In this document: positions 1-64,000 of the stretch, in pieces
Layout: each line of letters begins with the position of its first letter
Numbering within the stretch: the first letter of the stretch is position 1
Assembly (NCBI GenBank): GCA_026936335.1
Contig: JAPMXV010000042.1
Location: forward strand, 248,001 to 312,000
Direction of reading: 5' to 3'
Origin: Mantamonas sphyraenae STR306
Taxonomy: Eukaryota > Protista > CRuMs
DNA: 64,000 nt
Made by a program: the position numbers and the translations under genes
Notes under the pieces: model-generated
Databases searched by the model: none
What the model was told of the DNA's origin: nothing
Seen by the model: only the letters and a program-made list of their open reading frames with translations

Positions 1-118
1 TGGCATGTGTGTGGTTGCAGTGTCTGGGGATGATTGCGAGAGGAGGGCGGTCATGGGCAGAGGGAGCAGGGTGTGCGTGTGGCATGTGCACTGACAGGCG
101 TTTTGGCGCGTTGTACAG

Positions 119-376
119 GATGAGCGGCAAGGCAGCAGCAAAGCAGGCGTCGGGCTTCATGGCCAACTACCACCGTCAGTACATCGCCACTGGCTCGGGC
201 ATGCCCGTGTGGCATGTGATGGGCATTGTGGCACCCATTGGCTACGCCGTCAAGATGACCCGCAAGCGTAAGTGGTGGGAGGAGGAGGAAACAGGGCGTG
301 CATTGGCTTCTCCACCGGCTCGTTTCCACGCGCCGACCCTCTTGCGCACACAGCACACGCTGCGACGCAATGGTGA
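119..376 (+). CDS. Probable mitochondrial F1Fo ATP synthase subunit f-like protein (2 exons seen: 119-267, 354-376; may have an upstream exon outside the window)
   Basis: NYHRQYIATGSGMPVWHVMGIVAPIGYAV resembles the fungal/plant subunit f core (Y..KY....S..P.WH......GY). Acceptor TACAG at 118 with CTGAC at 91, donor GTAAGT at 268, acceptor CAG at 353; the spliced product ends ...TRKPHAATQW*. Confidence 0.55.
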
Positions 377-682
377 TGGCAGGAAAGGGGTGGGTGGGTG
401 TGGCCGCCATGTACATATGTGACTACGTGTGTAGCATGCGGTGGGGATGGTGTGTGTGTGTACAAGAGGCTAGAGAAGGCGTGGCAACTGACCCAATCCG
501 CGCTCGGAAATCGCCCCGTCGCCCCGTTGACACCACGTTGACCGATTGCAGCCTCCAACAGCGAACACCACTGATGGCGAAGCAGGATAGGATGGCGTAT
601 GCGCCTTGATTTGGAGAGATTTGCAAAGAATGAATCGCGCACTTGCGCTTACGTCACCAAGTGTGTGTGGAGAGAGAGTGAG

Positions 683-3600
683 ATGCCGGCGAAGCGAGTG
701 AAGCGGCAGCGGAAGAAGGCCAAGTTGATGGCCCAGCAACGACGTGACCAGCTTCAAGGTGATGCCCACAATGTGTCTGTTGGCACGCTGCTGCGTTCAT
801 CGGTTGTGGACGACGGATTTGTGGCTGGAGCGGCCTCGTCGTCTTCGTCGTCGTCTTCGTCGTCGTCGTCGTCGTCGTCCGGCTCGCTGTCCAGCAGCAT
901 CGAGCACAAGGTGCGCGTTCAGAAAGGGGAAAATGACAAAAGCGGGGACAAAATGGACGGGGTGGCGAAGGAACTGGATGTGCGCACGCTGTTGCGTGGC
1001 CTGGACTCGCAGGACGAAGAGGTTGTGCTGAACAGTAGGTTTCGGAGCGGCGGCTACCAGCAGAGACACAGACATTTGGACACTGACACATGCAAACCCT
1101 ACCTCCCCCCCCCCAACTCCACCCCGGGTTACATTTGTCTTTGGGCACTCTCTTTCAGACGTGCGGCTGTTTCGACGCCGTCTGCAGCTGGAAGAGCACC
1201 TGCTGCAACCCGACACGGACTCGCGTGAGGTGGTCTCGTCGACGTTTCTGTTTGACTTTCTCAAGGCAAGCCCCACGGCCACCGAAGTGTTTCGTGTGTG
1301 GAAAGTGCAATTTGAGCAGGTGAGTGGCACTGTGAGAGTGCAGCGTGTGAGCTCCAGGGGGTCGTCCAAGGGCCCCGCAAGTCCGCGAGGCTGTTCGCAT
1401 TCCCGATTCTGACACGTCGTTCGCCACACAGACGCCGACAAGCAAGTTGGGCGTGGCCGTGGTGGACCTCATGGGCGCATTGCTGCAACGAGCATGTACG
1501 TCGACGCTCAAGACGAATGGGGCGACGATTGGCCAAAAGGTGGTGCGCAACTGCATGCCTTTGCTGCACACTGGAGTGGCTGCCAAGAGCAGGGCGTTGC
1601 AGGCGTCAACATTGCGGCTGATGGCAGCTGTGGTGGCTCGTGGCTCCTCCTTGGCACGCGAGCTCCTGGCGGGGTTTGACTTTCAAAGCAAGGCGTTTGC
1701 CAACCTGGTGCAGCGCCGCGGCGCAGTTCGCCGGAAGCCAGACTACAACGACCCGCGTGCAGCGTACACACAGCTGGTGGTGGCTCTGTTGAACACGCCT
1801 AACGACGGAGTGGTACGCAGTGTTCTGGCTGTGCGTGGTCTCGTGTACAACCTGTTCCATGCCCTGGCCGCCGATCCTTTCTACCTGATCGAACCCCTGT
1901 TGAGCAGCATCCGACGCTGTGTGGTGGACAACGGCTCGCTGCAACGCCACGAAAAGGTGAATCTGCTCAATGACCACGCCCTGGAGTGCATTGCTTCGCT
2001 GTACACGGCGTCGCCCGTGGATGACCCTGCCGGCGAGCGCCTGGTGCCCTTTCTGCAATCCTTCTGCGGTCATGTGCTGTGCACATCGAACCCGGGCCTG
2101 GTGTTTCCCGACGATGAATGGAGTGCAGCGCACTCTGTGCTGCTGTCAAAGAGCGGAGCCGCAGGCAGCTTTCGCAACAAGCACCTGCTGCACTTTGTCC
2201 TGGCTCTGAATCCCAGTGACGACGTGGAGCAACACCGCAGCATAGTGCGTGTGCTTCAAGCATGTCCCTCGCTGGTTCCTGCGTACTGGCTGGCTCGTGC
2301 GGGTTCGCTGGAAGCGCAACCCAGCATTACGATGCGTTGGATGGCCAACATGACGCTCCTGAGCGAGCTCAGCGCATTGCCCGTGCTTCCCATGGACGCA
2401 GGTGTGGAATTGGATCTGCTTGTCGGATCTGTGCTCCCACCGGGGGTCATCAGCAAGCAGGCATGGAGCCAGGGCCTGCAGCATAGCAGCCAACTTGTGC
2501 GCATGGTCACCGCGCAGGCGCTGCTGGCCGTTCTGGACCGTTTGCGACGCACTCTGGCAACTTTCGACACTGTCCATGGCGGCAAACAGGCGCGCAAGAG
2601 CCAGCTGCGATACAATCTGTGTGCGACGCTGAAGAAGAATCTTCCAGACTTGTCGCTCGTCATGAGCATGCGCGGCAGTGTGGCAGGCAACGAGGCAACC
2701 AAAGCAACGGGCAAGGACAAAGGAAAGAAGAAAAGGAAAGGGTCGAAGAAGGGCATGGAGGTGTACAACGACAGTGATGACGAGGCTGATCACCAGGACG
2801 ACGACGGCATGGATACAGAGTCTGCACAGGGGCAGAACGAAAGGGTTTCGCAGCTGCTGTTGCTGCGAGTGTACAAACTGCTTGTGAGCTACCAACAGCA
2901 CTTTCCAGAAGCATACCTGGAGATCAAGTTCAACGTGGCCAAGCTGCTGGATGAGAGCGAGTGGGCCGCGTTGAGTCCTGCTTGCCGCATGCAGGTGTTG
3001 GAGCTGCTGGGAGGCTTCCTGCACGTCAAATGGTGGCATAGCAAGGAGAAAGGCCAAAGCAAGCTGCAGATGCTACTGCACCAGTTGCTGGACGTGCGCC
3101 ACACGCATCTGCGGGTGCGTTCTGCAATCCGCAGGCTGCTTGCCAAGATCATGAGCCAGAGCATGCTGTTTGTGGGCTGCCATCATGAGATTCCTGTGTG
3201 GTTGGATACGCTGAGTGAACCTAGCGTGGGCTTGTTTGTACAGTGCATGGAGCAGGAGACCGCTGCAGAACAGCTCGCGTACGAGGCGTCCGCAGCTACT
3301 GATGGCAGCACAAGCAACTCTATGGAGACAGAAGGAAGAGTAACCAGCATGCACAACGACGAAGCCACCAGCGTCATGCTACAGCTTGCCGTGCGCGAAC
3401 ACGTACAACGATGCAAACGGGCGGTGGGAGGCAAACACAGCGCCACAAGCGGCCACATGCAGGCTTTGGAGACAGAGTGCATGCACAATGCTGCCTTGGT
3501 CAACGCAGTGCTTCGCCATCTGGTGCGCGTGCATCCGTCGCCAGCCGTGCTGTATCGCGTGTTGAGCTTTGTGCGCCGCGAGTATGCAGTGCGTGTGCGC

Positions 3601-6600
3601 CAGGATGTGCTGACGGTGTCGCCTGCCAGCACCGCCATGACTGCGTTTCTGTGTTGCGTGCGTCCTGCTCCGCCAGGGGCCGAAGAGGCTGAGGCGGCAG
3701 AGGATGCAGAGGAGGAAGGAGACAGCGGCAGTGAGGGCGATCCCAGCGACAGCGAAAGCGACGATGGGGCGAACAAGGGAGCCACCCGGTATGTGATCGA
3801 TGCAATGGGGCTGTGGACGGTGTATGCGCTGATGCAACGGGTGGAGGACGGCGTACCGGCCGACGAGACGTGGCACGCAAAGGAGGACGTGTACGCACGT
3901 CTGTACAAACAAAGCGGTGCCAGCAAGAAGCTTCTGAAGAAGGAAGTGGACGCGTGGGAAACCGGCGGTGGCTCGTCATCGCAGGCGGCGGCCGCGCAAC
4001 TGCTGTGCCTGACAATGTCTTTGAACTGGAAGCATTTTGCAAGCGTGCTTCCGCGTCTCGTGGCCCTGGAATCCACACACGTGGACGCGTGTGTGCTTGC
4101 TGCTTTGCACATGCATGTGCACGAGCACAGTGTGCTGGACCTTCAGGAGGTGCAGGAGGGACAGGTGTCGCCTCGGCTGCCGTTTCACGACCTGTTGGAA
4201 CAGTGCAGTGTGCGTGCGCAAGTGCTGGCTGACGTGCACATGCGCAAGCGATTGTGGCGCATGGTTTGTCGGATGGACGGCGATGCACAGCTGTATGCAG
4301 CGTCACACGTGGTCAACGCATGGGCGGCCTCGCGCGCCTCATCTGTGGCCGCCTACGCGCTGCTAGAGCTGTGCGTAGACATGATCCGACGGGCACCGTC
4401 GCAAGACGCGGGCTTGCGTGTGCTTCAGGCTGTGGTGAGCCACCCGGAGGTGCAGGCTGTGGCCAGTAGCACGCGCACATCAGACGCTGCACGTGCCCTG
4501 GGTTTGGCCAACATGCTGCAAGCGGCCATGGCCTGGCAAGACGGCGGTATGCATCGCAACGACACGAGCACTGGCACAGGTGCACGCGAGAGCCACACGA
4601 GCAAGGGGGCGGTGAATCGACGCGTGACGTCGCTTGTGGATTCCCTCACCAGCTCGTTGGTTGCGCGTCTCCTGCAGTCACTGCGTGGGGACAGCAGGAA
4701 ACGCAACGTCGTTGAATCCACAGGCGTCGCTACGAGCGACCTGCTTGGCTGCCTTGCGCACATTCTGCCGTGGGCGTCGGCCAATGCGGTGCAACGGTCG
4801 CTGGACGAGCTGCTGGACGTGCCAGAGAGTATGTACGAGGACGAGGCGGTGGCCACCGTGTTGGTGCGCATGATTGCATTGCAAGTGCAGCAGCAATCAC
4901 CGTCGCAAGCAGACACCGAACAAGGCGACGCAACACAAGCAGCGCGTGTGTTTGCTCTGGCCCGTCTGTGCGATTTGCCCTCCTTGGACACGTTGTTGCT
5001 CTCGCTGCTGTCTCAGGGCTCGCTCAGTGTGGCGCAGAGCCGTGCCATCGAACAGCAGTTGGATACGTCGCTGCTGCGTGCACTGCTGTATCGTGGCGAC
5101 GCCGTGCAGCGCACACGTGTCGTGGTGCGCCTTCTTGGCCTCGTACCCTCGGTGACCGACGAGCTTGTGCGTGTTCTGGGTGGCAAGGCCGACGGCGCGT
5201 TGGACTCTGCCCGTGCAGTGGCCCTTGTGCCCGTGGCCACCTGGCTGGCGACACTGCCTCCGTCCAATGGTCGCACCAGAGCTCTCGAAGCACTGACGCA
5301 ACCGCTGGTCGATGCGCTGGCTCAGGAAGACGGCGGTGGAAACGACACGCTGACGACTGCAACAGAGCTGGGCCGTGCGTTGCAACGTGCCTTGAAGGCC
5401 GATGCGCTCAGCGAGGCGCAGAGCGCACGCGTAAACGAATGGCTGCTGCACGCTGACGTGGAAGAGGACGAGTATGCGCTGGCGGTGGCCATGACCCTGT
5501 TGGACACGCCACGCATTGGCTTTGGCGCTCGTATGAATTTGCTGGCTCGAGCATTGGCCAGTCGCGTGCCACGTGTGCGCCGCCTCCATCCTCGCCTGCT
5601 TCTTCTGCTCGCCAACAAGGACGAATCGCAACAGAATGGACGTGTAAAGCAGCAGCAGCAGACACCAGAACAGCAAGACGAGGGCGACGACGCTCCCCTG
5701 CTGGCGGGCGTGCTGTATGCTCTCAAGCAGCTGCTCCGCGATGGCAACAACCTCTTTGAAGATGCAACTCGGATGGAAGCAGCAGCGGCTGCGTTGCGAC
5801 ACATGCGCGGCTGTTCGGCGTCACTGCTCAAGGCAGAGGAGGCAAACGTGGCCCGACGTGTGCTGTCCATGGTGGACCTGCTTGTGCCGGAGCAGAGGGT
5901 AAGCAGCAACGCAGGGTTGGCATCTGTGTACGCCAGTATGGATGATCGGCGACGCAGTGCGGTGCTTTCATGTCTGGAGGCGCTGATGGCTTTGCCGCTG
6001 GCACGTGAAGATGTTCACGTGCTCAGCATGGCGTTGCTGCATGTGTACCGTGCCACGATGCAGGAAGCGGATCAGCGCATCCTGGCGCTGCTGGTGGGAG
6101 CTGACGAGAGGCACAAATCGGTGACGCTGAACGCGTCGCTGTTTGGCAGTTCCATGCAACGGCAGCAAGAAATCAGGCGCATGCAGGCCACCATGATTAT
6201 GGCCACGCCGTACAGTTTGTTTACCGCTGTGCTGCCGCGCAAACGCCTGCGTGACACTGCGGCGCACTTTCCGGCTGCGCTGCCTCTGCAAGTGGGCAGT
6301 GAGCCTGTACAGGTGGATGCCGACCAAGGCCAGAGCAGCGAGCATTTTGACGTGCGATACGTGCTGCCGCTGCTCTTGCACGCGCTGCAAACGTCCGACT
6401 GTGATTGCAAACACTTTGTGGATAGCGGCGCGTTGCAGCTGGTACTCATGGGCATGGGATCTCAAGACGAGGAGATGCGTGCAGTGGCGTACGAGGCCGT
6501 GGGTGTATTCATGGACATGGTGCAGGGTGCAGAGTTCCGAGAGAGGGCGCAGGTGTTGATGGTGTTGACACATCTGCGAGATGCCATCACACGCGAGTTT

Positions 6601-8103
6601 GAACAGATCCCTATGCTTGTGTGTGCCTTTGTGGCCAAGGCTGTGACTGTGATGTTCTACGAGTCGTCACCCAACTATCCACTGATCAACCGCTACATCC
6701 TGGACAGGCCCATGCTCGATTTGGCGTATGCGCCCATGTTTTACGTCTTTTTCAACAGCAGTCGCACACAGCATTGGCAAGACCGACGCTGGATGTTGCA
6801 TTTGCTCCAGGAGGGCCTGCACACAGAGGAGGACTACGTGATGGCCAAGCGGCAGCACGTACTGGACATCCTGCTCACGTACTACAGCAGCGAACTTGCC
6901 GATGGCGCGTGTCGCACACTGGTGTGGCGCATTGTTTCCCAGTGCAGCGGCCTTCCCGAAGCCTGCGTGGATCTGTTTGAAAACGTGGATCTGCTCAACT
7001 GGATGCGTGCCACGCTGCTGGACGGCGGCCTGGACGACGTACAGCTGGCTCTGTGCGCACGCATCATGCACAACGGCTGCACACACGCGCTGTCCAAGCC
7101 CTGGATGAAACACTTTGCCGCAGAAATGGTGCTTGTGTGTGACACCGCCCTCAGTACCACGCCGACCAAGTCTGCTTTTGCAGCGTCCTTGGTACGTGTG
7201 CTGCTTGAGTGCATGGAGTATGCTTCGCTGTCATCTTCACAGCTCTTAGTGCTGCCCGAGACGACCCTTGCGGTGCTGCAGCAGCGAGCCTCGACTGAAC
7301 ACGACGCCGACGCACTCTCACTGTTGGCTCTCCATTCCTTGCAGCTTACTCGCCGCTGCGTGGCCTCCAGCACGCCCTTTGTGCTTCAGCGCAGAGCACA
7401 GGAGCATGTGGGGTCCGTGCTGCACCTGGCCAGCCAACCAGGTCCAAGTGGGTCCACTCGCGCGGCGGTGGGCGTGCAGTGTGTGCGACGTGTGCTGTCT
7501 GACACCTATACACCTCCTTGGCTGTTGCTGGGTGGTGTACGTGGACGTGCGCTGCTTGAGCATGTCCTGGATTTGCACATCCACCTGGCGCAAACACTGG
7601 ACTCGGATCTTGATCTCGACGCTTATGCCCGTCTGTGGGTCCCATCCACTGTCAACCTGCTTCACATTGCAGTTCTCAGTGCCACCGGGCGGTCGGCACC
7701 GTTGAGAGCTCTCGCTCCGGGCGCCGCTGCTGCTCTACAGGCGCTTGAGCAGCACATGGACGCAATTCCGCACCCGCATGACGTGGACACATGGCTACGA
7801 CGCACTCAACAGCCTGCCCAATCGGTCCCTGCCTGTCTCGCGGTGACCCAGGCCTTGCAGGACGTGTTCATCACCGCAGGCGGCGACGAGGAGCGCGAGG
7901 ACCACGGTCAGAGTACGGAGTCAAACAAGGGAAACAACAACGCCAAGAAGGAGAGCAAGAAGGAGAGCAAGAAGGAGAGCAAGAAGGAGAGCAAGAAGGA
8001 GAGCAAGAAGGAGAGCAAGAAGGGAGCAAGAAGGAGAGCAAGAAGGAGAGCAAGAAGGGGAGCAAGAAGGAGAAAGGAAGGGCAAGGAGAAAGGAATGAG
8101 TGA
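683..8103 (+). CDS. URB1: Nucleolar pre-ribosomal-associated protein 1 (Npa1/URB1); exons 683-1034, 1159-1319, 1432-~8100
   Basis: About 2,390 aa helical protein. N-terminal Npa1-like segment (ARELLAGFDF...PRAAYTQLVVALL) and C-terminal NopRA1-like segment (YPLINRYILDRPMLDL..PMFY.FFNS...WQDRRWMLHLLQEGL.T.EDY). Introns GTAGGT...TTTCAG (1035-1158) and GTGAGT...CACAG (1320-1431) restore the frame. The stop is 8099 or 8103 depending on an indel in the tail repeat. Confidence 0.85.
7945..8072 (+). repeat. 12-bp tandem repeat (AAGAAGGAGAGC)n encoding KKES in the URB1 tail
   Basis: About 10 units; one unit near 8017-8027 is 11 bp and shifts the frame. Confidence 0.9.
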
Positions 8104-8148
8104 TGGAATACACTCTGTACAGCGCCACAAATGGTCACAGCGACCGCA

Positions 8149-9408
8149 TCATCGCTTCTTGTATAGACACGGCTGGAGGGAAAACGCTTCGGCCTTGGCG
8201 GTGTCGCCGAGTTCCCGCTCCGTCTTTTGGAACTCAAACACCAGAAACATCTTGTTGGTGTCGTCTCCACCCACATAGCGGAAGCCCAAGGCCTCGACGG
8301 CGTCGATAAAGTCTTGGTAGTTGTTGTCGAAACGGGATTCGATTTCCGCCACTTTGAGGATGCCGTCGACGACCATCACACGGTGGGCTTCGCGCAGAAA
8401 GTCTGCCAGATTGGTGCCCATGAGTGAAAGACAAAACACAGCCACGTCTACGGTTTCACTGGCAAGGGGCGTGTGAGCAATGTCGCACACAGTGACGTGC
8501 TCATTGATGGGCGCAAGGTCGAAGGAGTAGACTTTCAGGCGGTGCCCCAGAAACTGGGCAATCTTGGCGTCGCCACAACCAAAGTCGGCCACACGGACAC
8601 CTGGCTCGAGGAAGCTGAGATCCGAAAGGATGAGGTCGACCGGATTCACGGGCCACTTCTCCACCTGCGAGCGGAAGCCCTCGTGGTAGGTTTCATACAG
8701 CGACGCATCCTTCTGGAAGGCTCGAAAGGCGCTCTGACTGTCGTTTGTGTACAGCTGTTCGTTGAGAAGACGAAACTTGCTGCCCTTGAGTTTCTTCAGC
8801 ATCTTCTCCCGCAGCGTGCGAGGTCCTGCCTTCTTTCCCGTGTCCGAGGTGCGGCTGGGGGCAGACGAGGAGCCAGTGCCACTGCTACTGCCCTCTTCTG
8901 TGCTCTTGCCGTTCTTCTTTGGCTTCGATGCCTTGTGCTTGTCTTTCGACGCAGCGGCCTTGCGCTTCTGTGCTTCCTTCTGTTCAATAAAGGTGCGCAG
9001 CCGATTCAGACGCTCATTCTTTTTCTTCTTCTGTGCGGCGCGCTTGCCTAGATTGCGTGCCTTTGTGGGTGTTTCCTCCTGTGCACCCTGGTCGGGTTGA
9101 ACGCGTTGTTTCTTGGACGAATGCACCTGCTCGTCAGCCTGCAGTTCCCGTTTGCGGCCCTTGGTGTTGCCTGCCCCCTCGTTTGCTTTGCTATTAGGCT
9201 TGGATGCACTTTTGGCCTTTGCCTTGCCCTTGTCCTTGGCCGTGCCAACACTTGCGTTCTGCGCTTTCGCGGACTTTGCCTGGGCTCCCGCAGCCTTGGC
9301 CGCCTTCTTGCCACCTTTGGCATCTTTTGCAACAGCCTGGGGCGATGACTTGGTCTGCATGGGCGCTTTGCCGCGTTTTTCTGCCTGCTGGCGCTTGCTG
9401 CGGCCCAT
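8149..9408 (-). CDS. RRP8: rRNA adenine-N1 methyltransferase RRP8 (nucleomethylin), intronless
   Basis: Motifs LKGSKFRLLNEQLYT, YHEGFRSQVEKWPVNP, VADFGCGDA, FCLSLMGTN and C-terminal LQPCLYKKR. Lys-rich N-terminus starts MGRSKRQQ at 9408. Confidence 0.95.
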   Translation of the reverse strand: MGRSKRQQAEKRGKAPMQTKSSPQAVAKDAKGGKKAAKAAGAQAKSAKAQNASVGTAKDKGKAKAKSASKPNSKANEGAGNTKGRKRELQADEQVHSSKKQRVQPDQGAQEETPTKARNLGKRAAQKKKKNERLNRLRTFIEQKEAQKRKAAASKDKHKASKPKKNGKSTEEGSSSGTGSSSAPSRTSDTGKKAGPRTLREKMLKKLKGSKFRLLNEQLYTNDSQSAFRAFQKDASLYETYHEGFRSQVEKWPVNPVDLILSDLSFLEPGVRVADFGCGDAKIAQFLGHRLKVYSFDLAPINEHVTVCDIAHTPLASETVDVAVFCLSLMGTNLADFLREAHRVMVVDGILKVAEIESRFDNNYQDFIDAVEALGFRYVGGDDTNKMFLVFEFQKTERELGDTAKAEAFSLQPCLYKKR

Positions 9409-9463
9409 GGAGCAAGAAAAGTGCAAAGTTGTGGTGTTTGAGTTGGCCGCAAGTGGGCAAGGA

Positions 9464-10048
9464 ATGTTTGCACGGATCCGAGTATCCACAGGTTCACGCG
9501 CAACCGTAGGAGCAGTGGTGCATCAGCAGCAGATGGCTGCCATGGCCGGTGGTCGCGCAGAAACGACGCCTTGGCCTGTGGCTGTCCGTGTGCGGAACAA
9601 GGGCAAGGTACAGCGGCACGAGGCGGTGGTTGGGTGCGACCAACGACCCACGGAAGAAAGGAACACCAGTTGCACGACCCAACACTCACACTCACACGTG
9701 CGCAACAAACCCTCGCCGCCTTAGACTCTGGCGGTGGAGTTTGACGACAGCCCGACCGAGCACTCGCTGAGCGCAGAATACCTGCGTGTGCACAGCCCCG
9801 CGGCTGGAGAGCGGGACCGAGTGGTGGCTGCACGACGGCACGTGGGAATCCTCAAGGTGGAGCCCGTGGGAGACTATGCACTGCGATTGGTGTTTGACGA
9901 TCTGCACGATTCGGGTCTGTATTCGTGGTCGCTGCTACACCGGCTGGCGGTAGAAAAATGGCCCATGATGCGGCGGTATGTGCGTGCATTGAGGCAAAAG
10001 GGCCTGTCACGCGATCCGCGGCGCAGCAAAGGCGCGAGATTGACCTGA
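9464..10048 (+). CDS. Stand-alone DUF971 / GBBH-like N-terminal domain protein with putative mitochondrial presequence; exons 9464-9607, 9725-10048
   Basis: LAVEFDD....SLSAEYLRVHSPAA...VEPVGDYALRLVFDDLHDSGLYSW..L is the DUF971 signature. Intron GTACAG...CTTAG (9608-9724) is in phase. The N-terminus MFARIRVSTGSRATV is Arg/Ser-rich and lacks acidic residues. Confidence 0.8.
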
Positions 10049-10083
10049 CCAGGGCGAAGAAATCCAGTGGAAAGAAGATCTGA

Positions 10084-10545
10084 TCACGCTTCTTGCTCCG
10101 CCGTCTTGGCCTCGTCCTCGTCGTCGCCTGTGCCCTTTTCCAGGAGTTCGAGCACGACTCCATAATACTCATCGTACTCCTTGTAGCAGTCGCGCATGGC
10201 CAGGAAGAGATCGCCACACTCCTCGGGCACTTCTTCGCCTTGCGAATGCGGCTCGACGCACTGCGTGTTGAACGCCAGGTACTCCTTGCCACAGGGACCT
10301 GTGCGCATGTATCTACAAAGGGGACATTCGTTGGGGTCCTCCTCCTCTTCCGCATCGCCTGTGGCTGCATGCTCGCCTGCAGCGTGCGATTCCGCCGCCG
10401 TACTTTCCGGCACCACGGCTGTTGCAAGCCCCACACCAGCTTGCTTGTCACTTTGGCCACCCATGCTTGCATTTCCTGTACTCGTCACGGTGGCCCCCGC
10501 CGCGCCCGTGTTTCCTGTGCTGTTGCTGCTGCTGCTGTTGCCCAT
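10084..10545 (-). CDS. GCK-domain (Mia40/CHCH-related) small Cys protein
   Basis: ECPLCRYMRTGPCGKEYLAFNTQCVE...ECGDLFLAMRDCYKEYDEYY matches the GCK pattern (CxxC followed by twin CX9-10C). Starts MGNSSS, an N-myristoylation-type motif. Confidence 0.7.
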   Translation of the reverse strand: MGNSSSSNSTGNTGAAGATVTSTGNASMGGQSDKQAGVGLATAVVPESTAAESHAAGEHAATGDAEEEEDPNECPLCRYMRTGPCGKEYLAFNTQCVEPHSQGEEVPEECGDLFLAMRDCYKEYDEYYGVVLELLEKGTGDDEDEAKTAEQEA

Positions 10546-10723
10546 GCTCGTGTGTTTCTGCTGTCGCTCTGAGCGCGTGTGTCCCTGCGTCCACGCCCCC
10601 AAATGCATGCGTGCTCTGGTCCGCACCGGTGGATGCTCACTTGTGAGAGTCGCTCTGTGACGCCCATGGCGGTGGCGGACTCGCAACGCGCCACCGCGCA
10701 CATTGCAATTGTTGAAACACACC

Positions 10724-11881
10724 ATGACTTCGTTTGATGGAGCTTCGGTTCGGTGAGTCGTTCCTGTTGTGGAGAGTGGCAAAGAAGCATCGGCTGGTGA
10801 CAGTGTGGGAGTGTGATCGATTGACACGCGTGCGCGGCTGGCCGAGATCAGCCTCACAGTCTCGTCGTCCGTTCTTAGCGGCGCACACCTTTTGCAGAAG
10901 CAGCAAAACTTTGCATTGAACATGACCATTGACCAAGTCAAGGTAAGGGCAAGCGTGTGTGATCGTGCGTGTTGCCTGCTGCACCCCACAGCCGTTCCAA
11001 CGGCACTGACCACGTGATCGCGTGCGTTTTTGGCGCCAACGACCGGATTTTCGCGGTTCCGGCCTCTGGTGCGGCGTGTGATCTCTACCCTCACAGGACA
11101 AGGTGACCATGGTGATTGGCACTGCGCCCGAGCATCAGAAGCTGCAGCTGTTTGATCAGAACGACCAGCTGATGGCCAACATGGACAACGATTCCGCGCT
11201 GCTGGGCGCGTACTATCCGCAAGACAACTTTCGCATCCATGTAAGTTGACACAGGAGCAGTGAGGTCGTCCACGTACTGACGCTTGCATGTCTGTACATT
11301 CGACCCACCTTTAGTGTATCGATGTGGATCCATACAACACAGTGGCGGCACTGCAGGATGTGTCGCAGATCGAAAAGTACGTGATGAGCGACGAGGACTA
11401 CGACAAGCGCGAGGGCACGTACCGCGAATACAAGCGCAAACAGGAGGAGGCTCGTCTGGAACGCGTGGCCGCAGGCCTGGAGGAGGACATTGTGGAGGAG
11501 GAGGAACAGGATTTGAGCGAGGTGTACACCGAGGGAGCTCGCTGCCGTGTGGAGGATGGGCGCCGCGGCACCGTGCGCTACTACGGCACGGTTAAGTTTG
11601 CAGAGGGCTTTTGGGTGGGAGTGGAGTTTGACGAGCCGACGGGCAAGAACGACGGCTCGGTGAAAGGGGAACGCTACTTTGAATGCTACCCCAAGTACGG
11701 CGGCTTCTTGAAGCAGACACGCGTCGAGGTGGGCGACTTTCCTTCGTTTGAGGACGAGCTGGACGAAGAGTTGGACCTGGAGGAGTACTGCAAGTCGGAT
11801 GACGACGAGGACAACGACGCAAAGGAGGCTGACGAGGACAAGGCACAGGAGGCACAGGATGGCACCGAGGACGAGATTTAA
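10724..11881 (+). CDS. TBCB: Tubulin-folding cofactor B (Ubl + CAP-Gly); exons 10724-10752, ~10879(or 10860)-10942, 11097-11240, 11315-11881
   Basis: Ubl segment NMTIDQVKDKVTMVIGTAPEHQKLQL...LGAYYPQDNFRIH, linker KYVMSDEDYDKR, and CAP-Gly GTVRYYG..FAEGFWVGVEFDEPTGKNDGSVKGERYF. Donors are GTGAGT, GTAAGG and GTAAGT; the exon 2 acceptor is ambiguous. Confidence 0.93.
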
Positions 11882-11963
11882 GGGTGTGGAAACAGAGGAA
11901 AGGAAATGGAGGATTGGGTTGAGTAGCGGTGTGCGCTAGTTCACCCACCACATTCCCCACACA

Positions 11964-14900
11964 ATGTCGCACACTGAAGCCGAACACCATGGAGTGGACG
12001 AGAGCACACGCAAGTCCACACACAGATTGGACACGTTGATCAAAATCCAGGAAGATGTGCAGGCGATGTGGAACGAGGAGAAATGCTTTGAGAGTGTAGG
12101 TTTCGTCGAAAAGACCGTGTCGCTGGAGAGCGATGGTGGATTCGAGGGAATGGCCATCCCAGGCTCGCTCACTTTGGCGGGCGGGAATTCGCACGATCAT
12201 GTGTTCATGTTGGCGTGCTCACACCACACCACCACGCCGCCCACACAACAGAATGCACCTGCAGCGGGCGAATGGACCGAGGAGACACGCGAAAAGTTCT
12301 TCACCACCTTCCCGTACCCGTACATGAACGGCCGCCTGCATTTGGGCCACGTTTTCTCTGTCACCAAGACCGAGTTTGCCGCTTCCTACCAGCGCATGCT
12401 CGGCAAGCGCGTGCTGTTTCCCTTTTCATTCCACTGCACGGGCATGCCCATCAAGGTAAGGCAGCGCGACATGGCCGCTTGAGAGGGCCTAGGCGAAAAT
12501 TCCACCTGCTCACCACTGACACGCAACGCTCACGCCGTCTGTGTCGACGACGCACACACACGCACACGCATACGTGTGCGTGTTTGTTCTCACCTGCCCT
12601 TTTCGATGCACCTGCACCGCGTGCCACACCGTGCCTGTGTATTGTAGGCGTGTGCGGACAAGTTGGCTGCAGAGATGGAACAGTACGGCAACCCGCCGGT
12701 GTTCCCTGTGGAGGAGGAGGAGGAGAAGAAGCCCGCCGCCAAGCAGCACAAGAAGCTCGAGGCCAAGAGCGGAGGCAAAAAGTACCAGTGGGACATCATG
12801 AAGATGCTCGGCGTGCCGGAGGATGAAATCCACAAGTTTGCCGACGCCTCGCACTGGCTCCAATACTTCCCGCCGTACTGTCAGGACGACCTCTCGTCCA
12901 TGGGACTCAAGGCCGACTGGCGTCGCTCGTTCATCACCACGGACGCCAACCCGTACTACGACGCGTACATCCGCTGGCAGTTCCGCCACCTCCGCGAGGC
13001 CAAGAAGATCAAGTTTGGCAAGCGTGCCACCATCTACTCGCCCAAGGACAAGCAGGCGTGTGCAGATCACGACCGCGCCAGTGGCGAGGGTGTCGAACCG
13101 CAGGAGTACACGTTGATCAAGATCCGTGTGGCCGACCCCAGCGCGACCGTGTTGGCCGACATCCACGAGGCCAACAAGGACAGCCCCATCTACTTTGTGG
13201 CTGCCACTTTGCGCCCTGAGACCATGTATGGCCAGACCAACTGCTACATCTTGCCCTCGGGCACGTACGGCGTGTATCGCATGAACGACAACGAGCTCTT
13301 TGTCTGCTCGCAACGCAGCGCCGACGGCATGAGCTGGCAGGACATGACACCTGTGCGCGGTGAGGTGGAGAAGCTTGGCGAGTTTACGGGCGAACAGCTC
13401 ATCGGCACGGCCCTCAAGGCACCCATGAGTTTGTGCGAGCACGACGTCGTGTACTGTTGGCCCTTGATGACCATCTCCATGGACAAGGGCACTGGCGTGG
13501 TTACCTCGGTTCCCTCGGATGCCCCCGCCGACTATGCAGCCATGATGGACCTCCGCAACAAGGAGCCCATGCGCAAGAAGTACGGCCTCACCGACGAGAT
13601 GGTGCTCCCCTACGAAGTCATCCCCATCATCGAGATCGACGGCTTTGGGGACCGATGCGCCGTGCGTGTGTACGACGACCTCAAGATCAAGTCGCAGAAC
13701 GACGCCAAGTTGTTGCAGCAGGCCAAGGAGCTCACCTACAACAAGGGCTTCTACGAAGGCGTCATGCTCGTGGGTGAGTGGGCAGGCACCAAGGTGCAGG
13801 ACGCCAAGCCGCTTGTGCGCCAGTTTATGATTGAGCAGGGCATGGCCACGCCGTACTTTGAGCCCGAGAGCAAGGTGATGTCGCGTAGCGGCGTCGAGTG
13901 CGTCGTCGCTCTTGACGATCAGTGGTACATGGACTACGGTGAGGACGAGTGGCGCCAACAGGTGTTGGACCACCTCGCGGCCGACGTCGACACCTTTAGC
14001 GACGAGACCAAGCACCGCTTGGAGACCAAGGTCAACTGGCTCAAGCAGTGGGGTTGCTCGCGCTCCTTTGGCCTCGGCACACGCTTGCCCTGGGACGAGC
14101 AGTTCCTCGTGGAGTCCCTCTCCGACTCGACCATCTACATGGCCTTCTACACCATCGCACACTTCCTTATGGGCGACCCGTACGGCAGGACGACCGGCAC
14201 CCTCGACATCGAGGCAGCACAGCTCAATGACGCCCTCTTTGACTATGTGTTCCTCGAGGCGCCGTGGAGCGAGGAGATCCAAGTGAGCCAGGAACAGGCG
14301 GATCTCATGCGCAACGAGTTTTCCTTCTGGTACCCCATGGACTTGCGCTCGTCGGGCAAGGATCTCATTCAGAACCATCTCGTCATGATGTTGTACAACC
14401 ACGTGGCCATCTTTGCGCAAAAGCACTGGCCGCGCGGCATCCGTGCCAACGGCCACCTCATGCTCAACGGAGACAAGATGAGCAAGAGCACAGGCAACTT
14501 TTTGACGCTCGAGGGCGCTGTGCGCAAGTTTAGCGCCGATGCCATGCGCTTCACGCTCGCCGACGCAGGCGACGGCGTGGAGGACGCCAACTTTGAGGAG
14601 AGCGTGGCGGAGCACGCGATCTTGCGCCTCTACACGCAGATGACGTTCTTTGAGGAGGTGATGGAGGGCAAGTTGGAAATGCGCGATGGCTCTTTGGACG
14701 AGTTGACCGAGTTTGAGGACAAGGTGTTCTACAACGAGGTGCAACACGCGTTGGCCGAGACGCACGCCAACTTTGAGCGCATGGTGTACCGCGACGCACT
14801 CAAGACGGGCTTCTACGACTTGCAGAGTGCACGCGACTGGTACCGCAACACGACGCGGGACAAGGGCATGCACAAAGAGCTCATGGAGTTCTTTGTGCGC

Positions 14901-15605
14901 GTGCAGGTGTTGTTGTTGACTCCGTTTACACCCCACCTGTGCGAGCACGTGTGGCGCAACGTGTTGAAGCAGGAGGGCAGCGTGACGGCGGCACCGTTCC
15001 CGGAGGCCGGCGAGGTGGACCACGTGTTGTTGCGTGCCAACCGCTCGTTGTCGACCATCGAGCACAATGTGCGCCTCAAGTACCTTGCTGCACAGAAGCC
15101 CAAGAAGGGCAAGAAGGGCAAGAAGGGCAAGAAGGGAGGCGAGGAGGAGAAGCCTTTCCAGAAACCCAACCGCTGCAACATCTTTGTGGCCAAGGAGTTC
15201 CCCGAGTGGAAGAAGGTCACGTTGGAGGTTTTGATCGCAGCGTATGACGCGGCCAAGAACAGCTTGCCCGAGCCCAAGGACCTCGTGCCGGTGCTCAAGC
15301 AGCGCGAAGAGCTCAGCGGCATGAACAAGAAGCAGTTCAACTCGCAGGTGATGCCTTTTGTGGCGTTTGTACGCGACGACCTCAACGAGCGCGGAGGTGA
15401 TGCGCTCGAAACCGAAGTGCCGTACGACGAGTTTGCCATCCTCCAGGACAGCGTGAATGTGTTTTCGCACGAGATGCCCGAGATCACGTTTACCGTGCTC
15501 GACCTTAGCGACGAGGCGTCCAAGGAGGCCGAGGGCGGTGACAAGACCGACTCGGCGGCTCCGGGCAAGCCGCACGTTGTTTTCTTCTATGAGGAGGAGG
15601 CGTGA
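11964..15605 (+). CDS. LARS1: Cytosolic leucyl-tRNA synthetase; exons 11964-12095, 12252-12455, 12648-15605
   Basis: [14 protein letters not shown] (HIGH), FHCTGMPIK|ACADKL across the intron, [30 protein letters not shown] (CP1 editing domain), [21 protein letters not shown] and KMSKSTGNF. Confidence 0.98.
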
Positions 15606-15654
15606 CGTGACAGCTACAGCAATACATGACAGTTGAAAAACCACAGTTGCGTCA

Positions 15655-17361
15655 TCATGAGCTTTGTTTTTGGTCGTTGGCGGACCACTGTGCGCTTGAA
15701 AGCACAGTGGCAAACACGCGTTTCCAAAAGCGCGGGAAGCGTGTGTCCTGAGCAGAAAACTGCATGGTGATGAGCACAGAGTTGTAAAGACACCAAATGT
15801 GGCATGTGCGCACATCCACCTCGGCGTACGCCTGGCCAAGAGCGACATCGGGCTGTGCGTGAGTTTCATCGACATCCGCCGAGAGGGAAAGCGCCCCATC
15901 GAGACGCACAGGTTGTGTGTACACCAGCATGCGCCAGCATGTGTCTCCAAGCGAGTCCAGGTGATCGCTCACAAGCGGATCATGCCACTCTGAGTCGACT
16001 TGTGCGTGATTGGGCAGGTTGGCCTGAAACGCAGCTCGGGTCGCCTCCAAATAGGCTACAGCCGGATCAGACGTGATGGTTGTGGTCGAAGACGGGGCTG
16101 ACTCTGTGATTTCCGCATCCTCATCCTCCGTCGGCTCCAAAGTTGCGCCGAGGTCGTGTTCGTCGGTGGGTACGGTGGAGTTCTGCTGGGTGATAGTGGC
16201 CTGCACAAGCTGCAGGTGTTCCTCTTTGCTGAATCCCAAATCACCAGCGAGCACTTCCGGGTGGTCCGAGTCGATGGAGACGGCGTCGGTGGCGGCAGAA
16301 GCCGCTTGGGTCTGTTGTGCAGGGGTTGCGGTCGCGACAGACGCCTCCAAGGAGACGACACAGCCTGCAAACACCATGCGTTCGGTTTGACTCCGTGCCT
16401 GGCACTGGATGGTACGCCCGTGGTCAAAGCCGATCTCTGTGTGCCAGCTGAGGGGCAGAGTCATTGAAAACTGTTCGTCGCACAGCGTGTGTCTGGGCCA
16501 CATGGGGTCCACGTCACCTTTGCTGCCGCCTTCTGTTCCAACACCAAAGAGGGAAAACACAGAGGAGACGGGTGAGGCGTCGGAGGCAGGCTGAATGTCC
16601 ACAAACTGCGGTGTGCCTTCGAGGACAAGGGAGGCACACAACGCTTCAAAGTCCAGTAGTGCCTGCGGATCGCTGTACATGCAGGCGAGCTGGTAGGCAA
16701 TGCGGTTGCGGACAAAGGTGCGCACAACCAAAGACCATAAACGGAGCGGCTGAAGCTGTCCAGCATTGTCTGCTGCGTCCTGGTCTTGGGGAGCCTCCTC
16801 TTCTTCGGACTGCTCCAGGTCCGCGTGGAGACTGTGCTGCAGTGCATTTGCCATGACGTTGTCCAATTGGGCAAGGCTGCTGGGAAGACACTCGCGCCCG
16901 GTGAGGAGGATGTCTGCAGCGCGTGGATGGGTGTACGAATCGAGCCGGGGTTGCGGAACGCTGGAGGGTAGGTCGGCATACACGGCCAGAGAACCAAGTT
17001 GCACATACGCGCGCAAGATTTCGTGCACCCGCATGGTGTTGAGATCCAACAGGGTGTACGGCTGCTGCACAATGTCAAAAGCCAGCAGGCTGAGGCCGTC
17101 GGCGGAACCTCGCCTCGGTTTGGCCGCGTTCTTTGCCCCGCCCTGCTCCTTGGATCCGCCACCGTTGGCGCCGTACGACACGGAATCGAGACGAGAAAAG
17201 GCCATTCGATGGGACCATCGTGCGTGCTGACAGGCCGGGGCTGTGGCTGCGAGCGTGGCCTCGTCGGGCAAGTGAGCAAACTCGCGCCATGCCTCGTCTA
17301 GGGAGAAGGACACCCCCATCCGATCCTCCGTGTGCACTGTGCTCGATGCAGCGGTGCCCAT
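15655..17361 (-). CDS. Uncharacterised protein of about 570 aa; C-terminal part possibly Mog1/PsbP (DcrB)-like
   Basis: Long open frame with plausible composition, filling the gap between LARS1 and TOM40. Likely start MGTAASS at 17361. FSMTLPLSW and ITMQFSAQDTRF..FWKRVFATVLSSAQW recall the first and last elements of the PsbP/DcrB fold (weak). Confidence 0.6.
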   Translation of the reverse strand: MGTAASSTVHTEDRMGVSFSLDEAWREFAHLPDEATLAATAPACQHARWSHRMAFSRLDSVSYGANGGGSKEQGGAKNAAKPRRGSADGLSLLAFDIVQQPYTLLDLNTMRVHEILRAYVQLGSLAVYADLPSSVPQPRLDSYTHPRAADILLTGRECLPSSLAQLDNVMANALQHSLHADLEQSEEEEAPQDQDAADNAGQLQPLRLWSLVVRTFVRNRIAYQLACMYSDPQALLDFEALCASLVLEGTPQFVDIQPASDASPVSSVFSLFGVGTEGGSKGDVDPMWPRHTLCDEQFSMTLPLSWHTEIGFDHGRTIQCQARSQTERMVFAGCVVSLEASVATATPAQQTQAASAATDAVSIDSDHPEVLAGDLGFSKEEHLQLVQATITQQNSTVPTDEHDLGATLEPTEDEDAEITESAPSSTTTITSDPAVAYLEATRAAFQANLPNHAQVDSEWHDPLVSDHLDSLGDTCWRMLVYTQPVRLDGALSLSADVDETHAQPDVALGQAYAEVDVRTCHIWCLYNSVLITMQFSAQDTRFPRFWKRVFATVLSSAQWSANDQKQSS

Positions 17362-17495
17362 ATTTGACGGATGTACTTGCTGTGCGAGGTTTGTTTGTGT
17401 GTGTGCGGCAGCGCTGCCGAATTCCATTTTCCTCTCCCATTCCCATTGCCTTGTTTGCCGTCCCTCACATTTCCCTTTCACCACAACATTACACA

Positions 17496-18791
17496 CTACT
17501 CGTTGATGGTCATGCCAATGCCAAAGTTGTACAGGTTGCCGGCAGGCATGCAGAAGCCGGTGAGGACGAGCTTGACGCCCGGGATCATTTCGTACTTGAG
17601 GTCTGTACGCACGATGCCATTTGTGTCGAGAGAGGTGTTGATGCTGTGCGACTCGCCACGCGTTTCAAACCCAGCCTGGAGGACACTCTGTTTCTTGTTG
17701 AGGTCGAGGACAAATGCGGTGAGGAAGCGGATGTTCTCCAACCCATTGACGAGCTGGATGGCCTGGCTCTGCACAATGCCCGATGAGGCATACTCTGCAG
17801 TGAAGATGGCACGCTGTGTGGCGTACTTGGCAAACACCTTGCTGGACACGGCCTGTTCCTCGTCGTCGTAGGTGACACCTGCACCTGCGGCCAGTTCGCG
17901 TGTCACGCTCTGCATGTACTGCACGTCCACACTGGGCCGTTCGCCCTTCTTGAACACCGTGCGTGTGTAGACGGAAAAGTCGGAGCCGAAATACTCGCTT
18001 TCGTTGGTGAGGTTCGGGGCGCCCTTGGCGGTGAACAGCGAACTGAAGCGCGTGAGCATGTTGCGTGCAAGAGGTCGAGACACCACCACGTTGGTGTACT
18101 GGCCTGGAATGGTGCTCGTCTGGATGGTGGTTGCGCCTGTGTTGAGCATCATGTTGAATGTAAAGCTGGGCTGCTCCATCAGCTGCTGGGACGGAGTGAC
18201 CAGATGCAGCGAGTGGGTCACCGAGAATCGCCCCGGCACCACTTCTGTGGTCATGCGCGCTTTCGCGCCACCGTACAACTCTGGGTTCATCATCACTGTG
18301 TGCCCACATACGAGTCAGCGGTCTCAGCGGAAATCTGGCCGAAATGCAAAAGCGCCGTCGCAACTGTGCGTCCGGCTGAAACACATGCAGGGCCAGACGC
18401 TCGCGGGAGTGCCAGAAGTGAGGGTGCACATCACATGTGAAGCCACACACGCCTGGTCATCACTCCCCCACCACGCGCGACTGGCCTTGTTGGCTGCTGC
18501 CGTGTCACTCGCTCGACTTACTGGTAGCCTCCTGGTTGTATGCCTGCGGACGGCCAGGGTTGGGCAATCCGGTGTCCAGATACTCCAGGAACTGGTCCCA
18601 CGCCGATGCCGGCTCCGCTTGCTGGGTCTGCTCCGCCTGCGACTGCTTCTGTGTGCCATGCGCTGAGCCAGGCAGCTCGGGCATCAGGCCCGGCAGCTCG
18701 CTCTCCTGCTTGTCTGCTGCTTTTGTTGACGACGTCGAGCTCTCCGATGGCGAAAACGCCACACAGCGCACTCGGGTTGCCATGTCCTGTG

Positions 18792-18828
<37 letters not shown>

Positions 18829-18870
18829 GCGGGCTGCCGAGCGGTGGTCCGAGCTGCTGCGAACAAACAT
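17496..18870 (-). CDS. TOMM40: Mitochondrial import channel Tom40; exons ~18870(or 18783)-18522 and 18295-17496
   Basis: LPNPG motif, then YGGAKARMTT...FSVTHSLHL, EYFGSDFS, YMQSVTRELAAG and a C-terminal beta-signal YNFGIGMTINE. Intron GTAAGT...CACAG (18521-18296) restores the frame. Confidence 0.85.
18791..18825. repeat. (CTG/CAG)n microsatellite, about 11 units (poly-Ser if the upstream TOM40 start is used)
   Basis: Direct reading of the sequence. Confidence 0.9.
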
Positions 18871-19059
18871 TTCGACGGGGGTGGCTCCCACCGCGCATGA
18901 CGATGGCGATCACAAAGGAGGAACAGCGAACGTGTGGCTGTGAGGTATGTTTTGGACGCACATCACCCAACAACACAGCACACTCGTCCTGTCCAACGCA
19001 GCCGTTGCGGCGAGCCGGAGCGCGGACGCTGTGCGCCACCTGCCCCAGATCAAACCACA

Positions 19060-20261
19060 ATGCAGACTTTCACAGTGCGCACCTTTCTGTTGCTAGTGTG
19101 TGTGAGCGCCGTGGCTGTGCAAGGCATCCAGTTTGATGTCAAAGCCAACGAGCAGCGCTGCGTGTCGGAAGACCTGCCCAAGGACACCCTCATGGTGGGC
19201 AAGTACTCTGCCCTTGCTGGCTTCAACCAGCAAATTGAAATCAAGGTTTCGTCGCCCGAGGACCACACCCTGTACAACAAGGTCAATGTGGATCAGGGCA
19301 AGTTTGCCTTTACCTCCGCCACTGCTGGCTCGTACAGCATCTGCTTCATTAACCGAGTGCCCGCAGGTAGGTTGGCCCACGCTCCATGTGTGGCCCCTTC
19401 TTCCACACTTGTTTCTCTCCCTCCCTCGACTGCCCTCCCGCTTCCGCGCGGCCCCGGCCGAATTGGAGCGCGCCCTTGCCACGATTCGCTGACGCAATCC
19501 TCCACCGGTCCCCGCACGTTGCTCAGGCATGGTCATGAGCAACGACATGAAGCGCCGTGTGCAGCTCGACGTCAAGACTGGTGTCGATGCCAAGGACTAC
19601 TCCGAGGTGGCCAAGAAGCAGCACCTCAGCGCCCTCGACGTCAAGCTGCTGAAAATGCACGACATTGTGAGCTCCATCCAGAACGAGTTTCTGTACATGC
19701 GCGGCCGAGAGGCAACCATGCGCAACACAAACGGTGCGTTCGCTCTGCTTTTGTTATCCTGCCTTCCCATAGCCCTGCACATTGTCCCGCAGCTTCACTT
19801 CCACCTCGTTTCCCCGTCCTACCGATCCGCAAGAGGGTCCTTGCATCCGTTGGCCACCTCTCCACAACCCTGCCGCCGGCGAGCAAACGCCCACGTGCAC
19901 CTCCTTCTCCCCATGTCCTCCCTGCGCCGTCTCTGTGCACTGTCCCCCAGGATGCGTCGTCCTCGTCCTCTGCCTGTGACCCTTTCCCTGCCTGCGCAGT
20001 GGCTCGCGTCTCGCCTCGCTCGTTTCGCTCACACGTTTCACACTCTTTGCATTCTGCGTCGATCCTCCGTGCCTGGCCTCCGATGCACCATGTTCCTATC
20101 TCGCCCTGGGACCACCTCACTCGACTGTTGTCCAATGTGCAGAGTCCTCCAACGCCCGTGTGCTCTGGTTCTCCCTCTTTTCCATTGGCGTCCTCCTCAC
20201 CTCGGCCTACTGGCAGATTGTCAGCCTCAAGGCCTATTTCAAGAAGCAGAAGTATCTGTAA
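19060..20261 (+). CDS. TMED10: p24-delta family cargo receptor (TMED10/Erv25); exons 19060-19366, 19527-19733, 20143-20261
   Basis: Signal peptide, GOLD domain (RCVSEDL...KFAFTS...YSICF), GVDAKDYSEVAKK, YMRGREATMRNTN|ESSNARVLWFS, a TM helix and tail KAYFKKQKYL*. Introns are GTAGGT...TCAG and GTGCGT...TGCAG. Confidence 0.92.
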
Positions 20262-21270
20262 ACAAACACGCAATTGTCAACGAGCTCTCTCCTCCACTTC
20301 CCTCCCTCCTTCCAGCTCCGCTCTCCATAGCCCACCTTCCACAGCTGCGCTCCTGGCCCCATAGAAAAAACACAACCGCTTGGGCGCGACAGGTTAGTTG
20401 AACTCTTCACGTTACGTTGGCAATCCCGGTGTCGTGGACCTTTGAGGCGTCCGTTTACGTCGAGCCCGCTGTCAAAGCGCCGGCCTCGCCGTTTCCACTG
20501 GATGTTTCTCGTGCAGCCATCTGCCTCCACGGCGCCCACTGCCTCCCACAGAGCACACTTTGCCACGCAAACCACCCTATCCCCTTCTCCACAATCGTGG
20601 CCACCTGTGAACACACGTCTGCATGTGTCTGCTTGGCTGTGTACCCTCTGCCACGCCCTTTTGTCTCCGTGTAGCCTGCACGACCCCAATGCTCCCGGTC
20701 TCCGGTCCGCCCCTACTCCGTGCACACCTCCTCAGATCACACGGAGACACATGCCTCCGCCTTGCTTGTATGCATGACGCCCGATTGCACAGCTTGTTGG
20801 ACTCGCGATGGCTTTCAAACACCCATTTTGCCGCACGTCCTTTCGCCAGACATAGCCTTTCCCAAAACCCCACCTCTCCCAATGGCTACTTGAGTAGCCT
20901 CCCACGCTCGGCGTTGCACCCCTGCCCATCCAACCTGACTTGAAACCGTCCACTACACCGCTTCCTGCATGCTCAAACCATTGCATTGCACAACCGTTTC
21001 CCTTGCGCCTCACCTGCTTTCCGCATTTCCGCTTGCCAGCAAACCACTGACCCCGCTTTCCTCTCCCAGTACTCCTTTCCTACACGATCGAAGCACAGTC
21101 GCACACACGCATCCTTTGATCCCATCCGTTAGCTACCTGCGCATCAACCGTTTGAACCGTAACCACCAGTTCGAGCTCGTTTTTGCGCCCATCCCCGCCA
21201 GAGGAAGAAGAAAAAACCCCGCTGGCCGCTTCGGAAAACACACGCGTCTTTACCAAGCCCCCACACAACG

Positions 21271-24200
21271 ATGACCGTACGCAACGTACTCTCATCCTCC
21301 AACACACACGCTTCGCTGCGACACACGCTGCTTCCGCGCGCCCTCCTTGTGCTCCTTGTGCTCACATGGGCCGCTTCCAGCGCCGTCGCAGCCTCCAATT
21401 CGACAAATTTCGCGCCTGCGCTCACGGGACTCCCCGCCAGCATTGCTGTCTCCGAGGACGTCACCTACCCGTTTGGCGCCCTTCACACCGTCACTGCCGT
21501 TGACGTAGAAGCAAACAGCGCCGTGGATGCTCTCGAGTTTCGCATCCGCTCCAACGCTGGCAACCTGCAGATCACAACTTCGGGCTTGTCCTTCTACGCA
21601 GGCAGTTCCTCGCCCAGCCAGGACTTGCACTTTAACGCCACCCTCAACGTCTTCAACGCACGCATCGGGTCGCTCTCCTTTGTGCCTCCTGCAGGCGTCA
21701 ACTCCGGTGCCGCTGTCCTCAACTTCACCGTCACCGACCATGCACGCGGCTTTGCCAGCGTCAACGGCTCCGCCGTCCCTGCGTCCAACTCGTCCTCGTA
21801 CGCCGTGCTCCTCTCTTACACACCCATCAACGACCCCATCGTGTTCCAGAGCACCCCCCCTGCCAGCTTTTCCGTGGCCGAGGACTCTTCGCACACCCTC
21901 GCCGCAGCACTCGTCATCTCCGACCCAGATGCAGGCGCTAGCCTCATTGGTGTCCACATGAGTGTCTCCAACGGCAAGGTTGCTGTCAGCAGCACCACGG
22001 GACTCATCTTTGCAAGCGGCTACGGCGACAACTCGACCAGCGTGCGCTTCAACGCCACCGTCACCAACGCCAACGCCGCCCTCGCCGCCGTCCGCTACTT
22101 TCCCAACACAAACTACGACGGCGCAGATACCCTGGCCATCCAGGCTTTCGACTATGGCGCCACCGGTGCAGGCAGCCCCACAAGCGCTTCCTTCAACATC
22201 GCCATCACCGTCGCAATCGTCAACGATCCTGTCTTTATCTTCCAGCTGCCCGACCAGCCCGTGCCGGTCAACTCGCTGGACCCTATGCCCCTGGGCACCC
22301 TCCAGATCACAGACATTGACGCCTACGCCTATCCCATGGATCTGTACCTCAGCGTCGCCAACGGCAAGCTGACCTTTGGCACCACCTCTGGCCTCGCCAT
22401 CAACGGCTCCACGTCCAACACCGCCAACATTGCCGTCCAGGGCACACGCACAAACCTCAACGCTGCCCTTGCCTCCCTCAGTTACACTGCAAACACAGGC
22501 TACCTTGGCCCGGACAACCTCGTCGTCACTGTGTACGACAAGGGCAGTGGAGGAGGCCAGCACCAAAGCATCAGCCACCAGGTCACTGTGGCCCTCAACG
22601 TGCGTGAGCAGCCCGTGAGCATCTGGTGGACCGGCGCCGCAGACACCAGCTGGCAGAACGCCAACAACTGGATGCCTGTCCGCCTGCCCACAAGCACTGA
22701 CTTTGTCGGCTTCAACTTCACCACTCCGCTCACCATCAGCTCCTCGTCGGCCGTCACCATCCGCAAGTTTGAGACGTCCAACCAATCTCTGGTGATCCAT
22801 CTGACCAGCGGCGCCTTTACCCTCACCAGGCCCATGACCGTGTTCAACAACACCCAGTTCCTGATCAATGGCGGCAGCACGCTCACCACAAGTGGCGACG
22901 GACAGCTCACCGTCTACGGCACCATCAACCTCAACGGTGGCACAGCCTCGGGCAACTTTCTCATGCAGCCCGGCTCCTTGCTCGTGAACACCGCCGGCTC
23001 CTCGGCCTACTACTCGTCTGGCTCTTCGGACCTGTACCGCTTCACCATTGTGTCTGGCATCATGCAGTTCCTCTCGGGAACAACCATGAGCGTCTACGAC
23101 ACCTTCCTGTGGACCGACGGCACCCTGCAGCGCTACGGCGGCAGCACGACGCCCAACATTCTCATCAAACCCGGCGCCACCCTGAGCATGCCCTCGGGTG
23201 CCACCGCACGTGTGCTCACCTACGGTCACATCAGCGTCGAGCAGGGTGCACACCTTGATTGGCAGCTCGCAGCCAACACTGGCCTCACCTGCAACTACGG
23301 TAACACCATTGACGTCCACGGTACCATGAACATCACGGTTGCCGACGCCTCGGGCGCCTCCGTCACCGCCATTGCACACACCACAAGCTCCGTGTGTAGC
23401 CTGCGTCCCATGGCCACCGGTGAACTCAACGTCCTGGCCAACTACGACGCACGCGTCGTGATGGACGTGTCCCTTTCCACAACCGCTGGGTGCAAGATTG
23501 GCACGCAAAACGCCTATCTCAGGAACGACCAGACCTGGAGCTGGTATTGCGACCCGTCCGACGTCGGTGCAGCCAATCTCGACCTCATCGGCACCGTCAA
23601 CTGGTACCGCAACAACCTGAACCACGTCATCCTGCCTGCGAGCTCTCAGATTCAGATGCTCACCAACGTGGCCGGCCACATCAACAAGCTGGACATCACC
23701 GGTGGCACAGCTCGCCTCGGCTCCGGCGCCGCGAAAACTGCCAGCAACGTGACTTTTTCCTCGGGTACCCTCACCATGGGTGGCGCTAGCGCGACCTTTG
23801 CCGTCCAGGGCTACATGGATTGGTCGGGTGGTGCCCTCAATGAGGACGCTTCAAGTGGAATCTTCCAGATCACAGGCACCTGCGAGCTCACGGGCAACGC
23901 CAATATCGCACTCACCAGCGCGCGCATGGATATCTATGGCCTCATGCTGTGGAACCGCACTGCAGGATCCTCCATGCAGCTCAATAGCAACAACATTTAC
24001 CTGCAGAGCGCTGGCGTCTGGCGCTTCCTGACTGCTGGCGACATCACACGTGTCGGCGGCACCCCGACCCTGTATCAGTACGGAAAGATGTACTTTGAGC
24101 TCCCGTCCGACACCGACCAGTTCAAGCTCGGGTTTTACTTTCCGAGCATTGGCACTGGCAGTCACGGCGACACCTACCAGTACAGCGGTCAGATTGTCTA

Positions 24201-27200
24201 CGGTCACGCAGGTTTCGGCTACGGCTACCTCAGTGGCCGCTACTACATCGAAAACAACGTCAGCATCGCGTTCGACCAGACCAACAGCTGGTACTACATC
24301 TACTCCCTGCAGCCGTTTGACCGGTGGGAACAAGTGCACACCACCACGTACATTCGCTTCTACAGCGCCCACACGTATCTGAATGCCGTCATCCGAGGCA
24401 ACGTGCGCTTGGAGGTCGACAATGTTCATTTCAAGGACGTGCACTTTGTGGCCGGTTCCGTGGTTCACGTGCAGTGCACCAGCTCCGCCAGCATCCTAGG
24501 CAACTTCCTGTGGGAATCGGGCTCATGGTATGGACCTTGCACAAACGCAGCCACCACATTCATGCGGATCTACGGCAACATGACCCTCCAGGGCGCCGGA
24601 ACAAAGAACACATACTACTTGGACATGTACGTGGAAAACGGCGGCCGCCTCGAGAGCACCGTCACCTCTTCAGGCTACCTGCAGTCCAACAGCGGCTACG
24701 GACGCCTGCGTGTCCAAGCGGGTGGATACCTCAAGATCACCCCCACGGCCAACTCGTTGTACGGTCTGCGCTGGACCGGATCCGGCTCCGACTTTCCTCT
24801 GGAGAACTACGGTCACGTCGCCATTGATCTCACAACCTACACCGACTTGGTCATGGAGATGACCAGCACCTTTTACACGGGCTCCACGTTTGAGATCATC
24901 GACCCAGTCGGCGGTCGCCAGGTGCGCTTCACTCGCGTCGCCACGCACAACTCGGGGGCCACCTACAGCATCGCCAACAACGACACCATTGCTGCCTACT
25001 CCACCACAAACTACCATTACATCAGCAGCGACCACGAACTGCGTTCCCTGGGTGGCGACATGTACCTGTATGGCAGCAATACGAACCACCGGTACCTCAA
25101 TTTGCAGTCTGGTGGCCTGCGCATGTACGGTGTCGATGTCACTTGCGAGACCCTGCGCCAGTACCAAGGCCATCTGTATGTTCAAAACACCAAGCGTTTC
25201 TACGTGGACACCTTCCTGCCGCAGCAGACCAGCACCTACGAGATCAACGGCTTGTCCACAACGAACCCGGGTGAACTGTACATCCGCAAGAAGTTTGACT
25301 TCAGCCTGGTCACGTACACGTACACCAGCCTCAACTACGTGCAGCTCATCTTTGAGAGTGGTTCCGTGCTCGACTTCACCTATGCTTCCACTTCCCAATT
25401 GTTGTTCCGCTTGGCCAACAACGGCCGCATCCGCTTCCTCAGCGGCTCTCTCGGCAACTTTAGGCGCACAGCAAACTTCAACGCGCTCCACTACGTCACC
25501 ACTTCTTGGAGCGGCTCCTACTACATCACACAGGAAAGTGGCGCGCTTTGGGAACTCGAATCGATTGGCAACGAGAACAGTGGCTACTTGTTCTCGGCCA
25601 CCCAGATGGACATCTACGGTACCATTACCTACACCAAGAGCTCCCTGGGTCTGATGGGTTCCACGGTTATCCTGCAGTCCGGAAGCAACCTCACCGAAGG
25701 CGCAACAGCACGCATTTACCTCGGTGGTAGTGTCTACGCCCGCGGCCAGGAGAGCTTCAACAACATCTACACCGCTGGGGGCCAGTTCCGCGTCGACACC
25801 AAGACCATCTCGGTGAACGACTTTACCATGACCGGCAACCACTACATCTACACGACAGCCCCCCACAAGCTGTTGGTGGACACAATGCACGCCCAGTATG
25901 GACGCATCTACGCCAGCGGTTCTCCGGTGACGTCGTCGTTCAACACTGGCTGCACGAGTTGACCCAGTACCTGTACATGTACGTGCCCATCTACATTGCG
26001 CAGACGTATCGCTACGTGTCACAGACCTCTTCCTACTACATGCACATCTCTTCCTACCAGTTCACCATCATGGAGAATGCTACTCTGTTGTGGGAGGACA
26101 ACAATGTCGCTTTCCCCGGCACAAACTCGTACGCATGCGCACACTCAAACTTTTTTGAGATCTACGGCAACGTTACCGTCAACCTGCAGAACACGGCCAA
26201 TCGCGTCCGCTTTGCATGCCCAACCAGGATGCACAAGGGCTCCACCTACACCGTCATCCAAGGCGAGGCCTACTACGAGAACGCCAACTACTGGCACACC
26301 GATCCAGTGGTGTACAATCCCTCGACAGAGAACCGCATCCTCATCGCCAGCTCCATGTATGTGCAGACAAACCTCACGGGCTACTTCTACACCCAGAGCA
26401 GCATGTACATTGGTACGCCGGCCAACGCCGAGGCAGACCTGTACCCGATCTCCGTGTCCAACATCGAGAACATCGGTAACTTTGAGATCTACCGCAACGT
26501 TACCATGAACAACATCCAGTGGAGGTACGGCAACGCTCTGTTCCGTGTGGGCACCGACGGCGACCCGTCTGTGCTCACGCTGGTCAACGCGACCATCTCC
26601 CACGACAGCACTGTGACCTCCCAGGCGGTTGCCGTCGGCCAGATCCATCTGTACGGTACCACCACCATGAGCGGTACCAATGTCTGGAACAACTACGGCG
26701 TCCAGATTTACAACTATGGCGTTGTCGACAGCTCCGTGTACAGCAACGGCATGCGATCATTGCTCTACAACGACCGCATTGCAAACATCCACAATGAGCC
26801 TGGTGCCACCTGGAACATTGTTCCGCCCAGTCTCAGCTACAGCTACGGATACTTGTGGACCATCGACGCCTCTTCGTCCCGTCCCTACTTCTTCAACCGT
26901 GGAACACTCATCATCGCTCCCACAGTCTCTGGTGTCCTCAGGTGGTATCGCTCGGGCATCTACAACTACGAGAGTGGCACAGTGGAGATGAGGAGCCAGA
27001 CTGGTGTGGAGCTCCTCAGCGAGGCCAACTTTGTCCAGCTTGGAGGTTCGTGGACCAGCCCGCCCAACGGAGGCACCTTGGGCACCATCAATGTGGAAAA
27101 CACCTGCTACATGCGCGTGCACACATCGATTGAGTCCCCCATCCACGTCAAGGCTGGAGGCTTTATGGCTGTCGAGAACGGCATGCCAGCTGCCACGGTC

Positions 27201-30200
27201 AATGTCTCATCCCTTGAGTTGACCAGTGGTACTTGGCGCACGTGGCGCAACGTCACATTCGGCACCGTCACCGTTCGTGGTGCTGACCAATTCCACATCG
27301 AGAACACCGGAGCCGTGGCTGCGGGAAGCACAAGGACGCGCGTGGACATCGGCTACATCACGTACACCTTGACCAGCGGCCATTCCAACATCTTTTGCCA
27401 GGGTAGTTCGGGCTACGACTGTGAGATCCATTTCCTCAATCAGGCCCACTTTTCAGCGGCATCCAACCTCGTCTTTGCGTACGGTGCGCATCTGGTAAAC
27501 GACGGTGACATGGTCTTCACCAACCCTGCTGGTGGCCTTGTGCTCCTTCCGTACACAGACAAGGGTTCCTTGTTGGACAACTCGGTAAACGGAACCATCC
27601 GCATCATCCCGACGACCACCACCTACTCCGGCAGCGAAGGAGTGTTCCGCGGCACATCTGGAACCTTCCAAGTGCGCAACTATGGACACATCCTCGTCCA
27701 GCCGGCCAACAACGGCACCGTGCCCATGCGTGGCGTTGCTCTGAACAACTTTGCTTCGGGCACCGTCCAGATCCTTGGTGGAACCCTGGATCTGTACAGT
27801 GGCGGAAACAACTACGGCACCATCATCAGCGTCGGCGGGACAACTTTGCAGATCTCAGCTGGTCTCTTTAGCGTCTATGCCTGGCAGGACGCCGTGCCCC
27901 GCGTGAACGGTGGCACCATCGACTTTACCGGCACGGGACTGGACATCAACCGCGTCGACTTTACGGCGGGTGAGCTGTTCACGTCGGGACAGGTGATCCT
28001 GCGCAATGTGGTCGCCGTGGCCGGTGTCGTTCAGATGCCCAGTGGCCTGTCCATTGTCTCGTTTGAGGTTGATGGAGCCGCGGTACAAGTCACCAGCACG
28101 CAGTACATCGAAACGCTGGTGCTCAGCAGTGGTACGTTCACGATTGAGGGCAACCACACGGTGAATGTCACCCACCTCGTCCTGAAGAACGGCCAAGTGA
28201 ACGCAGACATCTCAGCGGGCGCCTACATCACCTCTCCGGACGTGTCCATCACCAACACGGGCAATTTGACGCTGAACGGCACTCTGCTTGAGGCCACCGC
28301 GAGTCTGGTCTACAACAAGCTTGGGGACAGCCTCCGCCTGCAGAACAATGCCGTTGTGCGTGTGAACAGCACCTGCACGGCCCTCTTTGGCTACGACGGA
28401 GCCACCAACGTGTCTGCCCCGGGACATCCGGTCGGCGACATGCGCATTCAGAGTGATCTGTCGTCTACCATCCAGGTGATGGGTGTAGTGAAGGTCAATG
28501 CCTCGTCTTCCAACGCGGTGTACATGGAGGCCAACCTGAACTTGGATCGCAACGCGTTCCTGGATGTCCAGCGTGGAGAGCTGCGCTTGGCTCTGGGTTC
28601 CCAGTTCAACGGCACTGTCACCTTGCCTGCATCCACCGCTCAGGGCGCCCTCATCTATTGGACGGGTTTCAACCACCACATCGACACGGTTCTCAGCACC
28701 CTGCTGGTCCGTGGTGGTATTGCGACTCTTTCGCCGGCTCTGCACCTGCCTCATGTCGACATCACCGCCGGGTCCGTCTCCACCGCCGCCACGGGCACCA
28801 ATGTCATCGACGCCCTTACGGTTCATGGAGGCAACGTCCAAGTACAACAGAATGCTGCACTCCATGTGTCCACGATGAACTGGGTCGGTGGCTCCCTCTC
28901 CCAGGATCGCCTCAACATCAGTGCACGACAAGCCGGGGCCAGCCAGTCTTCTGTTCTCACCGTCACCGACTTGTTGTCCATGCCATCTTCCGGTGTGCTT
29001 CGACGCATGTCGGCCGTGCGTGTGGTGGCCAACAAGACAATCGCCTTTGACGTGGCGAACGACGAATTGCACCAATACGCCGGTGCGATCTTGGAGCTCC
29101 CGGCACATGCAACCATGAACCTGACATCTCAGTCGGCAAGCACAACACCTGCTGTGCTCCCCATGGGCAGTCAACCCGTCGACGCATCCAACTACCTTTT
29201 GGAGGATGCCACGGTTCGCTCGCATGGTGTCTTCTACGACGCCGACACTTGTGTTCCGGCGTCGTCATGTGGCCTTCTCCTCAATGGACAGGTCACCGTG
29301 CGCACCGCTTCGCCCCATGCGGCCAGCAACGTCACTGTCAAGAGCCACGTGCTGTCGCAGGTGGGCTCCACCACAGTGGAGTCTGGATCACTCCGCCTTA
29401 TTGGTTCGTCTGAGTTCCAGGTCACCAGTGGTGGTGTGGTCAGTGCCAATACTGTCGACCCTATGCCCGCGCCCTTGCGCATCGACAGTGGTTCGCATGT
29501 TGTTGCGGCTGCAGTCTCGTTCGCCCGTGTGCACACCTCCAACGTGGAGATTGTGGACGGAGCCACCGTCCAGTACATCGAGGCCAACAATGGTGCCGTG
29601 GTGACTGTCAACTGCCCCGGCGGTTGCACCGTCCACAACCTTGTGGTCAACGCTGGTGGTCAGGTTTTCATCAAGACCGACGATGTCAAGAACTTGTACG
29701 TCCGCAACGGTGTCCTCAACGTCACGGCGGACCTTGTCCTGGACCACATGTCCATGTGGGATGGTACCACGCGCATCAACCCGGGTGCCCAGATCACCGT
29801 CACCGACGCCAACATCCAGGGTGGTCACATCCTCGGTGCGCCGGCCAACGGCTCTGATCCATGCCCGGCCCAGGATGCTGTCTATGGCAAGCTGCGTTTG
29901 GCGTCGACCTCTGCGTTGGTGTCCAACATCACAGGTGTGCTTGTGGAATCGGCCACCATCGAGAACCTGGGTGTGATGCACCTTGGTTCTCGCGGTCTGC
30001 TCACCCTCAAGTGTGCGGCCACGATCCAGAACAACGCCAACGCCACGGTGGTGGTTACCCAACAGGCTGACTCTGTGCCTGTGCTCGTCACCTCGGCACT
30101 GGGTTACACGGGAGACAACGCACGCATTGTCAACTACGGTACGATGCGTGTCAACGCAACCGCAGTGCCCGCAGCAACAGTCACCGTGGATGCGCCGTTT

Positions 30201-33200
30201 GTGCACGAATCTGGCAGTGTGACTGTGATGCAGGGTGTGTTGCGCCTGACGCACGGTGGTGTGATTCGCAGCGCCATCAACGGCACGCTCCAGGTGCAGA
30301 TTTCGTCCGTGGACGTTGTCGACGGCGCAGACGCGGAGCATCTCGATGCCAACAATGGCGCTGTGGTGACTGTCAACTGCCCCGGCGGTTGCACCGTCCA
30401 CAACCTCGTGGTCAACGCTGGTGGTCAGGTTTTCATCAAGACCGACGATGTCAAGAACTTGTACGTCCGCAACGGTGTCCTCAACGTCACGGCGGACCTT
30501 GTCCTGGACCACATGTCCATGTGGGATGGTACCACGCGCATCAACCCGGGTGCCCAGATCACCGTCACCGACGCCAACATCCAGGGTGGTCACATCCTCG
30601 GTGCGCCGGCCAACGGCTCTGATCCCTGCCCGGCCCAGGATGCTGTCTATGGCAAGCTGCGTTTGGCGTCGACCTCTGCGTTGGTTTCCAACATCACAGG
30701 TGTGCTTGTGGAATCGGCCACCATCGAGAACCTGGGTGTGATGCACCTTGGTTCTCGCGGTCTGCTCACCCTCAAGTGTGCGGCCACGATCCAGAACAAC
30801 GCCAACGCCACGGTGGTGGTTACCCAACAGGCTGACTCTGTGCCTGTGCTCGTCACCTCGGCACTGGGTTACACGGGAGACAACGCACGCATTGTCAACT
30901 ACGGTACGATGCGTGTCAACGCAACCGCAGTGCCCGCAGCAACAGTCACCGTGGATGCGCCGTTTGTGCACGAATCTGGCAGTGTGACTGTGATGCAGGG
31001 TGTGTTGCGTCTGACGCACGGTGGTGTGATTCGCAGCGCCATCAACGGCACTGCGCTCGACACCCCGCTGTTGATCGACCGTCCCTCGTACCGCGTTGAT
31101 ATCGCGTGGCCCGTTCAGCACATCCGCGCCCGTCAGGGTAATGTGCACACCACATTTGCCAATGGCGTTGATCTGCTCTCTGTGGACACCACTGGACGTA
31201 TCGACATCGATGTGCGCATGGCCTACGTGCGCTACGTCGAGCTTCACAGTGCCACCGCCACGCTTTCCATCAACCATCCGGGTCAGCTCATTGTTCACCG
31301 ATTCAACGCCACCCAAGGTATTGTTTCGGCAAAGAATGCCCCGGTTGCTCACGGTACCGGAATGGACGTCGTTCAAGCGCTTACCGTCCGTGTCGACGCC
31401 CTTTTGCGCCTGGACGATGTGCAGCTCAACCTTCTCGGTGCTTCTACCTCGACGCTCGCTGTCAATGGTGTGCCCATGTATGCCACCGATGGCACCATCA
31501 TCCGTGTGCTCCCTTCGGCTTGGCTCTACTTGGCCACCCTGCAGGCCTCCAACATGGATATCCTGCGTGCCGTGGCCCACCCGAACCCTGCCGATGCCGC
31601 CTTGGTTGTCGATGGATATGTCCAGCTCACCGACCAAGGACTGCTGCCATCCACTCAGCACAACGCTAGCCTGTATGTCTCCACAAATGTCACCGCTTCC
31701 GGCAACGTTTCCGTTGCCGCGCCCAACCAGCGCTTGGTGCTTCGTGGCGATGCCACCGTGTATGGCTCTGTCGATGCCCAGGTGTACTACGCCGGTGCTG
31801 TGTCGCGCATCCATGCCAGCCAGCCCAGCTTCACTGCCATTCAGGGTTCGCTTGTCATTCTCGAGCCTGTGACTCCTCAGCAACTCAACGTCATGGAGCA
31901 GGCCTCGCTCGACATCATGGCTAATTCCACCGCTGATGCTGCCTTCTTTGCCACCTCCGGTGTCATCACTGTGCCTGACCACAAGCGCCTGCATTTCCCG
32001 GCGGCTGGTACAGGCCTCATGTGGCAGGAAGGTATCCTTCACATCCACGGTGCCATTGTCGTTGACAGTGCCTGTCATGTGGTGTCTACCCTTTCCAAGT
32101 CTGCCCTCCAGCTCAACATTTACCTGCGCGGGCAGTCTTCCATGTCCCTCGACGGTGGCTCCGTGGTCATCCTTCCTCCGCCCACAAATGTCACGGCCGC
32201 CTCGCTCCAGTCAACCATTACGGTCGACCCGCAGGCCACCCTCCTCGTTCAGTCGGGCTTTGTCTCTATGTACAAGCAGCAGGCTACGGCACACACGCCG
32301 GTTATCGTAAACCGTGGCCTTGTCCATGTTCTGCCCCGCTCCCCGGGTAACCTGGTTTTCAACGCCACCCTGATCAACAGCAACAACGTCACCGTGGCCA
32401 TTGGCTCAGGTGCCACCCTCACACTGGACGAGCTCCGCCCTGTCCCCGGTGCTTCCAGCACGCAATCGGTGGAGTCTCTCTCCACCCTCGTGCTCCATCG
32501 TGACTCTACCATCGACGACACGGCGACTCTCACGCTGGCGGGCACTTTGTCTTTGCCCTCGTTGCACCTCAGCGGAAACCTCGTTGTGCCCCACCTCTAC
32601 ACCCAGGCCGTCACCATCAACGCCAACGTGTACATGAACGCCACCACAGACGTGTTCATGGACCTTCAGGGTCTTGCTGCGCGCTCCCAGTACTCGGCTG
32701 TGCACACGACCGGTTGCGTCGCCTACGCAGGCACCCTGCATGTGACCTACGGCACACCGTTCTTCCCTCAGCCTACGGATTATTTCCGTGTCTTCACGCT
32801 TGCCGGATCGCCCGCCTGTATTTCGGGCCGCTTCGACAACTACGACTACGAGAACAACGTCAATCTGACCGCAAGCTACTCGAGTACGTATCTGGACCTG
32901 GCATTCGACCGATGCACACTCAACCACAACTGCATCAGCTGTGTCAACTCCTCCACCAATTGCCACTGGACTCAGAACAAGTGCGTGCCGGGCATCGGCA
33001 ACACACCCATCTCGTACTGTGTCATCCCGCGCTGGAACATCAGCACCTTTCAGCATGTGGCCGTGGAGGACACCACTCTCGTTCTCCCGTCCATGTCGGT
33101 CTACCAGATGCAGATCGTCAGCACAGAGCAGATCCAGGTTTCCCTTGCGCTCGAACAGGGTGTCCTCAACTTCCCCAAGGCCTGGGGCATCGACATCCTT

Positions 33201-36200
33201 CATGCAAACGAGACAAACATTCTCTTCAACGCCAACAGGACTGCGATCAACCGCACCCTGGCCAACGTCACCTTTACCCCGCTCCGCCACTACTATGGCA
33301 ACCTTTCCCTCGTTGTCACTGTCACCGACCTTGGACGCTCCGCCGGCATGTGGCCCACAGCCCTGGGCAACACTCTCGACATGAACATCGAGGTGGTCGC
33401 TGTCAACGACGGGCCCTACTTCCTGGACGCCAGCAAGCCTGTCAACCAGAGCTTCTCTGAGGATGTGTACACACCCATCAGTGTCCTTCAAGTCAGTGAC
33501 GTGGATATTCTCGGCTACGAGATGAAGGTCAACATTTCCGCCAGTCGTGGTGTCATCCAGTACAGCGGCCCCGTGCCAGTCATTGTGTCTGGCAATGCTA
33601 CACGTACTCTGACCCTCCGCGGCACCATCACTCAGATGAACGCCGCCCTTCATTCCATCGGCTATCAGCCCGACCTCAACAATGTCTTTGATGACCAAAT
33701 CTACTTTGTCATCTCAGACCAGGGCTTCTATGGCATTGGTGGCGAACTTGCAGACTCGTATGACTACACCATGTACAGTCAGTCGGTCAATGATGCCCCC
33801 TTTGCAACGTCGGTGCCATCGTACACCGTGTATGAAGACGAGCCCCTGCGTTTCCCGCACACAAATGTCTCCGATGTCGATGTGCTTCACTTCAACATGA
33901 CCTTGCGTCTGTCGGTCCAGCACGGTCTGTTCCTCAACGCATCCACATTGGGTGAGGTCGCCTCCGAGCGTTTCTCGCTCGAGTACAACCCGGCCATTGG
34001 TAATCGCTCCATCGAGCTCAACACCACTCTCACCGGCGCCAACAACATCATCCAGTCGCTGTACTACCTTGGCGATCTGCACTTCCATGGCACCGATGCC
34101 CTTCAGATTGATCTGAACGATCTCGGAAACTTTGGAGCCGGCGTGCCTCTTTCGGGCTCCCTCAACGTGCCTGTGTACGTTGTCAGCGTCAACGACCGTG
34201 CCACTGTCTCTGTAGTGCGCAATCTCACTGTCATCGAGGACACTGTGGCAAACATCACCGGCATCAGCCTTTCTGATGTCGACATTGACAGCGCCATCCT
34301 CGGAGTCAACGTCACAGTGGCCTCGGGTACCCTCAACGTGCTCAACGACGCAGCTCTTCTCTCGCAGACATTGCCCTCGGGGACTCCGCACACCGGTTTC
34401 CACCACACCCTCTTGCTCAAGGGCAACCTGACTCAGGTCAACGATGCTCTCGCCTCCCTGCAGTACATCTCCAACTTGCACTTCTGTGGCAACGACACAG
34501 TGCAGGTATCTGTCACCGACTACGGTGCATTTGGGTTCGGTGGTCCCAAGGTCGGCTACGGCGAGTTGTTCCTGTACGTGCGTTGCATCAACGACGCCCC
34601 GCGCATCTCCGGCCCCGCCAACTTTACCATTGTCGAGGATGTCGACACCAAGCTGCTCGGTTTGCAGATTTCCGATGTCGATGTGCAGGTCTATCCCATG
34701 CGCCTTGACATCCGCACCACTCTTGGGTCCTTCAGGTTCCCGCCATACCAAAACACCTGGACCCAATTTGCTCGCGTGAACGCTTCTCGTAGCGCTCTCA
34801 ACACGGTCCTGACCACTGATTTTTGGTATCGCAACTTCATCAACCGTTTGGACAACGATACCCTGTCCATCACCGTCTCGGATCTTGGAAACACCGGCGA
34901 AGGGATCCGCAACACAAGCTACAAGTGGCCCATCAACATTGTGCCTGTGAACGATCCGGTGGTGTTCAGTAACCCCATTGGCCCGTTTGGAGTCCCCGAA
35001 GACACCGAGCATGTCGTCATCCACGGTGGCAACCCGATTCCAAACCCTTCCAATGTCATCACCGTCTCCGACGTCGATCTCGCCCAAACCGGAGAAATCA
35101 TGTTTGTCAACATCACGTGCGACCACTGTTTCCTGGCTTCCGACACCTTGGCCAACGTCACTCTGTTTGGTGGCCTCGAACCTCAGCAAGGACCGGGTAA
35201 CTGGTTCCGCAACGAGATCTCCTTCAATGCCACCCTTACCGGTGCCAACGAGGCTCTCTCCACACTGAGGTACCGCGGACACCTGCATTTCAACGGCGCC
35301 GACACCTTGCGTGTCTACGCCAATGACTATGGCGTCTTTGGACTCGGTGTTCCCCTCGATGCAGTTACCACGGTGGCCGTCACGGTTTGGGCTGTCAACG
35401 ATGCACCCATTTTCCAGACTGCCTACCCCATCAACGTGACCGAGGACACTGAGACCCTCCTCGTCGGCCTCTCTGTCACCGATGTGGACAACGCAGTCGG
35501 CCTCTGGCTGGACCTCAACGTCACGGGTGGCACTGCACAGATCCCGGCCTCGGGCTCCTTGGTGGCCGACGGCGACATCACCACACCCATGCCTGTCAAC
35601 GCGACTTATCTGACCCAGGTCAGCCTTCTGCCCTGGGCCACAGATTGCCATGCGTACCGTCAGCACGGCTACACGTCCAGCGGCTACTACGTCGTTGATC
35701 CTGATGGAAGCGGTGTCATCGACAAGTTTTTGGTGTATTGCGATATGTCCAACGACGGTGGTGGATGGGCTTCCATCTTCTACTCGTCTGCACCGGCTTT
35801 TGACGCCGCTGGCGCCTCCTCCGCCGTCACATTTGGCAACGACGACCACGACTCCACCCTCATGTGGAAGGACTACACCGGCCAGATTGCCACCACCAAC
35901 ACGAACAACGGCAACTCGGCCGTGTTCCGTACCTATCAGCGTGATGGCACAGTCCCGGCCACAGTTGCCGGTATGCCGGGTGTTCGCCCCTACGGCTTGA
36001 CCGCAACGGCCAAGCCGATCGTTTTCCCGGCTGTAAACAAGGTTGTGTGGATCGACTACGGTGCAGGCAGGATGCGCTGGGAGGAAGGAGCATGCAGGAT
36101 CAACCTTGACGCAGCTGCGTCCGCCTCCAGCCAGGCCTTTTCATCAATGCCGGCCACTCAACTGACAGTGGGCATGCTCACCTTCATTGCTGGTGGCTCC

Positions 36201-39200
36201 CACCTCGACCTCACCTACGGCACCAACCAGCTGCGCCTCACAGGCAACCCGCTCCAGGTCACTGTGGCTGGAAACACCGTCAACACAGGTGTGACCATGT
36301 TCACTGGCCAGCTGATGACGGTCGCCGTCACCTGGCGTGCCTCAGATGGCGCTACCCAAGTTCTTCGCGACGGCACCGCCGTGTGGACTGGAACCCTGAG
36401 TGCAGGCGCTTCCATCCCCAACGGCCTGCCTCTGATCATTGGAGGTTCAGGCTCCAACTCGCAATACGACGAGATTATTCTGTTGGACTACATCGAGTCG
36501 CAGCCCAACATCAACAACTGGCGCTTCTACGGTATCGGTGGTGGTGAACAGGGTGTGCGCGCTTACTACAAGGCCGACGACTGTGCAGGCAACACCATGC
36601 ACGACCTCGGACCGTTCAAGCAGCACCTCTCGGTCGCTGGAGGAACGCACAGCTGGTTGGCCGACAACGGCATCGCCCACACAATCCCGCTCACTGACCT
36701 TGGCATCGTTGCAAGCACCTTTAGCACGCCCGGCAACAACTTTGGCTTCATCAGCGATGGTGTTAACCAGGTGCTCGTGTTCGGCAACGGCATGAACGAC
36801 AAGCTGCTCACGTTCAACTGGGTGCACCGCAATGTGAGCTCGGAAGACACCGGTACGGCCGCGTTCACGCCTGCAGGCGGATACTATGCCACTGAGGAAG
36901 ATGCATTCGGTCACCAGCTGTGGACTGTCAACGGTCGCGCTTTTTACAAGTCGGCTGGATGGGACTTCCGCATGGCGGGTACCATCAAGAACCCGCAGGC
37001 TCTGGGCACCGACTACGCCTTTACAGCTGGCGTACAAAACACACAGTTCGGTCTTGATTTCTTCATTCGAGTCGACAACTCGGGCTACGTCTGGTTGGGT
37101 GACTGGGGCCACGACAACGGTGGCTACTTTGGTTTCGGCAACGATGACAACCTGGGTGTGCGCAAGACCAACATTCAGCTGACCACCGAATTGCCAAATG
37201 CGGGCAACACGAACGCCTATGTTGCACGAGGCATCCCAGCGTCGGATGGCGTCTCCGAGCTTGTGCCTGGCACAGCCCTTCGATTGCAAGGCAGCCTCGA
37301 CCAGCTGAACAGCAAGCTTGCTCAGCTGAGGTACACCCCGTACGCAAACGTGGACACGAACCAGACGATGCGCACTCGCATTACAGATGTCCACGGACAC
37401 TACACGGACAAGATCACCTCGCTGCGATCATCATCGCGGTGAACGACGCCCCTGTGCTGAGTGCTGTGTCGATGAGCTATGCCGGTGTGGAGGACACGGT
37501 GCTGGTGCTGCAGGATCAGCTGCAGCTGAGCGACGTGGACGCGTACGAGCTGCCCATGGAGCTCAACATCTCTGTCAGCCACGGTGGCTTCCAGCTGCCG
37601 GCCATGGCTTCGGTCACGGTGCAGACGCTGGCATCCACCAACGCCTCCATGCCTGCCCACTGGCGCTCCGTGCGTCTGCGGGGCACCCGAGCTGCGCTTA
37701 ACCGCACGCTGTCTCTCGTGAGCTACATGCCCGATCTGCACTTCTACAGCACCGATGCTCTGCAAGTGTCTGTCAACGATCTGGGCAACAGCGGCTGGGG
37801 CGGTGAACTGACCCACGCTCTGAACATCACGTTCAACGTGGCTCCGGTGAACGATGCTCCTATCTTTACGGTGCCCACCAGCTTCTACGCCATCTCGGAG
37901 GACACCCAGGCCACCATCGACGGCATCACGCTCGTGGATGTGGACACTGCGCCCAACGAGCAGCTTGGTTTCCGCTTGGTTGCACCGAACGGCCGTCTGT
38001 TCCTGAACACGAGCCAGGCAGGAGCTGCTGGCGCGTCGTTTGACCCTGTGTACGTCAATGGCGGTGCCGATGTGCGTGTCAACGCCACGCAGATGCAGTT
38101 TGCAGCGTTGATGCATGCCATGGTGTACCTGCCCAACCTGCACTTTGTGGACAACGAGACGGTGGCCATTTCGGCCACGGACTATGGTCGCTACGGAAGC
38201 GGAGGTGTGCAGTACGCCAACGCAGCGGTTGTGGTCAACATGCAGCGGGTCAACGATCTGCCGCGTCTGGACGCACGTCTTACGTACACCATCAAGGAGG
38301 ACGAGGTGTTGACGCTGAGCGCCATCAACGTGACCGACGTCGACGTGTTGCCCACAGACATCATGCGTCTCAACATCACAGTGGAGAAGGGCCGCCTTTC
38401 CATTGCCAACAACACATGGGCTTCCATTTTCGCCGGCCATGTGTCTCCGGGCGCCCCAACCGCTGACATCAACTTGTCGGGCAACATTTCGTCCATCCAG
38501 CGCGTGTTGGACGAGATTACGTACTACCCGTACCCGCACTTCAACGGCTTTGAGAACATCACCATGATCATTGACGATCTTGGCTCCGGTGGTCTCGTCG
38601 TCGTCGGCACACGACACGTGATTCAAATCCAGATTTACCTCATTCCACAGAATGACGCTCCGTTCATCACCACGGTGCACGGTCCGTTCTACGTGTCGGA
38701 GGACACCCAACTGGCAGTGTCCAATCTGGCCACTGTGTCGGATGTCGATGTCGTTGACGGCTTGCTGGAACTCAACCTCACCGTGCAGCACGGTCGCCTG
38801 TCCTTCAACACCACCTCTGGTCTGGTGTTCATGTATGGCACCAACCAGTCGGCACCCCATCTCTCTGTGCGTGGCCAGCTGACCTCGATCAACTCTGCCC
38901 TTGAGTCTGTGTCCTACATGCCGGACTTGCACTACTTTGGCAACGACACAATCGCCATGGACATCAACGATATCGGCAACAAGGGCGCTGGTCCCACAAG
39001 CGGTTTGTCTGACAGTGGCACGTGGCCCTCTTCATTGGATCGGTGAACGACAACCCTGTGTTTGTGAACCTCCCTGCATCGTACGTGGTGACGGAAGACA
39101 CACTGACGGCGCTGCCGGGCATCTCCATCTCGGATGTGGATGACGACACCGCTCGCCTCACCGTCGAGCTCACGGTCACCATGGGCAGCCTGTCGTCCAG

Positions 39201-42200
39201 CAACATGGCCGACGTGCCCGCCAACTTGACCTTTGAACAACGCCGATCCGGGAGCCATTGTGATCAACGGCACCTTTGTTGCGCTGAACCGCTTCCTGTC
39301 GGGTCTGCGATACATGCCCAAGCTTCACATCGACTACAACATGACACTGAGCATGCGTGTGATCGATGACGATGGCAACGCCACAGTGTCGTCGTCTGTG
39401 CTGCAGCTGGTGCCTGTGAACGACGCACCGCAACTGCGTCTCGTGCCCGCCGTCTTCTTGGCGGAAGACACCGTCGCCAACGTGTCTGGCTCGTTCATTG
39501 CCGATGTGGATGGCAAGCCGTGGCACCAAGTGACCATGAACATCTCATCGACCCATGGTCGCTTCCGCTCGTGCGGCCCGCCCTGCGCAGCGCTGACCAA
39601 CAACGCTACACATGACGACCTGCTGCGCACAGTTGTGTACAGTGGCAGCTACTCATGCATCAACAGCACCCTGGCGTGCTTGGTGTACGTGCCCGACATC
39701 CACTTCTTTGGCGCTGCCGAGATTCTGGTGTACGTGGACGACTTGGCCACGGGCGGCGCGCCCGATGTGCAGACCGATGCCGGAGTGATTGCAGTCAATG
39801 TGTCGTCTGTGAACGACAACCCGGTGTTTGTGAACGCCAGTGCATCGTATGCAGTGACGGAGGACACCCTGACGGCGCTGCCGGGCATTTCCATTTCCGA
39901 CGTGGACGACTACAACGTGGTGCCGTTCTTTGTGTCGCTGAACGTGTCGTCGGGTGTGGTGTCGAGTGCGGCCGACCTGACCAAGGGCAGTGGCTTCCTG
40001 ACACAGAGTCTGAACGGGGCTGGCGTGAGCGGTTTGCAGGTTTCCCCGTGGGCCAAGAGCTGCCACGCGTACAAGGCACAGGGTGCCAACACCACTGGTC
40101 TGTACGTGATCGATGTGGACGGCAACGGTCCGCTGGGCAACACTGTTGTGTACTGTGACATGGAAAGCGACGGCGGAGGTTGGGCGTCTGTGTTTTACGC
40201 AGACACGACGCCGGCCTGGGACACGGGCAGCAGCGTAGAGGTGCCGCTTGTGTTTGCCAACGACGACATGGACTCGACCATCCTGTGGGCCGACAACTCG
40301 GGTCAGGTGATGATCGACAACGGTGATGTGACCAGCACCAACGTGTTCCGTAGCGTTCGCCCTGATGGGACTGCGCTGACGACACAGCACGTGTTGCCAG
40401 GCACACGCCCCAGCTACATCGGCAACAACGCACGTCCTGTTGTGCACAACGGTATCAACCGTGTGTCGTGGCTGGACTGGCAGAACTCGCGCTTCGTGGT
40501 TGCACCCAAGGAAGGCTGTGCCTTTTACATGACGGCTGCCACAGCCAACGTGGCCATCCGCAACCCGATGAACACGTTCCCTGGCACTTCGTTGACGCTG
40601 TCGTTCTGGGCCCGTGTGCTGAACCCGAACCAGCTGTGGCTGGGCTACTCTATCCCGGCCACCGACAACGCACTGTACATCCATGCGGCTGCTAGCAACA
40701 CACTGACCGTGTTTGTTGCTGGTAACTCGGTGGCCACGTCCGCGATTCCGTTTGTGGCTGGTCAGTGGATGCACTTTGCACTGACGTGGAACTCTGCGGG
40801 TGGTGCAGTGCAGTTCTTTGCGAACGGTGCGCAGTACCTGAGCACGTCGGTGTCGAACGGTGCGACGATTGCCAACGGCGGTTCGTTTGTGTTGGGCTGT
40901 GACCAGGATGGTGTGGATGTTGTGAACGACAACTCGCAGTGCACAAACGGACAGTTTGACGAAGTGGCGCTGTTTGACCACGTCAAGTCGATTGGCGACA
41001 TCAACGCGTTCCGTTTCAACGGTCTGAAGGGCAACGAAGCGGGTCTGCGAGCGTACTGGAAGAGTGATGTGTGCACGGGTAACGTGCTGAAGGATCAGTC
41101 GGGCAACGCACAGGACATGACTGTGCGTGGCACGCCGACATGGCAGACGCCGGTGGGTGTGTCGGAGATTGTGACGTTTGCGGACCTTGGTCTGACCAGC
41201 GACGCTGGTCTTAGCACGTACGGTCAGAACTTTGTGATTGCCAGCGATGGTGTGAGTGAGTTTATGCTGCGCAGCAACGCGCAAGCCGACAGGCTGATCA
41301 GCATTGACTGGGAACATCGCAACGTGAGTTCGCGCGCCACTGGCACGACTGCGTTTTCGCCTGCTGGAGGGTACTTTGGCACCGAGCAGGATGCGTTTGG
41401 TCACCATCTGTGGACGGTGAACGGCCGTGTGATGTACACGTCATCGTCGTACAACCAGCGCATGGCGGGTACGCTGACCAACATCCAGGGCCAGGCGAAC
41501 GACTACTCGTTCCCCGGTGCAATTGACAACACCCAGTTTGGTTTGGATCTGTTCTTCCGCACCAACGCCCAGGGTTTCCTGTACTTTGGTGATTGGGGCC
41601 ACGACAACGGTGGCTACTTTGGGCAGGGCAACGACGACCGCATGGGCACACGCCGCACCAACATCCGCTTCACGGACTGGCTGACGACAACTGGCAACGT
41701 GAGCGTGACTTTCAGCCCGAAGGAGGGCATTGTGGTGGATCCTCTGGCGGAGATTGTGGTGTCGACTCGTGCGAACGGAGTGGACTTGCAAGGCGGCATG
41801 GTGGGTGTGAACAAGTACCTGTCAGGCCTGCAGTACATGCCTGGACTGCACGTGGACACGAACCAGACGCTGGATGTGCGTGTGATGGACGAAGACGGAC
41901 ACTACACTGAGCGTCGCCTTGTGATGCACATTGGTGCGGTGAACGACGCCCCCGTGCTGAATGCTGTGTCGATGAGCTATGCCGGTGTGGAGGACACGGT
42001 GCTGGTGCTGCAGGATCAGCTGCAGCTGAGCGACGTGGACGCGTACGAGCTGCCCATGGAGCTCAACATCTCTGTCAGCCACGGTGGCTTCCAGCTGCCG
42101 GCCATGGCTTCGGTCACGGTGCAGACGCTGGCATCCACCAACGCCTCCATGCCTGCCCACTGGCGCTCCGTGCGTCTGCGGGGCACCCGAGCTGCGCTTA

Positions 42201-45200
42201 ACCGCACGCTGTCTCTCGTGAGCTACATGCCCGATCTGCACTTCTACAGCACCGATGCTCTGCAAGTGTCTGTCAACGATCTGGGCAACAGCGGCTGGGG
42301 CGGTGAACTGACCCACGCTCTGAACATCACGTTCAACGTGGCTCCGGTGAACGATGCTCCTGTGTTTACGGTGCCCACCAGCTTCTACGCCATCTCTGAG
42401 GACACCCAGGCCACCATCGACGGCATCACGCTCGTGGATGTGGACACTGCGCCCAACGAGCAGCTTGGTTTCCGCTTGGTTGCACCGAACGGCCGTCTGT
42501 TCCTGAACACGAGCCAGGCAGGAGCTGCTGGCGCGTCGTTTGACCCTGTGTACGTCAATGGCGGTGCTGATGTGCGTGTCAACGCCACGCAGATGCAGTT
42601 TGCAGCGTTGATGCATGCCATGGTGTACCTGCCCAACCTGCACTTTGTGGACAACGAGACGGTGGCCATTTCGGCCACGGACTATGGTCGCTACGGAAGC
42701 GGAGGTGTACAGTACGCCAACGCAGCGGTTGTGGTCAACATGCAGCGGGTCAACGATCTGCCGCGTCTGGACGCACGTCTTACGTACACCATCAAGGAGG
42801 ACGAAGTGTTGACGCTGAGCGCCATCAACGTGACCGACGTCGACGTGTTGCCCACAGACATCATGCGTCTCAACATCACAGTTGCGCGTGGTAGTTTGTC
42901 ATTGGACATGTCTGCTGACGTGCAACTGGTTGACTACGTTCAGAGTGGTGACGCACAGACTGTGTCGTTTGCCATGAATCTTACCGCGGTGAACACGCTG
43001 CTGTCGCATGTCGTCTACACGCCTCGTCTGCAGTCGTTTGGATTTGACAACATCACTTTGATTATCGATGATATGGGTGCAGATGGCCTTCAAGTTTTGG
43101 GCACACGACACGTGATTCAAATCCAGATTTACATCATCCCGAAGAACGACGCTCCGTTCATCACCACGGTGCACGGTCCGTTCTACGTGTCGGAGGACAC
43201 CCAACTGGCAGTGTCCAATCTGGCCACTGTGTCGGATGTCGATGTCGTTGACGGCTTGCTGGAACTCAACCTCACCGTGCAGCACGGTCGCCTGTCCTTC
43301 AACACCACCTCTGGTCTGGTGTTCATGTATGGCACCAACCAATCGGCAACCCATCTCTCTGTGCGTGGCCAGCTGACCTCGATCAACTCTGCCCTTGAGT
43401 CTGTGTCCTACATGCCGGACTTGCACTACTTCGGCAACGACACAATCGCCTTGGGCGTTAACGATCTCGGCAACACTGGCTCCGGCAATGATACTGCACT
43501 GTCGACGAGCTATGCATGGACAATCCTGGTTGCTTCCGTGAACGACAACCCTGTGTTTGTGAACCTGCCTGCATCGTACGTGGTGACGGAAGACACAGTG
43601 ACGGCGCTGCCAGGCATCTCCATCTCGGATGTGGATGACGACACCGCTCGCCTCACCGTCGAGCTCACGGTCACCATGGGCAGCCTGTCGTCCAGCAACA
43701 TGGCCGACGTGCCCGCCAACTTGACCTTGAACAACGCCGATCCGGGAGCCATTGTGATCAACGGCACCTTTGTTGCGCTGAACCGCTTCCTGTCGGGTCT
43801 GCGATACATGCCCAAGCTTCACATCGACTACAACATGACACTGAGCATGCGCGTGATCGATGACGATGGCAACGCCACAGTGTCGTCGTCTGTGCTGCAG
43901 CTGGTGCCTGTGAACGACGCACCGCAACTGCGTCTCGTGCCCGCCGTCTTCTTGGCGGAAGACACAGTCGCTAACGTGTCTGGCTCGTTCATTGCCGATG
44001 TGGATGGCAAGCCGTGGCACCAAGTGACCATGAACATCTCATCGACCCATGGTCGCTTCCGCTCGTGCGGCCCGCCCTGCGCAGCGCTGACCAACAACGC
44101 TACACATGACGACCTGCTGCGCACAGTTGTGTACAGCGGCAGCTACTCGTGCATCAACAGCACCCTGGCGTGCTTGGTGTACGTGCCCGACATCCACTTC
44201 TTTGGCGCTGCCGAGATTCTGGTGTACGTGGACGACTTGGCCACGGGCGGCGCGCCCGATGTGCAGACCGATGCCGGAGTGATTGCAGTCAATGTGTCGT
44301 CTGTGAACGACAACCCGGTGTTTGTGAACGCCAGTGCATCGTATGCAGTGACGGAGGACACCCTGACGGCGCTGCCGGGCATTTCCATTTCCGACGTGGA
44401 CGACTACAACGTGGTGCCGTTCTTTGTGTCGCTGAACGTGTCGTCGGGTGTGGTGTCGAGTGCGGCCGACCTGACCAAGGGCAGTGGCTTCCTGACACAG
44501 AGTCTGAACGGGGCTGGCGTGAGCGGTTTGCAGGTTTCCCCGTGGGCCAAGAGCTGCCACGCGTACAAGGCACAGGGTGCCAACACCACTGGTCTTTACG
44601 TGATCGATGTGGACGGCAACGGTCCGCTGGGCAACACTGTTGTGTACTGTGACATGGAAAGCGACGGCGGAGGTTGGGCGTCTGTGTTTTACGCAGACAC
44701 GACGCCGGCCTGGGACACGGGCAGCAGCGTAGAGGTGCCGCTTGTGTTTGCCAACGACGACATGGACTCGACCATCCTGTGGGCCGACAACTCGGGTCAG
44801 GTGATGATCGACAACGGTGATGTGACCAGCACCAACGTGTTCCGTAGCGTTCGCCCTGATGGGACTGCGCTGACGACACAGCACGTGTTGCCAGGCACAC
44901 GCCCCAGCTACATCGGCAACAACGCACGTCCTGTTGTGCACAACGGTATCAACCGTGTGTCGTGGCTGGACTGGCAGAACTCGCGCTTCGTGGTTGCACC
45001 CAAGGAAGGCTGTGCCTTTTACATGACGGCTGCCACAGCCAACGTGGCCATCCGCAACCCGATGAACACGTTCCCTGGCACTTCGTTGACGCTGTCGTTC
45101 TGGGCCCGTGTGCTGAACCCGAACCAGCTGTGGCTGGGCTACTCTATCCCGGCCACCGACAACGCACTGTACATCCATGCGGCTGCTAGCAACACACTGA

Positions 45201-48200
45201 CCATTTTTGTTGCTGGTAACTCGGTGGCCACGTCCGCGATTCCGTTTGTGGCTGGTCAGTGGATGCACTTTGCACTGACGTGGAACTCTGCGGGTGGCGC
45301 AGTGCAGTTCTTTGCGAACGGTGCGCAGTACCTGAGCACGTCGGTGTCGAACGGTGCGACGATTGCCAACGGCGGTTCGTTTGTGTTGGGCTGTGACCAG
45401 GATGGTGTGGATGTTGTGAACGACAACTCGCAGTGCACAAACGGACAGTTTGACGAAGTGGCGCTGTTTGACCACGTCAAGTCGATTGGCGACATCAACG
45501 CGTTCCGTTTCAACGGTCTGAAGGGCAACGAAGCGGGTCTGCGAGCGTACTGGAAGAGTGATGTGTGCACGGGTAACGTGCTGAAGGATCAGTCGGGCAA
45601 CGCACAGGACATGACTGTGCGTGGCACGCCGACATGGCAGACGCCGGTGGGTGTGTCGGAGATTGTGACGTTTGCGGACCTTGGTCTGACCAGCGACGCT
45701 GGTCTTAGCACGTACAGTCAGAACTTTGTGATTGCCAGCGATGGTGTGAGTGAGTTTATGCTGCGCAGCAACGCGCAAGCCGACAGGCTGATCAGCATTG
45801 ACTGGGAACATCGCAACGTGAGTTCGCGCGCCACTGGCACGACTGCGTTTTCGCCTGCTGGAGGGTACTTTAGCACCGAGCAGGATGGGTTTGGTCACCA
45901 TCTGTGGACGGTGAACGGCCGTGTGATGTACACGTCATCGTCGTACAACCAGCGCATGGCGGGTACGCTGACCAACATCCAGGGCCAGGCGAACGACTAC
46001 TCGTTCCCCGGTGCAATTGACAACACCCAGTTTGGTTTGGATCTGTTCTTCCGCACCAACGCCCAGGGTTTCCTGTACTTTGGTGATTGGGGCCACGACA
46101 ACGGTGGCTACTTTGGGCAGGGCAACGACGACCGCATGGGCACACGCCGCACCAACATCCGCTTCACGGACTGGCTGACGACAACTGGCAACGTGAGCGT
46201 GACTTTCAGCCCGAAGGAGGGCATTGTGGTGGATCCTCTGGCGGAGATTGTGGTGTCGACTCGTGCGAACGGAGTGGACTTGCAAGGCGGCATGGTGGGT
46301 GTGAACAAGTACCTGTCAGGCCTGCAGTACATGCCTGGACTGCACGTGGACACGAACCAGACGCTGGATGTGCGTGTGATGGACGAAGACGGACACTACA
46401 CTGAGCGTCGCCTTGTGATGCACATTGGTGCGGTGAACGACGCCCCCGTGCTGAATGCTGTGTCGACGAGCTATGCCGGTGTGGAGGACACGGTGCTGGT
46501 GCTGCAGGATCAGCTGCAGCTGAGCGACGTGGACGCGTACGAGCTGCCCATGGAGCTCAACATCTCTGTCAGCCACGGTCACTTCCAGTTGCCTTTCCTT
46601 ACTGAGCTCGCACAGCAGATCACGATCATCCCGAAGGCACGTACATTCTTGAACTGCACCAACGCAACCTCATGCAGCGATGTTACCACGTGCAACAACG
46701 TCACGACTTGCCAGAACACCTCGGACTGCGCCAATGTGACGACTTGTCAAAACTCGACCTCGTGTCAGAACCTGACAACCTGTGAGAATGTGACTGCTTG
46801 CCAGAACATGACCACATGTCAGAACGTGACCGCGTGCCAGAACCTGACAACGTGCCAGAACGTCTCCACGCCTGTGACGACATGCTCGTCGGGTGCCAAC
46901 TCCACAGAGGGTCTCAACTGCACCATGATGTGGATCAACTGCACCAACGGCGTGTCGATGAACTGCACGGGCATGAACTGCACCAACATGACGATGCCGG
47001 GCGCCAACTGCACGGCTGTGCTTGTGTGCGTGAACGCGACGGCGAGCGCCAGCAATGGCAGCGAACCTGTGGTGAACTGCACGCAGACGTTTGTGGACAG
47101 CAGCAACTGCAGCACGAACCCAAGTTGCACTACTTTCACCAACTGCACAACTGGCCCTGTTTGCAACACGACTGCGAACTGCACGACCACACCCAGTTGC
47201 ACAACGACAACGAACTGCAGTACCGGCGTTGAATGCGTCATGGGTGTCAACTGCACTACCAGCCTGAGCTGCAACACGTCTCCCAATTGCACACACTACC
47301 CTGTGTGTGTGTGGATGCAGAACGGTACCTTGCCTGTGCCGGTGGCGACTCAGCCGGTGAACAGCTCCTTCCTGAACTGTACGCAGAAGGAGGTGTGTGT
47401 AGTGATGAACATTACTGCACCGCCTGCACAGAACACGACGTATCTGAACTGCAGCAATGTGGAGACGTGCCAGCCTGTGATGACATGCCAGAACGTCTCT
47501 ACGCCGGTGACGACCTGCTCGTCGGGTGCCAACTCCACAGAGGGTCTCAACTGCACCATGATGTGGATCAACTGCACCAACGGTGTGTCGATGAACTGCA
47601 CGGGCATGAACTGCACCAACATGACGATGCCGGGCGCCAACTGCACGGCTGTGCTTGTGTGCGTGAACGCGACGGCGAGCGCCAGCAATGGCAGCGAGCC
47701 TGTGGTGAACTGCACGCAGACGTTTGTGGACAGCAGCAACTGCAGCATGAGCAACAACTGCACTCAACAGTCCGTGTGTGTCTGGATGGTCAATGGTACT
47801 GCAACGTCGGCGCCTGTGATTCCTCCGGTGAACACAACGTACTTGAACTGCTCTGGAGTTGCTGAGGCGTGCCAGAACATGACAACGTGCCAGAACGTCT
47901 CTACGCCTGTGACGACTTGCTCGTCGGGTGCCAACTCCACAGAGGGTCTCAACTGCACCATGATGTGGATCAACTGCACCAACGGCGTGTCGATGAACTG
48001 CACGGGCATGAACTGCACCAACATGACGATGCCGGGCGCCAACTGCACGGCTGTGCTTGTGTGTGTGAACGCGACGGCGAGCGCCAGCAATGGCAGCGAA
48101 CCTGTGGTGAACTGCACGCAGACGTTTGTGGACAGCAGCAACTGCAGCAGCGGCACTGTGTGCACCCAGCAACCCGTGTGTGTTTGGATGGTCAACAACA

Positions 48201-51200
48201 CTGCGCAACAGGAGAGTCCTGCAGCGAACACGACCTACGTGAGTTGCAGTATGCAGCCCTCGTGCAAGTTCGTGGTCAACGTGACGGATCCCGTGCACGC
48301 ATGGTACCGCAGCCTGCGTTTGATCGGTACGCAAGCGGATCTGAACCGCACGTTGTCGCAGCTGCGCTATCTCGCTGATGAACACTTCTACACTCACGAC
48401 TCGTTGGAGATTTCTGTGTCTGATTTGGGCAACTCTGGCTTTGGCGTCCCTCTGGGAGATGCGATGAACATCACTCTGGACATTGTGGGTGTCAACGACC
48501 ACGTGGTGATCACCGTGCCGCACGGTGTGGTGACCACCGAAGACGTGCAGATGGACGTTCCTGTGAGCGTTTCGGATGTGGATCTCGTTTTCAACGAGCT
48601 CACAGTTATGGTGAATGTCACGCACGGTTCGCTGGCAATCAACAACACGGCAGGTCTGGTCTTTGTGGCCCCGTACAACACGAGCCAGTGGCAGCGTATG
48701 ATTGCGTTCAACGCCACATTGCAGCAGACCAACGCAGCATTGGCTACCTTGACTTTCCTGCCCGATCTTCATTTTGTGGGTGTCGCTACGGTCACCATTG
48801 TGGTCCGCGACAACACGCACATCTTCAGTACCGGTGAGTCGATCGTCACGCGGAACACCAGTATCCTGGTGACACCTGTGAATGATCGTGTGATTGCAGA
48901 GGTTGTTTCTGCGCTGCAGGTGAGCGAGGACACGTTGCTGCCTCTTCAGCCGCTGCAAATCTCGGACGTGGACGTGCTCCCGGATCTGGATCCGATCTAC
49001 ACGTACGCTCAAGTGCAGCATGGTTACCTGTTCCTGCAGCAACCGTGGGGCAATATGAGTGTGGTGCAACAGGGCGGCAAGGTGCTGCAGTTCACGGCCA
49101 CCTTGAATGAGCTCAACGCGCTGTTCAACCAGTCACGTGTCCAATACCTGGCCGAGAAGGACTATCATGGCGCGGATGTGGTCACTTGGACGTTCAGTGA
49201 CCAGGGGTACAACGGCTATGGTGACATCATCCCCTTCAACGCCACCACTGCACTCAATGTGAGTGCTGTGAATGACCCGCCCACGATTGCTGCCCCAAGC
49301 AACGTGACCTGCAATGAGGACATCGGGTTCAACTTGACCGCGTTTGCTGTGTCTGATATCGACAGTCTGGACACTCCCATCGAGCTGCACATTTCTGTGG
49401 AGCACGGTACTTTGTCTGGCTTCAATGTCAGCCGATACGCCTACCTTGTGAATGGTTCCATGCCTCTTCCGCAGAACACGACGTATCTGAACTGCAGCAA
49501 TGTGGAGACGTGCCAGCCTGTGATGACATGCCAGAACGTCTCTACGCCTGTGACGACTTGCTCGTCGGGTGCCAACTCCACAGAGGGTCTCAACTGCACC
49601 ATGATGTGGATCAACTGCACCAACGGTGTGTCGATGAACTGCACGGGCATGAACTGCACCAACATGACGATGCCGGGCGCCAACTGCACGGCTGTGCTTG
49701 TGTGCGTGAACGCGACGGCGAGCGCCAGCAATGGCAGCGAGCCTGTGGTGAACTGCACGCAGACGTTTGTGGACAGCAGCAACTGCAGCATGAGCAACAA
49801 CTGCACTCAACAGCCCGTGTGCGTCTGGATGGTCAACACGACGACGCCCGAGCCGCAGGGACCAGTTGTGGCTTCGCACTTGTGGGTCCAGACTGGAATG
49901 GTAAGCAACACGACGTGGCAGTTGAGCATGCGTGCTCCGGTGGCAATTCTCAACGAGACGCTGAAGAGCTTGCACTACCAGCCCAACATGCACTTCTATG
50001 GACCAGACCGCATGACGCTCATGATCGACGATCTCAAGAGCCATGGTGAGATCTTGGAGCCGTGGACTGCTACACACTACGTGGACATTGATGTGGTATC
50101 GATCAACGACGCGCCTGTGATCACGGCCCCGGCCGCTCTGAGCATGAACGAAGAGATCCCGGTTGCTTTCAGCATCAGCGTGAGCGATGTCGATTCGTAT
50201 GAATTGCCGATGAACGTGTCGCTGGAGACGAAGCATGGCAACCTCGTTCTGCAGCTGGGCAACCTGACGGCTGCTGAGCTGGGTGTGTCCAATGCAACGA
50301 TGACCATGCTGCGCAGCAAGAACTACCTGAAGCACGCTGTGTTGCCACAGTCCAAGATCAACATGATCCTGGGTGTGGTGACATACCAGCCGGACGTGCA
50401 CTACTTTGGTGCCGACGTGGTGAACATCACGATCGACGACCTTGGTAACTCGGGTCTGGGCCGCCACGTGGTTGAGCACGACGTGCTGCTCTCTGTTTAC
50501 AGCATTAATGATCACCCGATGTTGCGCAACGTGCCCTTGGCCCTTCAGGTGGATGAAGATGTGCCCCTGCACATCGACGGTATCTGGATGACCGATGTGG
50601 ACGTGGAAGACCGCCTCATGACGGTGCGCATGTCGAGCACATTTGGCAACCTGACACTGGACACGACTTTGGGTCTGAACTTCACTGAGGGCACCGTGAA
50701 TGGTCTCACCTCGCTGGTGTTCACTTGTGCGCTGCCCAACTGCTCTCAGGCCATCGGAAACTTCACCTACACGCGCGTGCCGCACTGGTACGGCAAGGAT
50801 CAGATTGTGTTGCAGGTGAACGACAACGACGTGGCTGGCGTCCATTCGCTGGGTGGTGCTCTGGTAGACAACGCGCTCATCAACGTGACCGTGGTGCCGC
50901 AGAATGATGCGCCTCGTATCTGGGTGGCCACGTCGTACATGGCTGTGTCTGAGGACACGGAGTTGACCATTACGGGTGTTCATGTCACAGACATCGACGT
51001 TTACGCCTTGCCTATGGAACTGAACCTGACGGTCTACCATGGTCGCATCTACCTCCCGCTGCCTGTCATCGCACAAGAGGCCAACTCCAACATGACCCAG
51101 GGCATGAACATGACAGAAGGTATGGGCATGATGCAGGGTATGATGAACATGACCCAGACGGTGAACGGCACCATGAATGTCACCGCGAGCGGAAACAACG

Positions 51201-54200
51201 CAACTGCCAGTGCCAACACGACTGTGTGTTCGTGGGTGTCGTCCAACATCACTGTGATGAGCAATGCCACCGCCCAAATGGTATGCAACGAGTCTCAGGT
51301 TTGTATGCCGGCCAACGCCACTATGGTGTGCGCTTGGAACGCTACCCTCAACGCTTCGCAGTGTGCCATGGCGGACAGTTCGCTTGTTTGCAACAACGTG
51401 ACCACTTGCGTGCCTGTGGTTGGACCGATGGTCTCCCACAACATCACGGTGTGGCAGTATGTGTGCTTGCAGAACAACACGAACAACACGGCTCAGGCCG
51501 AGCAGCCAGCTGCGCCTGTCAACCCTCTGTACACGCCTGTGCGTCGCGACTTGACTCTGCGTGGTACGGTGACAGACTTGAACGTGGCCATCTCGCGCAT
51601 CTTGTATGTGCCTGACGCGAACTACTACGGCGTGGACCGTTTGGATGTGTCCGTGTCCGATTTGGGCAACTCGGGCGTCGGTCAGCCGCTGCAGGACGCC
51701 AAGTATGTTGATTTGAACGTGACGTGGGTCAACGACGCTCCTGTGTTGGCCGACACGTCCATGTTCAGTTCGTTGCGCAAGCTCAAGGAGGAGATTCCTT
51801 CGCTCATCGAAGGAATCACTCTGACTGACGTGGACTCGTCGTTCTCCAACATGACGATGAACATCACGGTGGCGCACGGTTACATCTCGTTCAATTTCAC
51901 GGTACTGCTGAACCGCACGCTTGTGTCTGTGGACAACAGCAGTGCTATGGTGTTCAACACCACGGGCAACATTACCGTGGGTGGTTTCGATATGCCCAAG
52001 GCCGATCTGGTACGTGTTGCATCGCAGTACGCCAACTACGGGCGCCCGCGCACGTACGGCCGTGGCTTTTCGCTGCGAGCTCCTCTGTTGGACCTGCAGA
52101 TCATGCTCTCTGTGCTGCAATACCAGCCTTTCTGGCCGTACCACGGCGCCGACAACATGACCATCTTTGTTCATGACGAGGGCTATCGCGGCCATGGTGG
52201 TGTCCTGTCGGACACGCTGCACCTTCCCATGACGGTACTGTGGTGCGACGGCAACATCACGTCGGGTCTTATCAAGGACAGCTGTTTTGTGTGTGGTGGC
52301 CACAACGCCACGTGCATCGGTTGCGACAACGTGCCCTGGAGCGGACTGGTCTACGACGCGTGCGGTGTCTGCAACGGAGACAACAGCACATGCAAGGGTT
52401 GTGATGGTGTCCCCAACTCGGGCAAGGTGTACGACGTGTGCGGTGTTTGCGGTGGCCCCGGTCGCGATCAGTGCAACGTGTGTGGTGGAGATGACAGCAC
52501 GTGCAAGGGTTGCGATGGTATCCCCAACTCGGGTCTCAAGTACGACGTGTGTGGCGCTTGCGGTGGCGACAACTCGACGTGCAGGGGTTGCGATGGTATC
52601 CCCAACTCGGGCAAGACCAACGACGTGTGCGGTATTTGCGGAGGCAACGGCTTCACGTGCATTGGTTGTGATGGTGTGCCAAACTCTGGCAAGATCTACG
52701 ACACGTGCGGTGTTTGCGGTGGCAACACCGACTGCACCGGTTGCGATGGCAAGGGTGGTGCCTACGATGGCTGCGGTGTCTGCAACGGCGACAACAGCAC
52801 TTGTGCCGGTTGTGATGGCCAGCCGTTTTCGGGCAAGAAGTATGATCCGTGTGGTGTGTGTGGAGGCGACGGTACGTCGTGCGCAGGTTGTGACGGCGTG
52901 CCCAACTCTGGCAAGAAGTTTGACCAGTGCTTGGTGTGTGACGGTGACAACAGCACGTGTCCTTTCATCACCTCCATCTATCCGAACAGTGGTCTGGTGG
53001 CCGGTGGCGAGACGGTCACGGTGTACGGCCGCAACTTCCGAAACGATGCCCTGTTGCGCTGCCGCTTTGGTAGCACGCTTGTTGCGGCGCAGTACCGAAT
53101 TTTGCTGCCCAGCAATGTGGGTGTGATTTTGTGTCCGACGCCGCCTTCGCCTGTGAACGCGCCCAACGGTGTGGGCTACGTTTCTTTGGAAATCACTGTG
53201 TTCAAGAGCATCTTTACGCAGAACGGCTACGACTTTGGCTACCACCAGCCCCCTCCTGTGGTGGTGCAGTCGCGCATGCGCAATGATGCTGCGTCGATCA
53301 CGGTCACGTTCGACAAGGACACGAACCGTGCCAACTTTGTTGGTTACAAGTCTTGCGACACTCTGTTCAAGCCTACCACGCTGGCGCTGATGGGAGTCAA
53401 CCCCGTGTGCTACTTTGAGAGTGCAACATCGCTGGTGGCATTGCTGCAGGCGGGTACGGTGTTGGATCCTGGCATGATTGTGGAGGTGCAGAACAACTCG
53501 ATTCGTCGCCTGGATGCCCAGTCCAGCGATTCGCGCCTGTATGCCCCTGCGCGCGGATCCGCTCCGGTGCTGTATCCGCTGAATCCCATCCGGCCGGTAG
53601 CTGTCATCAGTGCGCCGCCTGTCATTGGATACTGTGATGGCGTCACGCTGACCACGGCTGCATCGTACGGATCCGGTGCGCGCAACATGCGCTACACATG
53701 GAACGTGACGGCGGTGGGCAACAGTGCCAATACGGCCTATCTCAACTCGATCACTGCTCTGCGCACAGAGTTGGCATCGCGTGGCAACACGCAGTCGACC
53801 CTGACTGTGGCGTCCAGCTTCATCGTGCCGGGCTTTACGTACGAATTTGCGCTGGTGGTGACAAACTTCCTCAACGTCACGGGAGATGCCACGACCAAGC
53901 AGGTTACCAAGGACGTGCTGCCGCTGCCTTCGGTGTCCATCCAGGGTAGCACGCAAATTGACTTTTTGCGTCCGCAGTGGAATGTCATCGAGGCCACGGG
54001 CTCGTTGTCTGTCTGTTCGGTGGAGCGCACACTGGCCTTCCAGTGGGTGCAGCTGTCCGGTCCTACGATTCTGGACAAGGCCGCTACGACCACAGAGCGT
54101 CGTTTGTACTTCCCTCCAGATGTTCTCGCGGTTGGCGAGAAGTACTCGTTCCGCGTGACCGGTACGGTGACAGAAAACCCAACCCTGTTTGCCGCGGCCA

Positions 54201-57200
54201 TTGCCAACGTCACCGTGCAGCCTTCGCCGCTGAGTGCGGTGCTGGTGGGTGGCCTCGAGCGCACAGTGTCGCGAATCCAGACAGTTGTGCTGGATGCGAG
54301 TCAGAGTGCCGATCCGGACAAGAGCAACACCACGGCGACGTTCACGTGGACGTGCATCCAAGTGAAGGACAATCAGGCGTGCCGCAACACGTCTGGCTAT
54401 CTTCTGCAGCTGCTGCCCCAAGCAGTCCTGACTTTCCCGGCCAACTACTTGAAGGCCAACGTGACCTACCGCTTCGGAGTCACCTTCAGCAAGGATGGAC
54501 GCCAGAGCTCCGCTCAGCAGACGGTCAAGGTGCTCAGTGGTGATGAGCCTGTTGTGTCCATTCAGCCGCTGCCTGCGAACCAGCTGCCCATCAACCCGAA
54601 CCGGGAGATTGTGTTGCATGCGGTTGCGGAGTCGAGCACGAACGACACCTTGGAGTACAGTTGGGCGATTGTGGATGGTGACATCTCCATCAACCAGGCT
54701 GTGAGCGGCAAGCCGATCTACAAGGACCTTGTGATCCGCCCCAACGCCCTGACGGGTGGTGCGTTGTACACGTTTGTCGTGACAGTGCGCGACGGCAACG
54801 GACAGGGTACATCGCTTATTCAGCTGCGCGTGAACGAGGCGCCTCGTGCGGGTACGTGTACACTGTCGCCGGCTGAGGGTATTTCGTTGACCACCGAGTT
54901 TACGATCTCGTGTCAAGGCTGGGTGGATGTGGTGGCTGATTTGCCCATCCGCTATGCGTTCCAGTATTCCATCGACGGCGTGTACTACCGTCTGAACACG
55001 GTGTCGCTGTCCAACTCGCTCAAGTTTACGCTGCCTGCACCTGCAGTGAACTCGACCATGCGCATGCATGCATCGGTGCAGGACGCGTTTTCGGCGGCGA
55101 CGGAAGTGACTTTGCCGATTACGGTGCGTCAGCCGCAGTCGACGCAGGCTGTGAAGCAGAGCATCCAAGAGGTGGTGCAGACGCAGATCCCGAACGCACA
55201 GAACGTGTCAGACACCGAGAACGTGTTGAAGCTGGCCTCAGTGGTGGCCGTACAGCTGAACTCGGTTGGTACGACCGAATTCACGCGTCAGGAGAAGACA
55301 CAACTGCGCGAAGTGGTCCTGGATTCGCTGAAGGAGGTGAACAACCGCACGGTGGCAGTGAGTACCAGCACTGTGGCCGAGACGCTGAATGCTGTGGAAC
55401 TGGTGGTTGCTGAGCCGAACGAGGTCAACGAGCAGCTCCTGACAAAGACAATGACGCTGGTGGACCAGTTGGTTTCCAAGGCCATCACGGAAACCGGCGT
55501 GGATGTGTCTGTGCTCGAGGGTTTCTACGGCGTGTACTCGGACATCATGGCCGCAGACGAGAATGCCATCCAAAAGACGCCGGGCACGCAGTCCGTGGCC
55601 ATGTCCAACGCCCAGAACATGGAATTCATGAAGAACGTGGAGAAGCTGACGGCCAAGGTGATGGAGAGCATGCAGTGTGGCCAGGGTGACGTGTCTGTTG
55701 GTAAGACCTACTTCCAGCAGGTGCTGCGCAAGGGCTACCACGGCGATATCGCCGGGTCGCGCGTGAGCACGCCTGTGGCTGTGAAGCCGCAGTTCAAGTT
55801 CCTGCCCGAGTATGACTTCCCCACCGACCTGTTCAGTTCTGCCAACCCGATCCTGAACGCTGCGCCGTCGTGTGTCAACCTTGTGATGCAGGGTATGGCC
55901 AAGGCCCCGCAGTACCAGAACAACGACACAATCGAGTTTGGCGTCTCCATGGTGTCGCAGATCTCGCTGCGCACGCTGAACCAGTCGAGCATCTCCGTGT
56001 CGGGTCTGAAGACGCCGTTCAACATTCGCCTGCCCATCGACCGTATCCGTGCGCGCGCCAAGCGTACCAACTCGCTTGAAGTGGCGTGTCAGTACTTTGA
56101 CAATGAGGCTGACCGTTGGAGTGGCCGTGGCATGACGCCTGTTTCGTTCACGTACGATGACATCCGTTGCGCCAGTGCGCATATGACCGACTTTTCGGTG
56201 CTGATGCGCCCGACGGTCCCGTGTCCGGACGATTGCAACTTCCGCGGTCTGTGCAACAACGGCACATGCTTCTGCACGAACGACTGGCTGGGTACGACGT
56301 GCGACATCCCGCCGCCGCCCAAGGCGCGTTCAGTGCGTTTCGACAACAGTGGTGCACGTATCCAGATGGTGTTTGACCGCGCCACCAACCGAATGGGCAA
56401 GGAAGGCAGCAGCGACTGCAACGACTTTTTCCTGGCCAACAGCAGTGCACTGCTGCAGGGTGCCACGTGTGTGTTTGCAGACGACTTTACGCTGCTGATC
56501 ACGCTCACGTCTCAGTCGGCCATCAAACCAGGCGATTGGCTCAACTTGATTCCTTATCGCCTGAATGGTGCGCCCGAAAGCGAGGTGCGTTTCAACAACG
56601 ATGGCTACCCCGTGGCTCTGGCCGAGAAGCCGCTGGTGCCCGTGTCTGTGCTCACCATGCCCAACGAAATCGGAAACTGTGACGCGGTGACGCTCGACGC
56701 AACGCTGTCACAGGGTTCTGGTTCACGCCCGCTTGAGTTTTTCTGGAGTGTATCGCCCACGGGTCTGAGCACCGCTGCGTACAACCAGGTGGCGGCCAAG
56801 CTGCAAAACTTCCGCGGTCCCGTGGTCACCTTTGGGGCCAACGAGATGGAGCCTGGCTTCCGCTACCGCTTCACGCTGGTGTCCAAGAACTTCCTGGGTT
56901 TGGAATCGCCAGCACTGACGCGTGAGCTGTTCAAGTCGTCGTTTGCCATCCCGACCATTCTGATCGAGGGTCAGACGACGCGTGAGGTGCCGCGCCCGCG
57001 TTCCGTGACGGTGCGTGCCGCTGCACGTCTGTCGGCGTGTGCCAGTTCCAAGGAGCTTGACTTTACATGGGCGTTTGCCGCAGGCTCGCCCACGTTTACG
57101 CTCAACGCTCAGACCAAGAACACGCGTGCGCTGTTCATTCCGGCCAACACGATGGATGTGGGCAGGACGTACGTGCTGGAAGTGACGGGCTGCATGCCGA

Positions 57201-60200
57201 CCACGACCACCCCGCTGTGTGGTACGGCCACCGTGCGCCTTGTGGTGCCGGCAAGTCCTGTGGAGGCGCGCATCTTTGGTGGTGGTGCCTCGGTGGGTGT
57301 GGCGGACGCTCTGGTGCTGGACGGCAGCATTTCATTGGATCCGGATGATTTGCAGAACGTGACGCCATTCAAGTACTTGTGGCGCTGCGAGTTTGAGACG
57401 ACGCCGACTGTGTTTGAGGGTGTGACGACGCGCAACTTTTTGCCGTGCACAAACCTGAACACAAAGACGCTGTTGACGAGCACGCAGGCACAGATGGTGA
57501 TTCCTGCGGGTGCTTTGAGTGCCAATGAGAAGCTGAACCTGGACAAGAACGTGTACACGTTCAAGCTGACGGTGGAGAAGGGTGGACGCGAGTCGAACGC
57601 GACCACCAAGATCACCGTGTTGCCTGGTTCGCTGCCGATTGTGCAGGTGAAGCCGCAAGCGAGCAGGAAGCACAACCCGAACGACAAGTTGAACCTGGAG
57701 GTGGAGATTGCCAACGAGCGCCCGTCGACGACGTACGACTACACGTGGCGTGTGATCCCCAACGACCAGCTCAATGTGTCCAACCCGAACGTGGTGGCCA
57801 CAAGCGTCAAGAACAAGAACTTTGTGATTCGAGCCAACCGACTTTCGCCGGGTGCCTCGTACACATTTGAGGTTCGTGTGTTGGACGTGCTCAGTGGCAC
57901 GCAGGGTAGCTCGCGAGTGACGATTCTGGTCAACTCGCCGCCCACGGCCGGTGGCTGTTCGGTGACGCCGACCACCGGTACGCAGCTGCAGACCAAGTTC
58001 CAGGTCAGCAGTTCGGGCTGGGTGGACGATCCCGACGATATGCCGCTGCAGTACTCCTTCCGCTACGTGGATGGCAACGGAGCCGAGGTGGCCATGTCGC
58101 CGTTCAGTGAAGCCAACAAGGCTGAGACGGTGTTGCCCGAAGGTTTGGGCACGAACAAGGTCCTGGAGCTGCGTTGCTACGTGTCTGACTTCTTTGGCGG
58201 TCAGGCATTCAGCACAACGCAGGTGACGGTGGAGCCCATCAAGATTGACGCCGGTGGCGATGTGGCCGACGTGGCCGACTCGTTCGTCAACGGAGGCATG
58301 GCCGATGCCCTGTCCAGTGGTGACACGGCCGCGGCAGGTCAGTACATCAACTCGATTTCGTCGCTGCTGAACGCTCCTGCGGAAGAGCCGGCCAATGGCG
58401 GTGGTGGCGGCGGCGGCGGCGGAAACCCGCAGCCCAAGCCGACGCCGACGGCAGAAGAGACGGCGAAGAAGGAGGCAGTGCGCGAAAAGTTGCTGGGAGC
58501 CCTGGATTCTGTGTTGGCGTCGACGGTGTTGACGAGCAACGAGGATGTGGAGCGCAACAGCAAGAGTGTGTCGCTTGTGTTGTCATCGACGACCCTTACG
58601 GCCAAGGCGCAAACCGACGGTGCGGGCCTGGTCAAGTCGCTTGTGACGGCCACCGAGTCGACGGGTCTGGGCAAGTCTGGCGACAGCATGCTGAGCACCA
58701 TCGACAACATTGTGGTGTCGTCGCCGATTGGCAAGTCGGCAGCACCGGGTGCCAGCACGGCCGAGTCGGGCAAGGATCTGTCGCAGGACTTGCAAGGCAC
58801 GGTGAGCCGCCTGTCGGATTCGTCGCTGGGCGACAAGGTGTGTGGTGAGGAGCCGTTTGCGCTGGGTTCGAGCAACCTTGCGCTGCAGTCGCGCAAGCAG
58901 TTCCCGGACAAGGTGGGAGGCAGCGCGGTGTCACCGGCAGCCAAGGGCAAGACGGGTGCGCAGGTGCCGTCGTTTGGACTGCCCACGGGTCTGTTTGGCA
59001 GCAACGCGCCGGCTTGCATGGACTCGCATGGCAAGGCGCAGGAGCGCAACCCGTTCTCGTTCGATCCGGAGTCGTCCAAGGTGCAGTCGCCCGTGACGGG
59101 TCTGACCTTCAAGAACGGCAAGGTGGTGCAGGCTGTGTTTGGCCTGGACACACCGATCGACATTTTCATTCCGCGCCAAGACCCGAACGGCTTCTACGCG
59201 GCACTGAACAACCCGAATGCAACCGTGCCCAGCAACTTCACGCTGCCTCGCGCGTCGTGCGAGTATTGGAATGAGGAGCTGGAGGTGTGGTCGGACGACG
59301 GTTGCAAGGTGAAGAACAACTGGCTGAATGGCACGCTGTGTGCATGCACACATCTTACAGACTTTGCCTCGCTGGCCGCGGACTCTGCGCCGACGGTGAA
59401 CGTGGTGGATCCTGTGGGAGACGCCAAGCTGCTGGCAGGACTGGCGGACAACCCGTTCTCGGCCATTGTGCTGGGCATTGTGACGGGTCTCTTCCTGATC
59501 CTGGTGTTCCTGGGCTGGAGGCAGGACAAGATCGAGCGGGAAATGCTGCTGGGTCTGCGCCCTGTGCCGGAAAAGAGCCGCTGGCAGGCGTGGCTGGAGA
59601 AGTGCCAGAGCAAGGGACCGCAGGAGCGAAGGAAGGCGAGGCGCCGGGCTTCTTCAAGCGCTACGTGGACAGCGTGTCGAACAACTTCAAGACGAACCAC
59701 GGCTGGTACTCGATCTACGCGAGGGATCCAAAGGACCCGATCACGCGTCCCAAGTACATCACCATCCTGTTCTCGGTGATCATGTCGGAGCTGACGGTGG
59801 TGGCGCTGTTCTACTCGGATGGCGAGTCGTCGATGGGTGCCGAGTTTGTGACGGGTATTCTGGCGTCGTTGATCCTGAGTCCGCTGGGCTTTGCCATTGC
59901 GTACATGTTCAGCGCCACGCGACAGCCGCTTGACATCCAAGCGGAGCGCATCAAGGCTGGCCTGGCTCCGGCAGACACCAAGAAGGAGTTTGAGGAGCTG
60001 GAGCTGGACGAACTCGGCAACAAGAAGGCCAAGGCCGAGGTGGAAGGAGGCACGACTGTTGCGCCGAGCGGACCGAGCGGCCCGGAGGAGGTGGAAATGA
60101 GCGAATTGGGCGGCGAGGAACAGGCAGCAGCCGGTGGCAGGCGTCGCCGACGCAAGAAGGCGACAGCCGAGAACGAGGATGGCGAAGAGGAGGATGACGA

Positions 60201-61671
60201 GGAAGGTGGCGAGGATGAGGAAGGCGAGGAAGACGGACGCAAGATGACGATGAAGGAGAAGATGATGGCGAAGTACGAGGCAAAGCAGGCAAAGATGCGT
60301 GAGGAGGAAGAGGCGGCAGCTGCGGCGGAGGCTGAGTTTAAGCCGCTGCCGGCGTGGACGGTGTCGTTTGCGTTTGCCTTCTGTCTGTTTGTGTACATCT
60401 TTAGCACGTACATGAACCTGCTGTACGGTCTGAAGTTTGAGCAGTCCACGGCAGAGGACTGGCTTGTGTCGTCGCTGACGGGCTTCCTGCAGGACGGCGC
60501 GGTGAAGGATCCGATCACGATTCTGATCAAGACGTTTGTGATCCTGTTGTTCATCACATTTGTGCTGGGCATCGACGGACGCAACGGCGGCGGCCTGGCT
60601 GTGACGAACCTGGAGCAGCTGATGGTGAACCGCATGATGGAATCGCGGGAGGAGAAGCAGCGCAAGCGTGTGGAGGCCAGGAAGAAGGCCAAGGCGGACG
60701 CAGACGAGGCGCGCAACCGCAAGTCGAACCTGAGTGTGCCCAAGGGCAACCTTGCGGCGGTTCCGGGCGACTTTGGCGGACGCAGCGAGCAGGCGAGCCG
60801 AAGGCACAAGGGAATGGTGGCGCTGGAGGAAGACAAGCCGAAGCAGCGCACCACTCGCGGTGGCGGCAAGTCGTCTGCAGAGACAGTGAGCATGGAGGAG
60901 CTGGAGCTGCAGATGATGACGCCGAAGGAAACGGCAGGCGTGCAGATGGTGGCGGACTCGCCGGCGCTGGTGGCCAGCGGAGCGGGTGTGGGTGGACATC
61001 GTGCCTCGGTGTCTGTGCACACGCCAGTGCATACACCTGCTGCACAGCGCTCTGTGGGTCCGGGTGGACGTCGTCGTGTGACTCAGGCGGCGGGCATTGG
61101 CGCAAGCAGCGCGTCGCTGGTGACGGCAAAGCCCAAGAAGCGTTTGGACGACGAGGACACATCGGACGAGTCGGATGCATCGATGAGCGGCGGAGAGGAG
61201 AGCAAGAAGACAACGACGACGACGACGACGACGACTGCGGTGCCAAACATGGCCACAGTGGTGGCTGTGAGCAAGTTCAAGTCGGCAGCAGCTCGCAACC
61301 GTCGCTCGGGCTCGGGCCGTGGCTCGGGACGTGGCGGCGGACGCGGTGCAAGCGGTGGTCGTGGTTCGGGAGGACGCGGCAGCGGCAGCCCGAGCTTGGG
61401 CCGTGGCAGCATCAGCAGCAGCAGCAGCAGCAGGTTGAGCAGGCAGGACAGTGAGAACGTTGTGATCCCGCAACTGAGTAGCATGGGCTCGTCGCCGCAG
61501 CCGCAGCGCTCGGGTGCACGCTTGCAACAGCAGCAGCCGGCCAGTCCGGGCACGCAGGCACACAACAACATCATGGCACGCAGGTCCGCAGGGCGTGGCA
61601 CGGGAAACAGGCTTAGCACGGGAGGCCGTGGAAGCTCTGGACGTGGAGGAGGCCGTGGCGGCAGCCGTTGA
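21271..61671 (+). CDS. Giant (~13,470 aa) polycystin-1-like surface adhesin/receptor, apparently intronless, broken in this sequence into ORFs 21271-25962, 25959-37442, 37439-39046, 39022-39369, 39233-59779 and 59287-61671
   Basis: There is one N-terminal signal peptide (LLVLLVLTWAASSAVAA) and the domains continue across each frame break. At ~39232 the paralogous copy (43721-43730) has one T fewer, and at ~39026 one extra C gives WPLFIGSVNDNP like the paralog WTILVASVNDNP. The C-terminus has REJ, GPS (CACTHLTDF) and PKD1-type motifs HGWYSIY...PITRPK and LLYGLKF....DWLVSS..GFLQD...DP. Confidence 0.8.
21400..22615 (+). repeat. Three N-terminal bacterial-type cadherin-like repeats (ND.P ... ED ... 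I.D.D ... N.AL..L.Y.P)
   Basis: The same motif set occurs in about 29 more copies between 33030 and 52240. Confidence 0.75.
22620..32910 (+). other. Autotransporter-passenger-like beta-solenoid region (~3,400 aa)
   Basis: Opens with WWTGAADTSWQNANNW.P.RLP...D.V, continues as G/N/T/S-rich beta repeats (W.GG.L, N.G.L.I), and ends in an autochaperone-like cap (VAYAGTLHVTY...F.P...DYFRVFT....ISGRF...YSSTYLDL). Confidence 0.6.
29586..31051 (+). repeat. Near-identical direct duplication, period 765 nt (255 aa): 29586-30286 and 30351-31051
   Basis: The protein segment NNGAVVTVNCPGG...IRSAINGT occurs twice with only a few silent nucleotide differences. Confidence 0.95.
32912..33020 (+). other. PSI-like Cys domain
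   Basis: CTLNHNCISCVNSSTNCHWTQNKCV fits the C.....C..C......C.W....C pattern. Confidence 0.6.
37439..46580 (+). repeat. Near-identical ~4.5-kb intragenic tandem duplication (37439-41938, 41939-46432, plus a partial third start 46433-46580)
   Basis: Each unit has seven cadherin-like repeats, the seventh carrying a fibrinogen-like/LamG insert. An older, diverged unit lies at about 33030-37435. Confidence 0.95.
46655..49830 (+). repeat. Four copies of a ~260-nt Cys/Asn-rich module (CQNVSTPVTTC...CTQTFVDSSNC) at about 46850, 47490, 47890 and 49530
   Basis: The protein core is identical and the DNA nearly identical; N-x-S/T sequons are dense. Confidence 0.95.
52245..52960 (+). repeat. About 9-10 tandem ~26-aa Cys repeats GCDG.PNSG..YD.CGVCGGD.STC
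   Basis: Direct reading; the motif resembles the end of the ADAMTS cysteine-rich region. Confidence 0.9.
52961..59380 (+). other. IPT/TIG - REJ(1) - GAIN/GPS(1) - EGF - REJ(2) - GAIN/GPS(2)
   Basis: IPT: ITSIYPNSG..AGGETVTVYGRNF. REJ: LDASQSADPD/LDGSISLDPD, and NEAPRAGTC..SP..G....EFTISCQGW.D / NSPPTAGGC.V.P..G. GPS1 starts at 56087 (CQYF...W...CASAHMTDF), EGF spans 56222-56302, and GPS2 starts at 59258 (CEYW...WSDDGC...CACTHLTDF). Confidence 0.85.
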
Positions 61672-61848
61672 TTCGTTGATTGCTGAAGAAGAAGAAATGG
61701 GGAAAGTGAGCAAGAAGAGCGACGTTTGGTTGTGAGTGATGCGATGATGAGCAGAGAAATGGAAAGGAAACGCGTTCGCTCCCCCCAAAAAAAACAACAA
61801 CAACAAGAAGGAAAGCCAAGATGGATCAAATCCTGTCGAATAGTTGGC

Positions 61849-63771
61849 TCAAAAATTGTATTGGCCCTCATCGCCATGCTGGCTGTTGAGCATCTCCTGG
61901 GCTTCGACGGCCGCAACGGCCTGTTCTTCGTCCTGTTGCTGCTTGAAGAGTTGGTTGGCCTTGAGATCCGAGTAGACGGAGAACAAGAGGTGGAGACTCT
62001 CGATCATCTTGCTATGCACAGGGACGTCCATGATGCCGCACACAATGCGTGCATAGGTGTCCAGGTCGACGTCCATGTCGGCCGAAGGCAACTCCACACC
62101 CGACTTGAGCAGCTCCTCAAACTCGGGGGGCCAGATCTGCATCAAATCGTCGATGGAAGGCATGTTCTTTGTGTAGTGCACCGTGGCCTGTGGGGTGACG
62201 CGGTGCAGCTTGCTGATGTCCTTGGCCCATTTGTCGATGAGGTGGCCGCTCTTGTCTGCGCGTTCGATGGTGGGCACAGACACGGGTGCCTCCACCGTGT
62301 CCTTGCTGATCTGTCGCAGGCGCAACTGAAGCACCGCCGGGTCGGACTGGATGGCCGCGGGCTCGTCAAGCACGGTCAACCCCAGTGCATCCGCCTCTCC
62401 GTCCGGCCGCGGGATCTTGATAAAGGCGTCGATGTCACCCACAGCGGGAATGTAGTCCGGAATAAATGGACGCAGCTTCGTTTCGATTTCCACAGTCTGC
62501 GGCTTGTACCGCGTGATGTACTGGAAGAGTTCCTTGATCTCGTGTGCCACATCCAGGTCCTTGTAGTCGTCCGGATTGTATCCAGCCTGCCAACCGCCCG
62601 AGGCCCCCACTGTGTGCATGGCCGAGTAGCCCTCGTTGCCGTTGCCATGGTCTGCGTCCTCCTCATCCTCCTCATCCTCCTCTTCTTCCTCCTCTTCATC
62701 CTCTTCGTCGTCCTCCTCGGCTTCGTCCGTGCTATCGTCACTCCATTGGTCCTGTGGCTGCTGCGGCGACTCTTTGGGTCCGCCTGCCAGCCCTGCGGCC
62801 GCTCCGTGGTCAAACTGGGCCGGCGGCGCTTCTGTGGGCATGGTTGCTGCCAATCCTCCCGAACGCCCAAACTGCCCCTGCATGCCTGTGCGCCCGTTGT
62901 GGTCCTCCTCATTATCATCATCTTCTTCGTCCTCTTCCTCTTCATCCTCGTCTGTGCTGCCGTAGCTGTGCTGGCTGCGCTCGGGCGTCTTGGGCGGTGT
63001 GTCTGCGTGGGGCGGGCAAGGCGTTTTGGCGCGCACCGCGGATACAAAGTCGTGTGAGTGTGTGTGGTGTGTGCAATATGTGGAGGCAGTGTGCGGGTGG
63101 GTGGTGATGGGTGATGGATGATGGTGATGGATGGGTGCCCCGATGAACGGAAAAGGGTGCTTGGTTGTTCAACAACTAGGGGGGGTTGCCGGCTGCTGTG
63201 ATCTCCAAACTTACCGATTCGCTGGCTTGCCGCGAGGGTTTGCTGGCCCTGTGTGAATCCGACGTCACCGTCGCCGTCGTCAGAACCATCTACAGAGATG
63301 GCCTCATCGTACATCTCGTTCTCCACCATCTGGGACTGTGTGCAGTGATGCAGCGAGCGTGCGTGAGCGCGAGGTGGTGAAAGGCGCGGTGGAAAAACGG
63401 TCGCGCCGGTACTCTGGCCAAACGGCGAACCACAGCCGTGCGCACAGGCGGCCGGGGACACGGATCACACAGGGTAGGGAGCCCCAGGACAAGGAAACGT
63501 ACGCGAGTGGTGCCCATCATGGAGTTGGACGTTGCGCCCAGGTTTGTGGTGCCGCCAAAGGTGTTGGTTGTCGCGCCAAAAGTACTCGTGCCGCCTGTGG
63601 TGCGTGTCGTGCCACCCATGCCGTAGTTGAACTCGTCCTCCGAGTCCGAGTCATTGTCTCCGCCCGTTCGTTGGTTTTTCTGCAGCATCGACATGTAGTC
63701 CTCGTTGTCCGAGCTGTCCGAATCCGAAAAGTCGCCTCCCGCCGGTGGCGCCTCGCTGGGCATGGACATGT
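61849..63771 (-). CDS. IFT46: Intraflagellar transport protein 46; exons 63771-63503, 63335-63215, 63002-61849 (may extend 5' beyond the window)
   Basis: YNPDDYKDLDV..EIKELFQYITRYKPQ..E.ETKLRPFIPDYIPAVGDIDAFIKIPRPD....LGLTVLDEP...QSDP and MPSIDDLMQIWP, with an acidic N-terminus. Donors GTACGT and GTAAGT and CAG acceptors are in phase. Confidence 0.95.
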
Positions 63772-64000
63772 CTACAAGATTCATGTGTGCGGACGCATGG
63801 GGAGATGGGGAGGGGGTGGGGATGGGTGTCAGAGGGTAAGCTTTCGGGAGAGGAGGTGGGGAGAGTTTGGAACGCACTGAGGGGGTTGTGGTTTGGTTGC
63901 GTCGACCTGTGACGGTCAGCAATGCATTGTCCTTTGCTTTCTTCATAAATCCTTTTCCCACCCGCGTCCCCCTTTCCGTCCTCCCATCCTTTCATTCATT

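What the first reader, a model, noticed from the sequence alone, without database searches (positions are those of the whole stretch)
21271..61671. 40-kb, ~13,470-aa single-chain chimera: bacterial-style giant adhesin ectodomain on a polycystin-1 GPS/5-TM anchor
Seen: six abutting same-strand ORFs with one signal peptide and continuous domain logic. The first and last ORFs share a frame, and correcting +1,+1,+1,-1,+1 nt gives 13,467 aa with no obvious introns, although most neighbouring genes are spliced. Known: VNDAP cadherin-like repeats and passenger-like beta-solenoids typify giant bacterial adhesins, whereas REJ-GPS-TM typifies eukaryotic polycystin-1 (human about 4,300 aa). Inference: a very long, cleavable surface tether or sensor (prey capture, gliding, coat or ciliary). 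I know no described protein with this architecture.
Basis: partly seen in the sequence, partly recalled or inferred. Interest (0 to 1): 0.9.

Follow-up and report, generated by a model that had tools for sequence, protein, structure and literature searches.

The report
Giant polycystin-type surface adhesin gene
A deep-branching protist (almost certainly Mantamonas sphyraenae) carries one intronless gene of about 40 kb for a surface protein of about 13,466 residues, in which a huge adhesin-like stalk sits on the self-cleaving module and first five membrane helices of polycystin-1; at least two, probably three, of the five breaks in its reading frame are assembly errors.

Summary
Six abutting + strand ORFs (21271-61671) carry one signal peptide, cadherin-like repeats in four ORFs, two REJ domains, a GAIN/GPS domain with an intact HL^T site, and five TM helices.

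Contigs built from sequencing reads of the same organism lack the frameshifts at 37428 and 39028. Evidence at 39232 is ambiguous. With those three edits, 25959-59779 is one ORF of 11,272 codons. The breaks near 25930 and 59620 were not tested with reads, but codon-phase signal, composition and family collinearity run straight through both.

The membrane anchor is homologous to polycystin-1 TM1-5: a family profile hits PDB 6a70_B at E 2.6e-27. It has no PLAT domain and no channel half. The same GAIN-5TM anchor occurs in at least four other genes of this genome, and in Rigifila, Physarum, Gefionella and Achlya.

About 3,400 N-terminal residues are orphan and beta-rich. The "beta-solenoid" reading for them is unproven.

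Genome statistics match the published Mantamonas sphyraenae assembly. The scan has already flagged other giant REJ-GAIN adhesins on other DNA of this genome.

Verdict: a real gene, a new variant of the PKD1/REJ family. An adhesion or mechanosensing function is inferred, not shown.

The parts
21271..21399 (+). Start codon and N-terminal signal peptide (aa 1-43, hydrophobic core LLPRALLVLLVLTWAASSAVAA)
   Evidence: Translation and hydropathy scan. It is the only N-terminal hydrophobic segment in the 40 kb.
21394..22737 (+). First block of cadherin-like repeats (ORF1 aa 42-489)
   Evidence: BLASTP of the pieces against each other: 25-30% identity to repeats in ORF2, ORF3 and ORF5, E down to 1e-18.
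22738..32963 (+). Orphan beta-rich region of about 3,400 aa, rich in G/T/S/N/Y, that spans the first frame break
   Evidence: No Pfam or NCBIfam match. No homolog in two large protein searches. No paralog in the own genome. The single-sequence AF2 model is all-beta but has pLDDT 41. The nearest named atlas clusters are beta-solenoid surface proteins at 0.79-0.89, a lead only. A Tyr-rich block runs from ORF1 aa ~900 to ORF2 aa ~390.
25900..25960 (.). Frame break J1 (frame 1 to frame 0), not tested with reads
   Evidence: The GC3 phase flips here with no non-coding gap, staying at 0.8 or more on both sides.
32964..53200 (+). Stalk of cadherin-like (Cadherin_4/Big_9) repeats with inserted modules: fibrinogen-like starts (35640-35774, 40055-40186), pentraxin/LamG (about 40565-41011 and 45059-45505), Cys-rich pieces, ADAMTS_CR_3 (52199-52315) and TIG (52961-53197)
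   Evidence: Pfam and the self-comparison.
37428..37429 (.). Frame break J2: two bases in the assembly that are absent from read-derived contigs
   Evidence: read laying reports '2 left out' at 37428 in X1, X2 and X3. The contigs are anchored in unique upstream sequence; the X1 record is 6442 nt long.
37436..46429 (+). Two tandem 4.5-kb units, about 99% identical except for islands at 38336-38636 and 38936-39086. A third, diverged unit starts at 46430.
   Evidence: the repeat finder and pairwise alignment.
39028..39029 (.). Frame break J3: one base missing from the assembly
   Evidence: read laying reports 'A put in behind 39028' in X1 and X3, on a 140-nt contig specific to copy 1; X1 shows 0 other differences. 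Intact copy 2 has the extra base.
39232..39232 (.). Frame break J4: an extra T in a T run (TTT here, TT in the otherwise identical copy 2)
   Evidence: Alignment A1. The only read-derived contig over this site carries copy-2 letters, so the read evidence is ambiguous.
54011..55240 (+). REJ domain 1
   Evidence: Pfam REJ and the own-genome scan, 1.8e-69.
56081..56210 (+). Internal degenerate GPS-like motif (HMT, second Cys lost), followed by an EGF-like Cys pattern
   Evidence: Local profile hit, 32 bits.
57020..58351 (+). REJ domain 2
   Evidence: Own-genome scan with PF02010, 3.4e-69.
58202..59374 (+). GAIN domain with the GPS motif. CACTHL^TDF: His 59351-59353, Leu 59354-59356, Thr 59357-59359.
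   Evidence: Pfam GPS. Weak ADGRF1 GPS hits in PDB. The family profile hits adhesion-GPCR GAIN domains. The AF2 model of the paralog's GAIN matches BAI3 GAIN at 3.4e-10.
59441..59524 (+). TM1
   Evidence: Hydropathy 2.79. Family profile positions 7-107 map here in frame 2.
59590..59656 (.). Frame break J5 (frame 2 to frame 1) in the cytosolic TM1-TM2 linker, not tested with reads
   Evidence: GC3 phase flip. The family profile continues collinearly in the other frame. The paralog and the Rigifila proteins carry both halves in one chain.
59752..60582 (+). TM2 (59752-59820), TM3 (59839-59916), acidic cytosolic loop, TM4 (60343-60423) and TM5 (60496-60582)
   Evidence: Hydropathy. Profile hits of 87 and 62 bits. 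Homology to PC1 TM2-5.
60583..61671 (+). Low-complexity cytosolic tail (Arg/Gly/Ser-rich, with a Thr run) and the stop codon
   Evidence: Translation. No Pfam match.

Best explanation
This is one intact, intronless nuclear gene (21271-61671, + strand) of Mantamonas sphyraenae. It encodes a type-I-start membrane glycoprotein of about 13,466 residues from the PKD1/REJ family.

From the N-terminus the protein has:
- a signal peptide;
- cadherin-like repeats;
- an orphan beta-rich region of about 3,400 aa;
- a long stalk of Cadherin_4/Big_9 repeats with nested lectin-like modules (pentraxin/LamG, fibrinogen-like, TIG, Cys-rich);
- REJ, a degenerate GPS, an EGF-like pattern, then REJ;
- a GAIN domain with an HL^T autoproteolysis site;
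- a five-helix bundle homologous to polycystin-1 TM1-5, without PLAT and without the channel-like TM6-11;
- a low-complexity cytosolic tail.

The five frame breaks are indel errors of the PacBio-based assembly. This is shown for two, likely for a third, and inferred for the last two.

Inferred mechanism: the ectodomain is exported and heavily N-glycosylated. The GAIN domain cuts the chain at HL^T, but the two halves stay attached non-covalently. The filament, hundreds of nanometres long, binds substrate or prey surfaces during flagellar gliding. Pulling on it strains or sheds the N-terminal fragment and exposes the tethered stalk peptide to the 5-TM bundle, which relays the signal inward.
For: Shown:
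- ORF layout, signal peptide and 5 TM helices.
- Domains.
- Shared repeat family across four ORFs.
- Frameshifts at 37428 and 39028 are absent from copy-specific read-derived contigs of 2-3 runs.
- 39232 is an extra T relative to the identical intact copy 2.
- With those edits, 25959-59779 is one ORF of 11,272 codons with canonical repeat boundaries.
- The GC3 phase flips without any gap at J1 and J5.
- The family profile is collinear over J5.
- The uninterrupted paralog (C1, 3216 aa) has GPS-TM1-TM5 in one chain.
- Profile against PDB: Polycystin-1 6a70_B at 2.6e-27 over TM1-5, and adhesion-GPCR GAIN domains at 5e-19 and weaker.
- A profile built without PC1 scores 106 bits on fish PC1, against 1.2 bits or less for shuffles.
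- The AF2 model of the paralog's GAIN+5TM has pLDDT 86.9 and matches BAI3 GAIN at 3.4e-10 and PC1 chains at rmsd 4.1-4.6 over about 170-180 columns.
- No PLAT or PKD_channel hit.
- Flanking genes are ordinary eukaryotic housekeeping genes.

Inferred:
- Cleavage, from the intact HL^T motif and the established behaviour of GAIN domains (PMC3321182).
- The adhesion and mechanosensing role.
Against: - J1 and J5 were not checked against reads.
- The J4 read evidence comes from a contig carrying copy-2 letters.
- The organism is diploid (PMC10492846), so a broken allele beside an intact one is not excluded.
- No run is on record as RNA, so expression is not shown.
- The GAIN fold and the full 5-TM bundle were modelled on the paralog, not on the window's own broken chain.
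- No functional data exist for any 5-TM-only PKD1 relative.
- Without the TM6-11 half it cannot join a PKD2 tetramer the way PC1 does, so the signalling route is speculative.
Confidence: 0.8

Rival explanations
1. It is a recently inactivated pseudogene, or one dead allele of a diploid locus. At least some of the frame breaks are real mutations, and no full-length protein is made from this haplotype.
For: Five frame breaks in one gene. J1 and J5 lie in unique sequence, where short-read polishing should normally have worked, and they were not tested. The genome is diploid. Contigs show presence, not absence, of variants.
Against: Two breaks are contradicted by copy-specific read-derived contigs. 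There is not a single in-frame stop in 13,466 codons apart from those caused by the shifts. GC3 is strong in every piece. All five breaks are 1-2 nt indels, the typical PacBio consensus error. The assembly was polished with Pilon to correct single-base errors; that this left indels in place, and that near-identical repeats hinder short-read polishing, is my inference.
Confidence: 0.1
2. There are several adjacent genes: a secreted N-terminal protein (ORF1) and one or more separate stalk and receptor genes, rather than one chain.
For: ORF1 has its own signal peptide and ends in a stop. J1 was not tested by reads. The orphan region has no homologs that could show collinearity.
Against: ORF2 overlaps ORF1's stop by 4 nt and has no signal peptide. 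The coding phase signal runs through without an intergenic gap. A Tyr-rich compositional block straddles the junction. ORF1 begins with the same cadherin-like repeats as the downstream stalk. The other breaks have the same character, and two of them are contradicted by copy-specific read-derived contigs.
Confidence: 0.05
3. It is a structural coat or matrix protein only. The giant ectodomain is shed constitutively at the GPS to build a surface coat or extracellular filaments, and the 5-TM stub is merely a delivery anchor with no signalling role.
For: The intact HL^T site. The anchor lacks PLAT, the channel half and any recognisable cytosolic signalling domain. Many giant stalk genes exist in this genome.
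Against: The 5-TM bundle has conserved motifs (HxW.S.F, FTRxQRxT, YG.KF, W..S...QD) across CRuMs, Amoebozoa, malawimonads, oomycetes and animals. That is more conservation than a passive anchor needs.
Confidence: 0.25

Closest known systems
Polycystin-1 (PKD1; PDB 6a70, 8z6b) and the animal PKD1/REJ family, including sea urchin SpREJ1-10 (PMC1934368)
   Same: REJ domain(s), a GAIN/GPS domain with HL^T just before TM1, and a homologous TM1-5 bundle (profile E 2.6e-27; motif HLWLS..FTRxQRxT before TM2). The ectodomain is large and modular. SpREJ proteins also vary from 1 to 11 TM, and half of them lack PLAT.
   Different: No PLAT domain between TM1 and TM2. No TM6-11 channel-like half. No LRR, C-type lectin or PKD-repeat head. 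About three times the length of human PC1. The ectodomain is built from Cadherin_4/Big_9 repeats plus an orphan beta-rich region. It comes from a CRuMs protist, not an animal.
GAIN-5TM proteins of other protists (Rigifila ramosa P0019 and P0031, Physarum P0016, Gefionella P0040, Achlya OQR92705.1) and paralogs in the same genome (C1:133248-142958, three on C49)
   Same: The same REJ-GPS-5TM C-terminal cassette, in which the chain ends shortly after TM5 and the heads vary. Rigifila P0019 is RCC1-TIG-REJ-GPS-5TM. The C1 paralog is Kelch-ADAMTS_CR-REJ-GPS-REJ-GPS-5TM.
   Different: Sequence identity in the anchor is only about 25-42%. None of the relatives I examined approaches 13,000 aa (the longest is 5,090 aa). 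None of the relatives whose domains I scanned has this stalk, although Achlya P0055, the longest, was left out of that scan as too long. As far as I could find, these relatives are unnamed hypothetical proteins.
Adhesion GPCRs (for example latrophilin/ADGRL3, BAI3)
   Same: A GAIN domain with GPS autoproteolysis next to the membrane, a long adhesive ectodomain, and the expected tethered-peptide logic.
   Different: The membrane part is a PC1-type 5-helix bundle, not a 7TM secretin-like GPCR.
Giant bacterial adhesins with cadherin-like/Big repeats (type I-secreted RTX/Bap-like adhesins, autotransporter passengers)
   Same: Tens of Cadherin_4/Big_9-type repeats with VNDxP boundaries, nested lectin-like cargo modules and very large size. 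The orphan region's composition resembles beta-helical passengers (weak atlas leads).
   Different: It has a eukaryotic signal peptide, native codon usage (GC3 0.73-0.79), many Cys-rich and N-glycosylation features, and a eukaryotic REJ-GAIN-5TM anchor. It has no secretion signals of types I or V and no beta-barrel. There is no evidence of recent transfer.
Chlamydomonas FMG-1B, the giant flagellar membrane glycoprotein implicated in gliding (recalled from my own knowledge, not tested here)
   Same: A very large glycosylated surface protein of a flagellate that glides on its flagellum. It is a functional analogy for the proposed role.
   Different: I did not look for sequence or domain relationship, and it has a different anchor.

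Membership tests
PKD1/REJ family (polycystin-1-like proteins) | REJ domain in the ectodomain | tested here: met
   Pfam PF02010 at 1.4e-142 with two copies. The own-genome scan gives 1.8e-69 and 3.4e-69 at window 54011-55240 and 57020-58351.
PKD1/REJ family (polycystin-1-like proteins) | GPS motif within a GAIN domain immediately before TM1 | tested here: met
   Pfam GPS at 1.4e-12. CACTHLTDF lies 28 residues before TM1. The family profile hits adhesion-GPCR GAIN domains. The full GAIN fold was modelled only on the paralog.
PKD1/REJ family (polycystin-1-like proteins) | Membrane region homologous to PC1 TM1-5 | tested here: met
   Profile A5 against PDB gives 6a70_B at 2.6e-27. A profile built without PC1 scores 106 bits on Takifugu PC1 in three collinear segments, against 1.2 bits or less for shuffles. 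The window's own pieces score 96.6, 87.2 and 62.4 bits.
PKD1/REJ family (polycystin-1-like proteins) | PLAT/LH2 domain after TM1 | tested here: not met
   No PF01477 hit. The TM1-TM2 linker is only about 75 residues. Only 1 of 23 relatives scanned has PLAT. Half of the sea urchin SpREJ proteins also lack it (PMC1934368).
PKD1/REJ family (polycystin-1-like proteins) | Eleven TM helices with a C-terminal PKD2-like channel half (PKD_channel) | tested here: not met
   Only five hydrophobic helices. There is no PF08016 hit in the gene, and none of the genome's at least 25 PKD_channel loci lies beside it.
Adhesion GPCR (class B2) | Seven-transmembrane secretin-like domain after the GAIN domain | tested here: not met
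   Five TM helices. The profile's best PDB match for the TM part is polycystin-1, not an adhesion-GPCR 7TM. No 7tm_2 hit in Pfam.
Bacterial giant repeat adhesins / autotransporters | Cadherin_4/Big-type tandem repeats | tested here: met
   PF17803 at 2.2e-40, 6e-18 and 1.4e-11; PF17963 and PF17892 also hit.
Bacterial giant repeat adhesins / autotransporters | Bacterial secretion and anchoring apparatus (type I signal/RTX, or type V beta-barrel) and bacterial genomic context | tested here: not met
   No such Pfam or NCBIfam hits. The gene has a eukaryotic signal peptide and a REJ-GAIN-5TM anchor. Its neighbours are eukaryotic housekeeping genes. Codon GC3 is uniform along the gene.
Beta-solenoid (passenger-like) fold for 22738-32963 | Recognisable beta-helix family match or a confident beta-helix model | tested here: inconclusive
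   No family match. The AF2 single-sequence model has pLDDT 41. Atlas neighbours are beta-solenoid proteins, but at 0.79-0.89. Hydrophobic periodicity is weak, z 2.5-3.7 at lag 7-8.

The most novel reading that the evidence does not exclude
The GAIN domain plus the PC1-type five-helix bundle is an ancient, autonomous receptor cassette. It is present in CRuMs, Amoebozoa, malawimonads, stramenopiles and animals. Animal polycystin-1 arose when this cassette acquired PLAT and was fused to a PKD2-type channel half. In Mantamonas the cassette, still in its free form, anchors a 13,466-residue adhesive filament. Force-dependent separation of that filament at the GPS signals through the 5-TM bundle to control flagellar gliding or prey capture.
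Probability: 0.2. Interest if true: 0.75.

Novelty: new variant of a known kind. Interest (0 to 1): 0.6.

Why it matters
The role of polycystin-1's first five helices and of its GPS cleavage is still debated. Here that half of PC1 occurs naturally on its own, without PLAT and without the channel half. It is conserved across several eukaryotic supergroups and, in this genome, attached to very different and sometimes enormous ectodomains. That gives a simple natural system for asking what the GAIN-5TM unit does by itself, and it bears on how PC1 was assembled in evolution.

For Mantamonas, a family of giant surface proteins like this one is a concrete candidate for the adhesion machinery behind gliding and bacterivory.

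Practically, it also flags residual indel errors in giant repeat genes of the published assembly. Such errors would split these genes in automatic annotation.

Tried and rejected
- Three large protein searches. The REJ/GPS part found only fish polycystin-1 at 6e-6 among proteins of 3,766-11,984 aa. The two searches on the orphan region found nothing.
- Atlas search with the paralog's TM region. It returned unnamed clusters only, which was not informative.
- Single-sequence PDB search with the paralog. It found GAIN domains but not PC1; the profile was needed for that.
- Single-sequence AlphaFold of ORF1 aa 481-1559. At pLDDT 41 it was not used for fold search.
- NCBIfam on the orphan region: nothing.
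- Hydrophobic periodicity: weak and inconclusive.
- Own-genome search for paralogs of the orphan region, to bridge J1: none.
- Read evidence at 39232. I first took it as confirmation, then rejected that, because the covering contig carries copy-2 letters at 39358, 39643 and 39655.
- Whether one of the four runs is the RNA-seq library. The paper lists one RNA run for this strain, but the runs are coded and labelled 'DNA?', so I make no claim about expression.
- Introns as the cause of the frame shifts. Rejected: the shifts are 1-2 nt, sit inside repeat units that are intact in the sister copy, and the coding phase flips without a gap.
- The joined chain was only counted locally for length and stops. 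It was not sent to any search or folding tool; all searches used the pieces separately.

Full report
**Observation.** The six abutting + strand ORFs are there as described: 21271-25962, 25959-37442, 37439-39046, a short piece at 39028-39232, 39233-59779 and 59287-61671. The frames are 1, 0, 2, 1, 2, 1. The N-terminus has a signal peptide. One hydrophobic helix follows the GPS motif in the fifth ORF and four more lie in the sixth. Pfam finds Cadherin_4/Cadherin_5/Big_9 repeats, Pentaxin/Laminin_G_3, N-terminal pieces of Fibrinogen_C, TIG, ADAMTS_CR_3, REJ (1.4e-142, two copies) and GPS. The last ORF has no Pfam match. The same cadherin-like repeat type occurs in ORF1 (aa 42-489), ORF2 (aa 2336-3818), ORF3 and ORF5. 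GC3 is 0.73-0.79 in the called frame of every piece.

**Are the frame breaks real?** The region 37436-46429 consists of two tandem 4.5-kb units that are about 99% identical outside two divergent islands. A third, diverged unit follows. Copy 2 is in frame throughout, so it serves as an internal reference. Relative to it, copy 1 lacks one base near 39028 and has one extra T (TTT against TT) at 39232.

I laid Logan contigs of four runs of the same organism on 36900-39700.
- Three runs leave out 2 nt at 37428, on contigs anchored in unique upstream sequence.
- Two runs insert an A behind 39028, on a contig specific to copy 1.
- One run leaves out 1 nt at 39232, but that contig carries copy-2 letters at three diagnostic sites. 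It does not settle 39232.

With these three edits, 25959-59779 becomes one ORF of 11,272 codons, and the junctions read as normal repeat boundaries (…IIAVNDAPV…, …GSVNDNPVF…).

At both sites the GC3 phase flips from one frame to the other with no non-coding gap. A Tyr-rich compositional block straddles the first break. A profile of the anchor family continues collinearly across the second: frame 2 up to TM1, then frame 1 from the segment before TM2.

**Organism and why the errors exist.** The assembly has 25,061,354 bases in 78 contigs at 59% GC. The published FALCON assembly of Mantamonas sphyraenae has 25.06 Mb, 78 primary contigs and 59.19% GC. It was built from PacBio RS II reads and polished with Racon and Pilon, and the organism is diploid (PMC10492846). 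Residual 1-2 nt indels in and next to near-identical repeats are what such a pipeline leaves behind. The flanking genes are ordinary eukaryotic housekeeping genes: Npa1/NopRA1, an Rrp8-type methyltransferase, leucyl-tRNA synthetase and p24. The locus is therefore not contamination.

**The anchor.** A search of the genome with the TM2-5 piece found a paralog on contig 1. It is an uninterrupted 3216-aa ORF with the architecture Kelch propeller, ADAMTS_CR_3, REJ, GPS, REJ, GPS, 5 TM. An exhaustive HMMER search with its TM1-5 found 57 cluster representatives and none close (best 1.9e-10). Many of them have HLT about 30 residues before TM1 and end just after TM5. Of 23 scanned, 11 have GPS, 10 have REJ, and only one has PLAT.

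Named members come from Rigifila ramosa (another CRuMs lineage, from transcripts), Physarum, Gefionella and Achlya.

Several results tie the anchor to polycystin-1:
- A profile built without any polycystin-1 scores 106 bits on Takifugu polycystin-1 in three collinear segments: GPS+TM1, TM2-3 with the HLWLS..FTRxQRxT motif, and TM4-5. Shuffled controls stay at or below 1.2 bits.
- The tool-built family profile hits human Polycystin-1 chains in the PDB at 2.6e-27 over its TM part. It hits adhesion-GPCR GAIN domains over its extracellular part.
- An AlphaFold model of the paralog's GAIN+5TM (pLDDT 86.9) matches BAI3 GAIN at 3.4e-10. It matches PC1 chains over about 170-180 columns at rmsd 4.1-4.6.

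In PC1 the PLAT domain sits between the first two matched segments. Here that linker is short, and no PLAT or PKD_channel is found.

The cassette also occurs in three genes on contig 49. The genome has at least eight REJ genes and at least 25 PKD_channel loci, none of them adjacent to a REJ-GPS gene.

**The ectodomain.** The stalk repeats are of the Cadherin_4/Big_9 type. They are massively expanded in this genome, with matches on contigs 27, 28, 29, 32 and 44, including an open frame of 9,721 aa. Earlier notes of this scan describe further giant REJ-GAIN adhesins on other DNA of the same genome, with an Flc-type or a single-TM anchor. I did not test those.

The 3,400 residues between the first repeat block and the stalk have no family match, no homolog and no paralog. 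A single-sequence model is all-beta but unreliable. Language-model neighbours are beta-solenoid surface proteins at sub-threshold scores. 'Beta-solenoid' remains a lead.

A second, degenerate GPS-like motif (HMT) lies between the two REJ domains.

**How it probably works.** The following is shown: the export signal, a very long modular ectodomain with lectin-like inserts, an intact GAIN/GPS site next to the membrane, and a conserved PC1-type 5-helix bundle. The rest is inferred from the established behaviour of GAIN domains (PMC3321182) and of PKD1/REJ proteins (PMC1934368). The chain would be cut at HL^T and held together non-covalently. The filament would bind surfaces. Tension would strain or shed it and expose the stalk peptide to the 5-TM bundle. 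Given that Mantamonas glides on its posterior flagellum and eats bacteria, substrate adhesion or prey capture is the most likely role. This is conjecture.

**Comparison and novelty.** The protein belongs to the broad PKD1/REJ family: REJ, GAIN/GPS and homologous TM1-5 are all met. It is not an ortholog of polycystin-1, because PLAT and the channel half are not met. It is not an adhesion GPCR, because it has no 7TM. It is not a bacterial adhesin, because it has no bacterial secretion or anchoring features, it has native codon usage and it sits in eukaryotic context.

REJ-GPS proteins with few TM helices are described in sea urchin (PMC1934368). A REJ-GPS protein with 6-7 predicted TM helices is described in Ectocarpus (PMC4700764). 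I found no description of the PLAT-less 5-TM cassette as a family, nor of one carrying a stalk of more than 10,000 residues. I rate it a new variant of a known kind. Its main interest is that it exposes the GAIN-5TM half of PC1 as a free, widely distributed module.

Noticed in passing
window 37436-46429 (and 46430 onward): Two tandem 4.5-kb units are about 99% identical except for two sharply bounded divergent islands (38336-38636, 64-73% identity; 38936-39086, 78%). A third unit is only about 69% identical. The patchwork suggests recent duplication or gene conversion that spares short cassettes.
   Followed up: partly
window 56081-56210: An internal GPS-like motif (…CQYFDNEADRWSGRG…IRCASAHMTDFSVL) lies between the two REJ domains, with HMT instead of HLT and the second Cys replaced. 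It is followed by an EGF-like Cys pattern. The C1 paralog also has two GPS hits, so a duplicated REJ-GPS module seems to be a family trait.
   Followed up: partly
G000:C1:133248-142958 (L008:149-9796:-): An uninterrupted 3216-aa paralog: Kelch beta-propeller, ADAMTS_CR_3, REJ, GPS, REJ, GPS, 5 TM. It has the same anchor as the window's gene and a completely different head.
   Followed up: yes
G000:C49:48800-52800(-), C49:73600-77600(+), C49:102300-106300(+): Three more genes carry the GPS plus PC1-type 5-TM profile. In the second, TM4-5 match in a different frame from GPS-TM3, which means either an intron or another assembly indel. The GPS hits on C4, C71 and C8 showed no 5-TM match downstream.
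   Followed up: partly
G000 contigs C27:160-218 kb, C28:72-86 kb, C29:718-744 kb, C32:378-394 kb, C44:528-533 kb: At least 170 matches to the cadherin-like stalk unit. They include an open frame of 9,721 aa on C44 and a run of about 58 kb on C27 that is broken into many abutting open frames. The C27 run may be another giant gene split by the same kind of indel error.
   Followed up: no
G000, whole genome: At least 25 loci match PKD_channel (PKD2-like channels), none of them next to a REJ-GPS gene. That is a large polycystin-2-type channel repertoire for a 25-Mb genome.
   Followed up: no
window 49133-55168 (- strand) and other long antisense ORFs: Very long antisense ORFs lie opposite the giant gene, for example 2011 aa at 49133-55168 and 896 aa at 29388-32078. 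I read them as by-products of the strong GC3 bias, not as genes.
   Followed up: no
window 59917-60342 and 60583-61668: The TM3-TM4 loop is a block of about 140 residues of Glu/Asp/Lys/Arg. The C-terminal tail is Arg/Gly/Ser-rich with a run of nine Thr and repeated GRG/GSG units. No domain is recognised in either.
   Followed up: no
window 1447-20364: The upstream neighbours are ordinary nuclear genes: Npa1/NopRA1 ribosome-biogenesis protein (1447-8100, +), a Methyltransf_8 protein (8152-9489, -), a GCK-domain protein (10087-11289, -), leucyl-tRNA synthetase pieces (12663-15602, +) and p24/GOLD (18934-20361, +).
   Followed up: partly

What the first reader, a model, noticed from the sequence alone, without database searches (positions are those of the whole stretch)
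35394..52070. One loop of the cadherin-like repeat acts as a cargo docking site for all large inserts
Seen: every large insert falls between the L.V..G.L strand and the L.G.....N..L..L.Y.P element of a cadherin-like repeat. Fibrinogen/LamG cargo lies at about 35545-37270, 39965-41775 and 44460-46270, Cys-ladder cargo at about 46590-48300, 49420-49915 and 51055-51545, and a small insert at about 51895-52060. Inference: the repeats form a backbone rod with side branches displayed from one permissive loop (a bottle-brush), not beads on a string.
Basis: partly seen in the sequence, partly recalled or inferred. Interest (0 to 1): 0.8.

Follow-up and report, generated by a model that had tools for sequence, protein, structure and literature searches.

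The report
Split cadherin-like repeats carrying nested domains
In a giant surface protein of a small-genome eukaryote, seven of about 29 cadherin-like rod repeats are interrupted at the same loop by other domains. This is the "split domain" design known from bacterial RTX adhesins, and it appears to be new in a eukaryotic REJ/GPS receptor.

Summary
A 128-column HMM of the ~130-aa VND.P repeat places all six large inserts and the small one between columns 51-65 and 57-67.

This loop is the only place where 105 uninterrupted repeats tolerate insertions over 10 aa.

AlphaFold2 models give the two host halves pLDDT 85-98. With the cargo trimmed, both halves superpose as one Ig-like, bacterial-cadherin-like domain. 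As separate chains the halves score ipSAE 0.55 against a best control of 0.01, which the tool rates as weak support.

The events are not all independent:
- FBG/LamG inserts 2 and 3 belong to a 4.5-kb tandem duplication.
- Cys modules are shared at 98.9% nt identity between two hosts.
- Two "before/after" paralog pairs show at least two independent insertions, in two host subtypes.

The FBG/LamG cargo is itself nested: a pentraxin/LamG domain sits inside a FReD-like domain that is contiguous in database relatives.

A ~3,500-aa module (22.6-33.0 kb) sits in line between complete repeats, so the loop does not take every non-repeat module. Branch geometry was not measured.

Closest precedent: split Ig-like domains of RTX adhesins. 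Verdict: real, and a new variant of a known kind. An earlier scan note (s1-596682) had already reported the same nesting on another contig of this genome.

The parts
21271..61671 (+). One giant gene, about 13,400 codons as read across the frame breaks. Order: signal-peptide-like start, 3 repeats, long beta-rich module, 29 repeats, Cys-rich ADAMTS_CR-like modules, TIG, REJ-GPS, EGF, REJ-GPS, membrane region.
   Evidence: ORFs. Pfam. Three of the five frame breaks are absent from independent contigs.
33054..52240 (+). Main array of 29 cadherin-like (Big_9/Cadherin_4-like) repeats of about 130 aa, each starting with a VND.P motif.
   Evidence: HMM hits. Pfam Big_9 up to 32.6 bits and Cadherin_4 29.3 bits, both above their cut-offs.
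35394..37438 (+). Split repeat r35394. N-half 35394-35570; FReD-like + pentraxin/LamG cargo 35571-37262; C-half 37263-37438.
   Evidence: Single independent contigs span 35300-37465, covering both junctions.
39809..41938 (+). Split repeat r39809. N-half 39809-39976; cargo 39977-41761; C-half 41762-41938.
   Evidence: AF2 model with halves at pLDDT 85-90 and 78-89. Foldseek matches pentraxins. ipSAE 0.55 against 0.01.
44303..46432 (+). Split repeat r44303, a 99% identical copy of r39809. Cargo 44471-46255.
46433..48490 (+). Split repeat r46433. N-half 46433-46609. Cargo 46610-48274 is a 555-aa ladder rich in Cys and N-glycosylation sequons: 64 Cys, 67 NxS/T, hexapeptide repeats plus three ~125-aa modules. 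C-half 48275-48490.
49268..50101 (+). Split repeat r49268. N-half 49268-49420; one 14-Cys module 49421-49891; C-half 49892-50101.
   Evidence: AF2 halves at pLDDT 91-98, cargo below 50. Single-domain superposition.
50900..51727 (+). Split repeat r50900. N-half to 51097; cargo 51098-51511 (Met/Asn-rich, then 8 Cys with palindromic spacing 19-6-9-11-9-6-19); C-half 51512-51727.
51728..52240 (+). Repeat r51728 with the same loop expanded by about 50 aa (roughly 51878-52063).
41939..42346 (+). Intact paralog (r41939; its copy is r37439 at 37439-37846) of the Cys-ladder host r46433. This is the 'before' state, with a 16-aa loop.
   Evidence: N-half 52/56 identical and C-half 35/64 identical. Both halves of r46433 match this repeat best.
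43538..43909 (+). Intact paralog (r43538) of the FBG/LamG host r39809. This is the 'before' state, with a ~25-aa loop.
   Evidence: First 34 N-half residues 30/34 identical; C-half 22/46 identical. Both halves of r39809 match it best.
37436..46429 (+). Two copies of a tandem segmental duplication (first copy ~4500 nt, second ~4494 nt; 95.5% identical overall, with long stretches at 98-100%). A partial third copy forms the N-half of r46433.
37428..39232 (+). Three assembly indel sites that cause the frame breaks: 37428 (2 extra letters), 39028 (1 missing), 39232 (1 extra).
   Evidence: Contigs of runs X1-X3 differ from the window at exactly these places. The indels were located against copy 2.
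22600..33050 (+). A ~3,500-aa beta-rich module with no Pfam match. It lies in line between complete repeats, not in a loop.
   Evidence: Flanking repeats are complete. No significant Pfam match; only one hit, well below its cut-off.
52205..59374 (+). Membrane-proximal part: ADAMTS_CR_3-like Cys modules (from 52205), TIG 52961-53200, REJ 54011-55240, GPS 56084-56203, REJ 57020-58351, GPS 59255-59374.

Best explanation
The region encodes the middle of one giant membrane glycoprotein of a eukaryote, polycystin-1/REJ-like. Its extracellular rod is built from about 29 bacterial-type cadherin-like (Big_9/Cadherin_4-like) beta-sandwich repeats.

Shown:
- In seven repeats the variable hairpin between the '..G.L' strand and the 'L.G....LN..L..L.Y.P' strand-helix element (HMM columns ~52-67) is replaced by foreign sequence.
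- The flanking halves together still make one complete domain, so these are split domains with nested cargo.
- The loop is the only insertion-tolerant place in the repeat family.
- At least two insertions happened independently: the FReD-like/pentraxin cargo into an r43538-type repeat, and the Cys/N-glycan ladder into an r41939-type repeat.
- The host-plus-cargo units were then multiplied by a 4.5-kb tandem duplication, by paralogy (contig C4) and by module duplication or gene conversion.
- The FBG/LamG cargo is itself nested, with a pentraxin/LamG domain inside a FReD-like domain. That makes three levels of nesting.

Inferred:
- Because a loop-inserted domain enters and leaves at one point, the cargo hangs off the rod without interrupting it.
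- The invariant N/D/E positions at the repeat boundaries resemble cadherin Ca2+ sites and would stiffen the rod.
- The lectin-like cargo (FReD-like + pentraxin/LamG) probably binds carbohydrate or matrix ligands.
- The Cys ladders probably form heavily N-glycosylated, disulfide-laddered hairpins.
For: - Insert positions in HMM columns.
- The same loop is used by four more cargo copies in the C4 paralog, with N-half ending at col 54-56 and C-half starting at 67-70.
- Indel profile of 105 intact repeats.
- Before/after pairs, with both halves of each host best matching the same intact paralog.
- AF2 models: r39809 halves at pLDDT 85-90 and 78-89; r49268 halves at 91-98.
- Trimmed r49268 model, both halves together. 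It aligns to 9h6j_A residues 141-255 with 108 residues, Z 12.9, rmsd 2.5 A. It aligns to PKD domain 4xed with 93 of 97 residues. It aligns to the SraP cadherin-like modules at Z ~8.
- 125-129 residues align at 1.9-2.2 A to Atlas clusters of Cadherin_4/Big_9 proteins.
- The halves as two chains score ipSAE 0.55 against a best control of 0.01. The tool rates this 'weak support'. That mark was reached by 51 of 78 solved complexes and 2 of 108 mismatched pairs. The runs agree in at least 91% of contacts, and partner pLDDT is at least 72.
- Cargo identity.
- LamG nested in a FReD-like domain. Seven database proteins align to query residues ~82-230 and ~452-623 on adjacent stretches of their own sequence, with no LamG between.
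- Palindromic or even-numbered Cys in the ladder cargo, which fits hairpins with adjacent ends.
- Independent contigs span both junctions of r35394 and remove the frame breaks.
- Most conserved columns are N2, D3, E18, D19, D32, D34, D114.
Against:
- The AF2 alignments consisted largely of intact repeats. High confidence for the reunited halves is therefore partly homology modelling.
- The complex test gave only 'weak support'.
- Much of the cargo is poorly modelled: Cys ladder below 50, FReD-like part C below 50.
- Only two insertions are firmly independent.
- No RNA or protein evidence; no RNA run holds the stretch.
- Two further frame breaks (around 25.7-26.0 kb and 59.3-59.8 kb) were not checked against reads.
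- Ca2+ binding and ligand binding are inferences from motifs and family names.
Confidence: 0.78

Rival explanations
1. The loop is an actively used cassette site. A recombination process repeatedly moves or swaps cargo modules between the homologous loops of different repeats, so the shared position reflects an ongoing mechanism and not just tolerance plus descent.
For: The 365-nt Cys module in r49268 (49472-49836) is 98.9% identical to module 2 inside r46433 (47429-47793). The two host repeats show no detectable nucleotide similarity. The identity between the 4.5-kb units is patchy. The r46433 N-half is 93% identical (aa) to r41939 while its C-half is 55% identical.
Against: Gene conversion between pre-existing homologous inserts explains the same data without any targeting. 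The Cys module occurs only in this gene. No repeats or motifs marking the insertion boundaries were looked for or seen. Only two cargo classes are involved.
Confidence: 0.15
2. Beads on a string. The half-repeats are decayed remnants that do not fold together, and the cargo domains lie in series along the chain.
For: The C-halves of the FBG hosts are weak HMM matches (E about 1e-7) and lack the G.sG.G segment. The complex test was only 'weak support'.
Against: N- and C-halves always cover complementary, non-overlapping parts of the model. For two hosts, both halves best match the same intact paralog. pLDDT for the halves is 85-98. With cargo trimmed, the model superposes as a single domain. 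Controls in the complex test scored 0.00-0.01.
Confidence: 0.05
3. Assembly artefact or dead gene. The interruptions come from mis-joined repeats, or the locus is a pseudogene, as the frame breaks might suggest.
For: The window has frame breaks at 25.96, 37.44, 39.03-39.23 and about 59.6 kb. The region contains near-identical repeats that are hard to assemble.
Against: Contigs from three other runs lack the three breaks that were tested. Single contigs from those runs also span both host-cargo junctions of r35394. An open frame of 6,848 codons runs through five split repeats. A diverged paralog on C4 has the same architecture four times.
Confidence: 0.03

Closest known systems
Split Ig-like (BIg) extender domains of bacterial RTX adhesins (MpIBP, V. 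cholerae FrhA, A. hydrophila AhLap)
   Same: A rod of tandem Ig-like, Ca2+-dependent repeats in which some repeats are discontinuous in sequence. A ligand-binding domain buds out of them and is projected away from the axis. Nested splits also occur (PMC12077191, PMC10865825, bioRxiv 10.1101/2025.09.30.679566). The host fold here matches bacterial Cadherin_4/Big_9 domains.
   Different: - Those are Gram-negative type I secreted proteins with a retention module and an RTX beta-roll. This is a eukaryotic signal-peptide/REJ/GPS/transmembrane protein among eukaryotic housekeeping genes.
- In RTX adhesins the cargo leaves after the first strand or before the last two strands (bioRxiv 10.1101/2025.09.30.679566). 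Here it leaves mid-domain, always at the same homologous loop.
- The cargo types differ: FReD-like + pentraxin/LamG, and Cys/N-glycan ladders.
- Splits are spread along the rod here, not gathered in a distal ligand-binding region.
Bacterial cadherin-like repeats (Pfam Big_9 PF17963, Cadherin_4 PF17803, Cadherin_5 PF17892)
   Same: Sequence matches above the cut-off for some repeats. There is a structural match of 125-129 residues at about 2 A. Boundary motifs (VND.P, ED, D.D) resemble cadherin Ca2+ sites (the resemblance is from my own knowledge).
   Different: Found in a eukaryote. Many repeats score below the Pfam cut-offs. Seven repeats carry nested domains. In the two database proteins with the same repeat plus LamG (P0127, P0140), the LamG lies in line.
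Nested domains in animal matrix and adhesion receptors: integrin beta I domain in the hybrid domain, integrin alpha I domain in the propeller, laminin L4 domain inside an LE module (my own knowledge, not tested here)
   Same: A eukaryotic extracellular rod or stalk domain is split by a ligand-binding domain inserted in a loop.
   Different: Those are single, ancient, fixed insertions in different folds. Here one loop of one repeat family is used several times in one protein, and uninterrupted paralogs lie next to the split ones.
Polycystin-1 / sea-urchin REJ family
   Same: REJ domains (E 6e-71 and 6e-72) and GPS motifs, followed by a membrane region.
   Different: Two REJ-GPS units. No PLAT or channel domain was detected. 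The N-terminal ectodomain is made of bacterial-type repeats in place of PKD/LRR/C-lectin modules.

Membership tests
Bacterial cadherin-like / Big_9 repeat (Pfam PF17963, PF17803, PF17892) | Match to the family HMM at or above the curated cut-off | tested here: met
   Big_9 scores 32.6, 29.5 and 24.6 bits against a cut-off of 23.6, and Cadherin_4 scores 29.3 against 25.1, for segments 50504-51727, 48491-49267 and 49268-50101. Other repeats fall below the cut-off, e.g. 37439-37846 at 19.9.
Bacterial cadherin-like / Big_9 repeat (Pfam PF17963, PF17803, PF17892) | Ig-like beta-sandwich fold of about 100-130 residues | tested here: met
   AF2 pLDDT of 91-98 for the host. 125-129 residues superpose at 1.9-2.2 A on Atlas Cadherin_4/Big_9 clusters. 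Z is 8-12.9 to PDB Ig-like, PKD and SraP cadherin-like domains.
Bacterial cadherin-like / Big_9 repeat (Pfam PF17963, PF17803, PF17892) | Ca2+ binding at inter-repeat junctions | not testable with these tools
   Only motif conservation is available: N2, D3, E18, D19, D32, D34, D114 are invariant or nearly so.
RTX adhesin with split domain plus ligand-binding domain | An Ig-like domain discontinuous in sequence, with another domain emerging from it | tested here: met
   weak support.
RTX adhesin with split domain plus ligand-binding domain | [quoted passage not shown] | tested here: not met
   Pfam scans of all parts of the gene show no RTX or beta-roll families. They show TIG, REJ, GPS and EGF, followed by a membrane region. 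Neighbouring genes are eukaryotic: Npa1/NopRA1, the Methyltransf_8 family, emp24/GOLD. The genome is 25 Mb.
RTX adhesin with split domain plus ligand-binding domain | Cargo projected away from the rod axis | not testable with these tools
Classical cadherin (Pfam PF00028) | Match to the Cadherin HMM | tested here: not met
   PF00028 does not appear among matches up to E = 1.
Polycystin-1 / REJ family | REJ domain followed by a GPS motif and transmembrane segments | tested here: met
   REJ at 6e-71 and 6.1e-72. The second GPS motif scores 1e-8, above its cut-off. The first GPS motif scores 17.3 bits, below the 22.5 cut-off. A hydrophobic segment follows the second GPS.
Polycystin-1 / REJ family | PLAT domain and an 11-TM region with a channel-like end | tested here: not met
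   No Pfam family was found in 59587-61668.
Fibrinogen-related domain (FReD) | Full-length match to Fibrinogen_C | tested here: not met
   Only profile positions 3-45 of 221 match. PDB profile hits cover only the first ~50 residues of FReDs. The whole domain does match a family of contiguous ~315-aa FReD/COLFI-like domains at 32-45% identity.
Pentraxin / LamG (concanavalin-like) | HMM match and jelly-roll fold | tested here: met
   Laminin_G_3 at 6.6e-17 and Pentaxin at 1e-16. Foldseek matches SAP, CRP and PTX3 with target-normalised TM of 0.6-0.7.

The most novel reading that the evidence does not exclude
A eukaryote has built, or acquired and rebuilt, the bacterial 'split extender' adhesin design in a REJ/GPS receptor. 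One loop of a VND.P cadherin-like repeat serves as a recurrent cassette site where cargo modules are still being exchanged between repeats, and it allows three-deep nesting (LamG in a FReD-like domain in the repeat). If so, the repeat family, with at least 656 candidate copies in a 25-Mb genome, would be a natural modular display scaffold with a defined permissive site.
Probability: 0.2. Interest if true: 0.7.

Novelty: new variant of a known kind. Interest (0 to 1): 0.5.

Why it matters
- It gives a clear eukaryotic example of the split-domain principle, which so far is used to find ligand-binding domains in bacterial RTX adhesins. Intact and interrupted paralogs of the same repeat lie side by side in one gene, so the insertion can be read directly.
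- It marks one loop of a widespread repeat fold as tolerant to inserts of 50 to over 600 residues. That is useful for annotating giant repeat proteins, because sequence tools miss split domains. It could also serve as a candidate site for engineered display.
- It identifies the lectin-like FReD-like/pentraxin units as the likely ligand-binding parts of an otherwise uncharacterised family of giant protist surface receptors.

Tried and rejected
- hmmalign on whole split repeats failed to bridge the long inserts. I replaced it with separate half-matches.
- A word search for giant relatives carrying the FBG host (3,766-11,984 aa) found nothing. The profile word search found only FReD/COLFI or LamG pieces.
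- The full HMMER search with the A2 profile gave 7,726 hits. None of the best 150 has an N-half, cargo, C-half arrangement. This does not exclude such proteins lower in the list.
- The Atlas feature search on the cargo only returned LamG clusters.
- Foldseek on the r49268 model gave no significant match. The non-sequential aligner was needed.
- The tree of masked host repeats is too weakly resolved to count insertion events, so I relied on best-match pairs instead.
- LamG hits on C43, C5, C59, C2 and C70 have no repeat around them.
- An intron explanation for the frame breaks was rejected. The breaks are 1-2 nt indels relative to the sister copy and to independent contigs.
- Complex prediction on the two halves gave 'weak support' only. 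I cite it with its control and do not treat it as proof.

Full report
**Setting**

The window is G000:C42:248001-312000 of a 25-Mb, 78-contig genome. Its neighbours are eukaryotic housekeeping genes read as single open frames: Npa1/NopRA1, a Methyltransf_8-family methyltransferase and emp24/GOLD.

On the + strand, five long ORFs (21271-25962, 25959-37442, 37439-39046, 39233-59779 and 59287-61671) follow one another with frame changes. Read together they give this order:
- a signal-peptide-like start;
- three repeats (21406-22593);
- a ~3,500-aa beta-rich module without a Pfam match (22600-33050);
- 29 repeats (33054-52240);
- ADAMTS_CR_3-like Cys modules and a TIG domain;
- REJ-GPS, EGF, and REJ-GPS;
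- a membrane region.

**Frame breaks**

Copy 1 of a 4.5-kb duplication differs from copy 2 by a 1-nt loss at 39026 and a 1-nt gain at 39232. A 2-nt excess lies near 37420-37430.

Contigs from three other public runs of the same organism label differ from the window at exactly these places. Two letters are left out at 37428, an A is put in behind 39028, and one letter is left out at 39232. Each change is carried at full depth. These breaks are therefore assembly indels or strain differences, and the gene is continuous from 25959 to 59779 in those data.

Single contigs in those runs also span 35300-37465, which covers both junctions of the first FBG/LamG insert. The breaks near 25.7-26.0 kb and 59.3-59.8 kb were not tested.

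**The observation**

The repeat is about 130 aa and starts with VND.P. Pfam places it with bacterial Big_9/Cadherin_4/Cadherin_5 domains, above the cut-off for some repeats and below it for others.

I built a 128-column HMM from 24 uninterrupted repeats and searched all repeats with it. In each interrupted repeat the N-terminal piece covers columns 1 to 51-65. The C-terminal piece starts at columns 57-67 and runs to the end. The last repeat (51728-52240) carries 12 + 38 extra residues after columns 54 and 67.

**Is the loop special?**

I aligned 105 uninterrupted repeats from this gene, a paralog on contig C4 and a 9,721-codon paralog on C44. Columns 54-71 are deleted in 10-29% of them, and they hold the only insertions above 10 residues. 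Other indel sites (columns 11, 23, 25, 37, 85, 112) take at most 2-10 residues. The inserts therefore sit in the one hairpin that the family can lose or lengthen.

The C44 gene has 55 repeats and no split. The C4 gene has four further FBG/LamG cargos, 42-49% identical to those here. They lie between columns 54-56 and 67-70.

**How many independent events?**

Fewer than seven.
- Inserts 2 and 3 are 99% identical copies inside the tandem duplication 37436-41935 / 41936-46429.
- All seven FBG hosts share a shortened C-half, which suggests a single ancestral host-plus-cargo unit.
- The ~125-aa, 14-Cys module occurs three times in the 46433 insert and once in the 49268 insert. The copy at 49472-49836 is 98.9% identical to 47429-47793, although the two hosts have no detectable nucleotide similarity. 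The module is unique to this gene.
- The 50900 insert has no nucleotide similarity to the other two Cys-ladder inserts.

Two pairs give a direct before/after reading:
- Intact r41939 (16-aa loop) against split r46433 (566 aa in its place). The N-half is 52/56 identical and the C-half 35/64.
- Intact r43538 (~25-aa loop) against split r39809 (~610 aa). The first 34 N-half residues are 30/34 identical and the C-half 22/46.

In both cases each half of the split repeat has the same intact repeat as its best match. That is what insertion into one domain predicts. Fusion of two unrelated half-domains predicts something different.

The two hosts belong to different repeat subtypes and carry unrelated cargo. 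At least two insertions were therefore independent, and the 50900 and 51728 cases may add two more. With about ten possible sites, coincidence by chance is 0.1 to 0.001. The tolerance profile is the stronger argument.

**Do the halves make one domain?**

- AlphaFold2 on r39809 (710 aa; alignment of 5 split paralogs plus 49 intact repeats) gave pLDDT 85-90 for residues 1-55 and 78-89 for 650-710. The LamG part scored moderately and the rest was low.
- AlphaFold2 on r49268 (278 aa) gave 91-98 for residues 1-55 and 213-278. The cargo (65-212) was below 50.
- With the low-confidence cargo trimmed, the r49268 model aligns as a single unit to contiguous domains of solved structures. It aligns 108 residues to 9h6j_A 141-255 (Z 12.9, rmsd 2.5 A). 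It aligns 93 of 97 residues of PKD domain 4xed, and 89 residues of the SraP cadherin-like modules (Z ~8).
- It also aligns 125-129 residues at 1.9-2.2 A to Atlas clusters of bacterial Cadherin_4/Big_9 proteins. That number of residues requires both halves.
- Folded as two separate chains without any alignment, residues 1-58 and 645-710 of r39809 scored ipSAE 0.55-0.56 in three runs, against 0.00-0.01 for three controls. The tool rates this 'weak support'. The mark was reached by 51 of 78 solved complexes and 2 of 108 mismatched pairs. The runs agree in at least 91% of contacts, and partner pLDDT is at least 72.

The AF2 alignments lean on intact repeats, so the monomer models are partly homology models. 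The chain-pair test does not have that dependence.

**What I could not do.** From the order of predicted strands, the cargo leaves after the fifth or sixth of ten secondary-structure elements, just before the strand-helix element. That is mid-domain.

**The cargo**

The ~595-aa unit has three parts:
- a start resembling the first ~45 residues of fibrinogen-related domains (PDB profile hits to tachylectin (deposited as 'techylectin-5A'), tenascin and fibrinogen cover only that part);
- a pentraxin/LamG jelly-roll (Laminin_G_3 at 6.6e-17, Pentaxin at 1e-16; Foldseek matches SAP, CRP and PTX3);
- a conserved C-terminal part.

The full HMMER search found proteins of 386-1,432 aa in which query residues ~82-230 and ~452-623 align to directly adjacent stretches at 32-45% identity. 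Examples are P0026 (181-324 and 327-495) and P0053 (7-176 and 183-367).

So the first and third parts are one FReD/COLFI-like domain, and the LamG is inserted into it. The nesting is three levels deep. In those relatives the domain lies in line, often at the C-terminus.

None of the best 150 hits shows a repeat half, then cargo, then repeat half. Two hits with the same repeat and LamG (P0127, P0140) carry the LamG in line.

The Cys cargo is dense in NxS/T sequons: 67 in 555 aa. It has even Cys counts, and the 50900 insert has a perfectly palindromic spacing of 19-6-9-11-9-6-19. This fits disulfide-laddered hairpins whose two ends lie together, as a loop insert requires.

**Interpretation**

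The nested, split-domain architecture is well supported. The 'one loop takes all inserts' reading needs three limits:
- Few of the events are independent.
- The largest non-repeat module of the protein (22600-33050) is in line between complete repeats.
- Only 7 of 29 repeats carry a branch.

The most conserved columns (N2, D3, E18, D19, D32, D34, D114) lie in motifs that resemble cadherin Ca2+ sites. The resemblance is from my own knowledge, and binding was not tested.

**Comparison with what is known**

RTX adhesins of Gram-negative bacteria have Ig-like 'split domains' from which ligand-binding domains project away from the axis. Nested cases exist, and sequence tools usually miss these domains (PMC12077191, PMC10865825). 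In those proteins the cargo leaves after the first strand or before the last two strands (bioRxiv 10.1101/2025.09.30.679566).

The present case works the same way, and its host fold is the bacterial cadherin-like one. It is not a member of that family, for these reasons:
- there is no RTX beta-roll or type I secretion signal;
- the genomic context is eukaryotic;
- the membrane end is REJ/GPS;
- the split position is different and constant;
- the cargo is different.

Nested domains in integrins and laminins are a further eukaryotic analogy (my own knowledge). I confirmed its four copies and their loop position.

**Verdict**

It is a new variant of a known kind, of moderate interest.

Noticed in passing
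window 37428, 39028, 39232: The window assembly carries 1-2 nt indels that break the giant gene into separate ORFs. Contigs of three other runs lack them. Many repeat ORFs elsewhere in the genome are also short, which may have the same cause.
   Followed up: yes
window 25731-25962 and 59287-59779: Two more frame changes inside what looks like the same gene. On each side the protein continues sensibly in the other frame. Not checked against reads.
   Followed up: no
window 39977-41761 (also 35571-37262 and 44471-46255): The cargo is itself nested. A pentraxin/LamG domain (about residues 231-451 of r39809) interrupts a FReD/COLFI-like domain that is contiguous in database relatives (P0020, P0023, P0026, P0053 and others).
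   Followed up: yes
L001, L002, L021 (G000:C4:352341-365788, minus strand): A paralogous giant gene has four FReD-like/LamG cargos in the same loop of the same repeat subtype. A frame change follows directly after the first host, as at 37.4 kb in the window.
   Followed up: partly
L006-L008 (G000:C44:~526800-547000): A 9,721-codon open frame holds 55 consecutive uninterrupted repeats and no split repeat.
   Followed up: partly
window 46610-48274, 49421-49891, 51098-51511: Cys-ladder cargo: about 11 tandem hexapeptides with Cys every 6 residues, then 14-Cys modules. The third insert has 8 Cys with palindromic spacing 19-6-9-11-9-6-19. NxS/T sequons are very dense throughout.
   Followed up: partly
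window 49472-49836 and 47429-47793: The Cys modules in two different host repeats are 98.9% identical, while the hosts share no nucleotide similarity. This points to recent duplication or gene conversion of the cargo alone.
   Followed up: partly
window 29529-29828 and 30294-30593: A 765-nt internal duplication (92% identity) lies in the unassigned beta-rich module upstream of the repeat array.
   Followed up: no
window 35366-37055: Runs X1, X2 and X3 differ from each other and from the window at about a dozen single bases inside the first FBG/LamG insert. This suggests strain or allele variation in the cargo.
   Followed up: no
whole genome G000: The VND.P repeat family is very large for a 25-Mb genome: 656 candidates in the first look. 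Arrays with a ~2.7-kb period lie on C27, C28, C29 and C32.
   Followed up: no

Follow-up and report, generated by a model that had tools for sequence, protein, structure and literature searches.

Among described structures, those closest to the Cys-rich modules reported here are the cystine-ladder beta-hairpin peptides, the bovine ultralong CDR H3 and the beetle antifreeze proteins, while polycystin-1 and the sea-urchin REJ receptors resemble the host protein only. Theta-defensins, tachyplesin, protegrin and gomesin are cationic, free-standing peptides of about 18 residues, in which two or three disulfide rungs lie one or two residues apart. In the bovine ultralong CDR H3 a variable knob is carried on a roughly fixed stalk that has no disulfide rungs, and such cow-antibody knobs have already been used in protein design as stalk-and-knob scaffolds. 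The disulfides of the bovine loop are described in three reports as stabilising the knob (PMC5994613, PMC12371982, PMC8602281). In the beetle antifreeze coil, residues C2, S5, C8 and A11 point inward and a local disulfide joins C2 to C8 within the coil (PMC8038014).

Here we present a computational analysis of a stretch of 64,000 nucleotides (the window) from Mantamonas sphyraenae STR306 (GCA_026936335.1 JAPMXV010000042.1:248001-312000), in which one giant gene carries modules whose Cys residues are mirrored about a turn. The organism belongs to the CRuMs, which branch near the base of Amorphea and whose proteins are to our knowledge almost unstudied.

Results

All modules of the window were read in the + strand frame of a single open frame at 39233-59779, which encodes a giant surface protein of 6848 aa and probably extends upstream via + strand ORFs from 21271 on. 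Pfam matches within this frame comprise cadherin-like repeats (Cadherin_4, 4e-31), nested fibrinogen and pentraxin domains (Pentaxin, 6e-34), TIG, two REJ (4.9e-143) and a GPS motif (8.8e-13) followed by a TM segment, the latter being a hydrophobic stretch read from the host translation; the protein thus holds the REJ and GPS with adjoining TM that define a polycystin-1-like receptor. The first-pass annotation had named a cadherin-like domain as the host of the modules, and the Cadherin_4 profile agrees, scoring 107.7 and 73.3 bits on the host repeats against a curated cut-off of 25.1, with the inserts placed in one loop of the domain. The most heavily loaded domain begins with an N-terminal half at 46430-46654 (+), which runs up to the first ladder Cys and is the final copy of a 4.5-kb super-repeat ending at about this point, and resumes with its C-terminal half at 48266-48500 (+). 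Modules A to C with two mini modules, module D, and a further insert at 51227-51466 occupy the same loop in three different cadherin-like domains, the insertion point aligning between the conserved V-x-H-G strand and the R-G-T...L-N segment of the Cadherin_4 host repeat. Both in this gene and in a second giant gene described below, the module takes the place of the turn between two host strands.

Module A consists of an outbound arm of 12 Cys with all gaps x5 (46655-46855), a distal part in which an x9 neck, an 8-Cys core and a second x9 neck follow one another (46856-47107), and a return arm that again has 12 Cys and only x5 gaps (47108-47308), an arrangement that had been noticed earlier and is exact to the residue. 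Its core (46883-47080) has the gaps 11-6-7-4-9-5-16, and most of the core Cys stand within N-C-T sequons. The shorter copies reported earlier, with three Cys out and three back, are module B (47450-47779, core 47516-47713), module C (47849-48181, core 47918-48115) and module D (49493-49822), the last being near-identical to B and alone in its cadherin-like domain; each reads 3 Cys, x9, 8-Cys core, x9, 3 Cys, and the sole irregularity among them is the first gap of module C, an x6 that faces an x5 on the return side. The minimal versions with one Cys on either side correspond to two C-x5-C mini modules at 47378-47398 and 48245-48265, the first of which is bordered by the same hydrophobic residues that stand at the base of a full module. 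All of these lie on the + strand, their counts out and back being 12/12, 3/3 (n=3) and 1/1 (n=2) with necks of 9/9, and the total number of Cys is even in every module.

Two unrelated modules display the same property, which is new beyond the earlier observation. The insert at 51227-51466 (+) contains eight Cys with the perfectly palindromic gaps 18-5-8-10-8-5-18. The other, termed the C1 module, is found in the second giant gene (G000:C1:61455-62030), where a host repeat and an 8-Cys core that both differ from those of the window carry the pattern 7, x8, core, x8, 2, x13, 2, x8, core, x8, 7. Its 71-aa unit 2/core/2 has been duplicated in tandem (94% identity), and if the 2/2 branches are paired locally a trunk of five rungs is left, in which each side has a single x6 gap, the outbound one (aa 842-849) standing opposite the returning one (aa 990-997); a mirrored x6 gap at the matching rung fits a Y-shaped ladder. 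Mirror symmetry of the Cys about the turn is therefore seen in 12/12, 3/3, 7/7 and 2/2, in the necks (9/9 and 8/8) and in 18-5-8-10-8-5-18, the x6/x5 pair of module C being the exception. The match in Cys number between outbound and return arms, claimed earlier, applies to all the window modules and to these two independent ones as well.

The protein sequence of the core is identical in all four copies (modules A-D), and the six codons at which their DNA differs, across 86 codons, are all synonymous, hence the core is under purifying selection. The adjoining arms vary in protein sequence, those of B and C differing around the same core, so that adjustable arms around a constant core, as proposed in the first-pass annotation, are borne out in both length and sequence. 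In the outbound arm of module A the unit approximates C-Q-N-V-T-T, almost every unit contains an N-x-T sequon, and the DNA repeats in tandem with a period of 18/36 bp (72-75% matches). The return arm follows a 12-residue super-period, in which alternate Cys stand in N-C-T/S and Pro occupies Cys+4. Identity at lag 12 exceeds that at lag 6 in both arms of this module. In the x5 ladder segments all seven Pro residues are an even number of positions away from the Cys before them, although these are not fully independent because six of them share one repeat position of the return arms; even offsets from Cys in a two-stranded ribbon are the non-hydrogen-bonded positions. Sequon density reaches 10-16 per 100 aa in the modules versus 1.2-1.9 elsewhere (about 6-8 times the rest of the protein), and 40 of the 41 N-C-S/T triplets of the ORF fall inside modules. 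From these sequons, the arms are predicted to be N-glycosylated.

Separate short-read unitigs span each 12-Cys arm (46550-46903 and 47085-47458) with 0-2 substitutions and no indels in three runs, all from one study and possibly the source data of the assembly itself; with both arms covered in this manner, long-read assembly is not the source of the 12/12 count. Inverted DNA repeats were ruled out as the source of the symmetry, since a Cys codon read on the opposite strand no longer specifies Cys. When the order of gaps was shuffled, a naive null, mirror matches equal to or above those observed arose with p = 6e-4 for module A, 0.035 for B, 0.01 for the insert at 51227-51466 and 5e-6 for the C1 module. 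As modules B, C and D arose by recent duplication, they are to be taken as a single observation, and the independent mirror-symmetric cases accordingly number three or four, not seven.

Structure prediction, which had been suggested earlier for a host domain together with its insert, gave a divided answer. For the insert at 51227-51466, AlphaFold placed strand pairs at 4-18/75-89, 24-26/66-69, 32-34/59-62 and 40-44/49-52, all mirrored about i+j=93, which is the register of Cys 7-86, 26-67, 32-61 and 41-52; pLDDT was 82-83 at the ends and 42-59 inside. The model thus predicts a mirrored hairpin with a nested Cys register for the palindromic insert, and Foldseek of this model against the PDB returned no match at E <= 0.001. 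Module A, folded by AlphaFold2 without an alignment, gave no usable structure (mean pLDDT 40), and a two-chain fold of its outbound arm against its return arm gave no answer (score 0.00) and is evidence neither way.

Searches for relatives were made at several levels. With module B as query, phmmer found 0 matches in a set of 1.84 billion protein representatives. The ESM Atlas, queried with module B and the C1 module, and the JGI metagenome contigs were likewise blank, and no Pfam family matched modules A, B or C1 at E up to 10. Among PDB sequences, module A retrieved only a compositionally biased match to 1EZG and the C1 module only a chance match to a NELL1 EGF domain (E 0.73). Protein and profile searches of the genome with the cores, the arms and the palindromic insert located modules in the window gene and the C1 gene only; the other genome matches were off-frame C-G-V-C-G-G repeats, Arg/Gly-rich noise and furin/TNFR-like repeats, and were rejected. 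In thirty 3-kb loci around other Cadherin_4 matches, PSI/EGF-type Cys regions were found and no ladder modules. Modules without a detectable homolog would constitute a lineage-specific invention.

Discussion

We consider that the modules probably form nested cross-strand disulfide ladders, giving rise to glycan-coated hairpin stalks, a connectivity that we infer from the Cys spacing. Each module would be a self-contained hairpin that interrupts a repeat domain of a giant extracellular protein at a loop, the chain leading out, turning in the Cys-rich distal part and returning antiparallel. Outbound Cys k would bond with return Cys n+1-k and thereby build nested rungs, one per six residues, and the N-x-S/T sequons along both arms imply that such a ribbon would be coated with sugar. 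Beta-strand geometry suggests a rod of about 22 nm for 12 rungs and of a few nm for three, and the distance to which the constant distal part is projected would be set by arm length, which could serve a spacing or binding role. As a module would be closed by its own disulfides, it could be duplicated in tandem, shortened to one base rung as in the minis, or copied within another ladder, which would yield the Y form. The zipped antiparallel stalks envisaged in the first-pass annotation thus find support in the Cys counts, the odd arms, the mirrored gaps and the model of the palindromic insert, while the low-confidence fold of module A is uninformative. The constancy of the earlier "knob" is clear from the identical cores. 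On either side of a tip of four residues its gaps fall into the pairs 11/16, 6/5 and 7/9, and it may be no more than the irregular tip of the same hairpin.

The main rival reading, already named as the alternative in the first-pass annotation and in our view unlikely, is that the arms are narrow beta-solenoids of the beetle-antifreeze type, whose 12-residue coils are bisected by local i/i+6 disulfides, with two solenoids standing side by side and matched in length only for the chain to return to the host loop. Any rod-out, rod-back design would likewise favour equal arms, the minis are also plain local C-x5-C loops and show such a loop to be viable, and the Cys at every sixth residue together with the 12-residue super-period of both arms (lag-12 above lag-6 identity) recall antifreeze coils, as does the likeness of the return-arm unit N-C-T-x-x-P-x-C to T-C-T-x-S-x-N-C. 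The sole phmmer match of module A among PDB sequences, to the Tenebrio antifreeze protein 1EZG over 51 gap-free residues of the outbound arm (E 0.012), points the same way, but it has a composition bias of 24 bits and depends on Cys, Thr and Asn, and the Pfam search up to E 10 yielded no family. Moreover, the outbound unit C-Q-N-V-T-T lacks the T-C-T of the TmAFP consensus T-C-T-x-S-x-N-C-x-x-A-x. The small Ser or Ala expected at Cys+3 (PMC8038014) is replaced by V, L or M in 13/20 outbound units, unlike the small inward antifreeze residues, and the return arms are mixed (13/21 G, S or T). Local pairing requires an even number of Cys per helix, whereas arms of three or seven leave one Cys unpaired, so that i,i+6 pairs alone cannot satisfy all Cys. 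The earlier alternative retains a low probability, the outbound arm having its weak, biased match, and falls short on three features of the antifreeze class. Six coils would moreover measure only about 3 nm, in which case tandem modules on Pro-rich linkers need no matched arms, and the mirrored x6 gap of the C1 trunk and the 18-5-8-10-8-5-18 insert would go unexplained; nested pairing fits these and the odd arms better than local pairing does.

It is still less probable that the arms are flexible, mucin-like glycosylated linkers whose Cys enter intermolecular or mixed disulfides and cross-link the surface coat without any defined hairpin. The low complexity of the T/N/S/Q-rich arms, their very high sequon density, the low AlphaFold confidence on module A and the giant adhesin-like host would all suit such linkers, yet they would leave the equal Cys counts, equal necks and palindromic gaps of three unrelated modules unaccounted for, and the even Cys total of every module and the purifying selection on the core also speak against them. 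That the symmetry is a structurally meaningless by-product of repeat expansion or assembly is largely refuted and the least credible of the three: the gene is indeed rich in recent duplications and the outbound arm is an 18/36-bp tandem repeat, but both arms are confirmed by short-read unitigs, modules that lack tandem repeats are symmetric as well, the shuffle tests give p from 0.01 down to 5e-6, and the two arms show no sequence relationship, which means that a single duplication cannot have produced both.

Should the nested ladder be real, a long rigid spacer would be obtained from a two-stranded ribbon that needs just periodic disulfides and glycans, its length being set by repeat number and branching being tolerated, which is of relevance to protein design. 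It would also bear on the way in which repeat expansions on two separate segments are kept matched, because selection would act against unpaired Cys. We know of no precedent for a two-stranded ribbon of 66 residues. In any case, the modules add to the cell-surface biology of CRuMs protists. We hold the chances to be evenly balanced that they represent an undescribed architecture, namely a genetically length-tunable, glycan-coated two-stranded beta-ribbon with up to 12-16 nested rungs and about 20 nm in length, built as a portable, self-closing insert that can be duplicated, truncated or branched and that serves to present a conserved Met/Asn-rich tip at some distance from the loops of giant adhesion receptors in an early-branching eukaryote.

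Comparison with known systems

As regards the host protein, REJ domains, a GPS just before the TM segment and a long modular ectodomain are shared with polycystin-1 and the sea-urchin REJ receptors, whereas the ectodomain here is made of bacterial-type cadherin-like repeats with nested domains in their loop; Cys-ladder inserts are, as far as we know, not a feature of that family. With the beetle antifreeze protein of Tenebrio molitor (1EZG) the arms have in common a Cys at every sixth residue, a Thr/Asn-rich 12-residue period and the weak outbound match, and they depart from it in the bulky residues at inward-equivalent positions, the odd Cys counts of some arms and the overall mirror symmetry.

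The bovine ultralong CDR H3, to which the modules had been compared, is likened to them by a long two-stranded stalk, a small disulfide-rich unit and a position in a beta-sandwich loop (PMC5994613, PMC12371982, PMC8602281). This holds as an analogy and not as membership, for the host is a Cadherin_4-type repeat of a protist REJ/GPS protein rather than an antibody variable domain with its heavy-chain CDR3; in addition, the distal part is constant here while stalk length varies, and the variation is germline, not somatic. With theta-defensins, tachyplesin, protegrin and gomesin, a class covered by two reviews, the modules would share antiparallel strands and parallel cross-strand disulfides, and they do share Cys mirrored about the turn (PMC13001179, PMC10096437). 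The ladder proposed here would nevertheless run to as many as 12 rungs, or to 16 should it extend through the core, at one per six residues, in modules that are lined with sequons, embedded in a giant protein, in one case apparently branched, and without sequence relation to those peptides.

Cysteine spacing of the modules

Every cysteine of the open frame 39233-59779 (+ strand, 6848 codons), within which all modules of the window lie, was listed with its gap to the next cysteine (xN denotes N residues between successive Cys). The arrangement described in the first-pass annotation for 46655-47308 (module A, + strand) was found to be exact: eleven x5 gaps, a neck of 9, an 8-Cys core with gaps 11-6-7-4-9-5-16, a second neck of 9 and eleven x5 gaps, i.e. 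12 + 8 + 12 Cys. The shorter copies and minimal versions that it listed were likewise recovered on the + strand, namely modules B (47450-47779), C (47849-48181) and D (49493-49822), each with 3 + 8 + 3 Cys and the necks and core of module A, and two C-x5-C inserts ("minis", 47378-47398 and 48245-48265), in which a single Cys pair and the hydrophobic base are all that is left. The sole spacing irregularity among B, C and D is the x6 first gap of C. Unitigs built from short reads, in three runs belonging to one study, span the two 12-Cys arms completely (46550-46903; 47085-47458) with 0-2 substitutions and zero indels; two return-arm substitutions (47209 and 47263) occupy third codon positions. 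The core is covered about 4x as deeply as the sequence on either side, which fits the collapse of four copies.

The four copies of core plus necks (86 codons) encode identical protein and differ at six codons, all synonymously, an outcome with a probability of the order of 1e-3 to 1e-4 if roughly one random change in three or four is synonymous. The arm protein sequence adjoining the cores differs among B/D, C and A, and the arms keep their Cys number despite this drift. The claim of a constant core presented on differing arms is thereby borne out; judged from the coding sequence, the modules are real coding sequence under selection, and the distal part is conserved while the arms drift.

Mirror symmetry in unrelated modules

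The 8 Cys of an unrelated insert in the loop of another cadherin-like repeat (51227-51466, + strand) are spaced 18-5-8-10-8-5-18, a fully palindromic series. The insert is preceded at 51080-51226 by low-complexity sequence rich in Met, Gln, Gly and Asn in which N-M-T sequons (N-x-S/T) recur, and the conserved core of modules A-D is likewise unusually Met-rich. Genome search with the out arm of module A retrieved one other place, on contig C1, in an open frame of 6502 codons (58986-78491). Its host repeat differs from that of the window, being an unannotated unit of ~76 aa, and SBBP propeller repeats follow further downstream. The module there (C1:61455-62030, aa 824-1015) takes the place of the turn between two host strands, as the inserts of the cadherin-like host do, and it runs 7 Cys, x8, core, x8, 2 Cys, x13, 2 Cys, x8, core, x8, 7 Cys, with arm gaps of 5-5-5-6-6-5 outbound and 5-5-6-5-5-5 on return. 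The 8-Cys core is unlike that of the window (gaps 1-0-7-5-4-2-1), and the stretch "2 Cys, core, 2 Cys" (71 aa) occurs twice in tandem, the copies being 94% identical. Were each duplicate to pair internally, five Cys would be left on the outbound side and five on the return side, and the single outbound x6 gap (842-849) would face the single return x6 gap (990-997); by its spacing, the module would read as a five-rung trunk forking into two two-rung branches. When the order of the gaps was shuffled, as many mirror matches as observed arose with p = 6e-4 for module A, 0.035 for B, 0.01 for the palindromic insert and 5e-6 for the C1 module. This null is a simple one, and B, C and D amount to a single observation. 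Even so, three unrelated module types follow one mirror rule.

Host gene, insertion site and distribution

Pfam domains of the 39233-59779 frame comprise Cadherin_4 repeats (bacterial-type cadherin-like), fibrinogen-C, pentraxin/LamG, TIG, two REJ and GPS, with a hydrophobic segment right after the GPS motif. Long + strand ORFs begin at 21271, which suggests that the gene extends beyond this frame. Past the GPS motif and TM segment the frame becomes an Arg/Ser/Thr-rich tail up to the stop (59600-59779), suggesting an intron and further exons downstream (region of ORFs 59287-61671 and 61726-63057). Tandem 4.5-kb super-repeats (window 37436-46729; starts 37436, 41936 and 46430; copies 91-99% identical) each contain cadherin-like repeats and a nested fibrinogen/pentraxin unit, and the final copy stops at about the loop where the Cys modules start. 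Between the cadherin-like and TIG/REJ parts (52250-52950) lie ~10 tandem C-G-V-C-G-G-D-N-S-T-C-x-G-C-D-G-x-P-N-S-G units, with a weak ADAMTS_CR_3 match alone; a similar array occurs elsewhere on contig C42, near 6700, the window being C42:248001-312000.

Alignment of cadherin-like repeats with and without inserts placed every window insert between a conserved V-x-H-G strand and an R-G-T...L-N segment, a position at which plain repeats have ~20 residues. In one repeat, A, mini, B, C and mini follow one another with Pro-rich linkers between them; module D is the sole insert of a second repeat, a third has the unrelated Cys insert, and the same loop of other repeats contains fibrinogen and pentraxin domains. 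Other repeats again (39530-39680 and 44030-44180) have in this loop a short C-x3-C element, C-G-P-P-C, which may be a further minimal turn closed by a disulfide.

The genome searched (25,061,354 bases, 78 contigs, GC ~59%) matches in these figures the FALCON assembly published for Mantamonas sphyraenae (25.06 Mb in 78 primary contigs at 59.19% GC; PMC10492846). Searches of it with cores, arms, an arm profile and the palindromic insert yielded just two genes, those of the window and of C1. Other giant open frames, on contigs C44, C27, C29, C32, C28, C61, C4, C13 and C56, hold at least 150 further Cadherin_4 matches, one such frame on C44 reaching 9721 codons; several of the matches are preceded by PSI and EGF-like Cys-rich regions. 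In ~95 kb around other cadherin-like repeats, the Cys regions were of PSI/EGF type only, without ladder modules. No relative was found among 1.84 billion protein representatives (query module B), in the ESM Atlas (queries module B and the C1 module) or in metagenome contigs, and no Pfam family matched the ladder modules at E up to 10.

Probable disulfide pairing

Between nested and local pairing we decide by inference, from the logic of the spacing and one model of moderate confidence, and the nested ladder, the most economical reading, is probable. A single rule, by which outbound Cys k would bond return Cys n+1-k, accommodates every arm size, be it 12, 7, 3, 2 or 1 Cys; were pairing local (i,i+6), 3-Cys and 7-Cys arms would have one Cys over. 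Irregular gaps are mirrored too (necks 9/9 and 8/8; C1 trunk x6/x6; palindromic insert 18/18, 5/5 and 8/8). AlphaFold2 on the palindromic insert alone (mean pLDDT 59; 82-83 at both ends) placed strands at 4-18/75-89, 24-26/66-69, 32-34/59-62 and 40-44/49-52, mirrored about i+j=93, in the register of Cys 7-86, 26-67, 32-61 and 41-52. The minis are as expected if the outermost rung closed a module. Even-offset positions have free NH in a two-stranded ribbon whose Cys occupy non-hydrogen-bonded sites; all Pro in x5 ladder segments (7/7) lie at even offset from the preceding Cys, which argues weakly for nesting because six of them fall on a single repeat position of the return arms. Against the proposed cross-strand zipping, AlphaFold on module A reached a pLDDT of 40 and module C sets x6 opposite x5. 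Moreover, any out-and-back rod would benefit from equal arms, the minis are equally plain local loops, and a super-period of 12 residues runs through either arm (identity 0.56 and 0.33 at lag 12 vs 0.42 and 0.30 at lag 6).

The alternative offered in the first-pass annotation, a beta-helix with a Cys every six residues as in beetle antifreeze proteins, concerns mainly module A and appears unlikely. The single phmmer match against all PDB sequences is Tenebrio antifreeze protein 1EZG, gap-free over 51 out-arm residues at E 0.012, with 24 bits of bias and with matched residues that are nearly all Cys, Thr and Asn. In the antifreeze 12-residue coil, T-C-T-x-S-x-N-C-x-x-A-x, C2, S5, C8 and A11 point inward and C2-C8 form the disulfide (PMC8038014), whereas here 13 of the 20 out-arm units have V, L or M at Cys+3, T-C-T is absent, odd arm Cys counts do not fit, and Pfam, as stated, is silent.

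Predicted glycosylation, distal part and relation to known systems

The modules have 10-16 sequons per 100 aa, compared with 1.9 for the remainder of the window ORF and 1.2 for the remainder of the C1 protein, and 40 of the 41 N-C-S/T triplets of the window ORF lie inside modules. The heavy N-glycosylation claimed earlier stands as sequon density, the glycans themselves being predicted. Out-arm sequon Asn sits at Cys+2, on the same face as Cys, and return-arm Asn directly before every second Cys (Cys-1), on the opposite face, so that in ribbon form both faces would carry glycans. Core gaps pair around a short tip in both genes (11/16, 6/5 and 7/9 about 4 residues in the window; 1/1, 0/2 and 7/4 about 5 residues in C1), and the distal part may thus carry the hairpin on in irregular form rather than make a separate globule. 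As conjecture, on a gliding cell that feeds on bacteria the modules could act as a spacer, present a conserved tip or form a glycan brush resistant to proteases.

Overall, the closest known ideas are the cystine ladder of short beta-hairpin peptides, the stalk and knob of the cow ultralong CDR H3 and the beetle antifreeze coil; the modules belong to none of the three.
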